Positions 1 to 64,000 of a stretch of DNA of 64,000 nucleotides are shown one piece after another (positions within the stretch are counted from its first letter, which is position 1; each line of letters opens with the position of its first letter). The position numbers and the translations under genes are program-made. A model generated the notes under the pieces. It was given only the letters and a program-made list of their open reading frames with translations. It made no database searches and had not been told where the DNA came from. The stretch lies in UHGV virus genome UHGV-1362809. One strand, written 5' to 3'. This DNA is from a virus.

Positions 1-5
1 AAACC

Positions 6-185
6 ATGATTACCGAATACCAACGTGAAGCACTCAAAGAGTGTCGTGAAAAAATCAAAGTGTACAACCAACAGTACCAAGACAGGTTAATCAGTACCGA
101 CGAATACTTGTACAAAATGGCGGATTTGTGGTTTAAACACAATTATGTGTTGCACGAAATCGAACAGGAACCTATCAACTTGTAA
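6..185 (+). CDS. hypothetical protein (59 aa; may extend upstream of window)
   Basis: ORF ending in TAA at 183-185; coherent amino-acid composition; frame is open to the window edge. Confidence 0.35.
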   Translation: MITEYQREALKECREKIKVYNQQYQDRLISTDEYLYKMADLWFKHNYVLHEIEQEPINL

Positions 186-305
186 TGGGAGGGGTGCGCA
201 ACACATTGGTTGCGCACCTACCTGTTCTTCAATTATATGTTGCACAACCAGTGTTGCATATAGCTAGACAAAAAATCGTGTTTAACCCACGAAAAGGAGA
301 AATTC

Positions 306-683
306 ATGAAGTTAGATTATAACTGGGTTAGTAAAGACGTATTAGACCACGTCGTATCGACCTTAGTGCGGGGCGGTGCCACGAAAAAAGAAGCTACATC
401 GTTCGGTGACACTGTGGTAAAACTAAACCACTTTATACATGACGATAAGACCACTCCCGAACCCTACAAATATCCTGAGGAGCACGTCGAATATACACCA
501 ATGGAAATGGTGTATTATCTTGATTACATTGACACAGTGTTTTACGATTGTGGCGCTGAAAACGCACCGTTTTTTGCAAAGTACGAAAAAGCCTTTTTAA
601 AGTTTAGCCTTAAATACGCACACTGGGCTTTGACGGGTACACAGGAATACGGTGACTTTATTAAACAGGTAGAGGGGCACTAA
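306..683 (+). CDS. hypothetical protein (125 aa)
   Basis: ORF with RBS aaaggagaaattc-ATG; no recognisable motif. Confidence 0.6.
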   Translation: MKLDYNWVSKDVLDHVVSTLVRGGATKKEATSFGDTVVKLNHFIHDDKTTPEPYKYPEEHVEYTPMEMVYYLDYIDTVFYDCGAENAPFFAKYEKAFLKFSLKYAHWALTGTQEYGDFIKQVEGH

Positions 684-684
684 C

Positions 685-912
685 ATGAAAAAACATTTTG
701 ACGAAATGACCCAGCAGGATTGGGAGGACTTAAAAGGTTTGTTTAAATGCAATTCCGCAAAATACGATGAATACATGGCTCGTATCGAAAACGGGTTTAA
801 AAGGGAACGTTCCAAGTTTATGAAGGGTCGCAAAAAACGTACTTGGGCAACCCCGATGTCGGAAGTTCAAGTCGTGTACCTTAAAAAACACCCGTGTTCT
901 AAATTCGCATAA
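685..912 (+). CDS. hypothetical protein (75 aa)
   Basis: ORF packed against previous gene (TAACATG junction). Confidence 0.5.
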   Translation: MKKHFDEMTQQDWEDLKGLFKCNSAKYDEYMARIENGFKRERSKFMKGRKKRTWATPMSEVQVVYLKKHPCSKFA

Positions 913-924
913 AAGGAGGATATC

Positions 925-1605
925 ATGTCAACGCACGCTAGAATTTATGTTGTTTCTAAAGGTCACCGCACCGTTAGACTGTATCGTCACTATGACGGTA
1001 ACCCCGAAGTCACCCATCTTGATTTGATTGACAAAGTATCAACGATTAAAGCCCGCACTCCTACTGAATGGGCTAAAAAGTTGGTGCATATTCCTACTGT
1101 TAATCCCTATATAGAACAGATTAAAGAGGAAACTGGTAAGTATCCTGATAACTACACCCCACATTCTGCCTACGGTGTCGTACCAAACAGTGACGCCGAT
1201 TTGGGCGAGGAATACCAGTACACCGTCAACTTAGATACAAAGGGTATCGGTTTTAAAAAACGTCCCTTTGATGATGTTCCGAAGCATACCTGCGATGACG
1301 TAGGCAGCAACCTTGGGTATTATGTGCAGTTGTGTGAAGAAGACTACACAGAGGGTATGGAAAAATTTAATCAAGACGCCTTAAAGTTTTTTGGGGTGGA
1401 TAACATTCAACACAAGGACCAGTTTTTGCATATTGCTAAGGACTACGCAATGTTAGAATACTGTGACTTGAATGATATGTCTTTACCTTTGTCTCCTGAC
1501 TACCAATTAGACGATGCAGGTGATATACAGGATTATCTCCGTATACTGCGGGATACCATGTGCGACCTTGCTTCGATATTTACGGGTGAATTAAAAGAGT
1601 ATTGA
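925..1605 (+). CDS. hypothetical protein (226 aa)
   Basis: ORF with RBS aaaggagga 7 nt upstream of ATG. Confidence 0.6.
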   Translation: MSTHARIYVVSKGHRTVRLYRHYDGNPEVTHLDLIDKVSTIKARTPTEWAKKLVHIPTVNPYIEQIKEETGKYPDNYTPHSAYGVVPNSDADLGEEYQYTVNLDTKGIGFKKRPFDDVPKHTCDDVGSNLGYYVQLCEEDYTEGMEKFNQDALKFFGVDNIQHKDQFLHIAKDYAMLEYCDLNDMSLPLSPDYQLDDAGDIQDYLRILRDTMCDLASIFTGELKEY

Positions 1606-1645
1606 CATTCCCCTTTGGGTATGGTATATTACATACATAATCAAA
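1602..1645 (+). promoter_or_regulatory. early-type sigma70-like promoter, copy 1 (TTGACA-N17-TATATT followed by conserved ACATACATAATCAAA box)
   Basis: ttgaca 1602-1607, 17-nt spacer, tatatt 1625-1630, then acatacataatcaaa; one of six near-identical copies. Confidence 0.7.
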
Positions 1646-1684
1646 CGGGGTAACCCAAACCCCACCAACCAAAGGAGCAACGTT

Positions 1685-1834
1685 ATGAATAAAATTGAAC
1701 AAATGGACAAAGTCGATATGTATATTGAAAAAGCGTGCAGTACCGTGTGGAAATGTATTGTATGGTTTGGCATGTTGAATTTTGCAGCCATGTTAGTTCG
1801 GTTTGCCTGGGCGTTGTACCTTGGTAAAATTTAA
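1685..1834 (+). CDS. small hydrophobic protein (49 aa)
   Basis: ATG 1685 preceded by aaaggagcaacgtt; hydrophobic C-terminal half; first gene after promoter copy 1. Confidence 0.4.
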   Translation: MNKIEQMDKVDMYIEKACSTVWKCIVWFGMLNFAAMLVRFAWALYLGKI

Positions 1835-1845
1835 TGGAGGTTGAC

Positions 1846-2310
1846 ATGAACGACTGGAGACAAATTCGGGTGGAACACACCCAGCAGGTTATTAAGCGGT
1901 ACGACCGCAAATATAATCGTCGTGTGGACCGTGAACTGTTAGACCGGGAGTATAATGCGGGGCAAGCTCGCAAGTGGTTTATGAAGGAAGTCGAACTTCT
2001 TAAGGTACTTCAAGTTAACTCTACCAATCCGAAAGTCAGAGTGATTAAGCAAGCTCCATTGAACAACTTTCAAATCAAGCATATTTCAAAACAGGAAAAC
2101 GGTATTGAAGTATTGCTTGTGAACACCAACAAAAAGCAGTATGATTGCAATTTGTACGTTGTACAAGTCAACAGGAACGAGATTTCTTTTAACCTTGCCA
2201 ACGTTAAGCGTCACACTGTTCACTGTATCGACCGTTTGAATATACAACCCATCAAGCCGTCGATTATGAAGAAGGCTATCAAACGGGTAGCCAAAAAGAT
2301 CAAGGGTTGA
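1846..2310 (+). CDS. hypothetical basic protein (154 aa)
   Basis: ATG 1846 with ggagg 4 nt upstream; ORF track start 1834 overlaps the previous stop. Confidence 0.55.
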   Translation: MNDWRQIRVEHTQQVIKRYDRKYNRRVDRELLDREYNAGQARKWFMKEVELLKVLQVNSTNPKVRVIKQAPLNNFQIKHISKQENGIEVLLVNTNKKQYDCNLYVVQVNRNEISFNLANVKRHTVHCIDRLNIQPIKPSIMKKAIKRVAKKIKG

Positions 2311-2362
2311 AAACCATAGCTTATATGGTTAAATTAGCACTAGATTATAGGAGTATTTTGAA

Positions 2363-3196
2363 ATGGCTAATTTGAATGAACGTGTTGCGAAAGCTTTGGA
2401 AGGATTGACCGCCGACCAGAAAAAGATGATTCTCAACGTTATCGGTTTGATTACGGTTCCCGAAAATGACCAGCCCACCGTGTTTGACCAAAACGACGAG
2501 GACAAAAAAGTTTTCAACATCGCTGAGCTGACGGGTAAACCCAAGGCTAAGAACGATGACGAAGAAGACGACATCGAAACTGAAGGTGAGGATGAAGAAG
2601 ACATCGAAACCGCTGATGATGACTACGACATCGAAGAAGATTTGGATTCTGACTCTGAAGGTGAGGACGATGACGGCGAAGAAGACGACGATGAAGAAGA
2701 CGAAAAACCTGTGAAAAAAGGTAAGGCAAAAGATGAATACGATTTTGACGATGACGTCGAAGATGACAGCGAAGACGACGGGGAAGACGATGACGGCGAA
2801 GATGACGAAGACGACGAACCCGTGAAGAAGAAAGCTTCCACAAAGAAACCCTCTTCTAAAAACGTTAAAAAAGTACCTGTTAAAAAGGTTAAGTTTGACG
2901 GTGAAGATTTGGACACGTGGACAGTTGACACCATCAAACAGGTTAAGAAATACATCAAGGACTCCTACGGTGTTTCTTTGACGGGTAAAAACGACAAAGT
3001 AATTATTAAGACCGCTAAGGAAGTGGATGAAAAAGTCAACGCCTATTATGAAACCCTTGAAAAGAAGAAAGACTCGGTTGTAATCAAAATGGCTGAAAAA
3101 CAGGGTATCAAGCTCAAAGGTCGTTCTGAAAAAACCAAAGCTGAAAACGCAAGAGACGAATTGTTGGGTGTTTTCATTGAAGAAAACTGGGGTTAA
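2363..3196 (+). CDS. highly acidic protein (277 aa; ~100-aa D/E-rich core, Lys-rich tail)
   Basis: Translation contains long D/E runs (EDDIETEGEDEEDIETADDDYDIEEDLDSDSEGEDDDGEEDDDEEDE...); low-complexity antisense ORFs on the - strand are artefacts of this region. Confidence 0.6.
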   Translation: MANLNERVAKALEGLTADQKKMILNVIGLITVPENDQPTVFDQNDEDKKVFNIAELTGKPKAKNDDEEDDIETEGEDEEDIETADDDYDIEEDLDSDSEGEDDDGEEDDDEEDEKPVKKGKAKDEYDFDDDVEDDSEDDGEDDDGEDDEDDEPVKKKASTKKPSSKNVKKVPVKKVKFDGEDLDTWTVDTIKQVKKYIKDSYGVSLTGKNDKVIIKTAKEVDEKVNAYYETLEKKKDSVVIKMAEKQGIKLKGRSEKTKAENARDELLGVFIEENWG

Positions 3197-3252
3197 AAAC
3201 TCAACGGGGTGGGAGGTTTACTTCCACCCCAGTCAACTAAGGGAGACTTAAA

Positions 3253-3525
3253 ATGGCTGAACTCAAAGTAAATGACATCATGGTTATTAAAGCCCTGTCG
3301 AAAAAGTGCAAAGACCGTACCCAATCCGTTATCAAAGTTGTTTCTTTCAACGACAAAGACCCCGTGTTGGTTAAACAAACTTATTATAAGGACAAGGAAA
3401 GCGGTAAATGGATGCCCGGCAAGTTGAGTGGTTTTACCTATGACGACTTGTTGTTTATCAAAAATAAGCAAGACCGTGCCGAATTGTTTGAAGCCCTTAA
3501 ACCCGATATGGAAGATGAGGACTGA
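3253..3525 (+). CDS. hypothetical protein (90 aa)
   Basis: RBS aagggagacttaaa-ATG. Confidence 0.55.
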   Translation: MAELKVNDIMVIKALSKKCKDRTQSVIKVVSFNDKDPVLVKQTYYKDKESGKWMPGKLSGFTYDDLLFIKNKQDRAELFEALKPDMEDED

Positions 3526-3526
3526 T

Positions 3527-3892
3527 ATGAAACTCAAAGCAGGGCTGTGGTATTATAACAAACAACAAGACTCTTTTTTGCAGTGTCGTTTTACCGAAGG
3601 AAAGGTTACTGTTCAAACATATAGCAGGATGTCAGACTCAGATTACAATGTTTATCAAGCAGAGGACGACCGAGTTTGTATTGATGACATTCCTGAAACG
3701 ATGACCAGAGGGTATAGACCTTTTGGTAAGCTCAAAGGTAAAGGATGTTTTGTCAAAGAGAACGGTAAAACTTTTTTGGTTATCCCTAGAACCGAGTTGT
3801 TCAGAGAGCGTATTAAAGAGCAACTTCCCAAAGGGTTTGACGAAAAGGTGTTTAAGCAGTTAGCATATGAATTTCCTGATATGCTGATGTAG
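3527..3892 (+). CDS. hypothetical protein (121 aa)
   Basis: ATG 3527 directly after the previous stop with gaggac upstream; the ORF track's longer 3428 start overlaps the upstream gene out of frame. Confidence 0.5.
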   Translation: MKLKAGLWYYNKQQDSFLQCRFTEGKVTVQTYSRMSDSDYNVYQAEDDRVCIDDIPETMTRGYRPFGKLKGKGCFVKENGKTFLVIPRTELFRERIKEQLPKGFDEKVFKQLAYEFPDMLM

Positions 3893-3896
3893 GAGA

Positions 3897-3929
3897 TAGG
3901 GTGACCCGTTATGGTCACCCTATTTTTTT
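3897..3929 (+). terminator. rho-independent terminator
   Basis: agggtgacccgttatggtcaccct hairpin followed by tttttttg. Confidence 0.7.
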
Positions 3930-3931
3930 GT

Positions 3932-3975
3932 TTGACTTTCTTATTCGGTTATGGTAAATTATATACATAATCAAA
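3932..3975 (+). promoter_or_regulatory. early-type promoter, copy 2
   Basis: ttgact 3932-3937, 17-nt spacer, taaatt, then atatacataatcaaaa. Confidence 0.65.
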
Positions 3976-4013
3976 AAGGGGTTGACACCCCACCAACAAA
4001 AAGGAGAAGTGTA

Positions 4014-4241
4014 ATGTTTACGGTAAAGAAATTGGCTAAATTGGTCGAAGGCGACAAGGTTTGTATTCAGTGGAAACAGGGAGGTAATTACCGTTGGTTT
4101 ACCGCTGAAGTGACGCAGGTTAAGCAGCGCATTATCAAAGTGATGTTTGAAGCTGAAAAGTTGACGATGTCTATTTCACTCACAACAGGTTTGGCGACAG
4201 GCAACAAATACAAAGGTGCCTTTGTGTACGCAACAAACTAA
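4014..4241 (+). CDS. hypothetical protein (75 aa)
   Basis: ATG 4014 preceded by aaaaggagaagtgta. Confidence 0.5.
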   Translation: MFTVKKLAKLVEGDKVCIQWKQGGNYRWFTAEVTQVKQRIIKVMFEAEKLTMSISLTTGLATGNKYKGAFVYATN

Positions 4242-4252
4242 GGGAGGCTACC

Positions 4253-4516
4253 ATGAAACTTGCTGATTTTGATAAATGGGATGAACTTAGAAAGAAGGCA
4301 GACGAAAACACTCAAAACAAGATTCCTGTTAAGGAGGGTGATTGTGTAGCGGCTATTGACGACACTATGTACCATTTTGAAACTTTGGGTAAAAGAGACG
4401 CCTTTATAATCGGGTTAGCTTTTGGAAATCCCATTGAAAAGGTTATGACTTTATCCTATAAACACGAGCCTCTGACCGAACAGAACAAACACCGATTAAA
4501 CGAAATACACTTGTAA
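4253..4516 (+). CDS. hypothetical protein (87 aa)
   Basis: RBS aagggaggctacc-ATG. Confidence 0.5.
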   Translation: MKLADFDKWDELRKKADENTQNKIPVKEGDCVAAIDDTMYHFETLGKRDAFIIGLAFGNPIEKVMTLSYKHEPLTEQNKHRLNEIHL

Positions 4517-4632
4517 AGGGAGGCTACCATTAAACTAATACGCATTGAGCCTCATCAGAGATTTGGGTAAGAGCAAAGGTATGTATGGTCGCTTGTACAG
4601 TGCATTGAAAGAGGCTGACAGAATAAAAAGAA

Positions 4633-4827
4633 ATGATGGTAAACTTATCTGAATATTTTGAACAATATCGTTTTGAACCAATTACTACTTATACAGTAGA
4701 TAAAATAAAACATGATTTGAATGAGATTGTTCCCGATTTTTATCCTAACTGGGCGGTTAGACTTTTTAACAACCCATTACAAATAGAAATTTCATACAAC
4801 GGGAAAATAGTTTGTGTTTTGAAGTAA
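4633..4827 (+). CDS. hypothetical protein (64 aa)
   Basis: ORF in an AT-rich stretch; weak RBS. Confidence 0.35.
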   Translation: MMVNLSEYFEQYRFEPITTYTVDKIKHDLNEIVPDFYPNWAVRLFNNPLQIEISYNGKIVCVLK

Positions 4828-4961
4828 TGGAATACTTTCAAAAATTCTTTTGATTTCCTTATTCATATCTTATAACATAATTATATGAAAGGGATAAAGA
4901 TAATCTGTAAAGTAGTCAATGACTCAAGAGGAGAAAAAGAAATAATGAAAGTGCAAACAAG

Positions 4962-5642
4962 GTGGAGGGAATGAACATGACTAAAGAACAAGTTAATGAT
5001 TACGAAGAATATGATGATGAAGACGAATACGAAGCTCCTATAAGAAAAACTATTCCAGAGCTCCTAAAATATATTGCTGAGATTAAAGGAAAAATTAAAA
5101 GGGGTTTGCTTTCTTTTTATAAGGAAATTAAACCTAAAGAAGATAAATATCATGGTGCAGACTATGATTATGACTGGATTTCCGAGGACATACTTGAAAT
5201 TGTCCAAGATATAGATAATGATAAACTAAAGAATGCTTATAAAAAATACAAGAAGTGGGAAAGCGAAGCAGAACTCATTAGTGATGAAGAAGAGTACAAT
5301 GAAGAGTATGCCGATGTTGATCTAATGATTCCTTTTGAAATTCAAGACTTACTTAGAGCGCTTCATGCTTGGACAGATAATTACTACTATGCTAAAAAGA
5401 AAGTCCAAGAAGAGAAAGATTATAAGTCAGCAGAGAAAAATTTAACCACTTTTGCTAAAAGTGGTACTCTAACTAAAGAAGAAGCAAACTGCATTACTCT
5501 TATTTTTAGTGAGGATGTTAAAAACTATAAATTCATGAAAGACTATATTGTAAATGTCTTGAATAAACTTATAGTAGAAAACTTGAACAATAGCATTGAG
5601 CAACACTTAATTTGGGCTGTACAGTATATAAAAGGTTTATAA
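4962..5642 (+). CDS. hypothetical protein with acidic N-terminus (226 aa)
   Basis: RBS ggtggagggaatgaac-ATG; DYEEYDDEDEYE stretch. Confidence 0.5.
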   Translation: MEGMNMTKEQVNDYEEYDDEDEYEAPIRKTIPELLKYIAEIKGKIKRGLLSFYKEIKPKEDKYHGADYDYDWISEDILEIVQDIDNDKLKNAYKKYKKWESEAELISDEEEYNEEYADVDLMIPFEIQDLLRALHAWTDNYYYAKKKVQEEKDYKSAEKNLTTFAKSGTLTKEEANCITLIFSEDVKNYKFMKDYIVNVLNKLIVENLNNSIEQHLIWAVQYIKGL

Positions 5643-5645
5643 TAC

Positions 5646-5690
5646 TTGACATGCTAAATTAGATATGATATAGTATATACATAATGAACA
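5646..5690 (+). promoter_or_regulatory. early-type promoter, copy 3
   Basis: ttgaca 5646-5651, 17-nt spacer, tatagt, then atatacataatgaaca. Confidence 0.6.
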
Positions 5691-5885
5691 TTGAAAACAA
5701 GGGAGAATAGTTATGACTCGTGCAAGTTAAAGCGGAAATCAGACATCTGGCAAACCATTATAGTTTTTATGGACGGTTGTTGGAAGCCTTAAATGAAGTA
5801 TCTGAAGAAGACCAGAATGCCTTTTATGACCAGTTTAAAGGCTGCAAAGACGAAATCGACCTTATTATGCAAGTGGAGGCATAGA

Positions 5886-6104
5886 ATGAATATCAAAATG
5901 AAAATGGGACGTTGGTATCGTCGTAAAAGTTGGGCTGCAGGTACAGCTATTTTGGTTGATACAATGGACAACAGACCTTCGTTTACGTTATACCGCAAGG
6001 GGCAACTGATTAAACGGGATTATCCTTTGATTGCGGACGACATATTTGCAACGGATTGGGTTGACCACAGCCGTTTTGCTATTCATTATAGGGGGTTGTT
6101 ATGA
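5886..6104 (+). CDS. hypothetical protein (72 aa)
   Basis: ATG 5886 with ggagg RBS. The upstream part of the track ORF 5793..6104 is more likely a separate small ORF in another frame (approx. 5720-5884, GTG start). Confidence 0.35.
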   Translation: MNIKMKMGRWYRRKSWAAGTAILVDTMDNRPSFTLYRKGQLIKRDYPLIADDIFATDWVDHSRFAIHYRGLL

Positions 6105-7042
6105 AGTCATGTTATAGAGGTGTACAAAAAAATGGATGCTTTTATGTTGTCAATGTGCCTAAGGTTCTCTTCCCTACAGTAGGAAAGTACAGTGTTTCTT
6201 TTAGAACAATAGAAGAGGCTATTAAACAAAAAGAGGAATGGCATAACCTTTATTGGGTGAAGACCCCCAACTCTGTTGATAATGAGGAAGACTACGGTAT
6301 AGATTGGTCTATTATTGAAAACCAGTTTGCTCAGTTAAAAGGTAAATCCTCTATAGATAGTTCCCTCTTAAAGGCTGTAAAGCAACAGCTGTTTGGTCTC
6401 GTATCCATAAATAGTAGATTTAGGTTTTATGTACACTTTCCCACCTGTACAAGGACTTATGCTTTGAGAACGGAAGACGATATTCCCTTAGTTAAAAATA
6501 CTTTGATTAAAGCTCACTATGATATAAGCAAAGGGAATCATATTAAGAGGGATAAGCTTAACATCAAGGCTTGTGAGGAATATAGAAAAGACTGCACCCA
6601 TATAGCTTTTACAGGTAAAAGTTATGTAGTGAGTTTACCTACGAGTATTCCTTCTGACCTTAAGATAAGTAAGACCAAGTTTGCAAAGTATGAGGACGCT
6701 AAAGCTCTAAGAGATTCCTTGGCGCATTATTATAAATGCACTCGTAATAGAGGTGGCTGTATTCCTTATTTTAGAGAATACTCTAAAGAAAAGAGTGACA
6801 GTTTACCTAATGACCTTGAAATAAAACTTGAAGCTCTTAAGTGTCTTGCACGCCCAGATACGGATACCCACTACGCAGAAGACGTTTATATTTTAAACGA
6901 AAAAGACCATACTTATCATCATCTTGGTCCTTGTTCCAAGTTTGAAATTTTGACAAGCATTGTTAAATGCGGAACTTCCGAGGTAGTGGTTTTGTCAAAG
7001 AGTGATGACCGAACTTACAAGGTTTTAAACATTCTCACCTAA
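6101..7042 (+). CDS. hypothetical protein (313 aa)
   Basis: Long ORF with ATGA overlap to the previous gene. Confidence 0.5.
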   Translation: MKSCYRGVQKNGCFYVVNVPKVLFPTVGKYSVSFRTIEEAIKQKEEWHNLYWVKTPNSVDNEEDYGIDWSIIENQFAQLKGKSSIDSSLLKAVKQQLFGLVSINSRFRFYVHFPTCTRTYALRTEDDIPLVKNTLIKAHYDISKGNHIKRDKLNIKACEEYRKDCTHIAFTGKSYVVSLPTSIPSDLKISKTKFAKYEDAKALRDSLAHYYKCTRNRGGCIPYFREYSKEKSDSLPNDLEIKLEALKCLARPDTDTHYAEDVYILNEKDHTYHHLGPCSKFEILTSIVKCGTSEVVVLSKSDDRTYKVLNILT

Positions 7043-7051
7043 CTAATGCAA

Positions 7052-7081
7052 ATGGGGTATCGAAAGGTATCCCATTTTTTG
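7052..7081 (+). terminator. rho-independent terminator
   Basis: tggggtatcgaaaggtatccca hairpin (two G-U pairs) followed by tttttt. Confidence 0.55.
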
Positions 7082-7082
7082 T

Positions 7083-7127
7083 TTGACATTCTCATTTTGG
7101 TATGGTATAGTTTACGCATAATCAAAC
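7083..7127 (+). promoter_or_regulatory. early-type promoter, copy 4
   Basis: ttgaca 7083-7088, 17-nt spacer, tatagt, then ttacgcataatcaaacg. Confidence 0.65.
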
Positions 7128-7156
7128 GTAAACGACCAACCCGAAGGAGAACAACC

Positions 7157-7276
7157 ATGATTAAACGAGGAAGAAAAATTCGCAGAAGAACAACCCCGAG
7201 ACTGTCAAACTATGTAGCTCAAGTGGAAAAATACTGCAAGGTAAAGAGCGTGGGTTTATTGACGTTGACCGTTTAA
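7157..7276 (+). CDS. small highly basic protein (39 aa)
   Basis: ATG 7157 after ccgaaggagaacaacc; Arg/Lys-rich. Confidence 0.3.
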   Translation: MIKRGRKIRRRTTPRLSNYVAQVEKYCKVKSVGLLTLTV

Positions 7277-7281
7277 CCCAG

Positions 7282-7476
7282 TTGACTTCCTTGTTTAACC
7301 CTTTACAAGGGAACGACTTTTACAACGTTGTGGATATTGTCACTTTGGCGTTTAGTCAAAGAAAGCTCATCGCACGAGTCAATGAAGATAACGTCGAGTT
7401 TGATACCTATCAGGACTACGGTAGTGCAATGAGCGATGTGTTTTACATTATAGCTAAAGACAAAGGGTTGGTTTAA
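7282..7476 (+). CDS. hypothetical protein (64 aa)
   Basis: ORF. Confidence 0.4.
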   Translation: MTSLFNPLQGNDFYNVVDIVTLAFSQRKLIARVNEDNVEFDTYQDYGSAMSDVFYIIAKDKGLV

Positions 7477-7488
7477 CAGGAGGAATCC

Positions 7489-9507
7489 ATGAAGAATATT
7501 GATACACTCAAACAGTGGGCAAGCGCATATTACAATGACCAGCCTATGGTGTCAGACGATGAGTACGATGCGTTGTATGATACGCTCAAGGCTAAATACC
7601 CTAATGATGCGTTTTTCAACACTGTTGGAGCGTCTACTCAATCAGAAGCAGTAGACCTTCCGTATCAAATGGGTTCTCTAAATAAGGTTAATCCCTATAC
7701 CATCACAGACTTTATAAAGCCTAAGGGTGTTTATCTTGTTACCCCCAAATTCGATGGATTGACGTGCCAGCTTATTTATAAGAATGGTAAATTGAAAGCT
7801 GCCTATACCAGAGGAAACGGGTATCAAGGACAACCAGTTTTGACACGGGCAAAGTACATCGGAGGTATTCCTAAAACTTTACCCACCTCCCTTAAAGGGG
7901 AAATTGAAGTGGAAGGAGAACTGATTATTTACAAGTCGGTGTTTAATAAGCTATACAAAGGAGAGTTTGCCCACCCTCGTAATTTTTGCGTTGGTACTTT
8001 GAGACCAAAGGTGAGTGAAAAAGAGTATCAAGCTTTGATTGATAAGGATTCCTCTGTAAAAGACCGTCTTAAATATATGCAGTTTATTGCTTTCAAGGCG
8101 AGAGGGCTTAAATCTACAAGTAAATATGATTCCTTGTTGACCCTTAAAGGTTGGGGTTTTAGCACTTCCGTTCAACCCTCCAAAAAATGGTCGGACGCCA
8201 ATTTCAAAACATACAAATCAGAGGGTAGGGACGCATTGTGCAAGTGCAAACGATTTGAACTGCCCTTTATGCCTTTGCCTCGTACTTCCGACTTGACAAC
8301 CGACTGGTTTAAAGCAGCTATTGACGGTGTTAAATCCTCCAAGTTTGACGTTGCCTGCGATGGGGTTGTTATAGAGTATGACGATCTCAATAAACAAAAG
8401 AAAATGGGTCTTGAGACAAATTCTCTTAACCCAAAGTTTGCTCGTGCAGTTAAACATATCCAAAAGGAGCAGACAGGTAAGTACACCACGGTGCAAGATA
8501 TTGAATGGAATATGTCTAAACGTGGTAATTTTGTTCCGACTTTGGTTCTCGACCCTATTGAGTTAGAAGGCTCCACCATTTCACGGGTTAGTGGAAACAA
8601 TATTGATATGCTTAAAAAACAGGGCATCGGTGTGGGCGCTAAAATTAAGATAGTCAGATCTGGCGACGTTATTCCTTATATCGTTGACGTGTCGAAAACT
8701 TCTGCTGTTGAGTACCCCAAGAAATGTCCTTACTGCGGTACTAAACTTACTATAGAGGGAGTGCATTTGCATTGTCCTAATGCCAAGTGCAACGGTCGTA
8801 AAGCACAGGAGGTTCAAGGCTTCTTTCAAATTGCTAAGTGCGATGGCGTATCGGGTGCAACAATCAATGACTTTATGTTAGCAGGGTACTCACTCAAAAA
8901 GATTTTGACACTTAAAACTTCTGATATTACTTGTTTGGAAGGATACAAGGCTAAAAGTGCAGCCAACATTGTAAAAGCTATTAAGACTATGCGTGGTTCA
9001 CTTTACCTGTGCAATTTGATGCACGCCTTGGGTTATTTTAACACAGCCCAGACGGGTTTAGGAGCTACTAAGCTTCAGTCTATCATTGACTTTTTGGGAG
9101 CGCAAAATATATATGAAGACAACGTCAAGCAATCGAAACTAAATAAGCTTGGTACGATTGCAGGTATCGCACAAAAGAGTGCCGATATATTTATCTCCAA
9201 CTATTCCAAGTTTCAATCTAAGTTTCAGTCGATTAAGAGTTTGTTCGACCTGTTAGACTTTAAAGAAGTGGAGTTGGCTTCTACGAAATTGGACGGTATG
9301 TCGTTTTGTTTTACTGGTGCAAGAGACCACAACTTGGAAAAGGTTATTGTTGACAATGGAGGTACGGTTAAAGGAAGTGTGACTAAGGATTTGACTGTGT
9401 TGTTTTCAGCGGGGGATTCGAGTAAAACTGCAACTGCCAAACAACGTGGCGTCAAGATTGTTCCTTTTGGTCAGGCTGTTTCCTACATAAACAAGTTAAT
9501 AGGGTAG
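7489..9507 (+). CDS. ligA: NAD-dependent DNA ligase (LigA family)
   Basis: 672 aa; adenylation motif KxDG (TPKFDGLTC); Cys4 zinc finger (CPYCGTKLT...HLHCPNAKC); C-terminal BRCT-like region; RBS caggaggaatcc-ATG. Confidence 0.9.
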   Translation: MKNIDTLKQWASAYYNDQPMVSDDEYDALYDTLKAKYPNDAFFNTVGASTQSEAVDLPYQMGSLNKVNPYTITDFIKPKGVYLVTPKFDGLTCQLIYKNGKLKAAYTRGNGYQGQPVLTRAKYIGGIPKTLPTSLKGEIEVEGELIIYKSVFNKLYKGEFAHPRNFCVGTLRPKVSEKEYQALIDKDSSVKDRLKYMQFIAFKARGLKSTSKYDSLLTLKGWGFSTSVQPSKKWSDANFKTYKSEGRDALCKCKRFELPFMPLPRTSDLTTDWFKAAIDGVKSSKFDVACDGVVIEYDDLNKQKKMGLETNSLNPKFARAVKHIQKEQTGKYTTVQDIEWNMSKRGNFVPTLVLDPIELEGSTISRVSGNNIDMLKKQGIGVGAKIKIVRSGDVIPYIVDVSKTSAVEYPKKCPYCGTKLTIEGVHLHCPNAKCNGRKAQEVQGFFQIAKCDGVSGATINDFMLAGYSLKKILTLKTSDITCLEGYKAKSAANIVKAIKTMRGSLYLCNLMHALGYFNTAQTGLGATKLQSIIDFLGAQNIYEDNVKQSKLNKLGTIAGIAQKSADIFISNYSKFQSKFQSIKSLFDLLDFKEVELASTKLDGMSFCFTGARDHNLEKVIVDNGGTVKGSVTKDLTVLFSAGDSSKTATAKQRGVKIVPFGQAVSYINKLIG

Positions 9508-9535
9508 AAACATGCCTATCTATGTGAATCAAAAG

Positions 9536-9580
9536 TTGACAAACTGATAAGAGTATGTTATATTACATACATAATCAAAC
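9536..9580 (+). promoter_or_regulatory. early-type promoter, copy 5
   Basis: ttgaca 9536-9541, 17-nt spacer, tatatt, then acatacataatcaaacg. Confidence 0.7.
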
Positions 9581-9619
9581 GAACCCAAAGGGGTTTAACC
9601 AACCAAAAGGAGAAGAATC

Positions 9620-9928
9620 ATGACTACCGTTAGAACTAACAACTTTGACAAATTGTTTACCCCTTCATATATTGAAGAATTACGCAAAAAACGCGGATTG
9701 CTGGGTCACCGTGTTGATAACACTTTTGAACGTTTCGACACAGTTTGGATTGAACTTGGCAAAGACAACGAAGTTCTTTCGACCATGCGTATAGTAGAAA
9801 CTCGTACTTCAGAAGGCTTCACTTGTTTCGTACTGGCTAAAGATGCCAGCACCGGCGCAACAACCCAGTCAGTCACCACAGGTGATACTCTGAAAACCGC
9901 CTTTACTGACGTTCTTAAAAAAGGTTAA
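9620..9928 (+). CDS. hypothetical protein (102 aa)
   Basis: RBS ccaaaaggagaagaatc-ATG. Confidence 0.55.
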   Translation: MTTVRTNNFDKLFTPSYIEELRKKRGLLGHRVDNTFERFDTVWIELGKDNEVLSTMRIVETRTSEGFTCFVLAKDASTGATTQSVTTGDTLKTAFTDVLKKG

Positions 9929-9952
9929 TATACAGCACAGAGGAGGGGAACA

Positions 9953-10186
9953 ATGAAACCGTGGTTGCTTATACCTTTTATGTTGACTGGCTGCACAGAG
10001 TTAGCAGCTACGGTTTATTGCGCACCTATGGTAGTTCTCAACCCTATACAGGGACCAACTTTTTGTAAATCTTTGTATGGCTCTATACCACAAGAACTCG
10101 AAACAAGCTGTGTAATGGGTGACTGGGAAGCGTGCGACAAACTTGAAGAGTTGAAAAATAAGGAGGAGGGTAAAAATGAAAGTTAA
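9953..10186 (+). CDS. putative lipoprotein (77 aa)
   Basis: N-terminal signal peptide with lipobox LTGC; RBS gaggagggg. Confidence 0.5.
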   Translation: MKPWLLIPFMLTGCTELAATVYCAPMVVLNPIQGPTFCKSLYGSIPQELETSCVMGDWEACDKLEELKNKEEGKNES

Positions 10187-10592
10187 TCCCGTAGGATGTG
10201 TTTGTATGTGGATACATAGCCACATGTTCGGAACTGATTGGTTTGAAGTGAAAGTTGCCTACACCATGGAAAGCCTTAACCAACTGTTTGAAAAACTCAA
10301 GACCGAAAAAGTAGAATTTGCATACGGTCGTAAAACTCTGAAGTGTTTTAAATTTGGTGAAGACTTTAAAAAACCAGAATATGGAGCAGTATTTTGCAGT
10401 AAGAATCAGCACTGTACAGACATATCGCAGTTAGAATTTACTTATGATTCTACCCCTGCCCATAAATTGACTAAACGTTATGTAAAGGATCATAGCCATG
10501 GTTTTTATCCCGACCACTTGACTACCTTTAGAAAGGATAGATACTGGTATTTCCCTTGCGTTTCTATAATATCAACTTTTGAGGAGCAATAA
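10176..10592 (+). CDS. hypothetical protein (138 aa)
   Basis: RBS aaggaggagggtaaaa-ATG. Confidence 0.5.
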   Translation: MKVNPVGCVCMWIHSHMFGTDWFEVKVAYTMESLNQLFEKLKTEKVEFAYGRKTLKCFKFGEDFKKPEYGAVFCSKNQHCTDISQLEFTYDSTPAHKLTKRYVKDHSHGFYPDHLTTFRKDRYWYFPCVSIISTFEEQ

Positions 10593-10914
10593 AATGAATC
10601 CTATCGCTTGCATCGTTATTCGTAAAGACAATGACTACATCGTTTCAGTTGCTGGTACTCCAAAACAGTTAAAGGATCAGTACAAACAGGCTAAGGATAA
10701 AGTAGCATCTTTCCCTGCATCGGATTGGTCGTTGACCGTTTTTGAATTGGGCACGCCCGATTTTGTTCCCTTGCACGGAGCTGTTGTACTCACGGACGAT
10801 GGTTGGAAGTATTACACTCGTCACAACATTGACAAAAAAGGTGCCTCCTTGTATGATGGTGCCAAAATGTTTCGACCCTGTGTCGATACCATAGACCTTG
10901 ATGTGCTGGATTGA
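10579..10914 (+). CDS. hypothetical protein, tandem paralogue A (111 aa)
   Basis: MNPIACIVIRKDNDYIV...DDGWKYYTRHN is homologous to the next gene. Confidence 0.55.
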   Translation: MRSNKMNPIACIVIRKDNDYIVSVAGTPKQLKDQYKQAKDKVASFPASDWSLTVFELGTPDFVPLHGAVVLTDDGWKYYTRHNIDKKGASLYDGAKMFRPCVDTIDLDVLD

Positions 10915-10930
10915 TAATAGGAGGTAGGCA

Positions 10931-11257
10931 ATGAATCCTAAGTTTTGCGTCGTAATTCGTAAGGACAACGATTATATCGTTCGGGTATCGGACACAATGG
11001 AGGACTTGAAACAACAATACAAAGAGTCCAAAAAAGAAACTGAATCATTTTCGACCTATGACTGGTCTTTGACTACCTATGCTCTTGGTAGTCCTGCTTA
11101 TCATAACGTCGATGAAAATGGTGTGATTGTGCAGTATCCTGACGGATGGAAATACTATACTCGTAACGCTTTTAGGCGAAAAGGTACCGCTGTATATGAA
11201 AATGCTTCTTCAGTTCGACCTTGTCTACACATGATATTCCTACGTGACTTAGTATGA
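10931..11257 (+). CDS. hypothetical protein, tandem paralogue B (108 aa)
   Basis: MNPKFCVVIRKDNDYIV...PDGWKYYTRNA; RBS taggaggtaggca-ATG. Confidence 0.55.
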   Translation: MNPKFCVVIRKDNDYIVRVSDTMEDLKQQYKESKKETESFSTYDWSLTTYALGSPAYHNVDENGVIVQYPDGWKYYTRNAFRRKGTAVYENASSVRPCLHMIFLRDLV

Positions 11258-11261
11258 CTAA

Positions 11262-11285
11262 TGGGAGGTAATACCTCCCATTTTT
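11262..11285 (+). terminator. terminator-like hairpin with T-tract
   Basis: tgggaggtaatacctccca followed by ttttt, immediately before the RBS of the next gene. Confidence 0.5.
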
Positions 11286-11296
11286 AAGGAGTGACT

Positions 11297-12376
11297 ATGA
11301 ATTTAGATAATTTATCAAACATATCAGACACCACAGATGTCTCCCATTGTTTTGACGTACCGAATTTACATCATCTATCCTTTGGTCGTCTTAAAGTACT
11401 ATGGGAAGCAGGATTTCCTATAACGGGTATTTCTGTACAAAAAGGTTTAGACCACACAGATTACACTATGTACTCTCTGTTGCTCAACTGTGAGTGTATG
11501 AGTATATCTGAAGCTAATTATATCCTGTGGTGCCAAATTCTTGAACAGTTGCAAGACCCTCCTGCACAGTTATTGAGTGCCTTTTCGGTGCAGGCTGCTT
11601 CTGTAAATGAATTTTTGATGGATACCCTGTATCAGCGTAGTATTTGTTGTTTGTCAGCCTACCGTAAATACGAAGGTGTTCTGGAGAAAGAAATGCAACG
11701 CATCAACACCGAGAATAGTAATACGCTTCAACAGGCACTTAAACAGACAGGAAGACTTGTTATAAAATTACAAGGTATGTTTAGAGAGCAGAATGAGTTT
11801 GGAGATACTGTCGATAATCCTGACGAAGTTTCCTACTTGGTGATTTCTAATAAGAATGAGGACACTATGTCCTTTGTTGATTCAATGTTTGTTTTTGGTA
11901 AACAATATAATCAAAACAGTATTTTGATAAGAGAAAAGGATGATAAAAACGCATACTATCTTGGCTGTTGCGGGGTACTAAATCCTACAACATTTGCTCC
12001 TGGATTGGGCAATAAAGCTAAAATAGGAGTATTATTACCTTACAAAATGCTAGATTATTGTTCGGTCCCTTACAAATACAAAAGAGACAAAGACGGTTAT
12101 GTATACAAGTTAGACTACAATGATGCTTTCGCCTTTGATACCGAGTCAGTAAAACTGCCCAAGTTTAATAGTAGCTATTGGAAAAGATTGGATTCTAATG
12201 TTTGCTCCTACGAACATCCTACCTTTGGTAGTCCTAAATTCTATCGGTGGAAGGTTATTAAGAACGGTGTAATGTATGGAGGAGTTGAAAATAATTACAA
12301 CCAGGCTAAAAGAATGGTCGTAAAAGTTAAAAGCGGTAAATTTGTGCCAAATCAATACAAAATCGGTGTGGTGTAA
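11297..12376 (+). CDS. hypothetical protein (359 aa)
   Basis: ATG 11297 after taaggagtgact; no recognisable motif. Confidence 0.55.
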   Translation: MNLDNLSNISDTTDVSHCFDVPNLHHLSFGRLKVLWEAGFPITGISVQKGLDHTDYTMYSLLLNCECMSISEANYILWCQILEQLQDPPAQLLSAFSVQAASVNEFLMDTLYQRSICCLSAYRKYEGVLEKEMQRINTENSNTLQQALKQTGRLVIKLQGMFREQNEFGDTVDNPDEVSYLVISNKNEDTMSFVDSMFVFGKQYNQNSILIREKDDKNAYYLGCCGVLNPTTFAPGLGNKAKIGVLLPYKMLDYCSVPYKYKRDKDGYVYKLDYNDAFAFDTESVKLPKFNSSYWKRLDSNVCSYEHPTFGSPKFYRWKVIKNGVMYGGVENNYNQAKRMVVKVKSGKFVPNQYKIGVV

Positions 12377-12404
12377 ATATACAGTGTAGTAAAGGAGTAA
12401 TAAT

Positions 12405-13250
12405 ATGAATATTACATTAGCTCAGTCCCCATTTTTCTCGGTTCAAGGAGAAGGGATTTATGTAGGGGTTCCCAGCGTGTTTGTGCGTTTGACACATTGC
12501 ACGTTGGACTGTAAAGGTTTTGGACAATGTCATCCTAAGGACCCGTCCACTTATAAATCTAACCCTGTACAACACATCGACAGTTTAGACCAGTATGAAA
12601 CCCCAAAATATGGGTGTGATACCTCTTATGCAAAAGATCCAGAGTTTGAACACTTGTGGATTCATACTGACACTGAGTCCTTGGCTAAAATGTGCGCAGA
12701 CTTAGTTGAAGGTTCTTTTACTAAAAATGGTAGCGACATACATCTGGTCATTACAGGCGGGGAACCTATGTTATACCAAGAGGCTATTGCGCACTTATTG
12801 ACTATTTTGTATAACAAGTACGACCTTAGGAATTGTACGATTGAAACCAATGGCACAGTGCCTCTCAAACCATATTTGGTGTTCACCCCCGTCAGGATAT
12901 TTATGTCTGTAAGTCCTAAGCTGCATTGTTGCTCCGGTGTACCTAATGACAAAGCTATTAAACCTGCCGTAGTACAAAAATACATACGATACTTTGATGG
13001 ACAGCTTAAATTTGTGTGTGGTAAGGATCCCGAAGTGTGGAAAGAAATGTTGACTGTGCTGGGTGAGTACGGTGTGCAAGATGGTTATAATAGTTCGCAT
13101 AATTGGACAACAGTGGTGATGCCTGTTGGTAGCGATATGCAACAAATGGAGGAAAATGCAACCTATGTCGCTGAAAAGTGTATGCACTATGGACTGCGTT
13201 TTACCCCTCGTTTGCATATTTACTTGTGGAAAAATTCTTATAACACTTGA
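12405..13250 (+). CDS. queE: 7-carboxy-7-deazaguanine synthase-like radical-SAM protein (QueE family)
   Basis: N-terminus FFSVQGEGIYVGVPSVFVRLTHC matches the QueE signature. Internal ITGGEP...IETNGT...SVSPKL...TPRLHIY also match QueE blocks. The cysteine cluster spacing is unusual (C-x3-C-x5-C). Confidence 0.75.
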   Translation: MNITLAQSPFFSVQGEGIYVGVPSVFVRLTHCTLDCKGFGQCHPKDPSTYKSNPVQHIDSLDQYETPKYGCDTSYAKDPEFEHLWIHTDTESLAKMCADLVEGSFTKNGSDIHLVITGGEPMLYQEAIAHLLTILYNKYDLRNCTIETNGTVPLKPYLVFTPVRIFMSVSPKLHCCSGVPNDKAIKPAVVQKYIRYFDGQLKFVCGKDPEVWKEMLTVLGEYGVQDGYNSSHNWTTVVMPVGSDMQQMEENATYVAEKCMHYGLRFTPRLHIYLWKNSYNT

Positions 13251-13315
13251 TTAAATGTTGTAAATAACGATGTACAATATTGTACGAGTTTTTGCAAAAA
13301 CTTTGGAGTATAAAA

Positions 13316-14119
13316 ATGGCAAAATATATCATAAACAATGGGTGTGCGTACCCTTCTCGTCTGATTTCAAAAATCGAACCTTCTGTCATGGAAACGACGG
13401 TTAGATGTTCCTCGATTGATTTGCTTAATGTTAATCGTGCTTCCTATATTGACGTTGTTTTTAATGTGTATGTTGATGGGGTTAAAGGAGCTACGCAGTT
13501 TAGACACCCTGCTAATGGTTCTGTTGAATCCGTTTACTTGCCTGAGGATGAAGACTTCGTGGAATGGTTGTCGGAACAGCAGTTGAAAAGCGGTAAAGAC
13601 CCTATCAAAGTGTTCAAAAATGCGGTACTCAAAGTCAACCGTATCAAAATGGCTATTGCAGAATGTGAAAAGGCAAAACAGTCTAATGAAAAAATCGTTG
13701 AAACGGTTGCACCAGTTGTTCAGCAAGCAGAAGCTCCCGTAGCCGTTGACTTGAAGCCTCGTGTTGATGGCGAGATAGTTGACCTTGACGTAGCTTTGAA
13801 AGACTTGTCGGAAGAACCCGAACTGCTTTTTGAGCCGCAAATCGTTGCTCCTAAGTCTGAAACGTTTGTCAATGAGGAACTGGAAGAATTTAATCAGCCT
13901 ACTGTTTCTGACGAAGACATGCATTTGTTGCACAAGAAAACAGCTTTCATTGAAAAAATGACGGCTAACTATATCGCAGCGGTTAATGCACTTGAACCCG
14001 AAACCAAATTGATTACAGCAGTTGGTCGTAAACAGCCTGATGAGTTGACCGAATACGAAGAAACCATCGTTTCCTTAACGATGAAAGAATTTGCTGAAGA
14101 TTTATTGGGAGAGGTATAA
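13316..14119 (+). CDS. hypothetical protein (267 aa)
   Basis: ATG 13316 with ggagtataaaa upstream; the ORF track's 13280 start lacks an RBS. Confidence 0.55.
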   Translation: MAKYIINNGCAYPSRLISKIEPSVMETTVRCSSIDLLNVNRASYIDVVFNVYVDGVKGATQFRHPANGSVESVYLPEDEDFVEWLSEQQLKSGKDPIKVFKNAVLKVNRIKMAIAECEKAKQSNEKIVETVAPVVQQAEAPVAVDLKPRVDGEIVDLDVALKDLSEEPELLFEPQIVAPKSETFVNEELEEFNQPTVSDEDMHLLHKKTAFIEKMTANYIAAVNALEPETKLITAVGRKQPDELTEYEETIVSLTMKEFAEDLLGEV

Positions 14120-14362
14120 ATGACTCCTTATAAAGGTTGGTTAATAGCCCGAATGAGTGAGCAAGCTACAGGAGGCTTCATTGTACGTGGAGCCTCCCGA
14201 GGTTTGTTTGAGGGTAAAGTAGTGTCCATAGATGCAGACACTAAGGATATTAAAGTGGGTGATACAGTAGTGGCTCCGACGAATGAATGCTTTGAATATA
14301 GCCATCATTCGGAAGGTTTGTTGTACTTTGTACCTCTTAAGCATATCGTAGGTGTTGAATAA
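14120..14362 (+). CDS. groES: co-chaperonin GroES-like (80 aa)
   Basis: Size and pattern of GroES (mobile-loop-like TGGFIVRGASRG, KVGDTVV, C-terminal HIVGVE). Sits immediately upstream of the GroEL-like gene with a TAATG overlap. Confidence 0.7.
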   Translation: MTPYKGWLIARMSEQATGGFIVRGASRGLFEGKVVSIDADTKDIKVGDTVVAPTNECFEYSHHSEGLLYFVPLKHIVGVE

Positions 14363-15987
14363 TGTCACAGGTTATTTTAAGTGGAGACCAGAACAGAACT
14401 GAACTGTTGGAAGGTCTTAAAATTATGGCTGAAACAGTAGGTAGTACTTTGGGTCCTAAGGGTCTCAATGTTATTTTGCAAACTGAATTTGGTGCGCCCC
14501 ATATTACTAAGGACGGTGTTTCAGTCGCTCGTGAAATTAAACTCGATGGTGTGCAGGGATTAGGTGCATCATTGGTTAAGGAAGCTGCTAATAAGGCTGC
14601 TGTTGTCGGTGACGGTACGACTACAAGTTCTGTTTTGGCGTATGAAATTGCACGTCAAGGTATGACAAGCGCAGCCTATACCAACAAGTTTGGTATCAAA
14701 CGTGGTATTGAAGCAGCGTTAAAGGACATTGTGTCTAAACTTGAAGATAACACCATTCAAGTTAAAGATTCCAGCGACGTGTATAATATTGCGTTGGTAT
14801 CGGCTAATCATGATGAATCCATTGCTGAGCTATTTAAAAAGGCGTTTGAGTTGTCAGGCAAGGATGGTGTTATTGTTGTTCAAAAAACAAACAACTCTGA
14901 AACGACTTGCGAACGTGTGGAAGGTATGCAGTTTGACCGTGGATTTTTGAGGTCGATATTTATCAACGACTTTGAAAAACAGGAATGTCGCTTTGAACAC
15001 CCAAATATTGTGTTCGTGGATGGTAAACTCGACAGTCTGATTGAGCTTAGTACATTTTTTAATTCTAATGGAAAGGCTTTGGTTGAAAAACCATTGGTTA
15101 TTGTGGCGGAAGACTTCGATGCCCCTATCGTCGGCACCTTTGTTGAAAACCGTGTGCAGAGTGGTACGAGAGTATTGCTGGTTAAGGCTCCTGGATTTGG
15201 TGACCGTCGTAAAGACCACTTGGCTGACTTGTGTGCCTTTACTGGTGCAACCCTTATTTCTGAAGAGCAAGGTTTGTCGTTGGGTAAATGCACGATGGAA
15301 CACATGGGTCACTGCGATGTGTGGGTTTCGGACTTTGATAAGTCAACTATTCTTGGTGGTAAGTTTGATGAGACCCAGTTAGAAGATGCTAAAAAAGCTA
15401 TTCGTGGTCTTATTGAACGTGCTATTACCGACGTTGACCGCAATCGTTACAAAGAACGTTTGGCTCGTTTATCTGATGGTGTTGTTTCCATTTCGATTGG
15501 CGGTAATACCGATGTTGAAATCAAAGAGTTGTGCGACCGTATTGATGATGCCTTGTGTGCTGTAAAAGCTGCCGTCAAGGGTGGTTATACTGTAGGCGGC
15601 GGTATTGCACTTCTTAAAGCCTCGACTGAATGTGCTAATCCGTTTGACGTTGGCTCATCAGAACATATCGGCTACAACATTCTGCTCAACTGTTGTAAGG
15701 CCCCGTTGAAAAAGATTTGTGCTAATGTTGGTAATGACGATTTTACTCCCGACTATGTTGTTAGTACAGTGCTGCATAGCATAAAGAATGGACAGTCTAA
15801 TTTTGGGTTTGACGCAAAAGAGGAACACTTTGTTCAAAATATGCTAGACCATGGTATTATTGATCCAACGGACGTTGTTATCAGTAGTATCACCTGTGCA
15901 GTTTCCGCTTCTACTTTGTTGTTGAGTTCAGGATGCTCTGTACTACGACCCGAAGAAAAGAAGTGCGACTGTAAGTGTGGCAAGTAA
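14362..15987 (+). CDS. groEL: chaperonin GroEL-like (541 aa)
   Basis: Conserved Hsp60 blocks: GPKG(L)NV, AVVGDGTTTSSVLA (ATP-binding GDGTTT motif), equatorial and apical domain patterns. Confidence 0.9.
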   Translation: MSQVILSGDQNRTELLEGLKIMAETVGSTLGPKGLNVILQTEFGAPHITKDGVSVAREIKLDGVQGLGASLVKEAANKAAVVGDGTTTSSVLAYEIARQGMTSAAYTNKFGIKRGIEAALKDIVSKLEDNTIQVKDSSDVYNIALVSANHDESIAELFKKAFELSGKDGVIVVQKTNNSETTCERVEGMQFDRGFLRSIFINDFEKQECRFEHPNIVFVDGKLDSLIELSTFFNSNGKALVEKPLVIVAEDFDAPIVGTFVENRVQSGTRVLLVKAPGFGDRRKDHLADLCAFTGATLISEEQGLSLGKCTMEHMGHCDVWVSDFDKSTILGGKFDETQLEDAKKAIRGLIERAITDVDRNRYKERLARLSDGVVSISIGGNTDVEIKELCDRIDDALCAVKAAVKGGYTVGGGIALLKASTECANPFDVGSSEHIGYNILLNCCKAPLKKICANVGNDDFTPDYVVSTVLHSIKNGQSNFGFDAKEEHFVQNMLDHGIIDPTDVVISSITCAVSASTLLLSSGCSVLRPEEKKCDCKCGK

Positions 15988-16101
15988 TTTGCATAAAATA
16001 CTCTCAATGTAAATATTGTAAATAATCGTGGGTGTATGGTATATGCCTACAACATTTACTCCTTTTATGTTGTGTGTGAGTCAAGGGGTTGAAAATACCC
16101 C

Positions 16102-16146
16102 TTGACTTATTAAATAAGAGGTGGTATAGTATATACATAATCGAGG
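16102..16146 (+). promoter_or_regulatory. early-type promoter, copy 6, heading the RNA-rich region
   Basis: ttgact 16102-16107, 17-nt spacer, tatagt, then atatacataatcgagg. Confidence 0.6.
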
Positions 16147-16812
16147 TTGAAACGAGGTGCGAAGACCGAGTTAAAACCAGTTGACAATGGTCAAGGATTA
16201 TGGTATTGTAAATACACAATGCAACGAGTTGTTAGACACTGTTAATATGAACCCACAAGATGTAGTCAACCTTTTCGTGGTTTGTGGGATAAGTAAGTAC
16301 TGGGTTTCTTGTGTGTGATTTACCTCGCACGTCTCATACCGTACCGTGGCTGAAACTAATAGACTATTTACCTATGTAGGTGGGTAATGAGATACTATAA
16401 AGCCCTCGTTATGTTGTGCAAAGGGAGGGTGGATATACGTACTATTGGTGGAGTCAATGACGACACGATAACAATTAAGGCCTTATCATGAAGAGTGGCG
16501 CACTTTGTAATTGATGCTTGAGACTGTGAAACCTGTTTTACAATGTGTATCGCTTACAACATACGCATCGAGTTCGTGCGAGAGGTGAACATCCTCGGTT
16601 CACCAGAACTCACCCCTTTACGATTTAAAAATCGGTTGGCGGTTTAATCCCTCGACTCCTTTTATCAAGCGGAGGATTGTTGAAGTATGTAAAATACGGT
16701 CTAAGTACTAAACCATATTTTTTCTGTACTATATTATACGTGGATAAATGGAGCGTACCGAGTTAGTGCGTTAGGTAGAAATACCATAACTCTTCCTTTT
16801 GGTGGTCTAAAC

Positions 16813-16889
16813 CCCCTTGTAGCTTAGGCGGTTAAAGCAGTGGTCTTATAAACCAAAGAGCAGAGGTTCAAGTCCTCTCAAGGGGACCA
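16813..16889 (+). tRNA. tRNA with UAU anticodon (Ile-like), CCA encoded
   Basis: Manual cloverleaf: acceptor ccccttg/caagggg, D-arm gctt-aggcggtta-aagc, anticodon loop cttataa, T-arm agagg-ttcaagt-cctct, discriminator A plus cca. Confidence 0.6.
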
Positions 16890-16900
16890 ACAAACTTTAT

Positions 16901-16945
16901 GGAAACGTTGGTGTACAAAGTATAGGTTCGATTCCTATGGTTTCC
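16901..16945 (+). ncRNA. tRNA-like minihelix (acceptor-like stem plus T-arm, no D or anticodon arms), followed by T9 run
   Basis: ggaaac...tatagg-ttcgatt-cctat...gtttcc, then gttattgttttttttt; may act as a terminator or processing signal. Confidence 0.4.
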
Positions 16946-17358
16946 GTTATTGTTTTTTTTTAGTCTTGTTAGATACAATGCGAGTTTGGGCTCCTTTCAG
17001 TTGACGGAATGAGTGCTAGTATAATGTGGTTGCGATGCTGGTAAGACAGCGGTCCAGACTCTGTTTTCATTGTATAACGTTGTTTAATTATACCGTCCTC
17101 ATTCCGTCAGACCTGTAATGTAAGTACCTCCACGTGGTACAGGTTGGGTGCCTATTTTTAGGTAGCTAAAACTTACACACTCTTCTTTAAGTTGGTTAGA
17201 ACACCTGCTGGTTTACTTTGTGTTTGTCAGCAGGTTGACTGGTTGAAAGAACTGCCTCCTCGTGGCACCAGTCGGGTAGTGTGTTTTACACACGAGCTAA
17301 AAGTTCAAGCTTCAGACTGACGAGTCTGAATGATGATTGGATGATGAGTATATTATAG

Positions 17359-17441
17359 TGTTGCACGCCAAAGTGGAGAGTTGGCTGTTTCTAGATAAAC
17401 AGGGAAGCAATTCCTAATAGGTTCGATTCCTATTGCAACAT
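17359..17441 (+). ncRNA. type-II tRNA-like element, copy 1 (no encoded CCA, non-canonical anticodon loop)
   Basis: Acceptor tgttgca/tgcaaca, D-arm ccaa-agtggagag-ttgg, anticodon stem ctgttt/aaacag with 6-nt loop ctagat, variable hairpin ggaa-gcaa-ttcc, T-arm atagg-ttcgatt-cctat. Confidence 0.4.
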
Positions 17442-17447
17442 TATATC

Positions 17448-17528
17448 GAGTGCATTCCGTAGAGGTGAGACGGCTGTTTCTGAATAAACAGGGAAGCAAT
17501 TCCTAATAGGTTAAACCCTATCACACTC
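17448..17528 (+). ncRNA. type-II tRNA-like element, copy 2 (degenerate acceptor)
   Basis: Repeat of the previous element (ggctgtttctgaataaacagggaagcaattcctaatagg...), with only 5 of 7 acceptor pairs and a ttaaacc T-loop. Confidence 0.3.
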
Positions 17529-17805
17529 ACACCTTAGCTTCGAGGTCACCAAAGAGCAGTCGCACGACTTTAAACAGGGTATTTGCTTGATTCACCTAAG
17601 GAATGTAAATCAAGCGGTGGGTGTTTGACTACCATAAATCAACACAGCGTTTGTTGGCTATATATGCACGCACGTAGATAGTGATAAGATTACCGATGGG
17701 CAAGTGGTGATTGCTTTGTATGATTCGTAAATTCATACAGGGGTACTGACATACAGCCCCTTAACCGATGACATAGCAATATGATTGTCGTGTATGTCAA
17801 TTATT

Positions 17806-17839
17806 GGAGCGTTGGTAGAATGGTTATTACAACGGATTG
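17806..17839 (+). tRNA. tRNA-Ser 5' exon (acceptor, D-arm, 5' anticodon stem)
   Basis: ggagcgt (acceptor 5'), U8, 3-bp D-stem gta/tac with gaatggttat loop, acgga anticodon stem 5' strand. The complementary strands lie ~700 nt downstream. Confidence 0.6.
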
Positions 17840-18529
17840 AAAAGACTATGGGAAAATCTAAATTTATCTGTACTTATTGCGGTAAGGATTGTAAAAATTT
17901 AGGTGGACTTAATTGTCACGTCCCCTACTGTAAATTATAAAAATAGGGTGCCGAGACCCAGAAGCCCTTTAGCCCGCAGTAGAAAAGGTTGTATTCCTTG
18001 GAATAAGGGTTTAACAATGGCTACTTCTAAAATTGTTAAACGAGGGAGAGATAAACGGGTTAAACTTTATAGGGAAGGAATAATTGTTGGCTCTTTTACA
18101 GGTAGGCATCATACCGCCAAAACTAAAAGAAAAATGTCGAAAATTTGTAAACAAAGGCATTTAGATGGTTGGGATAATAAGGCAGGACGGTGTAAAAAGT
18201 ACAAGTATAAAAGTAAGTATGCTGGCTTAGTTACTTTAGACGGTACTTGGGAATTAGCTGTCGCACAATATTTAGACAAAAATGATATTCCTTGGAAGAG
18301 ACCTAATAAACGTTTTCCCTATAGATTTAGAGGAAAAAGTCGTACTTATAAACCCGACTTCTATTTAACTAAAAGGAGAACCTATATTGAAGTTAAAGGT
18401 TATCAAACATTAATGGATAGAGCTAAATGGAGAGATTTTCCTTATAGACTTCAAGTATGGAAAGCAGATAAACTTATTAAATTAGGCATTTTATAGTTGA
18501 ATGTTTAAATTGAAGTAGAGGATAGATTA
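17840..18529 (+). mobile_element. intervening sequence in tRNA-Ser: candidate group-I intron carrying an endonuclease ORF
   Basis: Separates complementary tRNA halves (7/7 acceptor pairs, 5/5 anticodon-stem pairs); contains the 197-aa nuclease ORF. Confidence 0.5.
17903..18496 (+). CDS. putative PD-(D/E)xK-type endonuclease within the tRNA intervening sequence (homing-endonuclease candidate)
   Basis: 197 aa with GTG start. C-terminal block RTYKPDFYL...RTYIEVKGY resembles a restriction-endonuclease-like fold (D...EVK). A 30-aa CxxC...CxxxxC ORF at 17848-17938 overlaps the 5' end in another frame, suggesting a frameshifted zinc-finger N-terminus. Confidence 0.5.
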   Translation: MDLIVTSPTVNYKNRVPRPRSPLARSRKGCIPWNKGLTMATSKIVKRGRDKRVKLYREGIIVGSFTGRHHTAKTKRKMSKICKQRHLDGWDNKAGRCKKYKYKSKYAGLVTLDGTWELAVAQYLDKNDIPWKRPNKRFPYRFRGKSRTYKPDFYLTKRRTYIEVKGYQTLMDRAKWRDFPYRLQVWKADKLIKLGIL

Positions 18530-18581
18530 CTAATCCGTCGTCCGAAAGGATGTGTGGGTTCGAGTCCTACACGCTCCGCCA
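18530..18581 (+). tRNA. tRNA-Ser 3' exon (3' anticodon stem, long variable arm, T-arm, acceptor 3', G73, CCA)
   Basis: tccgt; variable arm cgtccgaaaggatg; T-arm gtggg-ttcgagt-cctac; acgctcc pairs 7/7 with ggagcgt at 17806; discriminator G and CCA; matches tRNA-Ser architecture. Confidence 0.6.
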
Positions 18582-18914
18582 TATTACCTTTGGATTCATT
18601 TAAGGTCTGGTTATAGTTGGGTTGGTCCCCAACTTGGTACTAGATAAAGGCTGACATAAATCAGTATTGATATGTCCGTTGGTTGAAAGATTCCCGTTGT
18701 GATGACTGGAGTCGCCTTGATTGAGTCAATATATTGTGATTCTGTGTTTAAGGAATACAGCGTGGAAGCGTATGCCGCTATGCAACGACCTGTGGACAAC
18801 GAAAAGTGCCTTAAAGAGGATTAGTAAGTGCTGATGGTTTGGTAATTTGCACTTGGGAGTACTTTGTACGAGCAAACAACTGCCTATAAAAATTACCTGC
18901 AATTTTGACTATTT

Positions 18915-18991
18915 GGTGTCGTAGCTCAACGGGATAGAGCATAAGACTTCTAATCTTAAGGTTGGGCGTTCGAGTCGCCCCGACATCACCA
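18915..18991 (+). tRNA. tRNA-Arg (UCU), CCA encoded
   Basis: Acceptor ggtgtcg/cgacatc, D-arm gctc-aacgggata-gagc, anticodon stem taaga/tctta with loop cttctaa (UCU), T-arm gggcg-ttcgagt-cgccc, discriminator A plus cca. Confidence 0.8.
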
Positions 18992-19319
18992 AAAATTGGG
19001 TTGGCTACGTTAGCTCCCAAGTCATCAAAACGTGGCTATGTACTTGGTCAACGGGCATCAAGTAGGCTATGGTATGACGTGCCTTTACATACTCCTAATG
19101 CAATAATGGTGACTGTTGCGGGTCCGTCGTTAGGACCGTCTTCACAGGTAGCGCTGTAAACGACTATGGTAGAGAACTGCCCGTGATTTGACATCCAATA
19201 ATAGTACGTTAAGCTGTTAGTGCATTGTGTAATGCAGTGCAATAGTACAGGAGGGATGTTTTTTCTTTTCTTCCTCAGTTAGCTCTTTATAGTTTTCGGT
19301 TCCTGTGAAAAACTAATAT

Positions 19320-19402
19320 GCCCTTATGGTGAAATTGGTAGACACGCAAGATTAAGGTTCTTGTGCGAAAGCATCTCCGTTCGAGTCGGAGTAGGGGCAC
19401 CA
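19320..19402 (+). tRNA. type-II tRNA-Leu (anticodon loop ttaaggt read as AAG; possibly UAA), CCA encoded
   Basis: Acceptor gccctta/taggggc, 3-bp D-stem gtg/cac with 11-nt D-loop, anticodon stem caaga/tcttg, long variable arm gtgcgaaagcat, T-arm ctccg-ttcgagt-cggag, A73, cca. Confidence 0.6.
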
Positions 19403-19516
19403 TATTTATGGGGGCTCTGGTGAGTCTGAAACTTTAATTGTTGAACTCGAGCAACAAACTGTGACGACAAGATAACGGTTTTAATATTTGACCCAGATAA
19501 AGACCGACCCCACCGA

Positions 19517-19558
19517 TGCTCCTTATAGGTAGTTAGACAGTTCGATTCTGTCAAGGAG
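19517..19558 (+). ncRNA. second tRNA-like minihelix (acceptor-like stem plus T-arm only)
   Basis: gctcctt...acag-ttcgatt-ctgt...aaggagc. Confidence 0.35.
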
Positions 19559-19646
19559 CCTATTATACAGTTGCATAAAGCACCTGTTATAATGGTTAGA
19601 GGTGCGGTTATCCAAACCTATGCACCGATGTTTCTAACTCTAGTAA

Positions 19647-20015
19647 ATGAGGCATAGCATGTTATTAAAACAAGCTTCTTACAAAGTAACGATGCCCAAA
19701 AGCTTTGAGGACTTGTACTTCAAAGAGGAAATCGTAAACTTTATTGACGCACAAATCAGAGATTGGAAAAGAACTAATGGTAGCATTCCTTTCTCCGCCT
19801 TAGCACTTTTCGGTAAATCTAAGTTTAAAGATTGGTGTGACATTCCTTTGGACAAGATTTACCAATACAATCTCGAACGATATGATGGTGATTCAATAAA
19901 GGCGCAAAGGCAGTCGGGTATTGACGTTGGACATTTGTTGAAGTGGCGTTGTTCCCAGTACCCTGCAAACATTCTCGTGCAGCATGGGTATTTTACCTCC
20001 TATCAGTTTATTTAA
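19647..20015 (+). CDS. hypothetical protein (122 aa)
   Basis: First ORF after the RNA region. Confidence 0.5.
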   Translation: MRHSMLLKQASYKVTMPKSFEDLYFKEEIVNFIDAQIRDWKRTNGSIPFSALALFGKSKFKDWCDIPLDKIYQYNLERYDGDSIKAQRQSGIDVGHLLKWRCSQYPANILVQHGYFTSYQFI

Positions 20016-20038
20016 CCTCCTTTATAAACTGATGTTTA

Positions 20039-20076
20039 CCCCTACTTGTAGAAATACGGTAGGGGGTATTTTTTTG
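20039..20076 (+). terminator. rho-independent terminator
   Basis: cccctac-ttgtagaaatacg-gtagggg followed by gtattttttt. Confidence 0.7.
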
Positions 20077-20077
20077 T

Positions 20078-20106
20078 TTGACATTCATCCTCAAGTGTGA
20101 TATTTA
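20078..20106 (+). promoter_or_regulatory. sigma70-like promoter
   Basis: ttgaca, 17-nt spacer, tattta, immediately after the terminator. Confidence 0.5.
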
Positions 20107-20146
20107 TAAAAAATGGTTGGTTGTCATATTTAATAAGGAGGTAATT

Positions 20147-20794
20147 ATGGCATTTACAGCAGCACAAAGTAGAGCATTGGTCGATACCTTATATCAGCCT
20201 ATGATTAAGGTTTTTGACAAAATTATGCAACAAGTACACGAACGTACATCCAAAGGAGGCGACTTCGGTGAATACGATTGTGAAGTCCGAGACTGTATTA
20301 ATTTGTACAAGTTGGTAAAGAAGTTTGATAATCTCCAACACGATGCACAGGAAATCGCCAATGAAATTGATAGTTGTTATCAGGCTATTATGTGGCAGGA
20401 TTGTAATGAAACGGTTTATGGAGATGCTCCTTCCGATAGCATCACCAATGAACTGAGAACCTTTTTGCCTCGTGCCCGTAATACTTTTATAGCGATTGTG
20501 GCTATCAACGCACTTACGGAGTTGAGTATAAACCAACAAAGAATGTACGCTATCCTCGATAGTGAAATTGAACGGGTAAAATCCCCAGTTTTGAAAGTTT
20601 CGTTGAGTCGTGTATGTCTGGACGAAGCATCAATCGACTCCAGTATCCTATTGTTGAATGACATCATCAAACAGTTTGGAGAAGATAAGGTGTTGGTTAA
20701 AAAATTGTCCACGGTTTTGAAATGGTTAGAAGACTATCGAAAAGGTGCAAATTCTAAGGCAAAAATGCCTGTTGCACTACCATGTTTTATTTAA
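20147..20794 (+). CDS. hypothetical protein (215 aa)
   Basis: ATG 20147 after aataaggaggtaatt. Confidence 0.55.
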   Translation: MAFTAAQSRALVDTLYQPMIKVFDKIMQQVHERTSKGGDFGEYDCEVRDCINLYKLVKKFDNLQHDAQEIANEIDSCYQAIMWQDCNETVYGDAPSDSITNELRTFLPRARNTFIAIVAINALTELSINQQRMYAILDSEIERVKSPVLKVSLSRVCLDEASIDSSILLLNDIIKQFGEDKVLVKKLSTVLKWLEDYRKGANSKAKMPVALPCFI

Positions 20795-20805
20795 GGAGAA
20801 AGAGT

Positions 20806-21330
20806 ATGGAAGAATCAAGAGCTAAATTGTGTCCTATTGTGGGACAAGTGTGGTCAGACGGTACAAATTGCTTTGTAATTACGCACGAAGAAGACGGGGA
20901 CTATGATATTTTGTGGTCCAATGGTGTTACCGAACGTGAATTACCCGATATGCGGGATTATTATTTGGCAGGTGAGTATCGTACTATTAAAGACGCTATT
21001 GCCTCTCCAGATTTTGCACTTCCACCTTCTCGTGGTGAACGTATTATGCAGTGTGCAAGTATGTTGGTGCGGGCGGGCAACAAATTAAACAGGGCTGTCG
21101 GTATGAAGGAAAAATCCCTTGCATTAGGGGATATACTTACTGTAGACTTGGCTTTAGAAATCCAACCCAATATGACTGCTGAGCAGTTGAGGAACATAGT
21201 GTCCAACGGGTTTAATTTGATTAACAAGCTGGACATAGCAGCTCATAATATTAAATCCAATTGCGACGACGAGTGGAAAAAGACTGCTGTTATTTCGCTT
21301 GACCGCTTAGCGTCTATTGACAGCGAGTAA
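20806..21330 (+). CDS. hypothetical protein (174 aa)
   Basis: ATG 20806 after ttaaggagaaagagt. Confidence 0.55.
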   Translation: MEESRAKLCPIVGQVWSDGTNCFVITHEEDGDYDILWSNGVTERELPDMRDYYLAGEYRTIKDAIASPDFALPPSRGERIMQCASMLVRAGNKLNRAVGMKEKSLALGDILTVDLALEIQPNMTAEQLRNIVSNGFNLINKLDIAAHNIKSNCDDEWKKTAVISLDRLASIDSE

Positions 21331-21361
21331 AAACGGTTAATGTTTGTTGGGGAGGGAACAG

Positions 21362-21715
21362 ATGAGAGTAAACATATCCAAAGTGATGAAGATGATACAG
21401 TATGAAGACCCAGAAAATATAAGTGGGTTGACACTACCTATTACCGCCGAACAGCTGGACAGTGTTGAAGAGATACATTTTGTTCCTATCTTGCAACGCA
21501 CAGACGATTATGACTTGAGACGTGTAAAATACTTTGTAAATCACCCAGAGGAAATTAACAATTTGGAGTTAGAATTTGATGATGTCGTGTTAGTTGTAAA
21601 TGATGGTAACCATCGACTTATGGCTGCCTTGTATTTGGGTATGACAAGTATTGACGCAGAATTGTACGGGTGCGTTGATTATGCCTATTTGATTGAGGAG
21701 AACACGAATGCTTAA
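21362..21715 (+). CDS. hypothetical protein (117 aa)
   Basis: ATG 21362 after ggggaggg. Confidence 0.5.
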   Translation: MRVNISKVMKMIQYEDPENISGLTLPITAEQLDSVEEIHFVPILQRTDDYDLRRVKYFVNHPEEINNLELEFDDVVLVVNDGNHRLMAALYLGMTSIDAELYGCVDYAYLIEENTNA

Positions 21716-22358
21716 AAAGCTTAAGACCATATTTGAAATTAGTGCAGGGGTTATTTTCGTATTAGCTATAGGTGCTTATTTCGCCTTAGACTATTACGAA
21801 AAAGAAATGCAAAAGGAAGCCGCTCGTATGGAGAAGGAGATGTTTCCATACAAAGAAACAGCGTGCAGTATTAACCACGCTAATGTTGTGGCATACAAAA
21901 CTGGTATGGAAGCCTTGTGGGTAGTAAAAAATCTCAACCCATGGAAACAGTTTTCGTTTGGTTATTTGTTTAGTATGACAGCTACTGACGATGCACAAGA
22001 ATTGCTTCCTAAGTTTGCTTTTGAAGGGTTTAACAATGGTCTTATCACAGCCGAGGTTGCTACCCTTGGGGAAGACGATACGGATATGGTTTGTGAAATG
22101 ACATTGTCTATGTCTGAAGACTTTATGTCAACTATCAAAATTCCCAGTTTGTACAAACGAGTAGCTGAAGAAATGGATTCTGACTCTATGTATGCGGCTA
22201 ACACTACCTACGGGTTTGATTGGGGTAGCGTTGACTTACAGGAAAAACAGATGTTTTGGATGGTATTTCATGAACGGTTAGCCTCCCCGTTTAAATACAA
22301 AGTTTCAACAATTACAGGTCAGATTTCCGATGTGGAAACTCCTGACTTGACAGATTAA
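21708..22358 (+). CDS. membrane-anchored hypothetical protein (216 aa)
   Basis: ATG 21708 after gaggag; N-terminal TM helix IFEISAGVIFVLAIGAYFAL. Confidence 0.5.
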   Translation: MLKKLKTIFEISAGVIFVLAIGAYFALDYYEKEMQKEAARMEKEMFPYKETACSINHANVVAYKTGMEALWVVKNLNPWKQFSFGYLFSMTATDDAQELLPKFAFEGFNNGLITAEVATLGEDDTDMVCEMTLSMSEDFMSTIKIPSLYKRVAEEMDSDSMYAANTTYGFDWGSVDLQEKQMFWMVFHERLASPFKYKVSTITGQISDVETPDLTD

Positions 22359-22368
22359 GGAGAATTAA

Positions 22369-22845
22369 ATGTATACACTAAGAAAGCGACTGAAAGACGC
22401 ATGTATTGCGCACTGGTTGGGAAAGGATTATCCGAAGGCGTGCAAACACGTTCACGGGCACAATTACAGTTTTGAAATTGAAGTTAAAGGGGAACAGCTT
22501 AATCAGTATGACATGCTGATTGACTTTGGCGATATCAAAAAAGTGTGTGACGATTGGATTCAAACAAATTGGGACCACCATTTGTTGGTTTCTCAGCATC
22601 AGTATGACAATACACCATTCTTAAAGGAGTCGATGTTTGACCTGTACAAGATGCCTGGCGACGTCAATACTACGGCTGAAAATATGTCTAAATTCTTGTG
22701 TGAGTTGTTTACGAGTGAATTGGTAAAGCTTAATCCTTCGATTACACGGGTGTCAGTATCCGTGTGGGAGACTTCTGATTCAGTAGCCCAGTTTACTATT
22801 GCACGAGGACCATCTATAATAGCGACAATACCTTTCAGAATGTAA
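22369..22845 (+). CDS. queD: 6-carboxy-5,6,7,8-tetrahydropterin synthase-like (QueD/PTPS family)
   Basis: 158 aa; catalytic zinc/active-site motif CKHVHGHNYSFEIEV (C-x3-HGH); RBS ttaaggagaattaa-ATG. Confidence 0.8.
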   Translation: MYTLRKRLKDACIAHWLGKDYPKACKHVHGHNYSFEIEVKGEQLNQYDMLIDFGDIKKVCDDWIQTNWDHHLLVSQHQYDNTPFLKESMFDLYKMPGDVNTTAENMSKFLCELFTSELVKLNPSITRVSVSVWETSDSVAQFTIARGPSIIATIPFRM

Positions 22846-22860
22846 AATATGACAATATAC

Positions 22861-22896
22861 GGGGTGGAGGTATGTATTACTTTCCACCCTTTTTAT
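22861..22896 (+). terminator. rho-independent terminator
   Basis: gggtggag...ttccaccc followed by tttttat. Confidence 0.65.
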
Positions 22897-22907
22897 CGTA
22901 GGACAAC

Positions 22908-23336
22908 ATGACAAGAATAAATGCAGTACCCGTTGAAGAACTATCCGACCAACATTTAATTCGGGAGTACAATGAATTGCCCCGTTGTATCAAACAGCCT
23001 CTTAACATAAAGGACGCTCCTGATACTTATACCCTTGGCACAGGACACATGAAATGGGGTCGTAAACACTGGCACTTGCTACTTAAACGTTATGGACAGC
23101 TGTGTAAGGAACTTAAATATAGAGGTTTTAACACAAACTACACTGCCAAGTCTTTAAAGGATTTTTGGTACGCCACCTACCCAGATATTCCCTTAGTTAG
23201 ATATCGTTTTACTGAACAAGATATAAAGGTTAGTCGGCAACGTTTAAAAGAAAAAATTGCACTCAAACCAAATTGGTATCGTTGGACACTTCGACCTGTT
23301 CCTAAATATGCGCAACGATTGAAAAAGTGTGTCTGA
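22908..23336 (+). CDS. denV: pyrimidine-dimer DNA glycosylase (T4 endonuclease V/DenV-like)
   Basis: MTRINAVPVEELSDQHLIREYNELPRC is near-identical in pattern to the T4 DenV N-terminus ([27 protein letters not shown]); RGFN and WY motifs further on. Confidence 0.85.
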   Translation: MTRINAVPVEELSDQHLIREYNELPRCIKQPLNIKDAPDTYTLGTGHMKWGRKHWHLLLKRYGQLCKELKYRGFNTNYTAKSLKDFWYATYPDIPLVRYRFTEQDIKVSRQRLKEKIALKPNWYRWTLRPVPKYAQRLKKCV

Positions 23337-23499
23337 AATATGCCTGAAATGTGCAAATACAAATATTGTAAATAATGATAGTTTTGTATTGACAAATCAG
23401 TTCGGATATGATACTATTATACACAATCGAATGTTGGGTTTGTATCAACATAGGATAGCTTTCAATAATTTAATGACGATTGGGCTATTAAGTAATCTA

Positions 23500-23551
23500 A
23501 CACCTTGCTTAATGATTCATTCGTCGAGTTATTGAGCAAGGTGTTTTTTTG
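23500..23551 (+). terminator. rho-independent terminator
   Basis: acaccttgcttaat...attgagcaaggtgt 14-bp stem followed by ttttttt. Confidence 0.7.
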
Positions 23552-23566
23552 TTACAGGAGGTTTTA

Positions 23567-24124
23567 ATGAAAAAGCTCAAATACAAAACGTTGAAAAAGA
23601 TATTGGACAAGTATTTGACCGTTAATAAATACGGTACGGAAGACTTGTTGAAAAAGGTTGCCGACCCGAAGACTCACGACGACATTGTAAAGGCAGCTCG
23701 TAATGTTGCGAAAACAATGGGCTGGGGTTCTGAATTTGAACAGGCGTTGCCCTGCGTAGAGAAAGGTGATTTTACGACCTACAAAAAAGCAAGCCGCAAT
23801 GTGATTTCTACGTTTAAAAGTTTGTTACGGCGTACTAACGAGGGGCTTATAACGATTCATGCCTATAAACCCAAAAGCAGACTTGTTTATGATATATACT
23901 TGGGGAAGGGTGACGTGTCGAATGACTACATTGTATTGACTAAACAGGTATTGAAAAAAGCTATCAAGCTGTACAATAAAATGCTTAAGCGGACGGGTTT
24001 GACGTCACTGCCTGGTTCTGAACAAGCCTTGATAGAAATTTTTGACCTGTGCAAAACTAAAAAGAAAGAGCAGCAACTGATTTCCGCTGTAATTGCTACA
24101 ATCCACACCTTTAAGGAGAACTAA
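23567..24124 (+). CDS. hypothetical protein (185 aa)
   Basis: ATG 23567 after acaggaggtttta. Confidence 0.55.
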   Translation: MKKLKYKTLKKILDKYLTVNKYGTEDLLKKVADPKTHDDIVKAARNVAKTMGWGSEFEQALPCVEKGDFTTYKKASRNVISTFKSLLRRTNEGLITIHAYKPKSRLVYDIYLGKGDVSNDYIVLTKQVLKKAIKLYNKMLKRTGLTSLPGSEQALIEIFDLCKTKKKEQQLISAVIATIHTFKEN

Positions 24125-24126
24125 AG

Positions 24127-25350
24127 ATGACACACCCTATTGACACTATTATTTCTAACTACAACAACAAAGGCTTGACGCTGACCCCCGAACAACAAGC
24201 TCGTTTTGATACGATGAAGGATCTGTTTGACGAAGGTTCCTTGGACTTGGGTACAGTTATTCTGGACACCCTTGACATCATTGGGGAACAAAATCGTGAT
24301 TGCGTTCCTTTGTCTATGATTAACCAGTCAGTTAAAGAATTGGCACCCAGTAAGCCCGACGTGGAGCCCATTACGATTAAAAACGGTCGTATTACTACCC
24401 CTGTTGAAGCTGCTGAAAATGTCCAAAATGTAAAGACTATTGAAGAATTGAAGCACGGTGACGTGTTTAAACTGACTATGGATGCAATGACTAATATGCA
24501 GTCTAAAGAACCCGTGCAAAATGAAACGCAGAACAATGCACAAACACAAGAAAATGTGCGTGTTGAAGAAGTAGTTCCTGGTGTTGTTGAGCCTGTTAAT
24601 GTTCAAAAGGAACAGAAAGAAATGGTGCAAGAAATGACTGTTGAACCCGTGTTGGAGGACGAACATCAGCTCCGAGTCGAGGAAGCCGCTGCAGAAGTTA
24701 TTGAACAGTTGGCAGCCGCTGAAGAAGAACATACCTTTACTGTTATTGTTCCGACTATTGAACTTAACACCGTTTCGGCAGTCAAGGACGAATCATACAA
24801 AATGGTTCCCGAAAAGTTTATTTCGGATTTAGTGTATGAATTAACCTTGGCTCGCAATATGGTTACCAAGTTGGGCGAATGGGTTGGCACCAAAGCGTCT
24901 GTTAAGGACGAACCGTCGGTGCAGTTGGCATATTCTCGTGTGGTGCAGCGTTTGACCGATACAACCTACACCAAAGAAGCTTTGGAACGTGCTAACAAAA
25001 AGGTTGAACAGCTCGATAAACAGTTGGTCGATATGTCAGCTGATTTGAAACGTGCATATCAAGAAGTTGAAACCGTGAAATCCGACTCGGCAATAGCCTT
25101 GAAGAAACGGTCGATTGCCAATACGGGGCTGTACATCGTACAGTTTGATTATAATGGCAAACCCGCATTTGTTTCCGGAACCGACAAGACACTGCAGGTA
25201 ACGATGTACTTGTCAAAAGCGCATTTCTACGATTTGCAGGGTGCTTGTGACGTGTTGGATTACGTAATTAAAAATGGGGAACAGTTTAACATTCCCGAAA
25301 CAATGTTGACTACGTTTAAGGTAAGAGCTGTAGGGTTGCAAGACGTTTAA
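24127..25350 (+). CDS. hypothetical protein (407 aa)
   Basis: RBS ttaaggagaactaaag-ATG. Confidence 0.6.
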   Translation: MTHPIDTIISNYNNKGLTLTPEQQARFDTMKDLFDEGSLDLGTVILDTLDIIGEQNRDCVPLSMINQSVKELAPSKPDVEPITIKNGRITTPVEAAENVQNVKTIEELKHGDVFKLTMDAMTNMQSKEPVQNETQNNAQTQENVRVEEVVPGVVEPVNVQKEQKEMVQEMTVEPVLEDEHQLRVEEAAAEVIEQLAAAEEEHTFTVIVPTIELNTVSAVKDESYKMVPEKFISDLVYELTLARNMVTKLGEWVGTKASVKDEPSVQLAYSRVVQRLTDTTYTKEALERANKKVEQLDKQLVDMSADLKRAYQEVETVKSDSAIALKKRSIANTGLYIVQFDYNGKPAFVSGTDKTLQVTMYLSKAHFYDLQGACDVLDYVIKNGEQFNIPETMLTTFKVRAVGLQDV

Positions 25351-25416
25351 AAGTGTACAGGGGTGTATACGAGTGGGAGCGATTAATCGCTCCCACATCT
25401 AACTAAGGAGAGTTAA

Positions 25417-27039
25417 ATGAAAATTTCTGCATATTCTGCTACCTTGTTGTACAGAGACCTGTGTAAATTCAAACGCAATGTCTTGCGCAAAACCGACTTG
25501 TCAGATAATGACAATTTGCTGGATTTGATTAGGGCTGAATTACCCTGCAACATTATAAATTCCATCAACTTTAGAAATGGCATCAAAGTGTTGAGAACCC
25601 TTTTGGACGGGGTTAAAAATATGCCCAAGTACAAACCCGATGTTGTAATTCCTAAGTTTTGTGCAGTTCTCAATCCGATGATTGATACACTAAAACCGGA
25701 CGTTTTATTTTATGTCACTCAAGAACAGAGACAGGAATTAGAAGTGTTAGATGCCCGAAACAAGTGGGTGTTGTTATCACAGGCTAATAAGACCGATGAG
25801 GAAGTGTTTTCTAAATATGAAGATTACTTAGAGGCTCAGAAAAATGAGGAAGAATTTGAGGATGCTTCTGGTGAGTTTGTAATAAAAAGTACCATTAAGG
25901 AGAAAAAGGATACCGAAAGTGCGTTAAGACGTAAGCTCGGTGATACCTCTGATGAAGTTGACGTAGAATCCTTGCTTAGTCGATACCACAAACCCACGGA
26001 ACCGAACTCCGATAGTCCTTTTGCAGTATTAGGTCAGCTGCAGGAAAATTTACAAAAGCAGTCAGAGGAACATCCTACAGAACAGGAAATTGATGTAAAA
26101 TCCTTGTTAAAATCTAACCCCGATATTGATACATGGACTCCCGAACAAAAATTAGCCCTTTTGAAATGCAACCCCGCAGTGCGTAAGGAAACTGACGAAG
26201 AATATATGGAACAGCGGGTAAAAGGGTTTGATAAATATCAACAGAAGGACTACCCTGTTAAACTTGATAAAAAAGCCAAGTACGTTATTATGGATATGCC
26301 TATTTATGCGCAGACCCAGCCATATTTGACTGCCTCCACCTTGCAGAAGTTGGGTGTTGTCGGGCAACAAGTAATGGGTGGCTGGATTCTTGAAAATCAA
26401 AAGTGCGTAGGCATTAGAAATTCTGCCGATTTGGACTTAGAAATTGCTAATGCTTGTATGCAACTGTATAAGGAAACAGGCTATACTTGGTACAATACAA
26501 CGTATGAGGCTGAATGGGTTACTCCTGGGTATAGAGGTTTGACGTGGGTGTGGGTTGTACCGCATATTTGGAACTTATACTTTGGCAACCTTACCGCCTT
26601 TGCCTGTCAGCACGCTTTCAAAATGTTTCATTCTAACGGGGATAAAGCTAATTTACAAGCTATTCGTGGTGAATTGGAACTCAAAATCAAGGAGTACACG
26701 GCTAAGTATCAATCCAAACTTGATAGATACAACGAATTGACTATTCATTATGCTAATTTAGTCAACAAGTATAGCGAACTGTTGCAACCGTATGAAGATG
26801 AGTTAGAAGAAGCCCAACGGGAAGCTTCTTGCAGTGACGTGTTGACCAAAATATCTGGGTACAAGAAAGTGCGTAGTGTTGAAAAGACTATGGGAGAATA
26901 TAAGTCTAAGCTCGACAAATATGACGCCAAGTACAAGAAATACCGCTTGAGATATAATAGATTGTCCAAACGCCTTAAAGAGAAAGCAGAACTAATGCGA
27001 GCTGAGGCTTTTGCAAAGTATCAGGAGTCGAAAAAATGA
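25417..27039 (+). CDS. hypothetical protein with coiled-coil C-terminus (540 aa)
   Basis: RBS aactaaggagagttaa-ATG; heptad-like KYQSKLDRYNELTIHYANLVNKY region. Confidence 0.6.
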   Translation: MKISAYSATLLYRDLCKFKRNVLRKTDLSDNDNLLDLIRAELPCNIINSINFRNGIKVLRTLLDGVKNMPKYKPDVVIPKFCAVLNPMIDTLKPDVLFYVTQEQRQELEVLDARNKWVLLSQANKTDEEVFSKYEDYLEAQKNEEEFEDASGEFVIKSTIKEKKDTESALRRKLGDTSDEVDVESLLSRYHKPTEPNSDSPFAVLGQLQENLQKQSEEHPTEQEIDVKSLLKSNPDIDTWTPEQKLALLKCNPAVRKETDEEYMEQRVKGFDKYQQKDYPVKLDKKAKYVIMDMPIYAQTQPYLTASTLQKLGVVGQQVMGGWILENQKCVGIRNSADLDLEIANACMQLYKETGYTWYNTTYEAEWVTPGYRGLTWVWVVPHIWNLYFGNLTAFACQHAFKMFHSNGDKANLQAIRGELELKIKEYTAKYQSKLDRYNELTIHYANLVNKYSELLQPYEDELEEAQREASCSDVLTKISGYKKVRSVEKTMGEYKSKLDKYDAKYKKYRLRYNRLSKRLKEKAELMRAEAFAKYQESKK

Positions 27040-27185
27040 CCGAAAACGACAAGAATTTTATCAAAATTTTGGCAGTATTAGTTGTGTTTTTGACATCTCT
27101 ATGTGTGATTACCATTAATGACAATCAGTACAAAGTGGACATGGAATACGCAAAGAAGTGTGCTGTTCGGTTGCAGAGGTAGTAA

Positions 27186-27554
27186 ATGGGTATTAAGACT
27201 ATCAATAAAGCCATAGACATACTTTGTTTTTCAGCAGGTATCGTTTCAGCCGTTCTTTTATATGCAGTACCCGTTACAAATGCAATGTTTTTGCTAACAG
27301 GTGTTGAACCTCCTTTTGATGAACAAGCCCGTCAAGTAGTAAAATGGTCGCTTATGATAGGCAGTATATTAGAGATTATGATTGGTGCCCATATGGGAGT
27401 ACTATTTTGGATACGTCATCAGCGTACAAAACATTTGCCCAAAGTGCCTATGTATTTTCAAGAGGATATGTTGCAATTAGAAGACATACAAAAAGATGTT
27501 GAAAAACGGGTTGAAAAATTGTTAGGTGACTTAGATGAATTGGAGGTAAAATGA
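27186..27554 (+). CDS. small membrane protein (122 aa, 2 TM)
   Basis: Two hydrophobic helices followed by a charged C-terminus. Confidence 0.5.
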   Translation: MGIKTINKAIDILCFSAGIVSAVLLYAVPVTNAMFLLTGVEPPFDEQARQVVKWSLMIGSILEIMIGAHMGVLFWIRHQRTKHLPKVPMYFQEDMLQLEDIQKDVEKRVEKLLGDLDELEVK

Positions 27555-27731
27555 AACCCGTATTGTATGATTACAATGAAGTAGCGCAGAACTGGAAAGA
27601 CTCCGTCAAAGAATTTGAAAAAGCAGTGCAAGAGTTCAATGAAGCAATGCAGGAGTTTGACACCGTAGTACAAAAGTTAGGTCGTTCAATAGAGGGTATG
27701 TCTAAACGGATGCAAAGGAGTATGAAATGAA
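27552..27731 (+). CDS. hypothetical protein (59 aa)
   Basis: ATG 27552 after ggaggtaaa; overlaps neighbours with ATGA. Confidence 0.35.
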
Positions 27732-27963
27732 ACCTTCTTATACACAATTTGAACAGGATGTTATTCAATGTTTAATGCAACAGGAGGGGTACGCAAAAGT
27801 GTTAGCTGAGGCCACTATTGAAACAAGGCATTCTGCTTTAAGAGAACACTACGAATTGATAGACTGGGATCCTGTTTCTAAAAAAGATATACTGTGTACA
27901 AGCGGTAGGTATAATTATTGTGTAGGGATTTGTGCCTCCTTATTAGCAGACTCTATCGCATAG
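27727..27963 (+). CDS. hypothetical protein (78 aa)
   Basis: RBS aaaggagt. Confidence 0.45.
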   Translation: MKPSYTQFEQDVIQCLMQQEGYAKVLAEATIETRHSALREHYELIDWDPVSKKDILCTSGRYNYCVGICASLLADSIA

Positions 27964-27972
27964 GAGGGCTAT

Positions 27973-28551
27973 ATGGATTTACTAGCATATTTTATTGTGC
28001 AAGCTAGCCGAGGTGTTTCGAGAAAAACTTTTGATTCTTTTACTGTTAAGCAAAAGTTGGACTATTTTAAGTTATTTCCTACATCCTCTTATAAACCAAA
28101 GGTAAAAGACTGGGTGGCTAAATTAACTGCGAGGTCTTTTATGACTCTGTTAAAAAAGGCAAAGTTATCCCAGCTTCCCTTAGCAAGATGGTGTGTGTCT
28201 CTAGACCATGATTTTAACTATTATAGTAAGGGGACTACTTGGGGAACAAAAGGCGGTTCTACTTTTTCTATTGTGGATAAGGATATTGTTAGTCTCTGTC
28301 GTAATCGTAATGATCCCTATAGAGGTAGAGATTTAGTTAAATTGGCTGTTACTAAGGGAGGTAGAAAATTAGATGCCTATGGAGTATTATATAACCTCTA
28401 TACGTCCTGCGGTTTTCAGCCCGTGTGTATGGTTAGGTTTAATAAACAATATGCTCCTAATGACTGGTGTGAGGATTATGGTGAACCCCCCCTATTATTT
28501 TTTATAAATATAATACTAAATATAAACCTGTTCCCTATAGGGATTGGGTAG
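27973..28551 (+). CDS. GNAT-like acetyltransferase-fold protein with N-terminal extension (192 aa), paralogue of 43440/43600
   Basis: C-terminal KGGRKLDAYGVLYNLYTSCGF resembles the GNAT motif; N-terminal 65 aa is homologous to ORF 43440-43634 and the remainder to ORF 43600-44127. Confidence 0.5.
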   Translation: MDLLAYFIVQASRGVSRKTFDSFTVKQKLDYFKLFPTSSYKPKVKDWVAKLTARSFMTLLKKAKLSQLPLARWCVSLDHDFNYYSKGTTWGTKGGSTFSIVDKDIVSLCRNRNDPYRGRDLVKLAVTKGGRKLDAYGVLYNLYTSCGFQPVCMVRFNKQYAPNDWCEDYGEPPLLFFINIILNINLFPIGIG

Positions 28552-28612
28552 ACCAGGCGGTAGTGCTCAATGATTACGACGAGGCATATGCCTATAGAGA
28601 TAGGAGTATGAA

Positions 28613-29032
28613 ATGACCCAATGTTTAGTGTGCGGGACGACACTCAACTTACAGTCTCACCATATTACCCCCGTTTCGTTAGGGGGACCAGAAGACGGAC
28701 CACAAGTACCACTGTGCGGTAATTGTCACTCTAATATCCACAAAATGGCGGAGTCCTTACGCACAAAGGCAGTACAACAGGGTGCAATCCCACCGATGTT
28801 GTTTAATAAAGAGGAGTTTGAAAGAGCCAAACCGTTAATTCAGGCAATTTTAACAGCACATACCAGCTTTGAATCATTGGCACAGTCTAACGAACCCCGT
28901 AGGCGTATGTTTGTTTTGCACATAGGGGACGCCGACTGGGCAAGACTGCACAAGGCAAAAGCGGATGCAGGCTTTACGTCAATGACAAAATATCTAACCA
29001 ATTTACTGCTCAATCAAGTGAGGAAACAATGA
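28613..29032 (+). CDS. HNH endonuclease (139 aa)
   Basis: CLVCG...HHITPVSLGG...LCGNCHSNIH is the HNH zinc-finger nuclease motif. Confidence 0.7.
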   Translation: MTQCLVCGTTLNLQSHHITPVSLGGPEDGPQVPLCGNCHSNIHKMAESLRTKAVQQGAIPPMLFNKEEFERAKPLIQAILTAHTSFESLAQSNEPRRRMFVLHIGDADWARLHKAKADAGFTSMTKYLTNLLLNQVRKQ

Positions 29033-29787
29033 AACTATATAGCCCAAGATGCTCAAATTGTGTGTACTTTCAAAAACACAATATAAAAGGAGGTACAAAG
29101 ACGTGTGAAGGTGCGGGTAAGTTAGGTTCCGACGCAGCTTGTCCTTTGTTTATGATAGACTATAGAAATATACACATCACAAGTTCCGCCCGTCATCGCA
29201 ACCTGTTTAAGCAGGTACACAAGGCTAAAGGTATTGACCTAAAGACTCTCTCCTTTATTGCCCAACAGGAACTTGTTACCCGTAAGCACGGTTTTTCCTT
29301 GGGACAAATCGGGTACGTCAAGGTGTTTAGACCTAATTATCAGTCCTCCTATTTCAAGGTGGTAGTTTTGGCAGCTAATGATACTTATGTTTCTGTAGAA
29401 TCCTCCTTTAAGGGACACACTTGGTACGGGGAGTTTTTACATGCCTCCGTATTAACTGAACAGCAGTGGTTGGCACTGAAGGACACACTCCCTAAAAAAG
29501 ATCCCGACTTTGACAAGTATTTTAAATATGTCAAAGTTTCCAACTCTAACCTTAATGTACTCAAACGCAAAGGTCGCAAAAAGAAAGACCAACAACCTAC
29601 ACAGCAGGAAATTCTCGATAAAATTGCTGACGATTTGTTGAGTACTGCGGATACGTCTAGCATCTCTGGGGTTGGGCGTAAGGATGAAATCGACAAGGAT
29701 ATTGACGTGCGTATCGAGGAAATGACCAAAACCCTTAGCACAGATGATTTTGACGATGAACCGAGTGCGAATTACGAAGATTATTAA
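29029..29787 (+). CDS. hypothetical protein with N-terminal Cys cluster (252 aa)
   Basis: ATGA overlap; CSNC...C...C near the N-terminus. Confidence 0.55.
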   Translation: MKLYSPRCSNCVYFQKHNIKGGTKTCEGAGKLGSDAACPLFMIDYRNIHITSSARHRNLFKQVHKAKGIDLKTLSFIAQQELVTRKHGFSLGQIGYVKVFRPNYQSSYFKVVVLAANDTYVSVESSFKGHTWYGEFLHASVLTEQQWLALKDTLPKKDPDFDKYFKYVKVSNSNLNVLKRKGRKKKDQQPTQQEILDKIADDLLSTADTSSISGVGRKDEIDKDIDVRIEEMTKTLSTDDFDDEPSANYEDY

Positions 29788-29792
29788 AACCC

Positions 29793-29821
29793 TTGACATT
29801 TACCTATTTTTGTGTTAGAAT
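29793..29821 (+). promoter_or_regulatory. sigma70-like promoter
   Basis: ttgaca, 17-nt spacer, tagaat. Confidence 0.5.
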
Positions 29822-29843
29822 TACAACATAATAGGAGGTGTGT

Positions 29844-30893
29844 ATGAAAAAATTACATATACCTGCGGTAGACAGGTACATTTCAAGACAAGGGTTGCCA
29901 ATAACTCCTGACTATCAAATGGCGGTTGTTGGCTATATTCTTAGACTGTTTGATAGTAGTGCATTTACAAAAATGACAGCGGACTTACCGTCTAACGTTC
30001 GTAAAGAGTTTAGAATGGGTATTCGTACAAAATCTAACCTTATTTTGGACTTTAAGTTGGCTGCAATTAACAGTCTTAAGACTCGTACCAACTGTTTTTT
30101 GCAAGAAGGTTTGGCAAGTGCTAATATCAATTTTGTACCTCTATTAAAACAGTATGACCTTTATGATAAGTATCTACTGCTTATTAAGGACGTACCGATT
30201 TTGACGGGTAATCAGGCACGACAACAGTGCGGGGAGGTAATCAAAAAATTAAACTCGTATATTGCCAAATTTGTAAGTCATAGCATGGCGTTTATATGCA
30301 GAGGTAACAACCTTGATAGAAAGGACTTAGAAGGTCTTATTAAATATGACACCATTCAGTCCTACTACAACGAAGTTCCCTTTGTTAGAGACCTACATCT
30401 CTTCAACAAGTGTAAATCCAAGATACAATCGAGTGGTAACAATCTAATCAAGTTTTATACTACTCAAAAACGTAAAAGAATGGTGGAGGCAAACGGTAAG
30501 TACGAAGGTACAGTAGTAAGCATAGAACAGTCTAATGACGGGGAATTTAACGTACTTGATAGGTTAGAGGTCGCACAGCCCAATCAGTATGCTAAAATTG
30601 ATGGCGCACGCACTATTTATTCCATATTTAAACGGTATGAAAGACCGAATAGTGCAGACAAAGGAGCTAAGTACAAGGCATTATGGCTTTTGAGTTGTCT
30701 TGACGATCCCAAGTTTGTGCAGTGGTACAACGCACACTATCCCACCCGTAAGAAGTATGTTCCTATAAATACACAAGACGTATATGAGGATATAGGGGAT
30801 TCAGAAAAGTACAATGAAGTCGTTAGACAATATTTAAAAGCAGGAAGGGGTAGTTGGAACTCCTTTTTGATGGAAGTTCAACAGTATTTTTAA
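29844..30893 (+). CDS. hypothetical protein (349 aa)
   Basis: ATG 29844 after ataggaggtgtgt. Confidence 0.55.
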   Translation: MKKLHIPAVDRYISRQGLPITPDYQMAVVGYILRLFDSSAFTKMTADLPSNVRKEFRMGIRTKSNLILDFKLAAINSLKTRTNCFLQEGLASANINFVPLLKQYDLYDKYLLLIKDVPILTGNQARQQCGEVIKKLNSYIAKFVSHSMAFICRGNNLDRKDLEGLIKYDTIQSYYNEVPFVRDLHLFNKCKSKIQSSGNNLIKFYTTQKRKRMVEANGKYEGTVVSIEQSNDGEFNVLDRLEVAQPNQYAKIDGARTIYSIFKRYERPNSADKGAKYKALWLLSCLDDPKFVQWYNAHYPTRKKYVPINTQDVYEDIGDSEKYNEVVRQYLKAGRGSWNSFLMEVQQYF

Positions 30894-30902
30894 GAGGTTT
30901 AA

Positions 30903-31118
30903 ATGGCACAGTTAATTTCAAGTATGACTAATGACAGCGAAAACACCGTCATTATTCCTATTAGGACAATCGTTGCTAATCGTAAAATTGGTAGTTTGCC
31001 TACCTTTATGCAGTTGGTTAGAAAGATGGAGGGTTCTGCTATAATTAAGGGAGACACCGTAGTTGTTACCGCTCCCGATGCGAACACCATCAAAAACTAC
31101 GTGGAGGGGAAGATCTGA
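30903..31118 (+). CDS. hypothetical protein (71 aa)
   Basis: ORF. Confidence 0.4.
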   Translation: MAQLISSMTNDSENTVIIPIRTIVANRKIGSLPTFMQLVRKMEGSAIIKGDTVVVTAPDANTIKNYVEGKI

Positions 31119-31780
31119 TGCAAACATATTTTGACGAGTGGTTTAAGACCCACTCTAACTATGTGGTTACATTTGAAGGACCAAAGGGTAGTGGTAAAAC
31201 TAAACACGCTAAGCTGTTTACACAGTGGTTGAACGACCAAGTAGACTACAATATATTGTATATTTCTAACCCGTTCAAAGCAACAGTTGACGCCGACGAA
31301 ATTAGACGTAAGTGGATGTCATGCACAAATGACGTTGACGCTCTTTTGTACAGCGTGCTTAACAAAAGACTCTTGCAATCATACATCACCAATTACACTT
31401 TAAATCACCCCAAGACTATCTTTGTCGTGGATCGATGGAATTTGTCAATGTGGGTGTATCAAGTAGCAGTACCCGATTTGATGCACAAAAAGATGGAATA
31501 TGCTATGTGGGCTTTAGACTATCCCGACGAGGTAATTCCAAACTATCAAGTGTTGTTAGATGCCTCCGAAACTACCCTAAACAGTAGATTCAGTTTGAAA
31601 GAGGTTACAAACAGGTATGAAACGCCTGAATATATTGCTAAATCAGTTCAGGAGTATCATAGATATGCCTGCAACTGTAGCGATATGCAAGTAGTAAATA
31701 CGGATATTGGCGATGTATCTCAGACCCAAAATGTTATAAGAGATATGTTTTTGAGTAAGATTGGAGAAGAAATTGGTTAA
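31118..31780 (+). CDS. thymidylate-kinase-like nucleotide kinase
   Basis: P-loop FEGPKGSGKT and DRW..S..YQ motif (VVDRWNLSMWVYQ) typical of dTMP kinases. Confidence 0.6.
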   Translation: MQTYFDEWFKTHSNYVVTFEGPKGSGKTKHAKLFTQWLNDQVDYNILYISNPFKATVDADEIRRKWMSCTNDVDALLYSVLNKRLLQSYITNYTLNHPKTIFVVDRWNLSMWVYQVAVPDLMHKKMEYAMWALDYPDEVIPNYQVLLDASETTLNSRFSLKEVTNRYETPEYIAKSVQEYHRYACNCSDMQVVNTDIGDVSQTQNVIRDMFLSKIGEEIG

Positions 31781-32066
31781 GAAGTCACAACAAATAGAAA
31801 TACCCATGGAGGAATTTGAAAAAATGCTGGCTGAACGGGTGCAGAGTTTACCCTCCAAGAATTTGGTGTACGATACGGATATCTTTATTGACGAATACAA
31901 AATACTGTTATCGCCTATCAAAGGTAAGCTGAGCACGCAAGTAGTAAAGGCTGAACAAGCGGCATTTTTGCTTGAAAAATCTCTAAAAATTGCTGAGAAT
32001 GTACTGGAGCAGGTTTCGATTTTGAAAGCGGAGGACGAGTTGAAGAAAGGTCGTACTATTCATTAA
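31761..32066 (+). CDS. hypothetical protein (101 aa)
   Basis: ORF. Confidence 0.45.
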   Translation: MEKKLVKKSQQIEIPMEEFEKMLAERVQSLPSKNLVYDTDIFIDEYKILLSPIKGKLSTQVVKAEQAAFLLEKSLKIAENVLEQVSILKAEDELKKGRTIH

Positions 32067-32108
32067 TATATAAGCGGATATATACTTAGTACTCTGCATA
32101 CTTTCAAA

Positions 32109-32145
32109 TAGGAGTGTGACTTATGCTGCACTCCTATTTTTTTTG
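32109..32145 (+). terminator. rho-independent terminator
   Basis: ataggagtg...cactcctat followed by tttttttt. Confidence 0.7.
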
Positions 32146-32174
32146 TTGACAATGCCATTAAACTGTGTTATGTT
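32146..32174 (+). promoter_or_regulatory. sigma70-like promoter
   Basis: ttgaca, 17-nt spacer, tatgtt. Confidence 0.5.
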
Positions 32175-32208
32175 TAAGTAAAATTACACGACCGAAAGGG
32201 GTACTAAA

Positions 32209-33411
32209 ATGGCTACGAATTTGAATGTTAATCAATGCACCTATGATGAAGCTCTTCAACTTGTTAATCATTGTATTGATTTAAAACTGGCGGTGTTGGT
32301 TCACGGTGCGCCCGGACTGGGTAAATCGACTATCCCCCGTGATATTGTTAAACAACGCAACGAGGACTTAGTTAAGTCTATTATCAAAGTTCGCAAAACT
32401 AAGGGGAAGTCTATTAAGGGCATCGAACAGTCTCCTCGGTACATTAGAGAGCACTGGGAAGTTATGGATATTCGTTTGGGGCAATACCCCGTCGAAGACG
32501 TTGCGGGTTTACCTGTGCCTATTGAAGTCGAAAAGGATGGAGTAAAATCCTACACTACTTTGAGATCACTACCCGACTTTTTACCCAGACAAGGTAATGG
32601 TATTTTGTTATTGGACGAAATTAACCAAGCTAATGCCATCGTTTTGGGTGCAGTGTTTCAACTTATCTTAGACCGTAAGATGACCAATGGTTATGACTTG
32701 CCCGATGGGTGGTCGATTGTTGCGGCTTGCAACGATGTGGAATATAACAGTGACGTGACAGAGTTCAATAGCCCTATCAATGACCGTTTCGTACACCTTT
32801 CTCTCAAACCCGACAAAAAACAGTGGTTGGAATGGGCGAGGAACAACGATATTCACGCCAATGTGATTGACTTTGTTTCACAGGCGTCTTCGGAAGACCT
32901 GTGTGGCGAACAGCACATGAATGACGACATCGTGTTTGCTACACCTCGAAGCTGGGCACGAGTTAGTGAGTTTGAAAAGCTTTTTGACGAAGGCAAGCTT
33001 TCAGTCGGTTTGTTGACCACTGCCTTAACAGGTATCGTTGGTACTTCTATCGCCACTCGTTATATGATGTTTAACAGCGGTAGACGTGACGGTAAGGTGT
33101 CGCTTTCGGTGTACAAGAAACTGTTGCTTACACCTAAAAATTCCGATATTGAAACATCAGTAGAACCTCGCAAATGTTTGGAATATATGGTTATGGCATT
33201 TCGTAAGTACACGGTTACCGATGAACAGGACGAGTTGGCAGTATACAACTTGACCCGTTGGGCATATAACAAATGTGGTATGCTGATGGAGGAATTGGAA
33301 AATATGTGGAGTCGTTTGTACACCGTTGAAGAAGACGGGTTTGTGAGTGATTCCGCATATATTAAGCAAAACTACCCCGATGCATGGGCGGTTGTAGCTC
33401 CCTTATTTTAA
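32209..33411 (+). CDS. MoxR-family AAA+ ATPase (400 aa)
   Basis: Walker A HGAPGLGKST, Walker B ILLLDEINQA, sensor/arginine regions, size typical of MoxR/CbbQ-type ATPases. Confidence 0.75.
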   Translation: MATNLNVNQCTYDEALQLVNHCIDLKLAVLVHGAPGLGKSTIPRDIVKQRNEDLVKSIIKVRKTKGKSIKGIEQSPRYIREHWEVMDIRLGQYPVEDVAGLPVPIEVEKDGVKSYTTLRSLPDFLPRQGNGILLLDEINQANAIVLGAVFQLILDRKMTNGYDLPDGWSIVAACNDVEYNSDVTEFNSPINDRFVHLSLKPDKKQWLEWARNNDIHANVIDFVSQASSEDLCGEQHMNDDIVFATPRSWARVSEFEKLFDEGKLSVGLLTTALTGIVGTSIATRYMMFNSGRRDGKVSLSVYKKLLLTPKNSDIETSVEPRKCLEYMVMAFRKYTVTDEQDELAVYNLTRWAYNKCGMLMEELENMWSRLYTVEEDGFVSDSAYIKQNYPDAWAVVAPLF

Positions 33412-33413
33412 GG

Positions 33414-33441
33414 TTGACTTTTACCTTGGACGTGGTATAAT
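33414..33441 (+). promoter_or_regulatory. sigma70-like promoter
   Basis: ttgact, 16-nt spacer, tataat. Confidence 0.5.
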
Positions 33442-33486
33442 AGGTATATACAGTTGAAAATGACTGGTAATGATTGCGAGGTAGCT

Positions 33487-35202
33487 ATGTATAAAGAACC
33501 TGTGATGGAATTGTTGAAAGATTGTTGTCGAAAAGACTTGAGTAGCTTACTCGGTTTTTTACGGGAACGTGTTGTAGACCAGCCCTTTTATGCGTGCGTG
33601 ACGAACGACAACGAGCTGGTACTGGGTAAACGGTTTTTTACTCTCAATCAAAAACAACGTACTTTTGCTATTTTACATGAGCTGTTGCATATTAGCTATG
33701 GACATTTCAAGTTTTACAAAGCGGGTGTAAATCACAAAGTTATGAATATAGCTAATGATGCTGTTATCAATGAAGCTATTTTGCTCGGTAAGATAGTACC
33801 TGTGGAATATGTGCAGGCGGTTGACGGTATTCCTTTGTTAAAGAATACGGTGTACCGAAATAAGGACAATTTGGTTGCCTTTTGTAAGAGCTATTATGGT
33901 AATTTAAGACAGGGAGACCTTACAGACGGGTGGTTTAAACGGTATCTTACTTCCTCTATTGTGTACAAGGTATTGATGGAATCCCCTGTACCAGAGGTTC
34001 CTAAGGTTAGTCCTCGTAAATCTAACAGCCAAAACAGTCAGGATACAAATCAAAATACTGGTTCTGACGATAACAATGTTAAACAGGAGAATAATGATGA
34101 ATACAAAGACGAACACAAAGCAAACGGCAAAGAAGATGATGCTGAAAATACAGGGGATGAAGAATCCACAGGGGAAAGTGGAGGTTCGGATTACAGCCCC
34201 GACCGAGATTATGACGAAACCGAGTGTGATGGACAAGATAGCCAAGATAGCCGAGATAGTGAAGCAGATATAGACCTCGATGATGAGTCAGACCAAGATG
34301 ACGAAACACAGTCTGATGATGGGTCAGATTCTGATGACGAGTTAGACCAAGACGATGAAGCACAATCGAACAACGAATCTCAAAATAGTGACACGCAGGG
34401 GGAACAACCAGACCCCCTGCAATATGAACCTGTAGCTTTTGACCTTGAGAGCTTGGGTCAAGAATACCAAGACGATTTTGACGGTGCGTCTAACCCGTTT
34501 GAAGTGTACAAAAACTGTGACGGACAGTTTGACAACAGCAATCAGATTTGTGGTGGTTTGAGTTCCGACGAAGCCTATGAAAACGGTTATAATGCGTATC
34601 TTGTTAAAGAGGCATTATCAAGAAATATCGACTGGAAATCGGTTGTAAAGACGTGTATTGCACAGTCAAAAAAGACTATAAAGCAATATGGTTTTAGTGT
34701 TCCTAATCGTCGGAACTACAAACTGCAGCAGGTTACCCAGTCTAAGGTACAGCTCCCCAATCAATGTAGCACTCAACCCGTTCCTACGGTGCATATTTAT
34801 GTGGATACCTCGACAAGTGTGTCTGACTACAGTTTGGCGTGTATGATATATGAGATTAAGGATATCTACAAATTTAGCGGGAACATTGATTTGACTGTAC
34901 GGTTCTTTACTGAATATGTGTACGGGGAAATGAATACCAAAGCCAAAACCTTCAACTATCGTAATATGCCTAAATTGAGGCGTGGTGGAACCAGTTTTAA
35001 CGCTATTTATGCGCAGTACTACAGTCCTAATGGAGAAGTACACCATAAAATTCCCGATGTTTGTGTGGTAATTACGGACGGTTATTGTTGGATTGATAAC
35101 CAATTCTTACCCCTTCCCCTTGGACGTAAGACTGTATGGGTAACTGATAGAACGATGCGTATGCCCAACCCCAAATGTATCAACGTAGTAAGACCTTTTT
35201 AA
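33487..35202 (+). CDS. MoxR partner protein: N-terminal HExxH metallopeptidase-like domain, acidic linker, C-terminal VWA-like domain
   Basis: ILHELLHISYGH (HExxH); ~150-aa D/E/S-rich linker; VHIYVDTSTSVSDYS (DxSxS MIDAS-like). Start chosen at ATG 33487 (gaggtagct RBS); alternatives are 33454 and 33460. Confidence 0.65.
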   Translation: MYKEPVMELLKDCCRKDLSSLLGFLRERVVDQPFYACVTNDNELVLGKRFFTLNQKQRTFAILHELLHISYGHFKFYKAGVNHKVMNIANDAVINEAILLGKIVPVEYVQAVDGIPLLKNTVYRNKDNLVAFCKSYYGNLRQGDLTDGWFKRYLTSSIVYKVLMESPVPEVPKVSPRKSNSQNSQDTNQNTGSDDNNVKQENNDEYKDEHKANGKEDDAENTGDEESTGESGGSDYSPDRDYDETECDGQDSQDSRDSEADIDLDDESDQDDETQSDDGSDSDDELDQDDEAQSNNESQNSDTQGEQPDPLQYEPVAFDLESLGQEYQDDFDGASNPFEVYKNCDGQFDNSNQICGGLSSDEAYENGYNAYLVKEALSRNIDWKSVVKTCIAQSKKTIKQYGFSVPNRRNYKLQQVTQSKVQLPNQCSTQPVPTVHIYVDTSTSVSDYSLACMIYEIKDIYKFSGNIDLTVRFFTEYVYGEMNTKAKTFNYRNMPKLRRGGTSFNAIYAQYYSPNGEVHHKIPDVCVVITDGYCWIDNQFLPLPLGRKTVWVTDRTMRMPNPKCINVVRPF

Positions 35203-35213
35203 GGAGACGAAGA

Positions 35214-35918
35214 ATGTATTGTATTGTTAATGCTCAAACCCCGATTTCAACGTGGGAAAACTTGGACGACGCCTTACTCAACATTATTGCCTTATCAAAG
35301 TTTACACAACCAGAGCAGTTTGACGATAGCTCTTGGAGTATTGTGGACAACTATTTTGCAGGGTGCAACTTGGACGAACTACCCAGAGTAACAATTTCTT
35401 CACAGGTAAAATGTTGTTCCCATTGTGGTCTTCTTTATCCTCTTAGTTGGTTTGTTGGGGCGCGTAAATCCCATCGTGTTACAAAGGAATGTAAAGCCTG
35501 TAGGCAAGACCGTGCTGTCAGACATGGTGGGTTTGCCAAATCAAAACCGCAAGGATGGAAACCATTTAGGATGATGACCATCGAGGAAAAACGACAGTAT
35601 TTTAAGGACAGAGGTTTTACTACCAAACGTCCTGGCAGGGATACGCCCAAAGTAGTGCAAATTAAAGAACCTTCTGCTATTGAAAAGCGATACATGGAAA
35701 ATGGTGTAAATATGTTTAGGTGGTCGCTGTGGTACTACGACCTAACTTCTACACCTGTTGTTGATAAGATGATATGGGATTTGGAGTGTCCGTCCAAGGT
35801 ACAGTGTAAACACGAAGGAGTAGTGGCTGATAAAGGGTGGCGTTTTATTGTGTATGCGACATCAAAGGAAAAGGCTATAGAAAAGGTGCAACAGTACATT
35901 TCTAAAATGGCTGCCTAA
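35214..35918 (+). CDS. hypothetical Cys-rich protein (234 aa)
   Basis: ATG 35214 after taaggagacgaaga; CCSHCG...CKACR zinc-ribbon-like. Confidence 0.55.
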   Translation: MYCIVNAQTPISTWENLDDALLNIIALSKFTQPEQFDDSSWSIVDNYFAGCNLDELPRVTISSQVKCCSHCGLLYPLSWFVGARKSHRVTKECKACRQDRAVRHGGFAKSKPQGWKPFRMMTIEEKRQYFKDRGFTTKRPGRDTPKVVQIKEPSAIEKRYMENGVNMFRWSLWYYDLTSTPVVDKMIWDLECPSKVQCKHEGVVADKGWRFIVYATSKEKAIEKVQQYISKMAA

Positions 35919-35941
35919 TTACCTATTGCAAGGAGAATGAT

Positions 35942-36292
35942 ATGAATTTAGATAAACCTCTTAATACCGTGATGGGTGTGCAAGTTCCCCGTGAACAACG
36001 GTACAAGAGATTGACAGACCCAAAGTCATTATTTACGCAACCTGCTGATATTCCATTTTCGTTTTATGACGGGGCTAATTGTATTGGTAGAAATGCGTAT
36101 GATGATAGTTGTCAGAACCACGTTCCTTCTATCAAAAATTTCTTAGACTATTTGTATGAATGTAAGCCTATAGGGTTTAAGGAATTTGAAAAAGACCATA
36201 TTTGGACTTACATAGATGTTGCTTTTGATTTTGGGGAGATTGTGGATGAGTACCTCAGATCTGTTAAAGGCACGGTCAAAAAACCAGTTTAA
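35942..36292 (+). CDS. hypothetical protein (116 aa)
   Basis: RBS caaggagaatgat-ATG. Confidence 0.5.
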   Translation: MNLDKPLNTVMGVQVPREQRYKRLTDPKSLFTQPADIPFSFYDGANCIGRNAYDDSCQNHVPSIKNFLDYLYECKPIGFKEFEKDHIWTYIDVAFDFGEIVDEYLRSVKGTVKKPV

Positions 36293-36875
36293 CTGGATGT
36301 GCAGAAAAATACCGAGACCTACTGATGAACAATACGAGGAATGGGTCAGGACTAAGGACTACGACGCTATTGTGTACCATAGTATACCTCTAATAGCTTA
36401 TATTTTGAGAATACACCTTGGTACATACGACGATTATTTAGACATTGTGCAGTCCTGTATAGTGCGTATACTAGAAGTATTGCCCAAATTTGATCTTCAA
36501 AAAGGGTGTAAATTGACTTCCTGGTTGTTTGTGATAATCAAGCATTTTGTGTACAACTATACTCGCTCTGCCGCATACCACGTATCTTTGAATAGTTTGA
36601 TAGGGGATAGCGACGATTGTGTGCAGGATTTTTTGATTGACTCATCTCCAACGCCGCACGAAACTGTACAACGCAGGAGTGATTCTCAACATTTTTATGC
36701 CAAGGTTTGCAGAATTCTTAAACCGTGCAACGAAAGAGACAGAAAAATGATGTTGGAGTACATATTTTCTGACCAGTCGATTACTCAAGCGGATATAGCT
36801 CGTAAGTATGGAGTGTCAAGACAGTACTTTTCACAGGTGTTTTTCAAGAGATTTAGCAATTACAAGAGAGGTTAA
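36246..36875 (+). CDS. sigma-70 family (ECF-like) RNA polymerase sigma factor
   Basis: Region-2-like CIVRILEVLPKFD...LTSWLFVIIKHFVYNY and region-4 HTH ITQADIARKYGVSRQYFSQVF. Start ambiguous (36246 overlaps upstream gene; alternative ATG 36297). Confidence 0.6.
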   Translation: MSTSDLLKARSKNQFNWMCRKIPRPTDEQYEEWVRTKDYDAIVYHSIPLIAYILRIHLGTYDDYLDIVQSCIVRILEVLPKFDLQKGCKLTSWLFVIIKHFVYNYTRSAAYHVSLNSLIGDSDDCVQDFLIDSSPTPHETVQRRSDSQHFYAKVCRILKPCNERDRKMMLEYIFSDQSITQADIARKYGVSRQYFSQVFFKRFSNYKRG

Positions 36876-36876
36876 G

Positions 36877-37299
36877 ATGATTTGGTATGTGATTATACCT
36901 TGTATGGCGTTGTTTGGGTTCGGTTTTATGAAACTGTTAGACGTGTGCTACTCTAAGAGTTTAGCTCTTTTAGATAGACATAGTATAAAATATGACAGTA
37001 GAGGGGTACCATTGAACCTCGACTTGCCGGAACAAATCGTACAACACCTGTTAGACTTACAAAAACAGGGTTTGGAAATTAGTTGGGATCAGTGGTGGTG
37101 TTATAGAGATGAATACTGGGCTAATGGTGCCTTATGGTTTCCCTCGCTTCCCAACGTTAAATCCACTATCAAACTAAACGAAGACGGTAGTGGGTTTACT
37201 GACCTAAAAAATAGACCGATAAAAGTGTTTTCTGACCATGGATATTGGTACTATTTTGACTTAGATACAGGAAAAAAGACGTACTGTATTTTTGGATAA
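36877..37299 (+). CDS. membrane protein (140 aa)
   Basis: ATG 36877 after gagaggttaag; N-terminal TM helix. Confidence 0.5.
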   Translation: MIWYVIIPCMALFGFGFMKLLDVCYSKSLALLDRHSIKYDSRGVPLNLDLPEQIVQHLLDLQKQGLEISWDQWWCYRDEYWANGALWFPSLPNVKSTIKLNEDGSGFTDLKNRPIKVFSDHGYWYYFDLDTGKKTYCIFG

Positions 37300-37327
37300 C
37301 AGTGTACAGGCAATACTGTAAATAAAC

Positions 37328-38164
37328 ATGGGTGGAATGCACCTAACTTTTGATAAATGGAGAACTGATATGAAATTGGTAGAATGTTTCAACACGAATT
37401 TTGAACCTCGTTTGTGGCAGGTAGATGAGTTTAGTAAATATAGACCCGCTTTGCAAACGGAGCGAGACCTTGGTAGAGTGTTGAGTGATAAACGTGCGAA
37501 GTATAAATATAAGCTGGAAAAGGCTAATTTGTGTAGTGACGAAGATGCAAAGTCCAAAATTATGCACAGCGCCAATGATATGCGCAAGGTAATTTTTAAG
37601 CTTAATAAGGCTAAGGAAGAAGCCACCAAAGAAGTATATGCCGACCCTATGGTAAGACACTATATTCGTTGCCAGAGACTGTGCGACAAAGATACTGCTG
37701 GTAACATTGTCAGAATGATTTATTTCAACCTTGCAGGCTGTACTTTTGACGAAGCGATGTCGTATGTGAAACAGTCACAGGATCCCGTAAAATGCTGGAT
37801 GGAACTGGAAAACTACACAAAACAAACTTTGTGCCTGTGGTCAGCATTTTTCAACAATGTTTATTACACAGGTGAAGAAGCCGAAAAGGTAATTGACGAG
37901 GCTCACAAAGTAAAAGGCAGTTATCACCCCAAGGTTTTGTGCTGGTTTAGTGAGTGTTCTGATTCCACCCGTGACTTTTTGTTTGGCACTAATTTTGACC
38001 GTTTGTGCAGTGCTATTAAACAGAATAATTGGATGGGTAGAAACTCGAAATTGCAGTATGACGGTATGTCATTTGTAAACAATGTCACTATGGAAAAAAC
38101 AGGTAAAGAATACTCAAGCTTCGCTAAGTTGGTTGGTTATATTTATCAAGGGATTAAGCCATGA
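37328..38164 (+). CDS. hypothetical protein (278 aa)
   Basis: ORF. Confidence 0.55.
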   Translation: MGGMHLTFDKWRTDMKLVECFNTNFEPRLWQVDEFSKYRPALQTERDLGRVLSDKRAKYKYKLEKANLCSDEDAKSKIMHSANDMRKVIFKLNKAKEEATKEVYADPMVRHYIRCQRLCDKDTAGNIVRMIYFNLAGCTFDEAMSYVKQSQDPVKCWMELENYTKQTLCLWSAFFNNVYYTGEEAEKVIDEAHKVKGSYHPKVLCWFSECSDSTRDFLFGTNFDRLCSAIKQNNWMGRNSKLQYDGMSFVNNVTMEKTGKEYSSFAKLVGYIYQGIKP

Positions 38165-38418
38165 AATACATTGTGTTGTTAGAGAATGATTACCCGCACG
38201 GGTATGGAGTAGTATGTCCTGACTTGCCTGGATGTGTTACTTGTGGTGACACTCAAAAGGAAGCGTTGAAAAATATGAAGGAAGCAATTACTTTGTATTT
38301 GTATGAAGAAACACCTCCTAAACCGAGTACTTTGGACGAAATTAAAACAAATTGGAACGATTGGGGCGATTGGAAAGCTCATCGTGACTTTACAGTAGAG
38401 GAAATTGACTATGAATGA
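38161..38418 (+). CDS. HicB-like (UPF0150) antitoxin-fold protein (85 aa)
   Basis: YGVVCPDLPGCVTCGDTQKEALKNMKEAITLYL matches the HicB family signature (FPDLPGC..G.T.EEA); no HicA partner visible. Confidence 0.6.
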   Translation: MKYIVLLENDYPHGYGVVCPDLPGCVTCGDTQKEALKNMKEAITLYLYEETPPKPSTLDEIKTNWNDWGDWKAHRDFTVEEIDYE

Positions 38419-39265
38419 AAAAGAATACATTTTGGTAGATCCTATTGAACTGTTGCCTAAACAAAGTGTTGCACGTTTTGACTTGTGGTCAGACCATATT
38501 GAAGACGATTTTAGGGAACATTTAAGTTATTTGTATCCCGACTCCGAGTTTAAACTGTTTAGAACACGATGTTTTTGCTTTTCCAAACCTATTGGCACGC
38601 CTACTGGCGTGTTTACTTTGACCAGTCATAGCGGTTGGTTGTGCATGGCGCAAGTATCTACCTCCTTGGCTCCTGCACTGCTGTTGACGAACGCACCCTT
38701 CGTAAAATTTAATGCTCGTAATCCTCAGTTGAAATTTTCCTTTATTAAAGGCGAGACAGGGGTGACTTTCAAAGTTATTGACGAGGGTGAACGAATTGTT
38801 CTTTGCAGTGAAAACCTGTATGACGATGTGTTGCGCAAAGAGTTTGAGTCCATCCTCCCTCCCAACGTAAATACTTCTGGTATTTATGGTTTGCATCTTG
38901 AAACAGTATCAACTATTGTAGATTGGGCTATTTCTAACAACACTCACGGCGTATACAAAGTCGGGTTTGAAGGAGTGTGCGGCAAGTCAGTTACAGCGGC
39001 AACCATTTCGTACCAATGGGAAAAACAGGGTGTGACGTTTGGTTATACGTGCTGCGATAACTGGGCTACTGCTTCCATAATTAACAACCTAAACAAGACT
39101 TACGGGTGTCATCTTAAAACGGTGTTGACCAACAACATACACAATAAAGGAGACGTGCTGTTTGTGGAGCATTTCAACCCCAGTGACGAACTGCTTAAAA
39201 AGTTAAAGGCTAAGTGGAATATCATTATTATTCTCAATGACGATAATTACACAGTTCAGGAGTAA
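38411..39265 (+). CDS. hypothetical protein (284 aa)
   Basis: ATG 38411 after gaggaaattgact. Confidence 0.5.
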   Translation: MNEKEYILVDPIELLPKQSVARFDLWSDHIEDDFREHLSYLYPDSEFKLFRTRCFCFSKPIGTPTGVFTLTSHSGWLCMAQVSTSLAPALLLTNAPFVKFNARNPQLKFSFIKGETGVTFKVIDEGERIVLCSENLYDDVLRKEFESILPPNVNTSGIYGLHLETVSTIVDWAISNNTHGVYKVGFEGVCGKSVTAATISYQWEKQGVTFGYTCCDNWATASIINNLNKTYGCHLKTVLTNNIHNKGDVLFVEHFNPSDELLKKLKAKWNIIIILNDDNYTVQE

Positions 39266-39267
39266 AG

Positions 39268-39612
39268 ATGATTAAACAGGAATATCAGCTGTTAGATGCA
39301 GTGATTATGTTAAACGAGTACCTCCGTACCAGTAAACAGCAGGATAGAATTATTACCTTGGGGTATGGTTCTAATGCGGATTACTTGGGTGCAATCAAAG
39401 AGTTTGCGGATAATCATCCTGATAAAGTGTGTGGTTTCTTTGGTGACGATACTGACGCCGAAATTATGACAAAGAATCAAGCCAAGGTTGTTATCCTGGA
39501 TTCCTTGTCTCCAATCGAGGTGGACTATGTGTTTGTAACAGAGGGTTGTTTGTACAAACTTGATTGTATCGCTAAGGCAATTCCTTATTGTACCATTGTT
39601 GCACTGGGTTAA
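39268..39612 (+). CDS. hypothetical protein (114 aa)
   Basis: RBS caggagtaaag-ATG. Confidence 0.5.
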   Translation: MIKQEYQLLDAVIMLNEYLRTSKQQDRIITLGYGSNADYLGAIKEFADNHPDKVCGFFGDDTDAEIMTKNQAKVVILDSLSPIEVDYVFVTEGCLYKLDCIAKAIPYCTIVALG

Positions 39613-39627
39613 TATATCTAAGCACAC

Positions 39628-39663
39628 GGGCGTATCCTAAATACAGGGGTACGCCCGATTTTG
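39628..39663 (+). terminator. rho-independent terminator
   Basis: cgggcgta...tacgcccg followed by attttgtgtg. Confidence 0.6.
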
Positions 39664-39832
39664 TGTGTATCGGTGGAATTTATTACATATTTGAGGACTT
39701 ATGAAAAGAGAAGATGTGATTGTGTATGTGTTTTTGTTGTTGACTTGCTCTTTTATATTTGGTATAATTGGTTATCAAATGGGTAAATATGACACCATTG
39801 AACGGTGTGGATGTGAGCATAGGACGTAGGAA

Positions 39833-40390
39833 ATGACTGATTTTAATGATACCCTTAAAAAGATGGGTTTTATATCTAACAAGTGGTATGTGGGGATACC
39901 TATTCCTGGACATTATGATATATATGTAGAATATAAACAAAAGATGTACGACGATAGTCTTAATAATGGTGACTTTGAGAGGTGCATAAGTATTGTAGAG
40001 CGTCCTTACCGATTTCAAGAGTTCGTGGATTTGATGTGGAAAATGACTCCTAAACAGCGGTTTGAATGTCTTAGGTATGTTTGGACTGATTGTGAAGAAC
40101 CATACATCAATATAGACGTGTGGAAAATCGTGTTTGAGGATGACTCCATACAGTCTTACTTACAGGATACCCTTACGGATCTACCAGACGAAGTAGTTAT
40201 ATACCGTGGTATTTCTTATAAAGGTGCGACTTTAGACACAGGTATAAGCTGGATACTATCTAAAAGGGTAGCTAAAAAGTTTGCATTTAGATGGGGAGAC
40301 AAGGGTAAAGTGATATCCAAAAAGGTGCATAAATCGGATTTAAAGGCATATTTTAATGACCGTAACGAGCAGGAGGTAATATACTGGTGA
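39833..40390 (+). CDS. hypothetical protein (185 aa); possible ADP-ribosyltransferase-like R-S-ExE arrangement
   Basis: VIYRG...GISWILS...NEQEVIYW at the C-terminus; speculative. Confidence 0.45.
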   Translation: MTDFNDTLKKMGFISNKWYVGIPIPGHYDIYVEYKQKMYDDSLNNGDFERCISIVERPYRFQEFVDLMWKMTPKQRFECLRYVWTDCEEPYINIDVWKIVFEDDSIQSYLQDTLTDLPDEVVIYRGISYKGATLDTGISWILSKRVAKKFAFRWGDKGKVISKKVHKSDLKAYFNDRNEQEVIYW

Positions 40391-41475
40391 AATACTTTGA
40401 ATTTTTGGTAATTGGCGACGTGCATCTGGAGGCTCATTCTCGTTATTCTTTATTAGAGGACTGGGTTACCCCTGTGTCACGGGTAATGACTCAAGTTAAG
40501 GACTATGCTAAAAGAGAAGGCATCAAAACAATAATTCAGCTTGGTGACGTGTTTAATTCACCCTACCCGCTTAAAACTACCCAAATTGCGTGGTTAAAGA
40601 TGTTAGACCCAGATTTTGATTGGCATATTATTATGGGAAATCACGACTATGTGTACGAAGAAGCTGATGGTAATCAAGAACTGGGTGAATCCAACGCCTA
40701 TACACTGCTGGAATACTTTGAACAAATGGGGGCTTTACCGCATATTCATTACTATCTTAAACCCACATACAAAAAACTGGGTGGCATTCCGTTCAATTTC
40801 TTACCCTTTCCTTATACGCAACCTAAGGCTAAGTTCAGAGATGAAAACACAGGAAAATCGTCTATCAAGATTGGTCACTACGAGGTAGGTGGGTACAAGA
40901 TGGACAACGGGTTTGACATCAAATCGACGAACAAAGCAGATAGGTTGACAATACTCGGTCATATCCATACTCCTCAGTTTCCTTTGTATCCTGGGAGTTT
41001 GATTCAGTGTAATTTTGGGGAATCCCCTAAAAAGCAGTTTTGGCACTGCACTGCGGTTCTTAAGAAGGGTCATTTAAGGGTTGAAAAAAAGGTTGTTCCT
41101 ATTGTGCTTCCTTTTCAGCTGGTAAATGTTCAAGTCAATAATGACGAGGACTTGAAGCAGTTAGATAACTATAAGGACGATACAACGCACAAATATCTGT
41201 TGAAGTTAATTGTCAATAAAGACGTTGTTCTACCTGCCGACCTAAAAATACGGTACAACAATATAGAGTCTATTGTTGGGTGTAATTCAAAACAACAGGC
41301 TCTAGCGTTAGAAAAAGGAGTACTTATAGACAATGAAGTAAATTCTAACCTGCTAGATGAGAAAAAACTACTCAAAAAATATCTCAAAAACTCAGGTCTT
41401 AGTAAAGAGGACATAAAAACCTCTATAAAAATAATCAATTCAATCAAACCATTTAGCACAGGAGAAGCAAAATGA
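40387..41475 (+). CDS. calcineurin-like metallophosphoesterase (Mre11/SbcD-like)
   Basis: GDVHLE, QLGDVFN, IIMGNHDY, GHIHTPQ phosphoesterase motifs in order; no Rad50/SbcC partner seen. Confidence 0.7.
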   Translation: MKYFEFLVIGDVHLEAHSRYSLLEDWVTPVSRVMTQVKDYAKREGIKTIIQLGDVFNSPYPLKTTQIAWLKMLDPDFDWHIIMGNHDYVYEEADGNQELGESNAYTLLEYFEQMGALPHIHYYLKPTYKKLGGIPFNFLPFPYTQPKAKFRDENTGKSSIKIGHYEVGGYKMDNGFDIKSTNKADRLTILGHIHTPQFPLYPGSLIQCNFGESPKKQFWHCTAVLKKGHLRVEKKVVPIVLPFQLVNVQVNNDEDLKQLDNYKDDTTHKYLLKLIVNKDVVLPADLKIRYNNIESIVGCNSKQQALALEKGVLIDNEVNSNLLDEKKLLKKYLKNSGLSKEDIKTSIKIINSIKPFSTGEAK

Positions 41476-41681
41476 AGCTAAAAATTGGTACTTATGTTAG
41501 AATACAGGATAAAGTGTACAGAGTACACACTACGTTTGATTGGGAATGTTATCCTACAGGTTGGTTGGAACACTATGAATATGTAGTAGATTTAAGTAAG
41601 GAGGAACGGTTTAACGAGTGGATTAAGTACCTTGTGTCTAATAACTATCTATGCCCGTTAGACATTGTTGACCTAAAATAA
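41472..41681 (+). CDS. hypothetical protein (69 aa)
   Basis: ATGA overlap. Confidence 0.45.
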   Translation: MKLKIGTYVRIQDKVYRVHTTFDWECYPTGWLEHYEYVVDLSKEERFNEWIKYLVSNNYLCPLDIVDLK

Positions 41682-41684
41682 TGG

Positions 41685-41713
41685 TTGACATTGCTGGTTG
41701 ACTGTGGTAGTAT
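41685..41713 (+). promoter_or_regulatory. sigma70-like promoter
   Basis: ttgaca, 17-nt spacer, tagtat. Confidence 0.4.
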
Positions 41714-41761
41714 AGAATATAGTTGCGATTGTGCGACGGTAGATGATGAAAGGAAACTAAA

Positions 41762-42313
41762 ATGAAAAAGATGTTGATTGCGTTGTTGTTGGCACTGTTA
41801 CCTATGAAAGCTAATGGTGCAGTTTACACAGGGGACGAGGTATTAAAACTTATAACGAATGCCGACAGTATGAGAGCAGACTTAAAAGCCCATAATTGTC
41901 AAAATCTCGAAAATTATGTGTTTGCCTCTCCGTTGTACGGACTGAATGAAGCCAAGGTTAAGTACGTTGCAGCTATGTGGATTCCTGTGCAGGATTCCCC
42001 TGCAGCCGTTTTTAGTGCAGCAGGTTTACCCTTTGTGTTATTGTACTCCATTAACTCTGTAACCGAACCCGCATTGGCTTCTTTTGTTAAGGATTATTCC
42101 TGTAAAATCAAGCCGGACAAAATAACGTTGTATTTTAAGAACTCACAGGAGACGTTTAGAATTGACTTTAAGGCGGAAAATGATACAATTTTACTGCCCC
42201 AAGGGGAGGGTCATACGGATCACGGACAAAAAGAGGAAGACGGCTACTACAGTGGTATAGCTCTTGAGTACGATGGGCTTATTAAACGTTGGCTGATGTT
42301 TTTGGCTGATTGA
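41762..42313 (+). CDS. secreted/periplasmic protein (183 aa)
   Basis: N-terminal signal peptide MKKMLIALLLALLPMKANG. Confidence 0.55.
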   Translation: MKKMLIALLLALLPMKANGAVYTGDEVLKLITNADSMRADLKAHNCQNLENYVFASPLYGLNEAKVKYVAAMWIPVQDSPAAVFSAAGLPFVLLYSINSVTEPALASFVKDYSCKIKPDKITLYFKNSQETFRIDFKAENDTILLPQGEGHTDHGQKEEDGYYSGIALEYDGLIKRWLMFLAD

Positions 42314-42335
42314 TATATGCTGACTGGTAATACAA

Positions 42336-42366
42336 GGTGCAATCTAAACAAGGTTGCACCTTTTTT
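42336..42366 (+). terminator. rho-independent terminator
   Basis: ggtgcaa...ttgcacc followed by ttttttg; followed by a promoter. Confidence 0.7.
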
Positions 42367-42367
42367 G

Positions 42368-42395
42368 TTGACATTTTGGGTGGATTTGTTATAAT
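42368..42395 (+). promoter_or_regulatory. sigma70-like promoter
   Basis: ttgaca, 16-nt spacer, tataat. Confidence 0.55.
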
Positions 42396-42435
42396 ATAAT
42401 AATGGTAATATACTTTGAATGAAAGGAGAACTACT

Positions 42436-42615
42436 ATGTCACAACAGGATACAGCGTGGGTTGTTACCGAATTGTCTATCACGGGTTTTGAAACTAAGAA
42501 AGAAGCAGAATCCTATATTAAAAGAAACGGTGGAGTATTGTTTACTGACAGAGAAGAGGCAGAAGACGAATACTATAGTTTAAGAGACCCAAGAAATTTC
42601 TTCTGGGAACCCTAA
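42436..42615 (+). CDS. hypothetical protein (59 aa)
   Basis: ATG 42436 after gaaaggagaactact. Confidence 0.45.
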   Translation: MSQQDTAWVVTELSITGFETKKEAESYIKRNGGVLFTDREEAEDEYYSLRDPRNFFWEP

Positions 42616-42676
42616 ACAAAGAAGGGTAAAATCAAACGAACAGGAATATGTACATCTAGAGATATGGAGAAATGTC

Positions 42677-43144
42677 ATGAAACGATTTGTAGTTTTAGCG
42701 CTTATGTTGGGTTTGACAGGATGCGTACATTTTGACCCAGACGCCCAAAGATTGTTCACCGAGGAAGTATGGTTGAATATCGAAGGCGAGGATCCTTCAT
42801 ATACTTATTTGACTCCTGGACGAGTTGTTGTAACGGACGACTGGTGCGGTGGTGACCAAGCCCTGCGATTTGTACCGACCAAAGGAAAACAAAGTTATGC
42901 GGATTACTTTGGTAGTGGAGTTTTCTTTCCCCTCGGTGCAACAATAGACCCCGTTGTAGTGTGTACGGAGTTTAAAAAACGTCGGGGCATGTATGTGGTG
43001 GGCTACAAGAACCAACCTCTTAATTATATCGCTTTCGACTGGACTGTGCAACAGGTGCTGAAACAATCTAAAGAAGCAGCTAAATCGTGCAACTTAAAAG
43101 CGGGTCAGGACTACCGTATCAAATGTAAGGAGGCTTGGAAATGA
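42677..43144 (+). CDS. putative lipoprotein (155 aa)
   Basis: Signal peptide with lipobox LTGC. Confidence 0.55.
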   Translation: MKRFVVLALMLGLTGCVHFDPDAQRLFTEEVWLNIEGEDPSYTYLTPGRVVVTDDWCGGDQALRFVPTKGKQSYADYFGSGVFFPLGATIDPVVVCTEFKKRRGMYVVGYKNQPLNYIAFDWTVQQVLKQSKEAAKSCNLKAGQDYRIKCKEAWK

Positions 43145-43425
43145 AAAGTTATAATATAAATGGCATAGTAAAAACTATTGAAGAATGGAAAAAGGATATT
43201 GCACCCCAAGTAAAAAAGCTGCACTTTGGTTGGAATGATGCCGATGTGCAAAGGGAAATGAAGAATTGGGACAAAACTATTGTGCATTTCTTTGAAAACT
43301 TAGACTGTGAGTATCCCTGTGACGACCAAGGTAATCTGTACAAAAGAGAAATTATTGTGGACGAACATAGGTATTATGATAGGTTAGAGGATATATCTCG
43401 TCTTATTGCAGATTGTATCATATAA
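43141..43425 (+). CDS. hypothetical protein (94 aa)
   Basis: ATG 43141 after aaggaggcttgga; ATGA overlap. Confidence 0.45.
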   Translation: MKSYNINGIVKTIEEWKKDIAPQVKKLHFGWNDADVQREMKNWDKTIVHFFENLDCEYPCDDQGNLYKREIIVDEHRYYDRLEDISRLIADCII

Positions 43426-43439
43426 GGGAGGAGATACTA

Positions 43440-43634
43440 ATGTATAAAGTGTTAGACCGTCTTATGTATAGTGTGGTCGGTAGAGGAGTATCTCAATCTA
43501 CTTGGGATAAAATGAGTTTACGAGATAAACAATCTTATCTAAGGAAGTATCGTAATTCCAAGTATAAACCCAAATATAAAAATTGGGTAATTCGTCCTTT
43601 TGCTGATATGTATAAATTTATTGAAAGTGTGTAA
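43440..43634 (+). CDS. N-terminal fragment of the GNAT-like paralogue (64 aa), frame 0
   Basis: ATG 43440 after aagggaggagatact; homologous to residues 1-65 of the 27973 gene. Confidence 0.4.
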   Translation: MYKVLDRLMYSVVGRGVSQSTWDKMSLRDKQSYLRKYRNSKYKPKYKNWVIRPFADMYKFIESV

Positions 43635-44127
43635 GCTTACACTCGCTCCAAAATATAGGTGGAGGGTAGACGATACGCATACTGTTGCGGACTATAATAA
43701 TGATAAATTGTTTTCCACAAAGGGTGGCAGTGTAGTAGCAGTAGACGCCGACGGTGATATTATTTCACTATGTAAAAATGATGGAGACCTTTATTTTGGG
43801 TCTGATATACTAAAAGTTGCTGTTAAGAATGGAGGTAAAAAGTTAGACGCCTATGGTGATAGTTTGTACGAGTTTTATACAAAAAATGGATTTAGACCTA
43901 TTTCTTGGACACCTTTTAATAAAGAGTACGCTCCTCACGATTGGGGAGAAGATTTTGGGGACAATCATCATATAATTTTTTATGTATATGACCCTAATTA
44001 TATTTGCACTAAAACATACGAGGAATTTTTGCAAAGTGTTCCATGTTGTAAATATAATGATGGTTATGAAAAGGCACGAAAAATAAGGGATGAATATCTC
44101 TTAACTATGGAGAATAATAATGGCTAA
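43600..44127 (+). CDS. C-terminal part of the GNAT-like paralogue (175 aa), +1 frame relative to 43440
   Basis: Homologous to residues ~58-192 of the 27973 gene (KNGGKKLDAYGDSLYEFYTKNGF); no ATG (TTG at 43600); overlaps the upstream fragment by 35 nt. Looks like a frameshifted single gene. Confidence 0.45.
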   Translation: MLICINLLKVCKLTLAPKYRWRVDDTHTVADYNNDKLFSTKGGSVVAVDADGDIISLCKNDGDLYFGSDILKVAVKNGGKKLDAYGDSLYEFYTKNGFRPISWTPFNKEYAPHDWGEDFGDNHHIIFYVYDPNYICTKTYEEFLQSVPCCKYNDGYEKARKIRDEYLLTMENNNG

Positions 44128-47100
44128 GGATTATAATGCCAATTCAATCAAAGTACTGGACTACCCCGTCTGTTGCCACGTTCGCCCAGGAATGTATATC
44201 GGCGATACAACGGCTCCCAAGGGTGGATACTGCGATGGTGTGTTGCAGTGTGTAAAAGAAGCTCTTGATAATGCGGTTGACGAGGCTTCAAACAAGTATT
44301 CTAATGTTGTCGGTTTTGTGGCACAAAAGGACGGTTCCTTTGTAATTTATGATACGGGACGTGGTATTCCTGTTGAAGTACACCCCAAGTTTAAAAAAGA
44401 AAAGAAGTCAACTTTGGAGGTTATTTTTACCGTGTTACACGCAGGCGGTAAAATGGACTCTTCCAATTATGATAAATCGGTCGGTCGTAACGGTTTGGGT
44501 ATTTCTGTCACAAATGCTTTAAGCTCTTGGTTTCGAGTTACAACGTGCAGGAATCGTAAATGGTATACCCAGTTGTACCAAGAGGGGTATGTTAAGTCTA
44601 AAGTGCGGACTACCGTAAATCCTTCTAAAAGATTGGGTATAAAAGTTTCTAAAGGCACAGTAATTGAATTTTTACCCTTGTCCAAGGTGTTTAAAGATAG
44701 TATCAAGTGCGATTTGTCTGCTGTTTTTAAATGGATGAAGTTTAGTCAATACCTACTTCCTGGGATTACATTCAAGTACGAAAATCGTCTAAAAGGTAAA
44801 AGTAAGGAATTTTGTTCCACCAAGGGCATCGAGGGATACCTTAATAAACTGTGTAAGGATATCGGTTCTGAGGATATTACTGACACTTTTACGCTAAGAT
44901 ATCCTACTATTGACTTGTCTCTTAAATGGGTAAAAAATGACGACTGTATCATAGAATCCTATGTAAATGGAAGCCCTACTCCTAACGGAGGTACACACGT
45001 CAATGGGTTGAAAAAAGCTCTTACTGCTTGCATTTCTAACTATTCCAAACGGTCAGACTCCTTTAAGCCCGACGATTTGTTAGAGGGACTGGTGTGCGTT
45101 TTAAACTACAAAATGGACGAACCCTTGTTCGATAGTCAGACCAAGACAAAGTTGGTAAACAAAGGTACGGTGGATGATTTACCTGCTGAGATTGAAAAAG
45201 ATTTGACTAAGTGGGGCAGAGCTAATAAACAGGCATTATTGGAGATTATTCAACGTGCTAACGATATTAGGGGTGCAAAATTACAGTTTGAACAGGCTCG
45301 TAAGGCTATTGCAGCTGTTAAGGGTAAACGAGGTAAATCGTCGCTTCCCCCTTCTTCCAAATTTTCAGTTTCCACGACCAAAAATGCAAAGGATAGAGAA
45401 CTTTACATCGTGGAAGGTTTGAGTGCGGCAGGTACGGCTAAAGCAGCTAAGGATCACCATTATCAGGAGTCGTTGGCTCTTCGTGGTAAATTTCTTAATG
45501 CTGAAAAAACAACTGCAAGTCGTTTGTTTGAAAGTGATGAAGTGCTTAATATACTTAAAGCGATTGGGTATAATTCTGACGATAAATCTATAACCTATCG
45601 TGTCGGTAAAGTAATTATGTTGAGCGATGAGGATGATGATGGTTGCTTGGATGGTAACACCCGTATTTTGACTTTGGACGGTAAAAATCCAAAAATTAAA
45701 ACTTTGGTGAAGCAGTATGAAAAGGATAAGAACCCTATTGAAGTATATTCAGTAGATAAAGATGGTAATTTGGTAGTAGGAAAAGCTATTGAACCTCGTG
45801 TAACTAGAACTGTCAACAAAATGATTAAACTAACTTTTGACAACGGTTCTACGGTTTTGTGTACGCTTAACCATAAGTGGCTTATAAATAATCCTTCTAG
45901 GAAAGATGATAGAGTTATTTGGAAAGATGGTTTGGGGTATATACAAGCTAAGGACTTAAAGGAAACAGATAGTATTCGTAGCGTGTATCTTGAAAATAGA
46001 CATTCAGATGGGTCTTTTGTTTCTAATAGATATAAGTGTATTATAAATGCTTCCTCACAGGGAAAATACTGTGATAGAGATACTATGCCTGTGCATCAAT
46101 GGGTTAAATGTTGTGAGCAAAAAGGTTGGAAAAAATATAGAAAGGCTGGTAGGGGTATAGCTATACATCATATAGACGAAAACCCACAAAATAATTGCTC
46201 GAGTAATTTAAAGTATTTAACCCAAGCGGAGCATGGTAAGTTGCATATAAAGGAGCAGTGTGAAAAATATAATGGGTCTCAAAAACAGAAAGATGATTTA
46301 GCTAAAAACTGGGCTAACGGTGTTTATGATAAGATAAAGGATACTATTATTATATATAATAGATCAAAAAAACACAGAAAGCTGGTAAGTAAAATGAATG
46401 GAGATAAGAACCAATGCTTCAGACAGGCTATGGGAAAATTAAAGAACTATTATTTAACATTGAAGCATAACCACATAAAGGTAAATAGAGATAATTGGAA
46501 TCTCTATGTGGGTAAAAAGGGAATAGGTGGTGTTATGACTTGGGAGCTCTTTCATTCTAAAGGTATAAAGTTAAAAGATATTAAAACTTTTACTAATATG
46601 AGAGAAAGTGTCCGGTTGTACAAGTTATCTACTGTGAAAAACTGTTATCCTACTCAAAAACTTACAAAGTTTGAGTCTTTTTGTGACTATTTAAAGTCCA
46701 AGGGGTTGTCCGTTAATAAAGCTACATATAATAAGATAAGGATAAAGCTTATTCGTAAAAAGAAACTTTCTCAAGGGACGCCTAAATGGGAAACAATAAA
46801 GAACCATAAAATTGTTAAAAAGGAAGTTATTAATTCCGAACAGGAAGTTTATTGTATGACTGTTCCTGATTATGGTAACTTTATGGTGGCGGATAAGTAT
46901 GGTAACGGAATTGGTAGTAGCAATAGTCATATTGATACTTTGGTTTGTACATTGCTACAAAAGTTATGTCCTGATTTAATTGAAAAGGGTATGCTGTACA
47001 AGGTAAAGGCACCTTTATTCGTTGGGAGAACTGACTCTACCCAATATTATGGTGCTAGTATGAATGACCTAAAACGGCAGTATAAAGGAAAGTTTAAGTC

Positions 47101-47281
47101 TATTACCCGTATCAAAGGTTGGGGAGAAGCCAGTGCATCTTTGTTAAGAGAAGTTGCCTTCGACCCTGCTACCCGTAAACTAATTCAAATAAAACAGAGC
47201 GACAAAAAGGGTATACAACAGGCTAAGAAACTTTTGGGTGACGACATCGAAGCTCGTAGACAGTTGTTAAGTGAGGAATAA
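44120..47281 (+). CDS. type II DNA topoisomerase large subunit (GyrB-like ATPase plus Toprim; T4 gp39/gp60-like) interrupted by an intein
   Basis: GyrB blocks RPGMYIGDT, LDNAVDEA, LHAGGKMD, GRNGLGISV, ELYIVEGLSAAGTAK. DEDDDG | CLDGNTRIL... ...GIGSSN | SHIDTLVCTLL: the extein junction recreates the canonical DxDxDGSHI Toprim motif. The intein (45644-46924, 427 aa) contains an HNH motif (HHID...N...H). Confidence 0.85.
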   Translation: MAKDYNANSIKVLDYPVCCHVRPGMYIGDTTAPKGGYCDGVLQCVKEALDNAVDEASNKYSNVVGFVAQKDGSFVIYDTGRGIPVEVHPKFKKEKKSTLEVIFTVLHAGGKMDSSNYDKSVGRNGLGISVTNALSSWFRVTTCRNRKWYTQLYQEGYVKSKVRTTVNPSKRLGIKVSKGTVIEFLPLSKVFKDSIKCDLSAVFKWMKFSQYLLPGITFKYENRLKGKSKEFCSTKGIEGYLNKLCKDIGSEDITDTFTLRYPTIDLSLKWVKNDDCIIESYVNGSPTPNGGTHVNGLKKALTACISNYSKRSDSFKPDDLLEGLVCVLNYKMDEPLFDSQTKTKLVNKGTVDDLPAEIEKDLTKWGRANKQALLEIIQRANDIRGAKLQFEQARKAIAAVKGKRGKSSLPPSSKFSVSTTKNAKDRELYIVEGLSAAGTAKAAKDHHYQESLALRGKFLNAEKTTASRLFESDEVLNILKAIGYNSDDKSITYRVGKVIMLSDEDDDGCLDGNTRILTLDGKNPKIKTLVKQYEKDKNPIEVYSVDKDGNLVVGKAIEPRVTRTVNKMIKLTFDNGSTVLCTLNHKWLINNPSRKDDRVIWKDGLGYIQAKDLKETDSIRSVYLENRHSDGSFVSNRYKCIINASSQGKYCDRDTMPVHQWVKCCEQKGWKKYRKAGRGIAIHHIDENPQNNCSSNLKYLTQAEHGKLHIKEQCEKYNGSQKQKDDLAKNWANGVYDKIKDTIIIYNRSKKHRKLVSKMNGDKNQCFRQAMGKLKNYYLTLKHNHIKVNRDNWNLYVGKKGIGGVMTWELFHSKGIKLKDIKTFTNMRESVRLYKLSTVKNCYPTQKLTKFESFCDYLKSKGLSVNKATYNKIRIKLIRKKKLSQGTPKWETIKNHKIVKKEVINSEQEVYCMTVPDYGNFMVADKYGNGIGSSNSHIDTLVCTLLQKLCPDLIEKGMLYKVKAPLFVGRTDSTQYYGASMNDLKRQYKGKFKSITRIKGWGEASASLLREVAFDPATRKLIQIKQSDKKGIQQAKKLLGDDIEARRQLLSEE
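45644..46924 (+). mobile_element. intein 1 (Cys1 ... Asn, followed by Ser) with HNH homing-endonuclease domain, inside the topoisomerase ATPase/Toprim subunit
   Basis: In-frame 1281-nt insert beginning CLDGNTRILTLDG and ending GNGIGSSN before SHI; interrupts the conserved DxDxDGSHI motif. Confidence 0.75.
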
Positions 47282-47282
47282 A

Positions 47283-49763
47283 ATGAAAAAAGCACAGAAT
47301 GTTATCACAGATTATAATTCCTTTGTTAGAAGCAGTTATAAAAGGTATGCAATTAGTGTATTGAGCGACCGTGCGTTACCAGATTTTCGTGACGGTTTGA
47401 AGCCCGTTCAGAGAAAAATGTTGTGGACTGCCTATAAACTTGGTCTACATAATAACAAGGCTTTTACAAAATGTACGAATATTACTGGTAATTTGATGGC
47501 TCGTTTTTCCCCGCACTGTTTAGACGGTAATACTCAAATACCGTTATTAAACGGGGAAAAAATTAAATTAAAGGATATGGATTATAATAAAGTTTATGAT
47601 GTTCTTTCAGTTGACGAAAGCGGTAAAATAGTTGCTGCTAAGCTTTCAAAGGCTCGTAAAGGTAAAATTGTTGATAAAGAATATCATATCGTATTGTCCA
47701 ATGGTACAGTACTACCTTATTGTTCCAACAATCACCAGTTTTATATGGGTAATTCCACTTGGAAGAGGGCAGACGAAATACAGGTTGGAGATGAAGTGTA
47801 TGGAGGGACTTGGCTCTTTGAACAGGATTATTGTCCTATCGTAAGTTATTCTTCAAATAGTAAAAATACGAGAAGAACTGGAGTACATAGAATAGTTGAC
47901 TTCACTTACAGAGGTATTCTAAATAAAACTAATGAGAATACTGGGGATAAGTTACAAGTTCATCATAAGGACTTAAATACCCGTAATAATTTAATATCTA
48001 ACTTGAAAAGACTATCTTATAATGACCACATGAGATTACACAGTAGTTCTGGAGGTAATACTGTTAATGAAGTATTAAGGTCTTCAAAACGAGTAGTAAA
48101 AGCTAATAAGGAAAAAAATTCCTTTTTACTCTCAAGTTATAATAAATACAGATGGTTATATGTAGCCATTAAAGCAGTTAAAATTTTAAAGGAGAATAAA
48201 CTTCCCCTTACATGGAAAAACTATGATAGTTTAAGAACTAAGATACGAGGTTTGACCCTAAAGACCACGTTGCTTGAAAGGGGTTGGGATTTAAAAAGAC
48301 TATACAAAGAAAGAAATTGGACTTTTGATAAAACACCAATTCTTGGAAAAGTAACAAGAGCCTTATTAGGAAATAATAAACGACATCCCTATGAAGGAAA
48401 AGGCTACGGTTGGAGTAAAGGTTTAAGTCATAATTGGAATAACAGTAACATTAAACCAAAACTCTATGTAAAAGAAATAATAGTTAAAAAAGTAAAAAGA
48501 AAACAACTCTATGACTTTACTGTTAAAAAGCATCAAAATGTTTTGATTATTTTGGGAGATAACAAGACGTTTATTTGTGCCCATAATAGTGATGCCTATG
48601 GGGTGCTGGTTAATTTGACTGGTAATAGCGTAAAATTCAATCTTTTTGAAGGAAACGGGAACTTTGGTAACTACATTGACGAAGCTGCCGCACCCCGTTA
48701 TACGGAAGCCAAATTAAGTAAGTATAGCGACGACTTTTTGTTGAATCAGAACTATTTGGAAGTGTGTAAAATGCTTCCAAACTATTTGGACACCGAGGAA
48801 GAACCTATGTTGTTACCCTCCTTGTTGCCTGTGTTGTTTTTGATTGGATGTCAAGGTATTGCGGTAGGTTATAAAACTGAAATTCCAACCTTTACTCTTA
48901 AGTCTCTTATAAAAGTTGTCAAAAAAGGGTTGGTCAAAAAACTAAAAAGTAAGGATTTACTGTGTTTAGAGTTTGATGACATCTATAACGCTCAGTATGT
49001 TGGGACTGACCAGCAGTTGTTGGATTATTATACTTCTGGTAAGGCAGCCCTACCTTTTAATGTATTCTATAAATTGGATAGCACTAAATCATTTACTATC
49101 AATTCTATCATAGGAAATGGGGAAACTATGATTAACAAGATAGAATCTGACGATAGGGTTTATCAAGTAAATGATTTGACAAGTGGCAACGACATCAAAA
49201 TACAAGTTGTGTTGAAGCCTTCTATAGCCAGTAAGGACGTGAAAAATGTAGCTGCTGATATTGTGGCTAAGTTAAAAATAAATAGAATATTTATTACAAA
49301 CGTTATCAAAAGAGTTGTTACTGAACAAAAGGACGGAGACCATACGTTTTATGACGAGGGTGCGGTCTTAAAAGAGTCTAACCCAGTTGACTTGCTCAAC
49401 GAATGGATTAAATGGCGTGTTGAACTTGAAGTAAAGATGCTTAACAACCAAGTATCTAAGACAAATGACAAGGTAAACCAGTTGGAGTTTTATCGTTATT
49501 TAATTTCTAAATTAGATATTATCTTTAAAGTACTCAAATCGAAAACAAATGATTTGAAGGGAGCGATGAAGAAGGCTCTTAAGTGTACCGATGACCAAGC
49601 TCAAACGGTGTTAGATATGCCTGTTAGACGGCTGAGTAAATTGAGCGACGACGAGTTAAAGGGACAAATTAAGGACTTACAGCAGTATTCAAAGGACTGT
49701 AAAAAATGGTTGAAAAAACCACAAGATAAAATTTTGCAAGATTTGAACAAGGTAAAGGTGTGA
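47283..49763 (+). CDS. type II DNA topoisomerase DNA-cleavage subunit (GyrA-like; T4 gp52-like) interrupted by an intein
   Basis: RYAISVLSDRALPDFRDGLKPVQRKML (GyrA signature); ...MARFSPH | CLDGNTQIPL... ...FICAHN | SDAYGVLVNL...GNGNFG: extein junction recreates the HPHG(D)SAVY...GNFG block. ATG 47283 (gaggaataaa) preferred over 47271. Confidence 0.85.
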   Translation: MKKAQNVITDYNSFVRSSYKRYAISVLSDRALPDFRDGLKPVQRKMLWTAYKLGLHNNKAFTKCTNITGNLMARFSPHCLDGNTQIPLLNGEKIKLKDMDYNKVYDVLSVDESGKIVAAKLSKARKGKIVDKEYHIVLSNGTVLPYCSNNHQFYMGNSTWKRADEIQVGDEVYGGTWLFEQDYCPIVSYSSNSKNTRRTGVHRIVDFTYRGILNKTNENTGDKLQVHHKDLNTRNNLISNLKRLSYNDHMRLHSSSGGNTVNEVLRSSKRVVKANKEKNSFLLSSYNKYRWLYVAIKAVKILKENKLPLTWKNYDSLRTKIRGLTLKTTLLERGWDLKRLYKERNWTFDKTPILGKVTRALLGNNKRHPYEGKGYGWSKGLSHNWNNSNIKPKLYVKEIIVKKVKRKQLYDFTVKKHQNVLIILGDNKTFICAHNSDAYGVLVNLTGNSVKFNLFEGNGNFGNYIDEAAAPRYTEAKLSKYSDDFLLNQNYLEVCKMLPNYLDTEEEPMLLPSLLPVLFLIGCQGIAVGYKTEIPTFTLKSLIKVVKKGLVKKLKSKDLLCLEFDDIYNAQYVGTDQQLLDYYTSGKAALPFNVFYKLDSTKSFTINSIIGNGETMINKIESDDRVYQVNDLTSGNDIKIQVVLKPSIASKDVKNVAADIVAKLKINRIFITNVIKRVVTEQKDGDHTFYDEGAVLKESNPVDLLNEWIKWRVELEVKMLNNQVSKTNDKVNQLEFYRYLISKLDIIFKVLKSKTNDLKGAMKKALKCTDDQAQTVLDMPVRRLSKLSDDELKGQIKDLQQYSKDCKKWLKKPQDKILQDLNKVKV
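47517..48587 (+). mobile_element. intein 2 (Cys1 ... His-Asn, followed by Ser) with HNH-like motif, inside the GyrA-like subunit
   Basis: In-frame 1071-nt insert beginning CLDGNTQIPLLNG (same N-terminal block as intein 1) and ending ICAHN; contains HHKDLNTRNN...HMRLH. Confidence 0.7.
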
Positions 49764-49764
49764 C

Positions 49765-50097
49765 ATGAATGTAAAAGAACAACAAGAAAATCTTATTGAA
49801 CAATTAGCTGATGCCTTAAATAAATATGATGGCATCGACGCGGATATTAACTACGTTGCTGAGGAGGGTAAAGGCACTATTATATTTTATGTAGAAAATA
49901 TGGAACATCTAAGGCAGTTTTGTACTGATGTAAAAGACGCTTTGAGTGCCGTTTTTGTTATCAGCTATTTATACTACGATGACACTGAGACTGATAAACT
50001 TGGTTTTGCTCTTGAGCCTAAGTGTCGTAATCCAAAGGTTTTTGAGGAATCTGTAAATAACCTTATAAATGCAATAAAAAAGGTGACGGAGAAATAA
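49765..50097 (+). CDS. hypothetical protein (110 aa)
   Basis: ORF. Confidence 0.45.
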   Translation: MNVKEQQENLIEQLADALNKYDGIDADINYVAEEGKGTIIFYVENMEHLRQFCTDVKDALSAVFVISYLYYDDTETDKLGFALEPKCRNPKVFEESVNNLINAIKKVTEK

Positions 50098-50703
50098 ATG
50101 CAATATGATGAAGAACGTGTGACAAGTGCGGCTGAGAATATTATACAGGCATGTGAACGTTATGTCACGAATACTGTATATGTAGGTTCCGCAGGAAATA
50201 CTATTTTTATTAATTCTAAGGCGAAGGGGTCTTTTCGATTATTAGAAGATACTCCTGAATTTGTGCGGGAGGTAATTGTAAAAATATTTCAGCAATTTGA
50301 TGTTGTTGCTCCTGTAGAGTTAGAAAATAAATATATAACACTTCCCTTTGAGTTTGAAGACTCAATTAATACGCTTGTTAGTGCATCTACCTCTTGTTTG
50401 CAAAGTCTGCGTAATGATTGTTATCTTAATCTGCACAGTTTTAAAAGACGGTTATGTTGCATAGATGAGATATTAAAATCTCGTAAGAAGGAACCAAAGC
50501 CTGTGGAAGACCTATTTCCTATATTGAAACAGGGTTACGTGGCTATGAATAAAGACTGTATTTGGTATTGGTTTGAAAATTCTCCTGAGTTGCAGAGCTT
50601 TGGTGTTTGGCAGGATCCAGAGCAGGGTAAAGTATGTAGTTTATCTTGTTTCTGTTTATTGTCCGTGGACGATTACAAAACATCTAAACGTTGTATAGAT
50701 TAA
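50098..50703 (+). CDS. hypothetical protein (201 aa)
   Basis: TAAATG junction. Confidence 0.5.
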   Translation: MQYDEERVTSAAENIIQACERYVTNTVYVGSAGNTIFINSKAKGSFRLLEDTPEFVREVIVKIFQQFDVVAPVELENKYITLPFEFEDSINTLVSASTSCLQSLRNDCYLNLHSFKRRLCCIDEILKSRKKEPKPVEDLFPILKQGYVAMNKDCIWYWFENSPELQSFGVWQDPEQGKVCSLSCFCLLSVDDYKTSKRCID

Positions 50704-50713
50704 GGAGGTTCGT

Positions 50714-51109
50714 ATGCAACCCTATTATTTGACGGAAAAAGACCTTGAGAGTAAGTATGGTACTTATGGTATTGTGCGTAAGGAGGAGATTATTAAATAT
50801 GTGGACATAGCGTTTGACCACGGAAGAGCCTCCTTAGTAATACGGTTGTACAATATGTGCTGTTATTCTGGGTTTGTTTGTACTGTTTCCTTAGGTACTC
50901 AACTTGAAGACTTACGGAGATTTGTTGACCTCGGTGACGATAAAGGGTTGGATGATTTTTCCGATAAATTTTTGACAGTTGTGTACAAAAAAGTAATGGG
51001 AAGAGATGAAGAATATCCTATAGCCATAGGTGATAGCGTTAAGGATATATACGTTGACATCGTAGATTGGTGTGGTGAAATTACTCATAGCATAAGAGGT
51101 GGGAAATGA
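50714..51109 (+). CDS. hypothetical protein (131 aa)
   Basis: RBS taaggaggttcgt-ATG. Confidence 0.5.
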   Translation: MQPYYLTEKDLESKYGTYGIVRKEEIIKYVDIAFDHGRASLVIRLYNMCCYSGFVCTVSLGTQLEDLRRFVDLGDDKGLDDFSDKFLTVVYKKVMGRDEEYPIAIGDSVKDIYVDIVDWCGEITHSIRGGK

Positions 51110-51507
51110 AAATTCAGATATACACTAAAAAAGCTATTGAAGAACTACATAAACTTGATGAAGAAAGAGAACGTAAAGAGTTAATTTCCTATAGTAGTAA
51201 GGTAGCGGCACAACAAGTAGCAATACTTAGGCACGTAATTCCTTCATATTTGGCTTGTTTGCATCAGGCTCACAATCATACTTGGGATCATGATTTGTGT
51301 AATTCTATTATTTCTATTTTAGTAGAAATGAATAGTCCTATTCCTAATAAGTCAATTATATTAGCTCTAAAAACTTTAATATCAAAAGTAAATGTATTAG
51401 CTTCTAATTGTGATGAAGAATATAATCAAGTATTGATGTTAATGCGTTCCAATTTTGTTAGTTCTCTGTTTGAGCTAGATTGTGCTATGAAAAATATGGA
51501 GGGTTGA
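51106..51507 (+). CDS. hypothetical protein (133 aa)
   Basis: ATGA overlap. Confidence 0.45.
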   Translation: MKIQIYTKKAIEELHKLDEERERKELISYSSKVAAQQVAILRHVIPSYLACLHQAHNHTWDHDLCNSIISILVEMNSPIPNKSIILALKTLISKVNVLASNCDEEYNQVLMLMRSNFVSSLFELDCAMKNMEG

Positions 51508-51569
51508 TTTCAATAAACTTAAATATGAGAAATCTTTTAATAGAACTAATGGTTGCATGGAGTAAATAA

Positions 51570-51929
51570 ATGAAAGTACTGTTTGAAGATAAAGACATCG
51601 ACACACTGGATATGGATGACTTTAGAGTGGTAGATATAGTTGAGCTCTCATATATTGAGGGTTTAAAAGAAGGAGACGCTTTTGGTTGCGGCACCATAAC
51701 TGTTGGTGAATGGAATAGCTGGTCGGAAGATAAAAAGTCCAAGTTTATAACTTTGAGAAGGTATCCTGTTCAAAAGTTCAAGGTAGTAGGCGACTCTACT
51801 GCTCTTGGGGTTAAGCACGACATCAAAACAGATAAGTATTTTTTGCGTGGTGTTATTCGTACAGGTAAGGAATTTGATAGCATCGACTTTATTGAACCAA
51901 GGCATGTAGAATATGAAAAAGCAAGCTAA
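51570..51929 (+). CDS. hypothetical protein (119 aa)
   Basis: ORF. Confidence 0.45.
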   Translation: MKVLFEDKDIDTLDMDDFRVVDIVELSYIEGLKEGDAFGCGTITVGEWNSWSEDKKSKFITLRRYPVQKFKVVGDSTALGVKHDIKTDKYFLRGVIRTGKEFDSIDFIEPRHVEYEKAS

Positions 51930-52081
51930 AATTCCTGAATTAACTGAAGTCCAAGTGAAACAGTTATATGTTGACCCAGAGGAATATCCTGTATATAAGG
52001 TATCCAAAAAGTGTTTAGAGGATAACAAGTTAGAAGGTAAACCTCCCACTTGGAACCCTTGGGATTATTATCCTATGTAAT
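51911..52081 (+). CDS. hypothetical protein (56 aa)
   Basis: ATG 51911 overlapping the previous gene end; below the ORF-track cutoff. Confidence 0.3.
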
Positions 52082-52092
52082 AGGAGGACGTT

Positions 52093-52365
52093 ATGAAACT
52101 GGTGCGAGTTGTAAAAGATGGTGTGAATAAGATTGCTTTTGAAATGACCTCAAAGCAAAAACGTAGAGTAAACAAATGTAAAGCTACTTTGCACAAAGGT
52201 ATGTTGGTAGAGAAATTAGGATTGGATTACTGCCATCAGCGTACTGGTATTTCCAGACGCCACCTTACCCATTTATTGCACGGGTATAACTTACTAACAA
52301 AGCGCGAGAGTGTAAAGTTAGATAGTTTTATAGAAAAGGAGGCTAAAAATGGACACCTTATATAA
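52093..52365 (+). CDS. hypothetical protein (90 aa)
   Basis: RBS taggaggacgtt-ATG. Confidence 0.45.
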   Translation: MKLVRVVKDGVNKIAFEMTSKQKRRVNKCKATLHKGMLVEKLGLDYCHQRTGISRRHLTHLLHGYNLLTKRESVKLDSFIEKEAKNGHLI

Positions 52366-52945
52366 CATACCTTCTACTTTAGAGGATTCCTTGATAAAAT
52401 TGTTTGAGGATACCCAGTATTCAATGGCTCTTAAAGAATCCTCGGATAAACTTTCCTCTATATGCAATAATAGAGTTGTATTGCCCATTAATGATTGCTG
52501 TCTTAAAGTATGTCCAAACTGTAGTAGTTTTATTAAAGAATACTTTGACCAATGTCCAAAATGTGGATACAAGCATTTACACAAACAGCCAAAACCCGTA
52601 GACCAGTTTAGTTATCCTTTGCGTGTAAAACAGTCTATCAATTACAATTATTTGTTCTTGTACAAGGAGTTATGCAGGTATAGTTCTAATACTGAAATGA
52701 ATATAAAGGCAATAAATAGTTGGGTGCAGGGTAAATATCCTACGAATTTGTTGCTGGATATACTGTTTTGCAAAGCATTGTATCACTTGCGGTTTAGAGT
52801 TACTGGGTTCAAGTGGTGTCCTTATTATTATAAAGACGGAGAACCAAAGGTTAAAAAAGATGCCTTACAGGATTGGTTTCAACTAAAATACTCTAAAAAG
52901 AAATGGTATCTCATATATCAAGGTATCAAAACAAAGTACGAATAA
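52349..52945 (+). CDS. hypothetical protein with zinc ribbon (198 aa)
   Basis: CPNCSSFIKEYFDQCPKCGY. Confidence 0.5.
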   Translation: MDTLYNIPSTLEDSLIKLFEDTQYSMALKESSDKLSSICNNRVVLPINDCCLKVCPNCSSFIKEYFDQCPKCGYKHLHKQPKPVDQFSYPLRVKQSINYNYLFLYKELCRYSSNTEMNIKAINSWVQGKYPTNLLLDILFCKALYHLRFRVTGFKWCPYYYKDGEPKVKKDALQDWFQLKYSKKKWYLIYQGIKTKYE

Positions 52946-53045
52946 TTTTTAATATATATTGTTACTTGGTTGGTACATAGGTATCTAACGCTAAAGAAAA
53001 CAAGTGGAGTGTATATTTTTACACGTTTGATATAGGAGAATACAA

Positions 53046-54272
53046 ATGAAAAAACGCTTATTAAAAGCTGTTGTTCGTAGTGGAGTTTCTTCTTGGAAAC
53101 TTTTTGACTATGACGACAAAAAGTCTCAAATTAAGGCAGTTACTCCTTTTAACTACCTGTACAAATTTGCAACTTCAAGATTGGAGTTGACTGTAGGGGA
53201 TGTTTCCCTGGCGGTAAAAGTACTTGGTTCCTTTAAGGGTATGGGATTTTTGTTTGAAAAGGACGAAAAACTTTTTAAGGCTGAAATCAATAATGGTGTT
53301 GCCTCCTTTGTAGAATTTACTGGAATCAATACTCCCTTTGTGATTATTGAACAAGGTAACACTATCGAGGAATTAAATTCTATTAAATCCTTTGCAGAAA
53401 AAGGAAACGTAGTATTGGTTGCGGGATGTAGTTTTAAACATAATCCTCCTGAACTTTCACTTACGTTGTCAAATAAGCAGGTGGTGGATATCGACGACCC
53501 TACCGTTCCCGTTAAGGAAAATGATCCAGACCGTGTATTTGTTGTTTCCGGTACAGCTTCCGAAGGAATTACTATCAATGGCAAAGGGGCGGAATTAACT
53601 GACGTTGTTTTGACCTCTGATTCACGTTTGCGTGTTGATGCTTCTGAACACGTCAAGATGTCAAATATGAAAGTACAAGGTTCTTTCACAAAGTCTAAAG
53701 GTAATTCGCAGACTATTATTAACGCATCTAGCATCGACATTGCAGATTCCTCTTTCGAGGCAACTGGTTATAATGCCGTTGAGTGCGGTATGTGGTCTAA
53801 ACCGACGGAAATTAATATTGAAAACATTGTTTTTAGTGGAAAGCTAGACAATAATGCCATCAATGTGTTTGATACTGCGGATGGGGCTGTGGTGAATATT
53901 AAAAACTGTGTGTTTGACGATGTTGCTAACCCTGTTAGAATTAGTAATAATTCTAACGCAAAGGTTACCTACAACTTTATAGATTGTGAAGTTAAGAAAT
54001 GGAATTCTCGTGTTGAGTATCGAGGCTTGATGCTTTTCCAGGATTACACTTCAAAAAGTGCCGAAGACTCTAAGAAAAACAATATGTTCGGTCCAGATAA
54101 AATGACCGTTAATATTGTCAACTGCACTACGCCTAATGGTAAGATAGGACCTGTTGAAGACTTATCCACGGTATGCGGTACTAAGGACGCTAACCAACTG
54201 TTTTATATGTATGATAAAGAAGGCGAAGTTGCCTATAGTGCTGACCGTTTCCCAGTTATTACAATTAAATAA
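53046..54272 (+). CDS. putative right-handed beta-helix protein (408 aa)
   Basis: Repeated N/V/I-rich rungs (NIKNCVFDDVANPVRISNNSNAKVTYNFIDCEV). N-terminal 40 aa shared with the next gene. Confidence 0.55.
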   Translation: MKKRLLKAVVRSGVSSWKLFDYDDKKSQIKAVTPFNYLYKFATSRLELTVGDVSLAVKVLGSFKGMGFLFEKDEKLFKAEINNGVASFVEFTGINTPFVIIEQGNTIEELNSIKSFAEKGNVVLVAGCSFKHNPPELSLTLSNKQVVDIDDPTVPVKENDPDRVFVVSGTASEGITINGKGAELTDVVLTSDSRLRVDASEHVKMSNMKVQGSFTKSKGNSQTIINASSIDIADSSFEATGYNAVECGMWSKPTEINIENIVFSGKLDNNAINVFDTADGAVVNIKNCVFDDVANPVRISNNSNAKVTYNFIDCEVKKWNSRVEYRGLMLFQDYTSKSAEDSKKNNMFGPDKMTVNIVNCTTPNGKIGPVEDLSTVCGTKDANQLFYMYDKEGEVAYSADRFPVITIK

Positions 54273-54284
54273 TGGGAGGTCGGT

Positions 54285-54863
54285 ATGATTAAGAAACGTT
54301 TGCTGCGTGCAATTTTAAACTCCGGCGTATCCGCTTGGAAGGAATTTAGTTATGACCAGAAAAAGGTAGCAATTTTAGAAGTTACTCCTTTTGACTACAA
54401 TACTAAATACGCCTTGGTTCAACTTCCTTCTATTGAAGTTGGTAAGGACGCTGTATCTTTTAACTTAGACATCAAAGGAAACTTTATAGATTTCGGAATG
54501 TTGTTTATACGCAATTCTGAATTAGTCAAGTTAAGCATCAATGATGGTGTCGCACACCTTGAACAGGTGGACATTAAAAAGAGTCCTGTTTTGGTTATAG
54601 GTAGAGGTAACACTGAACAGGAAATTGACAGTGTGGAACAGTTGTCAATTTCCGAAGGTACTGTTTTGACACCTATTGCTGGTGTTAAGTTTAAAACTTC
54701 TATTCCCACTATAACTCTCGGTATTAAAATTGCGGAGTCAAGTGATGAAGAAGTGGTGGACCCTGTTCAACCACAGCCAGAACCAGAAGAACCTGCAAAG
54801 GAAGAACAACAAACTGAAGAAGTTGTAAACCCTGTTGACTTAGAGTTCCCAACAGAGGAATAA
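54285..54863 (+). CDS. paralogue sharing the N-terminal module of 53046, with acidic Pro/Glu-rich C-terminus (192 aa)
   Basis: MIKKRLLRAILNSGVSAWKEFSYDQKKVAILEVTPFDYN versus MKKRLLKAVVRSGVSSWKLFDYDDKKSQIKAVTPFNYL. Confidence 0.55.
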   Translation: MIKKRLLRAILNSGVSAWKEFSYDQKKVAILEVTPFDYNTKYALVQLPSIEVGKDAVSFNLDIKGNFIDFGMLFIRNSELVKLSINDGVAHLEQVDIKKSPVLVIGRGNTEQEIDSVEQLSISEGTVLTPIAGVKFKTSIPTITLGIKIAESSDEEVVDPVQPQPEPEEPAKEEQQTEEVVNPVDLEFPTEE

Positions 54864-54874
54864 CTCCTTACTAC

Positions 54875-54907
54875 GGGGTGCGTGAAATTCACGCACCCCT
54901 ATTTTTG
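54875..54907 (+). terminator. rho-independent terminator
   Basis: ggggtgcgtgaaattcacgcacccc followed by tatttttg. Confidence 0.7.
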
Positions 54908-54973
54908 TCTTGATTTTTACCCTGTTTTTTAGTATACTGTAAATAGTAATAAGTTGACAAAAGGAGTATGACT

Positions 54974-55183
54974 ATGACTTATGAGGAAGCAGTATGTTTG
55001 ATGAAGCAAGGTAAAATGGTGCGCCGGAATAATGGCGTATATTTTATACGAGATGGTAAATCAATGTGTTTGGTAATAGATTCCTATCCAAAAGATAAGG
55101 ATACCAGAATTGATACCTTTTTGATTGATTCAGATATTGATGATTTTGACAGAAATGCTACTGACTGGGAGGTAGTAGGATGA
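54974..55183 (+). CDS. hypothetical protein (69 aa)
   Basis: ATG 54974 after aaaaggagtatgact. Confidence 0.45.
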   Translation: MTYEEAVCLMKQGKMVRRNNGVYFIRDGKSMCLVIDSYPKDKDTRIDTFLIDSDIDDFDRNATDWEVVG

Positions 55184-56121
55184 TTTGGTTGTGTGTTTGT
55201 TTATGGGTTTGTACCTATTTGTTTTTCGCCAATGTGGCTGATGACTGCTATACTTTTGACGGAGACGCATTAGAACAACGTATTTTTAAACTGTGTTGCC
55301 TGTTGTTAGCCCCTTTGCTTGTCGTATGGTATATTGCTATAAGCCTATTTGACTTTAAGTTGTCCTACAAGACAAAACGTTGGTTGGTAGGGTTGGAGCT
55401 TGGTAATTTAGATTGGCAGTTCTGGTTTCCTGTTGGTAAAAGACAACGTCATACTTTTTATGGTACGAGCAGACGTCAATTCTACCATTATAAGTATGTT
55501 TTATCCGAAACTTTGGTGCGCTGGTATCGTAATATAAAACTGCTTAACCCATTTAGCTTGTACGCTAATTTTGTTGGACAACAGCTGTTATCTCACATGG
55601 ACGCAAAGCTGTATGAAAACAATTTAAGCAGAGTGTATGAAGTAGATAAGACAGTATTTTATTCGTACACGGTTACTTTTGGTTATCTTACCATTTATTC
55701 CTATGAAGAAGACGAACAGTTCGATACTAAGAAAAATATTACTACTTTGTATCAAGGCTTCATTTATACTTCTAACCAAGCATCTAAGGTATTTAGACTG
55801 TTTATGTCTAATCCTTCGTATAAGTACTGGCACGAGGGAATGTTCTGTAGAGGTTTGTACTGTTATCTATTATTTCTTATAAATGGAGACAATGCAGACC
55901 TGTATAAAAAACAGGTTAAAAAAGTAGGTAAATATACTATGCTTGGGTATATTATAAGCCAGTGGTGTATACATTGTTCTAATACATCATTTATGAAGGC
56001 TCTGTACAATGTAATGTTTTATGTAGTATGCGGGTCTAAGAAAGATGTGCAGCAATACTTAGAAATAGCTTTGGGGCAATGCAAAACTTATGTTCCTGCA
56101 TTTAGAATAAACTTTTATTGA
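55180..56121 (+). CDS. membrane protein (313 aa)
   Basis: N-terminal hydrophobic segments; ATGA overlap. Confidence 0.5.
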   Translation: MIWLCVCLWVCTYLFFANVADDCYTFDGDALEQRIFKLCCLLLAPLLVVWYIAISLFDFKLSYKTKRWLVGLELGNLDWQFWFPVGKRQRHTFYGTSRRQFYHYKYVLSETLVRWYRNIKLLNPFSLYANFVGQQLLSHMDAKLYENNLSRVYEVDKTVFYSYTVTFGYLTIYSYEEDEQFDTKKNITTLYQGFIYTSNQASKVFRLFMSNPSYKYWHEGMFCRGLYCYLLFLINGDNADLYKKQVKKVGKYTMLGYIISQWCIHCSNTSFMKALYNVMFYVVCGSKKDVQQYLEIALGQCKTYVPAFRINFY

Positions 56122-56132
56122 GGAGAATAATT

Positions 56133-56513
56133 ATGGGGTTCAAGAGAAAATTTTATGAAGAACGTGCCCTGTTGATTAAAGCTGTTTATCAAACGCTTCA
56201 TTTAGGTCTTCTTAATTGTATTCCTACAATTTCTAATTTGGAACATCATACATGGGATAAACAGGAGTGCATAAAGGCTAATATATTTTTTACTAAGGCT
56301 ATTAATATGTTTGCCGAGAAAAGCTATGACCTACAACATGCAAAGTTAAAAGAATGTTGGAATCTTTTGTTGGAAGTTAATGATAGCCTCAATATCATTA
56401 GGAAAAATGCTAATTCTAAACAGGAGGACTGTAGTATTGGGTACTTCCAACACGATTTTATTAATTTGACAAACATACTGGCTAGCACAATATATCTGCT
56501 GGACGAAAAATGA
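56133..56513 (+). CDS. hypothetical protein (126 aa)
   Basis: ATG 56133 after ttgaggagaataatt. Confidence 0.45.
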   Translation: MGFKRKFYEERALLIKAVYQTLHLGLLNCIPTISNLEHHTWDKQECIKANIFFTKAINMFAEKSYDLQHAKLKECWNLLLEVNDSLNIIRKNANSKQEDCSIGYFQHDFINLTNILASTIYLLDEK

Positions 56514-56890
56514 CGAAGCTGTTTGCGTGTGTGATAAAAGCAGGGTTAGAAGAATGTAAAAAATCTACTTTTAGTCCTAAGATTGGTGCCGTAGTGTTCA
56601 AAGGTAAAAAGATCTATAGCACTGGTCATAACGGAATAAGAAGTAGTAGTATTTCTATGAAACACCGTCATTGGGAAGAATCCTTACACGCTGAACAAGC
56701 TGCCCTGCTTAATTTAGACTGGTGTAAACTTAAAGGTGCAAGCATACTGGTGTTAAGGTTGTCTAAATCTGGTAAGCTTGGTATGTGTAAGCCATGTCCT
56801 ATGTGTGAAAAACTTATACGTTATGTTGGTATGAAGGACGTATGGTACTCTACCGTCTCTGGGGAAATTATTTGTGAAAGACTAGACTAA
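56510..56890 (+). CDS. CMP/dCMP deaminase-family zinc-dependent deaminase (126 aa)
   Basis: HAEQAALLN ... PCPMC catalytic zinc-binding motifs of the cytidine/deoxycytidylate deaminase fold. Confidence 0.7.
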   Translation: MTKLFACVIKAGLEECKKSTFSPKIGAVVFKGKKIYSTGHNGIRSSSISMKHRHWEESLHAEQAALLNLDWCKLKGASILVLRLSKSGKLGMCKPCPMCEKLIRYVGMKDVWYSTVSGEIICERLD

Positions 56891-57495
56891 TGACTGTGTA
56901 TATAACTTCCGACTTGCACTTTAACCATTCCAAGGTTATGGAACAACGTGGTTATACCGACCTTGCTAAAATGAATTGGGACTTGATTGATTTTTGGAAC
57001 TCAAAAATCACTGAGAATGATGATGTGTATTATCTTGGTGATTTTTGTTTTGGGGATATAGACCATACTCTAAAGAGTTATAAAATCGAACTTCCTAATG
57101 GCTATGTTTCCTGTAATGATTTGTTACGTCATTTGAGATGTAGAACTCTACATTTTGTAATTGGAAATCATGACACTTCCTCAAAGCTTAAGATATATAA
57201 TAACTACGGATATACGGATAAGACTATTCGTTTTTATTCCTGTTTGACTTATAAAGTATCTGAGTTTGAAAAAGTGTTGTTTACTCACTATCCCATTCAT
57301 CCTTATTTATTTAATGAAGAGTCACGGGAAGGAGTAAAGAAGTTGGGTAATGTACACGGTCATATACATTTTGGAACTGTAAATGATAGTAGGTATATTA
57401 ATGTGAATTATGACGTATGTCATAAGATTTATACCTTGGACGAAGTGTTAGACTATTTTAATGGAGATAAAGATGCAGGAATACAGAAAAATTAA
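56890..57495 (+). CDS. calcineurin-like metallophosphoesterase (201 aa)
   Basis: SDLHFNH, YYLGDFCFGD, VIGNHD, GHIH motifs. Confidence 0.65.
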   Translation: MTVYITSDLHFNHSKVMEQRGYTDLAKMNWDLIDFWNSKITENDDVYYLGDFCFGDIDHTLKSYKIELPNGYVSCNDLLRHLRCRTLHFVIGNHDTSSKLKIYNNYGYTDKTIRFYSCLTYKVSEFEKVLFTHYPIHPYLFNEESREGVKKLGNVHGHIHFGTVNDSRYINVNYDVCHKIYTLDEVLDYFNGDKDAGIQKN

Positions 57496-57742
57496 ACCTT
57501 TGCTGGACAATAATAGAGGCAAGCTTTTGTTAAGTGGGTGGGTAGTTATAAATCTAAATGGAAATTTACCCACTGTTGTACATGAGAATATGGATAGTGC
57601 GAATGATGCTGTGAAAAAAGCAGTAGCTAATGGAGATAAGGGAACTTATTTAGTGTGTGAAATTCGTGCGATTCACGCTTTGGAAATGCACACCTATACA
57701 AATCAAGGACGCATTGATGCTGATTACGGTTTTTGTGGCTGA
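57473..57742 (+). CDS. hypothetical protein (89 aa)
   Basis: ATG 57473 after ggagataaag. Confidence 0.45.
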   Translation: MQEYRKIKPLLDNNRGKLLLSGWVVINLNGNLPTVVHENMDSANDAVKKAVANGDKGTYLVCEIRAIHALEMHTYTNQGRIDADYGFCG

Positions 57743-58064
57743 ATCACTTAAAGCTTGGAAAAGTTTATTTCCTAAGGCTAATGTGGAAGAATATCCTGGA
57801 GTTTCTATCTTAGAGCAAAGACAGTTAGGAGCAAGGTGTAGTTATTTAGCTAAGTCCGAATGGGGTACTATGTCTCCCTTTTTGCTAAATTCCTTTATAC
57901 AATGCGCAAAAGAAGATGGTTTATTTTCTTATGTACGCATTAGGTATATTTATGACAATGGGGACGTTAAGGACTTCACTGATAACTTGCCTGGATTATA
58001 TCGTATGATGTTTAAACCTATGGAAGCTTTGTACGATCCTGCTTTTGAAATAACGGTCAAATAA
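57657..58064 (+). CDS. hypothetical protein (start uncertain)
   Basis: ORF overlapping the previous gene by 85 nt; the true start is probably downstream. Confidence 0.35.
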   Translation: MKFVRFTLWKCTPIQIKDALMLITVFVAESLKAWKSLFPKANVEEYPGVSILEQRQLGARCSYLAKSEWGTMSPFLLNSFIQCAKEDGLFSYVRIRYIYDNGDVKDFTDNLPGLYRMMFKPMEALYDPAFEITVK

Positions 58065-58097
58065 TTTTGAGTAGTATAAACTCAAGGTTATTTAGTC

Positions 58098-58559
58098 ATG
58101 ATATACGAATATAAAGAGGGAAATATTCTAAGTTGCTCCTCCAACATTTTGTTGTGCAACGTAGACGATGTTGGTACTCTTAAGGGATTATGTTGGCAGT
58201 TTTGTCAGCGGTTTGACGGGTTCCAGGATTTTTATATAAATGCTTGTAAAACGAATGTATTTAGTTCTACTTGCATATTGAGTAAGGATTTTGAAGATCC
58301 GTATACCAAATCTATAAAAAAGGTTGTTTGTGTACGGTGCAAGGACTGGGAGGGTAATTCAGATTATTTAGGTCTTAAACTTGGGTTGTTTGAATTGAAG
58401 GAACAGCTATTATGTCTAGACAGTAAGGTTATTGTAGCTGTTCCTCCTCTTGCCTATACTTCTAAACATAATAGTTTATCAAAGGCTACCATAGAGGGTT
58501 TGCTTAAGGAGGTATTTTGGAATACCTCCTGTTTGTTTTGGTTGTATAATTTTAGGTGA
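58098..58559 (+). CDS. hypothetical protein (153 aa); weak macro-domain-like pattern
   Basis: NILLCNVDDVG...KVIVAVPPLAYTSKHNS loosely resembles macro-domain N..AAN...GGG and AFPAISTG blocks; speculative. Confidence 0.4.
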   Translation: MIYEYKEGNILSCSSNILLCNVDDVGTLKGLCWQFCQRFDGFQDFYINACKTNVFSSTCILSKDFEDPYTKSIKKVVCVRCKDWEGNSDYLGLKLGLFELKEQLLCLDSKVIVAVPPLAYTSKHNSLSKATIEGLLKEVFWNTSCLFWLYNFR

Positions 58560-58563
58560 AAAT

Positions 58564-58887
58564 ATGGCTTTAAATGATTATAAATGTCCTTTAGGGTGCG
58601 TTGATTCCGGCGTGGAGCAAATTGATGTCTTGACAGGTTGGGTTATTGGACAAAAACAATGGGCTATGGATAAAGCTACGGAGTTGATGCAAAAAATTAA
58701 AGAGGAAATGGAAGAGCGTAGCAAAAAACGCAACGCCAATAAGCCTCCCGCACCTCCTAAAAAGCCTGACCCTTGTTTAGAAAAATGTAAGGCTCGATTT
58801 CAACAAATAGAGAAAGACGTTAAGGCAGGTAAAATAAAAGAAGAAGATAAAAAACAAGCCTATGTGGATGTAATTATAGAAGAATAG
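58564..58887 (+). CDS. hypothetical protein (107 aa)
   Basis: ORF. Confidence 0.5.
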   Translation: MALNDYKCPLGCVDSGVEQIDVLTGWVIGQKQWAMDKATELMQKIKEEMEERSKKRNANKPPAPPKKPDPCLEKCKARFQQIEKDVKAGKIKEEDKKQAYVDVIIEE

Positions 58888-58977
58888 GTAAATCCTAAGC
58901 TTAATGAAAAATTAGAAGATATTAGGTCTTCGATTATTGTAGAAGGTCAAGCTGCCGTTGGTTGGGCTAAGGACATA

Positions 58978-59367
58978 ATGGATAAGTTAGCTCCTTTGAT
59001 GGAAATGCCTTCTATTGATACTATTCTTACTTGGGTTTCCAGTATTATTAGTCTGCTGAAAGAGTTAAAGGGTAAGTTGCAAGAAATAATTGAGTGTATA
59101 CCAGATCATATTTCTGCTACTACTGGTGCTATTGATGATCTTAAACAAGAATGTGGTATGGGAGAAAAAGATCCAAAAGAGGATAAGCCTATTGATTTTT
59201 CTAAATTAAAAGTAGAATTTGAGCCCATCACTATGGCTGATTTTATGAATGGTAGAAAATTTCCTAAATTGAAATACAAAAAGCCAACGAAGTATTCTAA
59301 AAAATCTATGCCACCTGATAAGTGTTATTCTAAAGCAAGAAATAAAGCCAATAAAGATAGCAAATGA
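58978..59367 (+). CDS. hypothetical protein (129 aa)
   Basis: ORF. Confidence 0.45.
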   Translation: MDKLAPLMEMPSIDTILTWVSSIISLLKELKGKLQEIIECIPDHISATTGAIDDLKQECGMGEKDPKEDKPIDFSKLKVEFEPITMADFMNGRKFPKLKYKKPTKYSKKSMPPDKCYSKARNKANKDSK

Positions 59368-60176
59368 AAATATATAATAAAGATGCATTAGATTTATTAA
59401 AGTCTATAAAGTCGGATTCTATTCATTTTATACACACAGATATACCTTATTATATTACCGAAAACGGTATTACTAAGTCTAGCGAAAGTGGGTATAACTG
59501 GGCTTCTAAAGATAAAAAATGGGATGAGCAGTGGTCTTCACTAAAAAGTTATCGTAGATGGTTGCGTACCGTAGTTAGACAACTTATTAGAGTGCTAAAG
59601 CCGCAACGGCATTGTGTAATATGGTGCAACATTAGAGATATTAGCTATATAACGGATGTGGCTATAAAATATGGTTGCACCATTAATCCTATGTGGGTGT
59701 GGCAGAAAACTAATCCTGTTCCTCAAGCCGCAGGGGTTACACCTAAAAAAGACGTAGAAGTAGCTGTCTGGTTTGTTAAAGGGGACCGAAAACAAAAATA
59801 CTATAATAAGCACTATGGGGCTATTTCTCAAGTTATACGATGTTCTATTCCTCGTAATGAAGGTAGTGATATACGACATCCAAGTCAGAAGCCTTTGTTT
59901 TTGGTAACAATAATAAACTTGTTTTTGTCTAAAAAGGGGTCTATTGTATTGGATCCTTTTGGTGGTACTGGGTCTATAGCAATAAGTGCCAATTTTTTGC
60001 AACGAAATGTTATTGTAAATGACATTGATAAGAAATATTATCAGTGTATAAAAAATAGAGAAAAAGACTTTGATTGTACCAAAGTGTTTGATTACCTAAC
60101 ATCCTTAGGTGGAAATGATGGTAAGCTAAGGAAAATACTAAAATGTTGTCAAAAAAGACCAAAAAGGGTATTTTAA
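59364..60176 (+). CDS. DNA methyltransferase (N6-adenine/N4-cytosine type)
   Basis: Catalytic DIPY (DPPY-like) near the N-terminus and AdoMet motif VLDPFGGTGS near the C-terminus (beta-class order). Confidence 0.75.
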   Translation: MKIYNKDALDLLKSIKSDSIHFIHTDIPYYITENGITKSSESGYNWASKDKKWDEQWSSLKSYRRWLRTVVRQLIRVLKPQRHCVIWCNIRDISYITDVAIKYGCTINPMWVWQKTNPVPQAAGVTPKKDVEVAVWFVKGDRKQKYYNKHYGAISQVIRCSIPRNEGSDIRHPSQKPLFLVTIINLFLSKKGSIVLDPFGGTGSIAISANFLQRNVIVNDIDKKYYQCIKNREKDFDCTKVFDYLTSLGGNDGKLRKILKCCQKRPKRVF

Positions 60177-60178
60177 AT

Positions 60179-60415
60179 ATGATTGAATACTGGAATAAAC
60201 ATTTATCCAGTGGTGGTAATCTTAGTTTGCAGGATTATTCTCATCATTACTGTAAAGCCAACCGACCCTACTACAAGGAATGTATAAAAACCCATTTCGA
60301 TTGCTCCTTGATTGTTACCAAGCAAATGGTTAAGCTTTTTGTACAAGATAGGGATACACTCTTTCAAAAAGGGTTTACTGATATAGAGGTAAAAGATGGA
60401 CATACTATACAATAA
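60179..60415 (+). CDS. hypothetical protein (78 aa)
   Basis: ATG 60179 in frame with track ORF 60143. Confidence 0.4.
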   Translation: MIEYWNKHLSSGGNLSLQDYSHHYCKANRPYYKECIKTHFDCSLIVTKQMVKLFVQDRDTLFQKGFTDIEVKDGHTIQ

Positions 60416-60974
60416 ACAACATTTTTTAAACTTATTGCAATGCGTACAGCGGCAGGGAATTAGTCAGTTAAATCAATATCTTTGCGACTCGGACTTTTTT
60501 ACTGCTCCAGCTTCTGTTAAATACCATGATAGCTACGAAGGTGGTCTGTGTCAACATTCTTTAAACGTGTACAGATACTTAGTCAAACTTGACGATTTTT
60601 ATAAAACACACCTTTCTAAGGAGAGTATGATTATTGTTGGTTTGCTACACGATTTGTGTAAGGTAGACTTTTATGTTCCCACTAAAAGAAATCAAAGGAT
60701 TGATGGTAAATGGCAAGAAGTAGATACCTATACCTACAATGACGATTTTCCTTGTGGTCACGGGGAAAAGTCAGTATTTAGAATTATGCAGTTTATTAAG
60801 CTCAATAAACAAGAAATACTTGCTATTAACTGGCACATGGGTGCATACGACGTTAGAGCAGACCAGTTTAATCAGTTGGATAGTGCATATAGAATAAGCC
60901 CCCTTACCTTTTTATTACATCAGGCTGATATGTCTGCTACTTATATGGGAGTTGAAAATGAAGCAGGAAATTGA
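60396..60974 (+). CDS. HD-domain phosphohydrolase-like protein (192 aa)
   Basis: H...HD arrangement (QHSLNVYRYL ... VGLLHDLCK ... D). Confidence 0.55.
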   Translation: MDILYNKQHFLNLLQCVQRQGISQLNQYLCDSDFFTAPASVKYHDSYEGGLCQHSLNVYRYLVKLDDFYKTHLSKESMIIVGLLHDLCKVDFYVPTKRNQRIDGKWQEVDTYTYNDDFPCGHGEKSVFRIMQFIKLNKQEILAINWHMGAYDVRADQFNQLDSAYRISPLTFLLHQADMSATYMGVENEAGN

Positions 60975-61179
60975 TACTTATGCTAAAATTGCTCTTCATA
61001 ACGATTTTGAACTAACTGAAAAAGCTAACAAAGTTATCAATGCTAAGAAAGTGTTAGGCGTTGGTATAAAGTGTCCTTGTGAGCCTGATAATCACGACCG
61101 ATACTGCGGTTCTAAATTTTGTATGAATGAAGTATCACAGACTGGTATTTGTCATTGTGGCTTATTTCGTAGAAAATAG
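60952..61179 (+). CDS. small Cys-rich protein (75 aa)
   Basis: CPCEPDNHDRYCGSKFC...CHCG. Confidence 0.45.
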   Translation: MKMKQEIDTYAKIALHNDFELTEKANKVINAKKVLGVGIKCPCEPDNHDRYCGSKFCMNEVSQTGICHCGLFRRK

Positions 61180-61206
61180 TGTAGGGTAAATTACTTAGGA
61201 GGTATT

Positions 61207-61530
61207 ATGCCTATTTGTTATGTGTGTGAATCCAGTTTAGCACTACCTAATGGTGTATCAACAGAAGAATGTAATCGGTCTATAGAAGAAACAATCCAGC
61301 AGGCGGAAAAAGCCGTTGACAGTGAAAAGTCCGTTTATACTATGTCCCCGTTTTTTCTACAGCCCTTAATTTTATTTGCCGATGAAAAAGGTGTTTTGGA
61401 TAGCTGGAAACTTGTATTGTTACATGATGATGGTTCCGAGGAAGATAAAACTGATAAGCGGGAACATCTGTTTGAAATGATGTCGTCACCTCTAGACCGT
61501 CTATTTACTACAGCCTGGAAGGACGGATAA
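61207..61530 (+). CDS. hypothetical protein (107 aa)
   Basis: RBS cttaggaggtatt-ATG. Confidence 0.45.
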   Translation: MPICYVCESSLALPNGVSTEECNRSIEETIQQAEKAVDSEKSVYTMSPFFLQPLILFADEKGVLDSWKLVLLHDDGSEEDKTDKREHLFEMMSSPLDRLFTTAWKDG

Positions 61531-61748
61531 TGAAGGTTTGGGAACAAGGTACAAGGTTAAAACACTTTAAAGGGAATTTGTATACCGTTGTTACTATGGC
61601 TTTAGAAGTTTCTTCTGATAAAGAAATTCCTTATTGTGTTTATACTGACGGAAACAATACTTATTGTAGACCTGTTAGTAATATGCAGGATATAGTAGTA
61701 AATTTTCAAGGTAAAAGCGTTCAACGATTTGTAGAGGCGTCTAAATGA
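61530..61748 (+). CDS. hypothetical protein (72 aa)
   Basis: TAATG junction. Confidence 0.45.
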   Translation: MKVWEQGTRLKHFKGNLYTVVTMALEVSSDKEIPYCVYTDGNNTYCRPVSNMQDIVVNFQGKSVQRFVEASK

Positions 61749-62371
61749 TTGTTATCATGACAGGACACGCAGGAGCAGGTAAGGATACCATAGCTGATTA
61801 TTTAGTGTCTAACTATAATTTTACAAAGTTGAGTCTAGCAACTAAACTTAAAGAAGGAGTTGCACATATATTTGGTTGGGATTATGAAATGTTATTAGGC
61901 AGTACTCCCCAATCACGTTTATGGCGAGAACAACCAGACCAGTACTGGTCATCTGTATGTGGTAGACAAATTACTCCTCGTATTGCCCTACAACAGGTAG
62001 GAACCGAATGTTTTAGAAAAGTGTTTGGTGAGGATTTTTGGGTAGGTTGTTTAGCCAAAGAGATTGTTCAAAATAAGTCTAACAATTATGTTATATCTGA
62101 TGCTAGATTTATGAGTGAAATAACCTATCTTAAAAATTTAGGCGGTCAAGTATGGGAAGTACAACGCTCTTTACCTTGGTATTACACTACTATTTGGGCG
62201 GCTAAAAGAGATGGTACTTATGATACTGATCCTGAGGTGCTAAAAATTAAGGAGCAGGTGCATAGTTCGGAACTCGAATGGATTTATGATAATAAGCCTA
62301 TGCACACTATTAGAAATACAAATGATTTTGATACTTTGTACAAGTCGATAAACGAGTTAATGAAATTTTAA
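61745..62371 (+). CDS. deoxynucleoside monophosphate kinase (T4 gp1-like)
   Basis: MIVIMTGHAGAGKDTIADYLVSNY... parallels the T4 gene 1 N-terminus MKLIFLSGVKRSGKDTTADFIMSNY; the C-terminal region VISDARFMSEI matches the VPDTRQDHEM block. Confidence 0.7.
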   Translation: MIVIMTGHAGAGKDTIADYLVSNYNFTKLSLATKLKEGVAHIFGWDYEMLLGSTPQSRLWREQPDQYWSSVCGRQITPRIALQQVGTECFRKVFGEDFWVGCLAKEIVQNKSNNYVISDARFMSEITYLKNLGGQVWEVQRSLPWYYTTIWAAKRDGTYDTDPEVLKIKEQVHSSELEWIYDNKPMHTIRNTNDFDTLYKSINELMKF

Positions 62372-62418
62372 CTTTTTTGTTTTAGTATGAAATCATCAAC
62401 AAATGAAAGGGTTGAAAA

Positions 62419-62613
62419 ATGACAACATACGAACAAGAAGTTAAACAAATGCGTAATCGCCAAGTATTGACGAAGGTCTTTTCAGTTTTATCATTTTTAA
62501 TGATAATGGTCTTTGTCATTGTTGTAATGGTGTATTGCTGGGATAGTGGTATGTCGAAGAACGAACACTACAAAAATTCCAATGCGTGCATATTCAAGTC
62601 AAACTGTAAATGA
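62419..62613 (+). CDS. small membrane protein (64 aa)
   Basis: Central TM helix. Confidence 0.4.
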   Translation: MTTYEQEVKQMRNRQVLTKVFSVLSFLMIMVFVIVVMVYCWDSGMSKNEHYKNSNACIFKSNCK

Positions 62614-62623
62614 GAGGTGCGAT

Positions 62624-62887
62624 ATGGATATGCGTATAGTGATAAGATTGTGTGAGTCTGCATACTCCAATCGTTTTGGGGGTTCTTCTATCAGAATAGT
62701 TGAATGTTCTGATTCAAAGATAGGTTACGGTTTGGATTTATCAGACATACCTACCGACCAACATTCCTTAGTATCTACTCGTTTTAATAAAATTTTAGAG
62801 GAAGTATGCACTATAATAGCCTACTCCTCGAAGGACGATCTGCGATACTATATGAGCGGTAAACAAGTATCTCTTAGTATTAATTAA
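62624..62887 (+). CDS. hypothetical protein (87 aa)
   Basis: Internal ATG 62624 after gagagg, downstream of the previous stop; the track ORF 62546 overlaps the previous gene. Confidence 0.45.
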   Translation: MDMRIVIRLCESAYSNRFGGSSIRIVECSDSKIGYGLDLSDIPTDQHSLVSTRFNKILEEVCTIIAYSSKDDLRYYMSGKQVSLSIN

Positions 62888-62898
62888 AGGAGGCAGCT

Positions 62899-63192
62899 AT
62901 GGAATTTTGGGCTCCAGGAAAACCGTTTAATCTAAACCTTACGATATTGTTTATTGCGTATCTAGGTATTTGGTTTTATGTGCTGAAAGTATGGTGGCAT
63001 GCGCTGAATAATACTGCCTATTTTAAATACAAGATTTTTCATTTTGTAAAAAGATGGGGTAGTATTATTTTGGAACGTAGAATATCAATTAAAATTCAAA
63101 TAGCTCCTAAGGGTACTCCTTTGTTTAACTATACGAATAAGGATGAAAACATCATAGACGCTATTTATGAAGACATTGAAAATTGTAAATAA
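62899..63192 (+). CDS. small membrane protein (97 aa)
   Basis: RBS taaaggaggcagct-ATG; TM helix. Confidence 0.45.
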   Translation: MEFWAPGKPFNLNLTILFIAYLGIWFYVLKVWWHALNNTAYFKYKIFHFVKRWGSIILERRISIKIQIAPKGTPLFNYTNKDENIIDAIYEDIENCK

Positions 63193-63210
63193 CACTATAA
63201 GGAGATTGTT

Positions 63211-63408
63211 ATGAAAATTGAAAATATTTCTTTTAGCGTCGAACGTGTGATAAATACGGGCAACTATGAGTCAGTTCGGATTAGAGCTGAAATGGGTGGA
63301 TCAACAGAGGACGTAAAGTCTGATATGAAATTGCTTAAAAAGGCAGTATATAAATGTATCGACGCTGAGTCTGATGTAGTATTAGAAAAATATGGAAATG
63401 ACAAATGA
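63211..63408 (+). CDS. hypothetical protein (65 aa)
   Basis: RBS taaggagattgtt-ATG. Confidence 0.45.
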   Translation: MKIENISFSVERVINTGNYESVRIRAEMGGSTEDVKSDMKLLKKAVYKCIDAESDVVLEKYGNDK

Positions 63409-63866
63409 AACTTATCAAGAAAATCAAACGACTGTTCAATAAGATTATTACCCCTATGATTTTGGGTATTCCTGTGTACTCTACTAAGTTTTTTAGACAT
63501 GTTTGTCATAAGAACTTTTTGCAGGGTATTACATACGCTTTGTCCAAAAAACAAAAGGCTCTCAATAAAATAAAAAATAAAACTATCTGGGATAACGTTG
63601 TTAATTTTTCCATCGTTTATTCTACTTTGTGTAGTACCAAGGTAAAGAATAAATGGGTACAAGAAGCAAAAGACTTTTGTTGTTATTATGCCTTTACTTG
63701 TTGTCACGGGCAGACTAAGGAATTTAAAGCCGCTGTCATTAAACGTATTGTGGAGGCACCGCATTTTAAATCTTTGTCTGAAGACCAAGTGAAAACTTTT
63801 ATTTCCTCAGTGACTTGCAATCATAAAGACTTGATGGAACTTTTGTTTTTGAAATGTAGGATATAA
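63405..63866 (+). CDS. hypothetical protein (153 aa)
   Basis: ATGA overlap. Confidence 0.5.
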   Translation: MKLIKKIKRLFNKIITPMILGIPVYSTKFFRHVCHKNFLQGITYALSKKQKALNKIKNKTIWDNVVNFSIVYSTLCSTKVKNKWVQEAKDFCCYYAFTCCHGQTKEFKAAVIKRIVEAPHFKSLSEDQVKTFISSVTCNHKDLMELLFLKCRI

Positions 63867-64000
63867 ATGAAGGAAGAACTTATAAAATTAAAGGGCGAAG
63901 TTGTAGAAAAATGTCCTAATGCTTTGTTTCGTGTAAAGCTAGAAAATGAAATGAATGTACTGTGTACTCTTAATGGTAAGATGCGCAAGAATAGTATTTA
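63867..64000 (+). CDS. infA: translation initiation factor IF-1 homologue (5' partial, runs off the window)
   Basis: [44 protein letters not shown] aligns with the bacterial IF-1 S1-fold (..[35 protein letters not shown]). Confidence 0.6.

Follow-up and report, generated by a model that had tools for sequence, protein, structure and literature searches.

The putative early region of a gut phage genome of ~237 kb carries at least ten copies of a composite cassette, all on one strand and spanning ~23 kb, in which a promoter is followed by a conserved box across the predicted transcription start and by a 5' leader. The box most likely acts at the level of RNA polymerase, a dedicated regulator site or RNA signal being less likely. 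We hold with moderate confidence the explanation as a whole, namely that the unit is an early promoter/5'-leader cassette, that the polymerase reads the box as a start module with a role in escape and pausing, and that recombination contributes to its upkeep.

The window, i.e. the 64,000-nt stretch of DNA that was analysed, corresponds to nt 1-64000 of a 237,166-bp contig, and 95 of its 104 ORFs lie on the + strand. Three independent assemblies of the phage have lengths of 237,166, 237,192 and 237,238 bp, and another assembly of the same phage (L087) supplied the 9,076 bp that precede window nt 1. The six promoter elements first described, at 1602, 3932, 5646, 7083, 9536 and 16102, were all confirmed on the + strand. 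The pattern TTGACW-N17-TAWAKT-N5-CATAAT matches exactly these six sites in the window, with 0 matches in each of 100 dinucleotide-preserving shuffles. A weight matrix derived from the six copies was used for further scanning, covering ~82 kb of the ~237-kb genome (from the upstream part through the window to about 72 kb). This motif scan recovered the original six and revealed that set to be incomplete, adding a degenerate tandem copy at 16181 and four upstream copies at L087 2680, 3207, 8556 and 9000. By the same scan, no cassette copy was found on the minus strand of the sequence covered, nor in the ~56 kb from 16.2 to 72 kb. TG-extended promoters that lack the full box are present in the window at 32146, 39740 and 41685.

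Copy 1 (1602..1684, + strand) comprises TTGACA, a 17-nt spacer with TATG, TATATT, ACATA, CATAAT (hereafter the second hexamer), CAAAC, the hairpin GGGGTAACCCAAACCCC and ACCAACCAAAGGAG, and precedes a 49-aa ORFan at ATG 1685 (+); its -35 overlaps the stop codon of the gene at 925-1605. An intrinsic-terminator-like hairpin with a T-run (3891..3928, +) lies directly 5' of copy 2 (3932..4013, +), which contains TTGACT, TAAATT, ATATA, CATAAT, CAAAA, the hairpin GGGGTTGACACCCC and ACCAACAAAAAGGAG ahead of a 75-aa gene at ATG 4014 (+). Copy 3 (5646..5712, +) is built from TTGACA, TATAGT, ATATA, CATAAT, GAACATTGAAAAC and AAGGGAG, with an unstructured leader; the 5-codon ORF that follows (5713-5730, +) overlaps a conserved gene frame from GTG 5720. 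A terminator-like hairpin with a T-run (7050..7077, +) is again found directly 5' of copy 4 (7083..7156, +; TTGACA, TATAGT, TTACG, CATAAT, CAAAC, a hairpin-free leader and GAAGGAG), which is followed by ATG 7157. Copy 5 (9536..9619, +; TTGACA, TATATT, ACATA, CATAAT, CAAAC, the hairpin GAACCCAAAGGGGTTT and AACCAACCAAAAGGAG) precedes a 102-aa gene at ATG 9620 (+). Copy 6 (16102..16146, +; TTGACT, TATAGT, ATATA, CATAAT, CGAGG) has no SD and heads a tRNA/non-coding RNA region at 16.1-19.6 kb. The degenerate tandem copy (16181..16226, +; TTGACA, TATTGT, AAATA, CACAAT, GCAAC) lies 79 bp after copy 6, and its second hexamer, CACAAT, retains A2 and T6. Outside the cluster, a partial relative (29793..29843, +; TTGACA, a 17-nt spacer, TAGAAT, TACAA, CATAAT) has the second hexamer at +11 but no CAAAC or leader, the SD AGGAGG following directly and the gene starting at 29844.

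The repeated unit had been taken to be an element of ~45 bp; it is instead a cassette of ~100 bp, with conservation from about -45 to +55. Its order is a terminator or gene end, TTGACA, a 17-nt spacer with a TRTG extended -10, TATAnT, the box, an optional G/C hairpin, ACCAACCAAAAGGAG, and the ATG of a small ORFan. The near-consensus sigma70 -35 and -10 described previously are present in all six copies: the -35 is TTGACA or TTGACT in these and in 16181 (TTGACC in L087:8556), the -10 is TATATT, TATAGT or TAAATT (the last in copy 3932), and the spacer is exactly 17 nt in all copies. In addition, a TG one base before the -10 occurs in six of six copies within a TRTG-type extended -10 (TATG in five, GGTG at 16102), a feature absent from the preliminary description. 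Across the 11 copies, TATG or TGTG stands one base ahead of the -10 in 10, the exception again being 16102 (GGTG). The TRTG '-16 region', or TGn extended -10, was reportedly described as a Gram-positive promoter feature by Voskuil and Chambliss in 1998. Judged from the sequence, the promoters and ribosome-binding sites appear to be of Gram-positive (Bacillota) type, which the -35, the 17-nt spacer and the TRTG extended -10 fit.

The position of each copy after a terminator or gene end also held: terminator hairpins immediately precede 3932, 7083 and L087 2680/9000, a G/C hairpin lies directly 5' of 16102, and the remaining window copies follow gene ends at 1605, 5642 and 9507. As proposed, the copies head small genes or the tRNA/RNA region, the first genes being ORFans of 39-108 aa with no Pfam or PHROG match. 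An AAGGAG-type leader, originally attributed to every copy, is found in four of the six, 5646 having AAGGGAG and 16102, which serves RNA genes, no SD. The leaders are A/C-rich and have ACCAACCAAAAGGAG in common ahead of the start codon. Hairpins occur in five of eight leaders, and the box, SD and AUG are unpaired in every predicted fold; no structure is common to the leaders, and their folding z-scores are unremarkable.

A single exact box string, ACATAATCAAA, had likewise been assigned to all copies and is present in three of the six (1635, 3965 and 9569), the others carrying GCATAATCAAA (7083), ACATAATGAAC (5646) or ACATAATCGAG (16102); what all six share unchanged is CATAAT. The box can be described as a predicted C-A-T start after a 6-nt spacer, combined with CATAAT and an A-rich initial transcribed sequence. 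All six copies fit a Y-R(+1)-Y start pattern (...AC|A|T..., six nt after the -10), with the +1 position predicted on the assumption of the usual 7-nt distance to the -10. Counted from first base to first base, CATAAT, in which A2 and T6 are invariant, follows the -10 by exactly 11 bp, one helical turn, and a second hexamer is found at exactly this +11 offset in 10 of 11 early-region promoters. The box was previously considered dispensable for sigma70 recognition, which is at odds with its make-up: these are the sequences read by the holoenzyme/sigma in the lambda pR'/lac/G1d class of promoters (PMC7876045). Among the three roles originally suggested for the box, that of an initial-transcribed-region signal is the best supported.

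Comparison with related genomes (63-66% ligase identity) places the second hexamer at +9 to +11 in 10 of 12 promoters, as opposed to ~8 of 47 (~17%) in unrelated phage contigs rich in consensus promoters (Fisher p = 3e-5); at other offsets it is near zero. An nAnnnT hexamer is not rare in AT-rich DNA, with a background of 11% at +11 in unrelated phage promoters. In the relative L101, the second hexamer is displaced by 1 bp in three promoters and by 2 bp in a fourth, and the exact 11-bp rule is therefore loosened. In the relatives alone, the -35 (1.84 bits per position), -10 (1.54), TRTGn (1.43) and second hexamer (1.38) carry more information than the spacer (0.86) or the distal leader (about 0.45). 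Conservation (1.02 bits) extends to the bases that follow the hexamer, CAAAC in this phage and YGAAA in the relatives. Both the leaders and the gene content around the ligase differ between this phage and the relatives. Within the genome, the 11 copies have a mean pairwise identity of 0.92 in the -35, 0.76 in the -10 and 0.78 in +1 to +10; the discriminator (0.62), the spacer (0.45) and the upstream flank (0.28) are less alike. The box is under real constraint, being conserved like the -10 within the genome and retained in separate related genomes.

The box also recurs well beyond this lineage. A search of viral contigs excluding this phage for TATGNTAWANT-NN-ATACATAATC returned 84 stretches in 22 clusters, collapsed manually to about 11 independent lineages. 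Four composition-matched permutations at the same offset, on which this enrichment test rests, gave 2, 1, 2 and 4 matches, and the same 10-mer at other offsets gave 16 matches at +4 and 0 at +8. The lineages include aquatic T4-like myoviruses that have no proteins in common with this phage.

The copies appear to be recombinant mosaics, an aspect missed in the preliminary description. Copy 9536 matches copy 1602 at 12 of 12 positions over the -10 and discriminator, while its leader matches that of L087:3207 at 30 of 30 positions and the leader of copy 1602 matches that of L087:9000 at 28 of 30. The nearest neighbour among the copies changes from segment to segment, as would be expected if exchange had taken place to either side of the box. 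L087 2680/9000 and 3207/8556 are parts of segmental duplications that take in the gene start, and recombination rather than selection could be behind part of the within-genome identity.

We propose that a terminator or gene end would insulate each cassette from upstream transcription, and that host RNA polymerase with its primary sigma would recognise TTGACA, the 17-nt spacer, the TRTG extended -10 and TATAnT. Each cassette would drive a short ORFan operon, or in one case the tRNA/RNA block. The box would be the remainder of the promoter as read by the polymerase, rather than a separate add-on: a 6-nt discriminator with C as its last base and a predicted +1 at the A of C-A-T, the second hexamer, and an A-rich, unstructured initial transcribed sequence corresponding to AUAAUCAAAC. 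Most probably, such a module would fix the start site and control how the polymerase escapes from a promoter that is near-consensus and limited at this step. The initial transcribed sequence alters output about 10-fold to 1000-fold at promoters that are strong or limited by escape (PMC12464699; PMC5961368). The second hexamer would in turn re-engage sigma and cause the polymerase to pause close to the promoter, at about +16 to +20, as happens at lambda pR', lac and the E. coli G1d promoters. Genome-wide maps of sigma-dependent pausing at elements of this kind exist for E. coli only; B. subtilis sigmaA remains on the elongating polymerase (PMC12478191). The purpose of a pause is speculative, because no match to a Q-type antiterminator family was found among 27 early-region proteins and the cassettes have no conserved spacer resembling a Q-binding element, the spacer being the promoter part with the lowest conservation (0.45). 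Recombination between cassettes would keep the copies alike and reshuffle them, with the invariant box as the shared junction.

The pause model does not explain the conserved CAAAC/YGAAA after the hexamer, and this is one of the points that favour the box as an operator, at which a phage or host DNA-binding protein at about -6 to +10 would repress or time the early promoters as a group. The box lies across the start site, an ideal place for steric repression, a pair of -10-like hexamers with an 11-bp spacing could act as direct-repeat half-sites, and the box is limited to one promoter class and one ~23-kb region, the promoters at 32146, 39740 and 41685 being without it in full. A relative moreover encodes a small Sigma70_r4-like (HTH) protein; however, this has no homologue in the 82 kb searched of this phage, and a scan of 27 early-region proteins detected no DNA-binding domain. 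The box is also without dyad symmetry and moves 1-2 bp relative to the -10 in relatives. A regulator site, as once suggested, is weakened because the same 10-mer occurs at the same offset in about 11 unrelated lineages (against 1-4 matches for the permuted controls) and no recognisable early regulator was found; we regard an operator as unlikely. It is equally improbable, in our judgement, that the box has no function of its own and is simply the longest tract common to recent duplicates homogenised by recombination or gene conversion, in the manner of the PeSL (promoter-early stem-loop) cassettes. Some copies do lie within the segmental duplications noted above, the mosaic structure suggests ongoing exchange, and PeSL crossovers fall between the -10 and the SD/ATG (PMC2839356). 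Nevertheless, the box (0.78) has not diverged in cassettes whose spacers (0.45) and upstream flanks (0.28) have, the second hexamer is retained at 63-66% ligase identity despite different leaders, and the same sequence is enriched in unrelated phages.

We consider it very unlikely that the box acts in the RNA, with the 5' end AUAAUCAAAC, common to all early transcripts, recognised by an RNase, an RNA-binding protein or the translation machinery to control the stability or translation of early mRNAs. In favour of this, transcription is predicted to include the conserved segment, which is single-stranded in every predicted fold, and the A/C-rich leaders have ACCAACCAAAAGGAG in common before the start codon. 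A role in translation only is ruled out because copy 6 and 16181 retain the box without an SD, driving tRNA and non-coding RNA. The earlier suggestion of an RNase site is unsupported because the leaders have no structure in common. The hairpins start about 10 nt from the 5' end, which, given how RNase J/E act, is probably too far for a 5'-terminal protective stem. In the relatives, furthermore, the best-conserved part is the hexamer across -1 to +5, and invariance of A2 and T6 is typical of DNA recognition by sigma.

Set against known systems, the reading of the box as a polymerase-read start module describes a phage promoter design that is interesting yet largely familiar in kind. A close organisational parallel is with the PeSLs, mobile regulatory cassettes of the T4-type phages RB49 and phi1 (Arbiol et al. 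2010, PMC2839356). Both are repeated ~100-bp composites in which a consensus early promoter of sigma70 type, preceded by an AT/T-rich tract 5' of its -35, is combined with a stem-loop or terminator of the GGGG...CCCC kind, and both cluster among ORFans in a plastic early region. A possible counterpart of the PeSL exchange breakpoints between the -10 and SD/ATG is the mosaic copies seen here. In contrast, this phage belongs to an unrelated lineage with a presumed host of an unrelated type, its cassettes have no sequence homology to PeSLs, the stem-loop here is an upstream terminator or an optional leader hairpin, and PeSLs have not been described with a conserved start-site/second -10 box. Among deposited phages, none was found to match this one closely in DNA, and its proteins indicate a jumbo phage unrelated to the T4 type; for these reasons the cassette is a PeSL analogue and not a member.

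The box itself resembles in sequence lambda pR', lacUV5 and the E. coli 'G1d' promoters, at which sigma70-dependent promoter-proximal pausing occurs (Sun et al. 2021, PMC7876045). In these, a canonical -10 is followed after 6 nt by a Y-R(+1)-Y start, which is a predicted one here, and at 11 bp by a -10-like hexamer. Lambda has the element on one late promoter only, where it serves Q loading, whereas here every early promoter carries it and no Q-like factor was found among the 27 early-region proteins scanned, and the host sigma is probably a Gram-positive sigmaA, as opposed to sigma70 at lambda pR'/G1d. T5 N25 and T7 A1 (PMC12464699, PMC5961368) similarly have near-consensus elements, an A-U start and an A/purine-rich non-template initial transcribed sequence, with the transcribed +1 to +10 helping to set output. 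These are single coliphage promoters studied biochemically, whereas here one initial sequence is found on at least 10 promoters and kept across the lineage. A '+7 TTGA' homology among T5 early promoters was reportedly noted by Gentz and Bujard in 1985. T4-like early promoters (Nolan et al. 2006, PMC1524935) also occur in many copies per genome, 5' of ORFans and tRNA genes, with conservation past both hexamers (an A-rich upstream tract and bases at -3 to -1), but differ in their -35 (GTTTAC/TGTACA) and hosts, and no homology was found between their proteins and those of this phage. In uncultured aquatic T4-like contigs, the same box accompanies promoters of the form TGTACA-N12/13-TATGGTATAAT-ATATACATAATCAAG, which are present in multiple copies.

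Searching the window with the pattern TTGACW-N17-TAWAKT-N5-CATAAT returned exactly six matches, on the + strand at 1602, 3932, 5646, 7083, 9536 and 16102, and none was found in 100 dinucleotide-preserving shuffles of the window. This confirms the six promoter elements listed in the preliminary description. The conserved box that follows the -10 had been given as the string ACATAATCAAA; this form is present in three copies, the others being 7083 (GCATAATCAAA), 5646 (ACATAATGAAC) and 16102 (ACATAATCGAG), and the part that is invariant across the six is CATAAT. All copies also contain a TG one base 5' of the -10, inside a TRTG motif, which makes them extended -10 promoters. The AAGGAG leader described for every copy occurs in 4 of 6. 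The context proposed for the copies was borne out: two terminator-like hairpins, each with a T-run, extend to 3928 and 7077, 5' of copies 3932 and 7083, gene ends lie at 1605, 5642 and 9507 next to copies 1602, 5646 and 9536, and a G/C hairpin directly precedes and abuts copy 16102.

The window covers nt 1-64000 of a metagenomic contig of 237,166 bp, and two further assemblies of this phage measure 237,192 and 237,238 bp. The assemblies are 99.96-100% identical to each other and, as strain microdiversity, are therefore uninformative on substitutions. One permuted assembly supplies the 9,076 bp preceding window nt 1 (locus L087). Two assemblies (JGI and ENA BRIT16) break at an identical base, 41 nt 3' of the predicted start of the cassette at L087 9000. 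The shared break (window nt 1, L087 9000-9090) is most simply a repeat-induced assembly break as opposed to a physical end, and the genome is presumably circular. This is a large phage, with recognisable genes for a NAD-dependent ligase, QueE/QueD, GroEL, a split topoisomerase II and SbcD, and with 95 of 104 ORFs on the + strand. No close relative was found among GenBank phages by megablast, the best protein identities being below 40%.

A weight matrix was built from the six copies and the motif scan that had been proposed was run on ~82 kb of the 237-kb genome. It yielded four further copies, at L087 2680, 3207, 8556 and 9000, as well as a degenerate tandem copy at window 16181, with no minus-strand copy and none from 16.2 to 72 kb. 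The total is thus at least 10 (ten or eleven) within about 23 kb. The repeat unit was found to be ~100 bp, not 45 bp. It opens with a T-run terminator hairpin or the end of a gene, after which come TTGACA, a spacer of 17 nt whose last bases are TATGg, then TATAnT, five positions that vary, CATAAT and CAAAC. A G/C hairpin of 5-6 bp is optional at this point; ACCAACCAAAAGGAG, ~6 nt and the ATG complete the unit, with a leader length of mostly 47-49 nt. The first genes after the copies encode products of 39-108 aa, for which no Pfam or PHROG family was found except for one sub-threshold anti-defence-like match. Mean pairwise identity over 11 copies is 0.28 for the upstream flank, 0.92 for the -35, 0.45 for the spacer, 0.72 for TRTGn, 0.76 for the -10, 0.62 for the discriminator and 0.78 for +1 to +10. 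Constraint on the box thus equals that on the -10, in contrast to the drift seen elsewhere in the cassette.

A comparison of the individual cassettes reveals that the nearest neighbour differs from segment to segment. Copy 9536 has the -10 and discriminator of copy 1602 (12/12) together with the leader of L087 3207 (30/30). Copy 1602 itself has a spacer closest to that of 7083 (0.82) and a leader matching that of L087 9000 (28/30), the latter having the -10 and discriminator of 7083 (12/12). Some copies also have first gene codons in common. Such a mosaic pattern is as expected if cassettes were to swap parts either side of an invariant box. The promoter-early stem-loop cassettes (PeSLs) of the T4-type phages RB49 and phi1 are ~100-bp repeats flanking ORFans, made up of a σ70 early promoter and a GGGG…CCCC stem-loop, and their crossovers fall between the -10 and the SD/ATG (PMC2839356). 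The mosaicism observed here parallels PeSL exchange, a likeness that is functional and not homologous.

With the usual 6-nt discriminator, the predicted start site is the A of C-A-T, a Y-R(+1)-Y motif. CATAAT then spans the predicted -1 to +5 and differs from TATAAT at a single position of the six, with the critical A2 and T6 retained; the distance from the first base of the -10 to that of CATAAT is exactly 11 bp. A genome-wide study of σ70-dependent promoter-proximal pauses in E. coli identified an architecture of canonical -10, 6-7-nt spacer and YR+1Y start, with a -10-like region, for +16-20 pauses, at a conserved 11-bp distance 3' of the -10; the authors equate this with λ pR′ and lac (Sun et al. 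2021, PMC7876045). With the start site as predicted, the cassette sequence fits this layout. B. subtilis σA is reported to be retained on elongating polymerase (PMC12478191), and second-hexamer elements would therefore be effective in a Gram-positive host. Furthermore, the first ~10 transcribed bases shift the output of strong, escape-limited promoters by one to three orders of magnitude (PMC5961368; PMC12464699). Inspection of the sequences does not support CATAAT as the -10 of an overlapping promoter, since it is not preceded by a TG, nor by a -35-like hexamer at a suitable spacing. Early promoters of phage T5 are said to share a "+7 TTGA" homology, which we take as a lead only.

Relatives were obtained by a ligase search and graded by identity, and the surrounding DNA was compared for several. 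Those with 63-66% ligase identity (contigs L099/L100, L101/L102 and L104) have a GC content of 33%, versus 39-40% in the window phage, and have several small early genes and the promoter type in common with the window. Defining a -10-like hexamer by A2, T6 and at least 4/6 matches, we found one 9-11 bp after the -10 start in 10 of the 12 promoters of these relatives (CATAAT, CATACT, TATACT, TAAAAT, AATAAT, GAAAAT and CAGAAT), as compared with ~8 of 47 promoters in unrelated consensus-promoter-rich phage contigs (Fisher p = 3×10⁻⁵); at other offsets, the second hexamer is essentially absent. Computed from the relatives alone, the information content in bits per position is 1.84 for the -35, 1.54 for the -10, 1.43 for TRTGn, 1.38 for the second hexamer, 1.02 for the next six bases (YGAAA/CAAAC), 0.86 for the spacer and ~0.45 for the distal leader. 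In the relative with 47% ligase identity (L103), a displaced-downstream AATCGAA motif is the sole remnant, and those at 34-37% (L105 and L106) proved to be different phages without such promoters and were set aside. A resemblance of AATCGAA or AATTGAAAC to the Spo0A 0A-box (TGTCGAA) or a CodY-box was dismissed, being 4-5 of 7 positions by eye with a worse fit for the window phage (AATCAAA). Just 5' of one promoter in L099, at 6916-7341, lies a gene whose 141-aa product falls marginally short of the cutoff for Sigma70 region 4 (24.0 bits; cutoff 24.1); no homologue of it was found in 82 kb of the window phage.

IMG/VR, from which the window phage is absent, was searched with TATGNTAWANT-NN-ATACATAATC, yielding 84 stretches in 22 clusters, among which are ~11 promoter-like independent lineages. 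Window proteins had no match in these contigs save a weak partial ligase in one (L031). The box is hence not confined to promoters of this lineage. When the same 10-mer was displaced by +4, 16 stretches were obtained, mostly coding, and by +8 none; four composition-matched permutations at the true offset gave 2, 1, 2 and 4 stretches. Taking the mean of the four permutations (2.25), the Poisson probability of at least 11 is 2×10⁻⁵. We consider this modest but real evidence that the sequence suits RNA polymerase itself. It does not amount to a universal box of Firmicute phage promoters: the unrelated contigs L053 (16 consensus promoters, one strand) and L005 (12, both strands) contain one box-bearing promoter each, and in neither contig does the second hexamer exceed background. 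A metagenome motif scan was discarded as enrichment evidence, since, by a rough estimate, the matches listed are about as many as chance alone would produce in an AT-rich database of about terabase order; the contig of the window phage was not among them. Scanning a genome collection with the full -10 plus box string gave one match, identical to L053 and offering no host clue.

One of the IMG/VR lineages corresponds to aquatic T4-like myoviruses (gp32 match) with multi-copy TGTACA-N12/13-TATGGTATAAT-ATATACATAATCAAG promoters. Aquatic contigs of this TGTACA-box family (L008, L018, L020, L027, L035 and L039; member L063 carries the T4-like gp32) have a second multi-copy promoter class, TATGGTATAAT-TAATACTGTAACCAACCAATAGA. 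The ACTG(N)AAC and AACCAACCAA strings of that class resemble window-lineage variants (ATACTGAAAAC and ACCAACCAAAAGGAG), which may be coincidence. A further promoter, TTTACA-N17-TGGTATAAT-AATAC-CATAATCAAA-GGCATTTAGCAACAGGAGG…ATG, recurs without change in at least 12 metagenome contigs (L135, L144, L152, L155, L166 and others), several labelled human gut; it heads a widespread gene and has the same second hexamer at +11.

The copies very probably form a single temporal class of strong, host-type promoter cassettes. On balance, we favour PeSL-like early promoter/leader cassettes that would be recognised and read by the primary-σ holoenzyme of the host, in which the box would supply the start site and the initial transcribed sequence: its predicted effects are to govern promoter escape and, by way of the second -10-like hexamer one helical turn 3', to bring about a σ-dependent promoter-proximal pause. 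That the box is an operator for a regulator appears unlikely, as the recurrence of the same sequence at the same offset across ~11 unrelated lineages argues against a lineage-specific regulator as the main cause of conservation. Homogenisation between copies would be a doubtful sole reason for keeping the box: the information content in the relatives indicates that the second hexamer is maintained across separate genomes and not just homogenised within one, and the spacer has drifted within the cassettes.

A signal at the RNA 5′ end is improbable in view of the leader folding. Among 11 leaders, eight from the window phage and three from relatives, a small hairpin at +11 to +27 is present in 5 of the 8 window-phage leaders, the other 3 and all 3 from relatives being unstructured. 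Folding z-scores are unremarkable, and the box, SD and AUG are unpaired in every leader. A conserved leader structure or nut-like boxA/boxB was thus rejected, the hairpin being optional, missing in relatives and non-significant by z-score. Copies 16102 and 16181 retain the box yet drive tRNA/non-coding RNA without an SD, which rules out a translation-only role.

Phage early-promoter cassettes and the -10-like pause architecture are known kinds; the unusual aspect is a second hexamer on all early promoters of a lineage. If the start-site and pause module is real, the entire early programme of an uncultured jumbo phage runs on a single standard promoter module, in which the additional conserved sequence is read by RNA polymerase itself as start site and second -10, one turn 3'. 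Its ten or more natural copies would offer a means of asking how very strong Gram-positive-type promoters are tuned by their initial transcribed sequence and by σ-dependent pausing, and would extend the PeSL idea, of promoter/terminator repeats as ORFan-shuffling recombination linkers, from T4-type coliphages to an unrelated lineage. The cassette is also a compact candidate strong promoter/5′UTR part, and the motif may mark early regions in related metagenomic phages. A speculative extension, to which we assign little likelihood, is a λ pR′-type pause on every early promoter, where a phage factor unlike known Q would load on paused complexes and allow read-through of the inter-cassette terminators. 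One protein would then turn many short immediate-early transcripts into long delayed-early ones, amounting to genome-wide timing by pausing in a Gram-positive host with unreleased σA.

Across the whole window, Rfam detects tRNAs only. The tandem promoters 16102/16181 stand at the head of ~3.5 kb almost without ORFs (16100-19640), with two Rfam-grade tRNAs, Ile-TAT (16813-16889) and Arg-TCT (18915-18991). Leu-AAG (19320-19402) and an aberrant "tRNA-???" (17358-17442) are predicted in addition by ARAGORN. Strings of the T-arm-like form GGTTCGATTCCTAT occur at about 16925 and 17423 and, in degenerate form (GGTTAAACCCTAT), at about 17510. At E<0.1 the region matches no further Rfam family, and ~2.5 kb beyond the tRNAs is presumably transcribed. 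A 197-aa ORF at 17903-18496 has a weak match to NUMOD3, a homing-endonuclease DNA-binding motif (E=0.007, below the family cutoff), and may be a mobile endonuclease inserted among the tRNA genes. HNH-endonuclease-like insertions are present in both topoisomerase II subunit genes (44120-49763), and intein/LAGLIDADG signatures in a GyrB-like gene of L103 (16916-17374).

Two first genes have unusual reading frames. Following promoter 7083, the gene at 7157-7476 is split: the frame of ATG 7157 (…SNYVAQVEK…) stops at 7276, and homology to two L099 paralogues (…EYIKKVEKVLEGK…) is carried on to 7476 by the -1 frame (…KILQGKERGFIDVDR…). The two frames join at GTGGAAAAATACTG, which contains five A's in a row, and the other assemblies show no difference over the surrounding 11.6 kb (100% identity); the gene is a candidate for programmed -1 frameshifting or slippage, or else a pseudogene with a 1-nt indel. 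Following promoter 5646, the well-placed ATG of 5713-5884 opens only a 5-codon ORF (MTRAS*). The orthologue in a relative reads MTRKQVKAEIR…, implying a 2-nt difference at codon 4, and the window frame resumes from an overlapping GTG at 5720 with 74% identity; translation would then either restart at this GTG, which lies 14 nt from the SD, or depend on a +1 frameshift. A sub-threshold Tad2-like (anti-Thoeris) domain at 5793-6104 (E=0.0016, 19.4 bits; cutoff 25) may represent an early anti-defence gene. Finally, S-adenosylmethionine-lyase-like (11291-12376), QueE-like radical-SAM (12405-13250) and QueD/PTPS (22369-22845) genes point to degradation of SAM as an anti-restriction activity and to a pathway for 7-deazaguanine modification of DNA.

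Follow-up and report, generated by a model that had tools for sequence, protein, structure and literature searches.

A strand-specific 8-base word upstream of genes in an uncultured gut phage: candidate core of a single-element promoter

In an uncultured 237-kb gut phage (UHGV-1362809), genes are repeatedly preceded on the coding strand, at a short distance, by one exact 8-base word, TGTAAATA. This recurrence is non-random, biased in strand and position, sharp, conserved and without a partner element. We give about an even chance to the reading that TGTAAATA forms the core of a -10-type promoter that has a single element and is specific to the phage; from the observed pattern we infer its action on the DNA level as promoter, the position of the transcription start and the cognate sigma factor. 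Most likely, the kind of signal is a known one and the sequence is new.

The window, a stretch of 64,000 nucleotides, contained 13 exact copies, 12 of them on the + strand. Enrichment over the whole window was modest, about twofold (6.6 copies expected; 13 were reached in one of 100 shuffles), and turned sharp once strand and location were taken into account. Location was scored on a composite of 82,960 nt (about 83 kb) of the 237-kb genome, with a non-coding share of 8.5 kb. On the + strand of this composite ten copies were intergenic, two lay across a stop codon and four within coding sequences (CDS), versus none intergenic and two in CDS on the - strand. With an earlier gene list, nine strictly intergenic copies stood against 0.61 expected from a first-order Markov model, and in none of 300 samples did any 8-mer occur more than 6 times. 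The next start codon followed within 70 nt of the end of the word in 10 of the 13 copies outside the RNA region, compared with 10.8 % in the background (binomial P = 4e-8). One-mismatch variants presented no intergenic excess in the composite, with 11 on the + and 9 on the - strand. The strand counts and the proximity to start codons bear out the earlier note, which had described a real, strand-specific and intergenic motif. Rather than being equally frequent in CDS or on the - strand, the outcome named there as speaking against it, the word was rarer in both. The five copies listed in that note (13259, 16017, 23367, 37317 and 54938) were confirmed in position and + strand, as was a 16-mer common to two of them (AAATATTGTAAATAAT at 16011-16026 and 23361-23376, zero expected). 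Absent from that list were the copies at 12372, 16008, 16207 and 63184, three CDS-embedded copies (35705, 44047, 50052) and one on the - strand (7926). The + strand copies and the hairpins beside them are:

12372-12379, + strand, copy across the TAA stop of gene 11291-12376, its end 25 nt 5' of the QueE-like ATG at 12405
13259-13266, + strand, copy 8 nt past the QueE stop and 49 nt 5' of the ATG at 13316 of the 267-aa/GroES/GroEL operon
13272-13285, + strand, small palindromic hairpin GTACAATATTGTAC, beginning at the 6th nt past motif 13259
16008-16015 and 16017-16024, + strand, tandem copies that open a non-coding RNA region, 20 and 29 nt past the GroEL stop
16028-16050, + strand, hairpin of -8.7 kcal/mol, beginning at the 4th nt past copy 16017
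16207-16214, + strand, copy overlapping the -10 (TATTGT) of a sigma-A-type promoter TTGACA-N17-TATTGT at 16181-16209, and 55 nt 5' of the conserved word ACCTTTTCGTGGT
23367-23374, + strand, copy 30 nt past the stop of gene 22908-23336
35705-35712, + strand, CDS-embedded copy with the next start 229 nt away, probably incidental
37317-37324, + strand, copy 17 nt past the stop of 36808-37299 and 45 nt 5' of the true ATG of the 264-aa gene at 37370
37329-37345, + strand, hairpin beginning at the 5th nt past motif 37317, kept in lineages L017 and L018 via G-U wobble
44047-44054, + strand, CDS-embedded copy ending 65 nt before the start codon of GyrB (ATG at 44120), present in L017 too and possibly an internal promoter
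50052-50059, + strand, CDS-embedded copy, its end 38 nt upstream of the ATG at 50098
54938-54945, + strand, copy 3' of a strong terminator, its end 22 nt 5' of the Tad2-like ATG at 54968
63184-63191, + strand, copy arising from the final codons and stop (Cys-Lys-stop) of gene 62899-63192, its end 19 nt 5' of the ATG at 63211

Some copies may be incidental, because the word shares bases with a stop codon (63184 and 12372) or with a sigma-A -10 hexamer (16207 and 54938).

The word is retained in remote relatives. Around copy 13259, AATGTTGTAAAT was the longest word that three lineages, with GroEL proteins of 58-59 % identity, had in common in the gap 5' of the 267-aa gene, and was kept in L015 and L016. 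Upstream of the 264-aa gene, the longest common word of three lineages (sigma factors about 70 % identical) was TGTAAATAAACA at copy 37317, kept in L017 and L018; the conserved stretch extended from the motif to the ATG, and the DNA from stop codon to motif was unalignable. Only four words of at least 9 nt were common to the non-coding regions after GroEL in four lineages, one of them TTGTAAATA. Retention of copy 63184 in L020 is confounded by coding constraint, and in L022, the most distant lineage, the motif was absent at the primase site. A mere by-product of composition, i.e., of AT-rich intergenic DNA and stop-rich words such as TAAATAA, which stops two frames, is strongly disfavoured and in our judgement highly improbable. 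Such a functionless word would agree with the modest enrichment over the whole window; TGTAAATAA has a stop in two frames (TAA at bases 3-5 and 7-9), which leaves one frame open and thus depletes it in coding DNA, and in two copies the word merely includes the stop of the preceding gene. Composition fails to account for the intergenic copies (9-10 observed against a Markov expectation of 0.6), for the lack of the reverse complement in intergenic DNA and for the word's rank as the longest one that diverged lineages share in orthologous gaps.

The earlier note had given the core as ATTGTAAATAA. This had to be corrected: the invariant core is TGTAAATA, and the flanks are merely preferred (T-R-T-TGTAAATA-A); copies 37317 and 54938 read CTGTAAATA. 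No positional k-mer upstream of the word was present in more than 5 of 17 sites, and in a dyad search of the 83 kb only TTGA..TATA (sigma-A) exceeded the shuffle level. Apart from TGTAAATA, no promoter class other than sigma-A was found in the 83 kb. The word cannot be a -35 element, because no space for a downstream -10 is left at 12372, 54938, 63184 and 65348. It behaves as a single -10-type element without partner, in line with the compact, -10-only element of T4 late style that had been proposed. A promoter of an ECF sigma factor (AAC-type -35 and CGT-type -10 at fixed spacing) was rejected, since no conserved element occurred 16-20 nt to either side of the motif and the same four sites lack space for a downstream -10. 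Extended -10 promoters of Firmicutes sigma-A (TRTGnTATAAT) can be functional without a good -35, and the genome's own sigma-A promoters, the early promoters, read TATGgTATAnT; unlike these, TGTAAATA is not alignable to TGnTATAAT with both A-11 and T-7 kept, and matches 2-3 of 6 hexamer positions in its best register. By its promoters and SD sequences, the genome points to a host of Firmicutes type.

The three overlaps with sigma-A-type promoter elements (-35 for copy 16017, -10 for copies 16207 and 54938) would suit an operator for a DNA-binding regulator, either a WalR-type response regulator of the host or a phage repressor or activator that acts on early sigma-A promoters. We regard this as quite unlikely. 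TTGTAA within copy 16017 is a possible -35 for TGgTATATG, 18 nt downstream, and copy 54938 covers the final -10 base of TTGATT-N17-TATACT (54910-54938). Copy 23367 precedes a sigma-A-type promoter (23389-23417) by 14 nt, counted to its -35 hexamer, roughly in the position of an UP element or activator site. The tandem 16008/16017 and three 22-bp units in L018 are also in favour of a regulator, and TGTAAA fits the WalR half-site TGTWAH. The WalR/YycF box consists of two TGTWAH half-sites, 5 nt apart. This spacing was not seen: most sites have a single half-site and the tandem 16008/16017 is spaced 3 nt, so the box was rejected. In addition, the placement relative to sigma-A promoters was inconsistent for an operator (overlapping, upstream or downstream, with no such promoter at six sites at least), polarity was strictly single-stranded and most sites had no dyad or repeat partner.

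At 5-6 nt past TGTAAATA there is a pyrimidine-purine step: of 13 copies, 9 have T as the 5th base and 9-10 have a purine as the 6th or 7th. As a promoter element, the word would span about -13 to -6, with the transcription start at approximately the 6th base downstream. At site 65348, an ATG without SD sequence begins at the 7th base past the motif, as also in L020, a candidate for a leaderless gene start. The surroundings of the motif are open to another reading, on the RNA level, which is a serious rival to the promoter and in our estimate rather unlikely. UGUAAAUA in polycistronic transcripts would be the target of a phage or host sequence-specific endoribonuclease or RNA-binding protein, e.g., for an RNase Y-type cleavage after G in an AU-rich stretch beside a stem-loop, and the downstream mRNAs would end up hairpin-capped, leaderless or translationally controlled. 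Strand specificity, intercistronic placement and conservation suit an RNA signal equally with a promoter. A hairpin of -5 kcal/mol or below begins 4-7 nt past the motif in 5 of 13 copies versus 16 % of control positions (Mann-Whitney P = 0.023), and two of these hairpins are maintained by wobble changes or a compensatory change. In L015 and L016 the motif is located 30-40 nt downstream of a sigma-A promoter and would thus be transcribed, so an RNA role is possible there. Most copies follow a stop codon without intervening terminator. At sites -4853 and 66546 (composite coordinates) the motif stands just 5' of a strong hairpin and then a T-rich tract, an odd promoter location that counts against the promoter reading. 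However, copies 16207 and 54938 lie on a sigma-A -10 hexamer, so the motif is mostly upstream of the start of that promoter, and copy 54938 and the L015 copy at 11377 directly follow terminators and would therefore be scarce in RNA; a terminator followed by the motif is also an order that favours a promoter. Host RNase sites are degenerate in comparison to the exact 8-mer, the association with hairpins is weak, and no RNA-binding or nuclease family was present among about 95 scanned window proteins. The 8-mer is identical to the eukaryotic PUF/Pumilio response element UGUANAUA; a PUF domain was not detected in Pfam scans of the window proteins, about 27 ORFs (20 proteins and those below 60 aa) being outside the scan. 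A programmed mRNA-processing regulon in this gut jumbo phage, in which a phage-encoded sequence-specific RNA-binding protein or endoribonuclease recognises UGUAAAUA, cuts or marks intercistronic sites and frees hairpin-capped or leaderless mRNAs, seems unlikely. Still more speculative is the suggestion that the single G, in TGT context, is the target of a phage 7-deazaguanine DNA modification and that the modified base is part of the promoter signal; QueE and QueD of the 7-deazaguanine pathway are encoded by the phage.

The preferred reading as a phage-specific promoter would probably involve a phage-encoded specificity factor, and a single candidate was seen:

36246-36875, + strand, gene for a 209-aa phage protein of the sigma-70 family, in which sigma2 is clear, the linker disordered and the predicted sigma4-like HTH weak

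The sigma factor named in the earlier note is thus encoded by a real gene. Upstream of it, the gap at 33412-33453 contains a sigma-A-type promoter; neither a further promoter nor a terminator was recognised between this promoter and the gene, therefore early expression of the sigma factor is plausible. The first motif copy comes after the sigma gene block. In a tblastn search against 50,697 phage records the protein had, among sigma factors of cultured phages, only a weak match in Bacillus phage BCP8-2 and none in the phiEco32 group. That this sigma factor reads TGTAAATA is suggested only by their co-occurrence and by the lack of another non-sigma-A class in the 83 kb. With the predicted sigma4-like domain one would usually expect a -35 element; none was found, which counts against the pairing. 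The holoenzyme would probably combine the host core RNA polymerase with the phage-encoded factor. Recognisable genes 3' of the motif in the 83 kb code for QueE, GroES/GroEL, GyrB, a Tad2-like protein, primase and a MoxR-like ATPase, besides the RNA cluster; among the scanned proteins downstream of the motif in the accessible 83 kb no structural family was matched, several genes being without annotation. Replication, chaperonin, RNA and anti-defence genes fit the 'middle' part of the middle/late regulon proposed before. The TGTAAATA promoters would form a middle class, beside or downstream of the host-type TTGACA-N17-TATAAT early promoters, and may serve QueE, the 267-aa/GroES/GroEL operon, the 264-aa/HicB-like operon, the Tad2-like protein, an M78-like peptidase, primase, the MoxR-like ATPase and the RNA cluster, probably also GyrB.

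T4 late promoters consist of the near-invariant TATAAATA at -13 to -6 without a -35 element, recognised by gp55 with gp33 and the gp45 clamp. The phage word resembles them as an AT-rich, near-invariant 8-bp element with 7 of 8 bases the same and no -35, and in the inferred geometry with the start at the 6th base past the element. In contrast to T4, TGTAAATA has G for A at the second position, the recognisable genes served in the 83 kb are not late structural genes (virion or lysis), and the sigma factor is not gp55-like but has two domains, with a sigma4-like HTH and no known coupling to gp33 or a clamp. TATAAATA itself was not enriched in the 82,960-nt composite (1 intergenic versus 6 CDS copies), and neither gp55 nor gp33 families occurred among the scanned window proteins, within the roughly 35 % of the genome that the analysis covered. 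The Bacillus phage SPO1, which infects a Gram-positive host, begins with the host's sigma-A promoters and turns to phage sigma factors (gp28; gp33/34) for later classes; its middle and late promoters are bipartite (-35 and -10). Host sigma-A-type early promoters together with a phage-encoded sigma factor are common to both phages; unlike in SPO1, no second element is detectable here. On such cascades see also PMC13401047. Another close parallel is phiEco32, whose gp36, a phage-encoded sigma-70-family protein, directs the holoenzyme to middle/late promoters with one highly conserved element, tAATGTAtA. These lack a -35, transcription begins 6-8 bp past the element, and host sigma-70 early promoters coexist (PMC8948821; PMC12276001). 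The missing -35 has been explained by the lack of region 4 in gp36 (PMC8948821). Shared features are a single sharp element with a TGTA core, of about 9 bp in phiEco32, the lack of a second element and the presence of host-type early promoters, here of the sigma-A type. In the gut phage the exact 8-mer is enriched and its one-mismatch variants are not, and the 5th-6th base past the motif is a pyrimidine-purine step. Differences are the sequence (TGTAAATA versus AATGTATA), the predicted C-terminal sigma4-like HTH, which gp36 lacks, and the missing BLAST homology to the phiEco32 group. Furthermore, the host is of Firmicutes type, no gp79-like factor was identified and the promoter is a putative one, proposed from the sequence.

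If TGTAAATA is a promoter, it would provide a ready transcription map for a so-far uncultured family of human-gut phages of about 235 kb, comprising host-type early promoters and one sharp phage-specific class, and would match an 8-bp element to a very divergent sigma factor in a way that can be tested. It would represent a third sequence type among the few single-element phage promoters, next to those of T4 gp55 and phiEco32 gp36, and a sigma factor with a sigma4-like domain would be able to work without a -35 element. The word is useful for the annotation of operons in related metagenomic contigs.

The recurrent intergenic motif proposed in the earlier note was confirmed and strengthened. 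All five reported copies were present in their places and two of them share a 16-mer, while the core ATTGTAAATAA had to be replaced by TGTAAATA, since the flanks are merely preferred (T-R-T-TGTAAATA-A). This exact 8-mer, in the following the motif, with copies named by their start coordinate, occurs 13 times in the window, 12 times on the + strand, versus 6.6 expected. The analysis was extended to a composite of 82,960 nt, in which the window is flanked by 9 kb from upstream (L008) and 10 kb from downstream (L004); 8.5 kb of the composite are non-coding. On its + strand, ten copies are intergenic, two overlap a stop codon and four are within coding sequences; the - strand has two copies in coding sequences and none in intergenic DNA, thus neither coding DNA nor the - strand is equally rich in the motif. 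A first-order Markov comparison on the earlier gene list expected 0.61 strictly intergenic copies versus nine found, and no 8-mer exceeded six copies across 300 samples. The motif is on par with terminator tails and Shine-Dalgarno words among the commonest intergenic 8-mers. Chance as the source of this recurrence is highly improbable. One-mismatch variants in the composite showed neither intergenic nor strand enrichment (11 vs 9), hence the element is unusually sharp. The suspected enrichment before genes was also borne out: outside the RNA region, the largely non-coding stretch after GroEL, ten of 13 copies end at most 70 nt from a start codon (background 10.8 %, P = 4e-8).

No extended repeat or mobile element surrounds the motif, as similarity around the copies ended at about 13 nt; exceptions were the 16-mer pair and the likeness of 16017 and 37317 (TGTAAATAAnCnTGGGTG). 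The downstream proteins of 267 aa (13316-14119, heading the GroES/GroEL operon) and 264 aa (37370-38164) are not paralogues, therefore gene duplication fails to explain their common upstream motif. Local amplification was observed in the window at 16008-16024 (two copies, 9 bp apart) and in L018 at 1523-1590, with three tandem 22-bp units (GTGTAAATC.., GTGTAAATC.., GTGTAAATA..).

Searches of INPHARED (megablast), IMG/VR, JGI metagenome contigs and GTDB genomes revealed no close or distant relative, and 50,697 phage records held no near one; relatives were obtained solely via protein homology plus contig look-up. L012 and L004-L007 say little about conservation because they are nearly identical to the window (94-98 % identity, 98 % in non-coding DNA), and L025 (P0007) proved to be a bacterial locus. 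The diverged lineages were:

L015, L016 and L024: GroEL 58-59 % identical
L017 and L018: sigma about 70 % identical
L020: ThyX 85 % identical
L022: most distant lineage, ThyX 55 % identical

The longest word common to three lineages upstream of the 13316-14119 orthologue is AATGTTGTAAAT, and upstream of the 37370-38164 orthologue it is TGTAAATAAACA. The non-coding regions after GroEL (1.8-4.1 kb in four lineages) have only four common words of at least 9 nt, including TTGTAAATA. At 37317, the interval from the stop codon to the motif is unalignable and that from the motif to the ATG conserved. L020 retains the motif at two more sites, one 6 nt ahead of an ATG lacking a Shine-Dalgarno sequence, the other ahead of a hairpin with one compensatory change; at the latter site L022 is devoid of the motif.

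The explanation we favour, although we regard it as an even call, is that the motif is a phage-specific single-element promoter, which would serve middle-class genes and an RNA cluster. No partner element is conserved alongside it, with positional k-mers common to at most five of 17 sites, and TTGA..TATA (sigma-A) was the sole dyad exceeding shuffle level across all gaps. A -35 or a MotA-type activator box was rejected: a common downstream -10 is absent, and four sites (12372, 54938, 63184, 65348) offer no room because the start codon follows after 6-25 nt. A sigma-A -10 or extended -10 does not align with the motif, and inspection gave no fit to an ECF-type bipartite promoter, WalR box, CcpA cre or the -10 elements of sigma-K/E/G/H. 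A T is found at the fifth base past the motif in nine of 13 copies and a purine at the sixth or seventh in nine to ten; this would resemble a Y(-1)/R(+1) step and place the motif at -13 to -6. Hairpins of at least -5 kcal/mol strength lie 4-7 nt past the motif in five of 13 copies vs 16 % of controls (P = 0.023). At 65348, the seventh base is the first of the ATG. A terminator precedes the motif in L015 (11377) and at 54938. Read from sequence alone, this anatomy is the same as in single-element phage promoters. T4 late promoters, with the single element TATAAATA, are one parallel, and the gp36-dependent promoters of phiEco32 are the nearer one. The phiEco32 promoters read tAATGTAtA, have no -35 and start 6-8 bp downstream (PMC8948821; PMC12276001). 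Nothing relevant was found in the literature on TGTAAATA as phage promoter.

Several copies are located in a more complicated context:

16207: overlaps the -10 hexamer of TTGACA-N17-TATTGT (sigma-A)
54938: overlaps the -10 hexamer of TTGATT-N17-TATACT (sigma-A)
16017: potential weak -35 for TGgTATATG
23367: 14 nt upstream of a -35
12372 and 63184: include the stop codon of the upstream gene

Sigma-A promoter elements thus coincide with three copies (16207, 54938, 16017). An operator for another DNA-binding protein is improbable and ranks between chance and a signal at the RNA level. In L015 and L016 a sigma-A promoter is situated 30-40 nt upstream of the motif, a layout that could represent tandem promoters or a transcribed motif. 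At -4853 and 66546 of the composite, the motif is immediately followed by a strong hairpin and its T-rich tail, a difficult position for a promoter unless this hairpin is leaky or also acts as a 5' stabiliser. The main rival to the promoter is a processing or binding signal at UGUAAAUA in the RNA; we consider it unlikely, and PUF or other RNA-binding domains were not found among the roughly 95 window proteins scanned.

The candidate reader of such a promoter is encoded at 36246-36875 (209 aa, start confirmed by orthologues). The protein has a clear Sigma70_r2 (E = 2e-10), a region 4 that is only weakly detectable (E = 0.03) and a C-terminal HTH. NCBIfam placed a generic sigma-70/ECF superfamily model first, with SigK and RpoH scoring far below their cut-offs. 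In the AlphaFold model (pLDDT 69), a disordered linker of ~40 residues connects two helical domains; the model matches sigma-32, sigma-S and sigma-A chains. On these results, the designation "ECF-like" is fair for the two-domain architecture, but the protein falls in no defined group. Its gene belongs to a run of genes preceded by a sigma-A promoter in the 33412-33453 gap, and this block is followed by the first motif copy, 37317. That this sigma factor reads the motif is plausible, if tentative: the two occur together in two lineages, and elimination points the same way, as besides the motif the 83 kb yielded no promoter class outside the sigma-A type. Mild evidence against a promoter without -35 comes from the sigma4-like domain.

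The 3.7 kb after GroEL (15988-19646) are almost devoid of coding sequence. A crude ORF call kept one frame, 17903-18496 (197 aa), called in L001 too. Features and counterparts are:

16813: tRNA-Ile(TAT)
17358: tRNA-like element
18915: tRNA-Arg(TCT)
19320: tRNA-Leu(AAG)
L015 10125-14238, L016 4139-6895, L024 2081-3860: counterparts of the stretch

Rfam reported two tRNAs and no other family in the region, which may contain novel structured RNAs. ACCTTTTCGTGGT (16269) and CCTCCTCGTGG (17255) are conserved in four lineages and resemble the anti-SD CCUCC. Early sigma-A-type promoters (1620-1642, 5661-5685, 9555-9576, 16119-16142) have a -10 plus initial transcribed block TATGgTATAgTATATACATAATC in common; its recurrence in L015, L016 and L024 suggests selection extending past the -10 hexamer. 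Some 80 nt past another sigma-A-type promoter (23389-23417) and ahead of the gene at 23567 there is a terminator with a 20-bp stem (23499-23545); the interval 23418-23566 may correspond to a small RNA or to a leader of the attenuator type.

The window represents the initial 64 kb, with identical numbering, of the 237,166-bp metagenomic contig JGI 3300045988 Ga0495776_003993; in an ENA assembly of this genome (k119_39996), the sequence is permuted by 9,094 bp. L008 2763-2948, ~6.3 kb before the window start in this permutation, is a direct repeat of window 1-186 (78 % identical) and may reflect duplication of a gene start or a repeat close to the assembly break. All coding ORFs are on the + strand. 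The contig resembles a jumbo-phage genome and encodes:

GroES and GroEL
NAD-dependent ligase
GyrB and GyrA, both intein-bearing
QueE, QueD and S-AdoMet lyase
ThyX, dCMP deaminase and DNA methylase
Tad2-like and HicB-like proteins
a sigma-70-family protein

The inteins are in GyrB (44120-47281, with an HNH domain) and GyrA (47271-49763); the L017 GyrB orthologue, only 626 aa long, lacks one. S-AdoMet-lyase-like and QueE-like radical-SAM genes (11291-13250) and PTPS/QueD (22369-22845) point to a putative 7-deazaguanine DNA modification; the sole G of the motif stands in a TGT context. Motif copies head the operons of the Tad2-like (Thoeris anti-defence) protein (54968-55183) and the HicB-like antitoxin (38161-38418). 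Apparent paralogues are the tandem genes 10579-10914 and 10931-11257, for similar proteins of ~110 aa, and the distant genes 27973-28551 and 43600-44127 with a common ...KGGS...LDAYG... core. Textbook Firmicutes-type promoters TTGACA-N17-(TRTGn)TATAAT in many gaps and strong AGGAG Shine-Dalgarno sites indicate that the host polymerase is presumably of the sigma-A type. For this uncultured gut jumbo-phage family, the motif provides an annotation key and, together with the sigma factor, a testable sigma-promoter pair.

Follow-up and report, generated by a model that had tools for sequence, protein, structure and literature searches.

The window, a 64,000-nt stretch of a phage genome of more than 200 kb, carries on its + strand the two halves of one tRNA-Ser gene, at 17806-17838 and 18529-18581, with a homing endonuclease gene (HEG) lying between them. 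The 5' half covers positions 1-33 of tRNA-Ser(ACU) (GGAGCGT-T-G-GTA...TAC-A-ACGGA-TT) and provides the acceptor 5' strand, a 3-bp D arm, the anticodon-stem 5' strand ACGGA, U32 and U33. The 3' part opens with A34-C35-U36-A37-A38 and the returning stem strand (ACTAA-TCCGT) and continues through a long variable arm, a T arm (GTGGG/CCTAC), the acceptor 3' strand ACGCTCC, G73 and CCA. These halves were matched by tRNA 5'-half and 3'-half profiles at E=0.015 and E=6e-10, respectively. With its intron option ARAGORN reported a single tRNA across 17806-18581 with a 690-nt interruption; without that option the split gene was not called.

An uninterrupted counterpart was found in contig L114, which is about 98.5% identical on both flanks and carries at the same position (8947-9032) an intact 86-nt tRNA-Ser(ACT) that folds as a cloverleaf and scores 76.8 bits against the tRNA-Ser covariance model. 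The 5' half of the window is collinear and identical with L114 8947-8979 and the 3' part is identical to 8980-9032; joined, they give 86 nt that agree with the intact gene at every base, a match far beyond chance. Given that such a near-identical phage has an uninterrupted tRNA, the locus represents a precise insertion polymorphism with an empty site. The insert carries the same junctions in a sister contig from another run (L001; SRR24884195), which is 98.9% identical to the window. Both halves are unmutated in the window and in L001, but since only about 1.2 differences are expected per 86 nt at the local divergence, their perfection says nothing for or against selection. An exact-match search of IMG/VR with each half gave no matches, and GenBank phage DNA searched with the tRNA cluster as query returned short tRNA matches only.

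An earlier note on this DNA had described the split tRNA-Ser from its letters; the letters at the stated coordinates agree with that description, and L114 confirms that the two halves make up one gene. Some details needed adjustment. The insertion with its nuclease ORF, put there at about 690 bp, is by blastn against the empty site 686 nt long (17839-18524) and lies between U33 and A34, which assigns the G at 17839 to the insert and not to the 5' fragment and makes the 3' part begin at 18529. It is bordered by a 4-nt direct repeat, GATT, whose left copy (17835-17838) corresponds to a 4-nt overlap of two blastn segments at L114 8976-8979 and whose right copy (18525-18528) reads AATT in L001. 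The candidate loop TTACTAA (anticodon ACU) is the one present at the empty site, and the alternative TTGCTAA (GCU) was dropped. The note had also considered that an intact tRNA-Ser might exist elsewhere; no other tRNA-Ser fragment was found in the 64 kb of the window. Ahead of the ATG the insert begins with a 9-nt leader (17839-17847; GAAAAGACT) that is missing from L114, and a promoter and terminator scan revealed nothing exceeding expectation, leaving the leader without a promoter of its own.

The endonuclease gene and its family

The HEG is present in the window as two pieces. The first (17848-17940) consists of 30 codons, encodes a C2HC zinc finger supported by Pfam matches, and ends at a premature TAA that results from a 2-nt (GA) deletion near 17936. 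The second (17903-18496), in the +1 frame, encodes a WNKGLT/NUMOD3-like DNA-binding region followed by the PD-(D/E)xK nuclease domain, with the motif residues E136, P170-D171-F172 and E182-V-K184, numbered as in the repaired protein. The original gene spanned about 216 aa from the ATG at 17848; the 197-aa ORF of the earlier note, rightly recognized as a PD-(D/E)xK nuclease, is its frameshifted remainder minus the first 30 codons. In L001 the two extra bases are present and the ORF is continuous (214 aa; P0001), but a 6-nt deletion changes EVKGYQ to EVNQ and removes the catalytic lysine of the E-x-K motif, which the window copy retains despite its upstream frameshift. To judge from these lesions in the two copies, the element is decaying. 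Beyond the zinc finger, only a weak, sub-threshold Pfam match to DUF7487 was obtained, and no paralogue of the HEG was found elsewhere in the 64-kb window.

The residues E136, D171, E182 and K184 are invariant among 39 aligned sequences, the motif residues of the family line up with the active site of T7 endonuclease I, and the top structural matches to the fold of P0002, an intact family member, are all PD-(D/E)xK-superfamily nucleases. By both its alpha-beta-beta-beta-alpha-beta core and its motif, the ORF family is a member of this superfamily. As is characteristic of free-standing HEGs, the nuclease and its DNA-binding modules are encoded without a surrounding intron or intein.

The search for relatives recovered 338 homologues. 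The family is large and confined to phage tRNA clusters; a scan of JGI metagenomes with the HEG protein added distant relatives only (at most 34% identity) and no further split allele. Context was counted over 64 non-redundant loci. A tRNA-Ser(GCU/ACU) starts between -45 and +60 nt from the HEG stop codon in 37 of them and lies just upstream of the HEG in six others, giving tight linkage in 43/64. An intact replacement tRNA-Ser is usually located downstream of the HEG. Such recurrent association with one kind of target in unrelated genomes is another property of free-standing HEGs. The UAA of the anticodon loop often serves as the HEG stop codon.

Just upstream of the HEG, orphan tRNA-Ser 5' halves occur in 19 of the 64 loci. 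All 19 lie in the 200 nt upstream of the HEG start, a zone that makes up 3.9% of the sequence counted, compared with six orphan halves elsewhere (binomial P=2.6e-22). They end at U33, G34 or C35, the orphan 5' halves adjoining family HEGs in general being truncated at positions 33-36, and share only about 55-65% identity with the corresponding half of the intact tRNA downstream of the HEG. At four loci (L002, L009, L049 and L064) an orphan 3' fragment lies beyond the intact tRNA, and the orphan 5' half forms 7/7 pairs with this fragment but only 2-5/7 with the intact tRNA itself, which indicates that the cassette is nested within a resident gene.

The same type of split was found in cultured phages. 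In Acinetobacter phage AM101 a tRNA(CAU) is split by a 666-nt intron-less insert; together with eight further Lazarusvirus records this makes nine HEG-bearing records, as against more than 25 relatives with an intact 77-nt tRNA. The HEG of AM101 is orf148 (YP_009889779), Acinetobacter phage AC4 is another cultured HEG-bearing phage, and the uninterrupted tRNA of AB-Navy1 lies at 76933-77009 of OL770258. Presence or absence of the HEG at a precise empty site is thus seen twice, in the window and L001 versus L114 and in AM101-type versus AB-Navy1-type Lazarusviruses. Aeromonas phage AsFcp_1 and Citrobacter phage CkP1 show the same intron-less split of tRNA(CAU), and in several cultured T4-like phages the split halves are perfectly complementary. 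Recurrence in several cultured lineages may mean that phages somehow tolerate a split tRNA or rescue it.

Alternative explanations for the interruption

That the interruption might be an assembly chimera or a sequencing artefact could be suspected from the probably metagenomic origin of the window and from its frameshifted HEG. L001, however, is a second, independent HEG-bearing genome with the same junctions but different lesions, and therefore the interruption is not an artefact of assembly; finished genomes of cultured phages show the same architecture as well, and an artefactual origin is now scarcely conceivable.

The earlier note favoured a group I intron carrying a homing endonuclease. 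Such an intron would splice itself out of the pre-tRNA, like those of cyanobacterial tRNA-fMet (with I-Ssp6803I) and of tRNA-Leu(UAA). The position in the anticodon loop, the internal PD-(D/E)xK HEG and the plus/minus polymorphism do resemble mobile tRNA group I introns, and genuine examples occur in comparable phage tRNA clusters: as a positive control, the Rfam model RF00028 (Intron_gpI) matched three introns of about 200 nt in tRNA-Leu(UAA) and tRNA-Met genes of phage contigs L053 and L057. The same check, which the note itself had proposed, gave no match to RF00028 or any other ribozyme across 17300-19500 even at E<=10, and at the gathering threshold no ribozyme was found in the whole window and no RF00028 in L001 or L002. 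Nearly the whole insert is taken up by the ORF; the non-coding remainder, 9 nt ahead of it and 28 nt behind it, is too little for a group I core, and nowhere is the locus more variable than in those 28 nt. Of the five boundary placements that the empty site allows, none combines a U at the end of the 5' exon with a terminal intron G, in agreement with the doubt on this point already voiced in the note, and at 18525, the sole position offering such a G, L001 has an A. The HEGs of relatives, moreover, lie outside any intron and adjoin intact tRNAs. With no core, an ORF-filled insert and no U(-1)/omega-G boundary, the group I reading was rejected as extremely improbable, whereas the note's second possibility, that a mobile ORF has disrupted the tRNA, is the one that agrees with the empty site and the ribozyme-free insert. 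ARAGORN intron calls in two other contigs were discarded as spurious; those in L012 and L025 start within the ORF, and L012 was re-read with the covariance model.

A different possibility is raised by the 28-nt trailer (18497-18524), which stands where the intact tRNA-Ser of relatives has its 5' half; in L082, for instance, the tRNA begins 2 nt past the homologous ...LGIL stop. Trailer and 3' half together (18497-18581) could then form a functional hybrid tRNA-Ser, with the upstream 5' half as the sole dead piece. The covariance model does align 18498-18579 end to end, with the trailer as 5' half pairing with the 3' half at 5/7 positions of the acceptor stem and 4/5 of the anticodon stem, and the position is comparable to that of the intact tRNA at the restoring loci of the family. 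The score of 31.6 bits, however, is under half of the 76.8 bits of the intact allele. The D stem is deleted, two acceptor pairs are mismatched, G1-C72 is lost, ARAGORN made no call, and the minimum-free-energy fold contains no cloverleaf in either the window or L001; a cloverleaf with all arms and G73 was not obtained for this segment. The trailer is also hypervariable, with seven differences in about 30 nt between two 99%-identical genomes compared with about 1% elsewhere. A working hybrid is thus very improbable. The trailer is probably the decayed relic of the 5' half of a tRNA-Ser that travelled with the cassette. In L001 its version TGGGCGTT is identical at 6/7 positions to the resident GAGCGTT. 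Similarity to 31 tRNA-Ser 5' halves was not significant in global alignments with 1000 shuffles (P=0.21 for the window and 0.97 for L001), and the relic reading, which is suggestive, was retained as probable on the grounds of position and the covariance model.

It may also be asked whether the split tRNA still works through proteins. The halves would fold together, nucleases would cleave the two junctions, and U33 would be joined to A34 by an RNA ligase, either of the phage Pnkp/Rnl type or host RtcB, as a phage analogue of archaeal and eukaryal tRNA splicing or of the anticodon-loop repair of T4. The halves are intact in two genomes and perfectly complementary in several cultured T4-like phages, AM101 encodes a 57B-type '2',3'-cyclic phosphodiesterase/RNA ligase' near its split, and the break lies at 33/34, the position that T4 Pnkp/Rnl1 heals after PrrC cleavage. 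Against this, the intactness of the halves is statistically uninformative, the fold of a shortened precursor contains neither a bulge-helix-bulge (BHB) motif nor a helix joining the insert ends, and no RNA ligase or splicing endonuclease was detected by Pfam in the 20 largest ORFs of the 64-kb window (genome >200 kb). Protein-spliced introns of archaea and eukaryotes are marked by a BHB at the junctions and sit at 37/38, not at 33/34 as here. Since the family normally supplies a complete replacement tRNA, the split gene is seemingly not usable. That RNA-repair enzymes of phage or host join the two RNA halves again in the split versions (the window, Lazarusvirus AM101, AsFcp_1 and CkP1) is consequently regarded as unlikely, although it would, if true, provide the first case of tRNA splicing by proteins in a bacterial virus.

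Proposed homing into tRNA genes and comparison with known systems

The reading that best accommodates these observations, to which we give a probability of roughly 0.8, is that a HEG cassette without an intron has entered a phage tRNA-Ser(ACU) gene directly at the anticodon loop, between U33 and A34. Most likely the split gene no longer works and the tRNA-Ser of the window is dead; the locus has no intact tRNA-Ser.

A possible course of events can be proposed from the arrangement of the loci. During co-infection the enzyme would cleave tRNA genes that lack the HEG at their anticodon loop, the cut site being placed there by the junction positions. The broken end bearing the resident 5' half would then prime copying of the donor cassette, which usually would comprise leader, HEG and its own tRNA of the same isoacceptor. 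The imported tRNA would take over while the resident gene remained as dead halves, and the split recognition site would protect the HEG-bearing genome from being cut again. In the window, exchange on the right-hand side would have taken place at the loop itself, leaving the imported 5' half as a relic trailer followed by the resident 3' half. The element may therefore either import a replacement tRNA or leave the tRNA in two pieces. Its targets may be tRNAs with U36-A37-A38, namely Ser GCU/ACU, Met/Ile CAU and Arg UCU, and the family may represent an undescribed homing strategy that combines cutting in the anticodon loop with intron-less installation in tRNA genes. As far as the searched literature shows, neither an intron-less HEG in a tRNA anticodon loop nor a family homing into tRNA genes with a spare tRNA has been described.

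If confirmed, such homing would account for tRNAs that go unannotated and seem 'missing', and for orphan tRNA halves, in many phages, including cultured T4-like ones, and would constitute a force shuffling and replacing phage tRNA genes, the importing element acting as a selfish driver of tRNA-gene turnover. Phage tRNA genes matter in the evasion of host anticodon nucleases. The family would also offer compact nucleases with tRNA-gene specificity, and the isolate pair AM101 and AB-Navy1 a system for asking whether an anticodon-cut tRNA can be rescued. For annotation, an ORF-filled tRNA interruption should not be called a group I intron.

Several known systems share part of this arrangement. 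The group I intron in tRNA-fMet of Synechocystis harbours I-Ssp6803I, and tRNA-Leu(UAA) also hosts group I introns. Like the window HEG, I-Ssp6803I is a PD-(D/E)xK-fold endonuclease encoded in a tRNA anticodon loop with plus and minus alleles, but HEGs of its type sit in a self-splicing ribozyme that restores the tRNA as RNA, whereas the window insert has no ribozyme. The split tRNA genes of Nanoarchaeum equitans are likewise separated at the anticodon loop; their complementary leaders form a BHB that is processed by a splicing endonuclease and a ligase, and nothing comparable is seen in the window. Integrative elements that target tRNA genes resemble the common arrangement of the family, as mobile DNA brings tRNA sequence, a working tRNA is kept and a truncated duplicate is left behind. 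They differ in using integrases, a 3'-end target and duplication of the overlap only, compared with a nuclease-driven cassette, the anticodon loop and a diverged complete tRNA. With the I-Bth0305I, Vsr-like, TnsA-like and T7 endonuclease I domains the window family shares just 17-24% identity, and the zinc finger, the WNKGLT/NUMOD3-like module and the association with tRNA genes are specific to it.

Free-standing homing endonucleases sit between phage genes and occasionally split protein genes. T4 SegB is a free-standing GIY-YIG homing endonuclease of the tRNA gene cluster, which recognizes a conserved tRNA-gene element, the T-psi-C stem-loop motif, and in co-infections causes the tRNA region to be inherited preferentially (PMC2330249). 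The window family is similar in consisting of free-standing HEGs in phage tRNA clusters, but SegB lies between tRNA genes and interrupts none, whereas the PD-(D/E)xK family has its junctions at the anticodon loop, inside a tRNA gene or abutting a replacement tRNA. Splitting of genes by free-standing HEGs has been described for mobE in nrdA of Aeromonas phage Aeh1, mobA in T4 gene 60/39 and seg43 in gene 43 of phage 25 (PMC2988022). In these cases, as in the window, an HEG without intron or intein splits a host gene that is uninterrupted in a related phage. Their hosts are protein genes, however, and the two polypeptides reassemble into an active enzyme, whereas non-covalent reassembly into a decoding tRNA is not expected for a tRNA cut in its anticodon loop, and the family usually imports a whole replacement tRNA instead.

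The interrupted tRNA-Ser and its empty site

Both halves of the tRNA-Ser recognized in the earlier note were confirmed on re-reading the sequence. The 5' half (17806-17838) comprises the acceptor strand GGAGCGT, U8, a 3-bp D stem, the anticodon-stem strand ACGGA and UU, and the 3' part (18529-18581) comprises ACUAA, UCCGU, a 15-nt variable arm, the T arm, ACGCUCC, G73 and CCA. With its intron option, ARAGORN reported 17806-18581 as one tRNA interrupted by 690 nt; the gene was not called by standard ARAGORN or Rfam. A weak antisense Rfam match shows that the 3' half resembles a tRNA-Ser for AGY codons (GCU type): the matched plastid 3'UTR family extends antisense over the 3' half and anticodon loop of a tRNA, presumably the neighbouring plastid trnS.

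A GroEL-type chaperonin gene (14362-15987) lies 1.8 kb upstream of the split tRNA, and its nearest homologue cluster (P0121, 94% identical) led to the virus contig L114, which is collinear with the window at 98.4-98.6% identity on both sides of the locus. The neighbours, tRNA-Ile(UAU), an odd tRNA-like element, tRNA-Arg(UCU) and tRNA-Leu(AAG), are the same, and among them L114 has an intact 86-nt tRNA-Ser(ACU) (8947-9032) that folds as a cloverleaf, scores 76.8 bits against the tRNA-Ser covariance model and equals the joined window halves at every base. Window 15901-17838 corresponds to L114 7040-8979 and window 18525-19700 to L114 8976-10152; because these segments overlap at L114 8976-8979, the insertion is 686 nt long, flanked by a 4-nt GATT repeat and placed between U33 and A34. 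The sister contig L001 (98.9% identity to the window), which comes from a different run, shares the insertion and its junctions. Two genomes with the insertion and one without it show that the interruption is genuine and polymorphic. The intact L114 tRNA and an ORF-filled insert free of ribozymes bear out the fallback of the earlier note, a tRNA disrupted by a mobile ORF.

No further tRNA-Ser or fragment of one was found within the 64-kb window by ARAGORN or profile search, and the locus is without an intact tRNA-Ser. The window tRNA-Ser is most likely dead; the rejoining of split tRNAs by RNA-repair enzymes keeps a small probability, slightly raised because perfect halves recur in isolates.

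Other elements were also observed. A type-II tRNA-like element with a long variable arm and a 6-nt loop, CUAGAU (17359-17442; 30 bits with the tRNA-Ser model), is called tRNA-??? (ag) by ARAGORN and is kept in L001, L114 and a further contig, L116. A degraded copy with the loop CUGAAU (17448-17530; 12.9 bits) stands in tandem with it, and the pair could be scars of earlier tRNA-gene damage. Directly after tRNA-Ile(UAU) lies a 47-nt mini element (16901-16947; 18.4 bits) with an acceptor stem GGAAAC/GTTTCC and the same T arm as the 17359-17442 element, lacking D and anticodon arms. Genes for a GyrB-like topoisomerase subunit (44120-47281; Intein_splicing match at residues 520-923, with an HNH motif) and a GyrA/ParC-like subunit (47271-49763; match at residues 91-426) both have inteins, making several independent selfish elements in this phage. 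Positions 7489-9507 encode an NAD-dependent DNA ligase with a BRCT domain. The phage is large and jumbo-class, judging from the 207 kb of the related contig L114; a DNA search with the tRNA cluster gave just short tRNA matches and no close relative among GenBank phages.

Make-up of the insert

The insert consists of a 9-nt leader, a single ORF and a 28-nt trailer (18497-18524). The main reading of the earlier note, a group I intron carrying a homing endonuclease, is rejected on the absence of an Rfam match, an insert filled by its ORF, unfit boundaries, a hypervariable trailer and the lack of a junction helix. The Intron_gpI check proposed there was run, and Rfam returned neither group I or group II introns nor small ribozymes at the locus, even at E<=10. 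As a positive control, the same library detects group I introns of about 200 nt (RF00028, 52.7-60.7 bits) in two family contigs, L053 (1958-2161) and L057 (3807-4016 and 5189-5385), where they interrupt tRNA-Leu(UAA) and tRNA-Met(CAU), and where a relative of the endonuclease lies beside a tRNA-Ser. The GATT repeat permits five boundary placements, none of which puts both U at the end of the 5' exon and G at the end of the intron, as had been noted by eye, and the sole candidate terminal G is A in L001. A fold of the shortened precursor gave neither a bulge-helix-bulge nor any other helix at the junctions.

The 197-aa ORF is the larger part of a gene of about 216 aa starting at ATG 17848, whose first 30 codons form a C2HC zinc finger ended by a TAA that arose from a 2-nt deletion. 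L001 retains the two bases, with an uninterrupted 214-aa ORF, and has lost 6 nt that change E-V-K-G-Y-Q to E-V-N-Q, removing the invariant Lys of the E-x-K motif. The lesions in the two known copies thus differ and probably inactivate both, as expected of a homing endonuclease gene past its spread. From the N terminus, the domains are a zinc finger, a WNKGLT/NUMOD3-like segment and a PD-(D/E)xK nuclease. The endonuclease assignment already made by eye is supported by the family profile, which aligns with T7 endonuclease I over E..PDF..ExK (E=0.0026), by PHROG 15137, annotated 'endonuclease', and by sub-threshold Pfam matches (NUMOD3, TnsA-N, Phage_endo_I, DUF7487). The window has a decaying copy of a free-standing homing endonuclease gene, one of a widespread variant that probably targets tRNA anticodon loops.

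Only the 28-nt trailer separates the endonuclease stop from the anticodon loop, and the resident 3' half, with the same sequence as in L114, follows it. The covariance model aligns the trailer as a 5' half to this 3' half (31.6 bits, D stem deleted; 5/7 acceptor and 4/5 anticodon-stem pairs), and the L001 equivalent, TGGGCGTT, matches the resident GAGCGTT at 6/7 positions at the right distance from the loop. The trailer is thus a probable, rather than proven, relic of a tRNA 5' half, since a shuffle test gave no significant resemblance to other 5' halves; trailer plus 3' half gave no tRNA fold in the window or L001. It is also the most variable part of the locus: against L001 3650-3681 it shows 7 differences in about 30 nt (6 substitutions and a 3-nt indel), compared with about 1% elsewhere. 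A local recombination patch, gene conversion from the 5' half upstream or selection against self-cleavage are possible causes.

The endonuclease family and a proposed homing route

The endonuclease has 338 homologues in public data, from which 85 loci (64 non-redundant) were gathered, nearly all in phage tRNA clusters and on the same strand as the tRNAs. A tRNA-Ser(GCU or ACU) starts between -45 and +60 nt from the endonuclease stop codon in 37 of the 64 loci, and lies just upstream of the endonuclease in a further six. The nearest distinct relative (P0002, at L082) has the same ...LGIL* end with an intact tRNA-Ser(ACU) 2 nt on. The ORF often crosses the tRNA 5' half and ends at a UAA that is U36-A37-A38 of the anticodon loop; among 39 tRNAs of family loci the loop U-R-C-U-A-A is the sole invariant sequence block. 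Such read-through into a downstream intact tRNA was seen in L052, L054-L056, L059-L062 and L065 (offset -37), and in L118 (ORF 1504-2163, tRNA-Arg 2126-2200). RNase P processing of the tRNA could remove the stop codon from the mRNA and so brake endonuclease expression.

The unusual anticodon ACU (A34), in place of GCU, occurs in L114 (8947-9032), L004-L007, L028, L082 and L084-L086, and this type of tRNA-Ser often adjoins a family member. The motif TATAAATA, the T4 late-promoter consensus, or a near variant stands in most cassette leaders (L012, L022, L029, L049, L051, L057, L064, L067, L118, L119, L124, L125), and in several of them a hairpin covers the ribosome-binding site, a feature described for T4 endonuclease genes. 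The window leader has neither.

A tRNA-Ser 5'-half profile revealed orphan 5' halves invisible to ARAGORN. Nineteen lie in the 200 nt before an endonuclease start (3.9% of the sequence) against six elsewhere (P=2.6e-22), and every orphan is complete to U33, G34 or C35, where the endonuclease leader begins. The orphan belongs to a different tRNA from the intact tRNA-Ser after the endonuclease, since the two 5' halves share only about 55-65% identity. Four loci (L002, L009, L049 and L064) have an orphan 3' fragment on the far side of the intact tRNA; the acceptor strand of this fragment forms 7/7 pairs with the orphan 5' half against 2-5/7 with the intact gene. For L002 and L012 the parts were assigned with the covariance model. 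The tRNA-Ser(GCU) after the L012 endonuclease (3065-3142; 60.3 bits) lacks a D arm, 4 nt replacing 17 model positions. The 3' fragment of the resident tRNA comes next, and its acceptor strand, CGGCTCC, pairs with GGAGTCG of the orphan 5' half. In L002 a tRNA match over 116 nt (2191-2306; Rfam tRNA, 50.9 bits) has an insertion of about 49 nt in the anticodon-arm region, too short for a group I intron. From the pairing of orphan 5' halves with 3' fragments, the general architecture is therefore nested: the resident 5' half, ending at positions 33-35, is followed by leader, endonuclease and a complete imported tRNA-Ser, and sometimes by resident 3' remains.

The enzyme probably cuts tRNA-Ser genes within the anticodon loop; the broken end with the resident 5' half would then prime copying of a donor cassette, which would explain a fixed left and a variable right junction, and the imported tRNA would make up for the one destroyed.

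Cultured phages and known systems

More distant family members (30-36% identity) are carried by isolates, in whose records the split tRNAs are all unannotated. In Acinetobacter phage AM101 the 'endonuclease' orf148 splits a tRNA(CAU) (L119 1426-2168): a 666-nt insert with a 2-nt repeat stands between the first 37 and last 42 nt of a 77-nt tRNA that is intact in AB-Navy1. Among Lazarusvirus records, nine have the insert and more than 25 the empty site. The AC4 insert (L122 427-1169) is in another tRNA allele, with the T stem AGTGG/CCACT and not ACAGG/CCTGT, which indicates homing into differing resident alleles. A CAU tRNA is split in the same way in two further T4-like phages, Aeromonas phage AsFcp_1 (L124 612-1377) and Citrobacter phage CkP1 (L125 625-1370). 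The endonuclease stop is U36-A37-A38 of the loop in three lineages (AM101, AsFcp_1, CkP1); TATAAATA is found in the AM101 and AsFcp_1 leaders and the near variant GAATAAATA in that of CkP1, and AsFcp_1 and CkP1 also have the hairpin. Escherichia coli phage IME341 shows the tRNA-restoring arrangement with tRNA-Arg(UCU). In PhaxI and Kuja the endonuclease ORF overlaps the start of an intact tRNA-Met(CAU), with an orphan 5' fragment upstream in PhaxI only.

A full-text literature search of incomplete coverage returned no account of a tRNA being split by an intron-less endonuclease gene, nor of a cassette of endonuclease and replacement tRNA. The widespread free-standing endonuclease variant that probably targets tRNA anticodon loops thus appears to be undescribed. 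I-Ssp6803I, a PD-(D/E)xK enzyme encoded in a tRNA anticodon loop within a self-splicing intron, shares nuclease type and site with it, but that intron has no counterpart here. T4 SegB, a free-standing endonuclease of a tRNA cluster that recognises a T-loop motif, lies between genes (PMC2330249), unlike the window's endonuclease inside a tRNA. The free-standing endonuclease genes mobE (Aeh1 nrdA), mobA (T4 gene 60/39) and seg43 (phage 25) split protein genes whose pieces reassemble (PMC2988022), whereas here the host is a tRNA.
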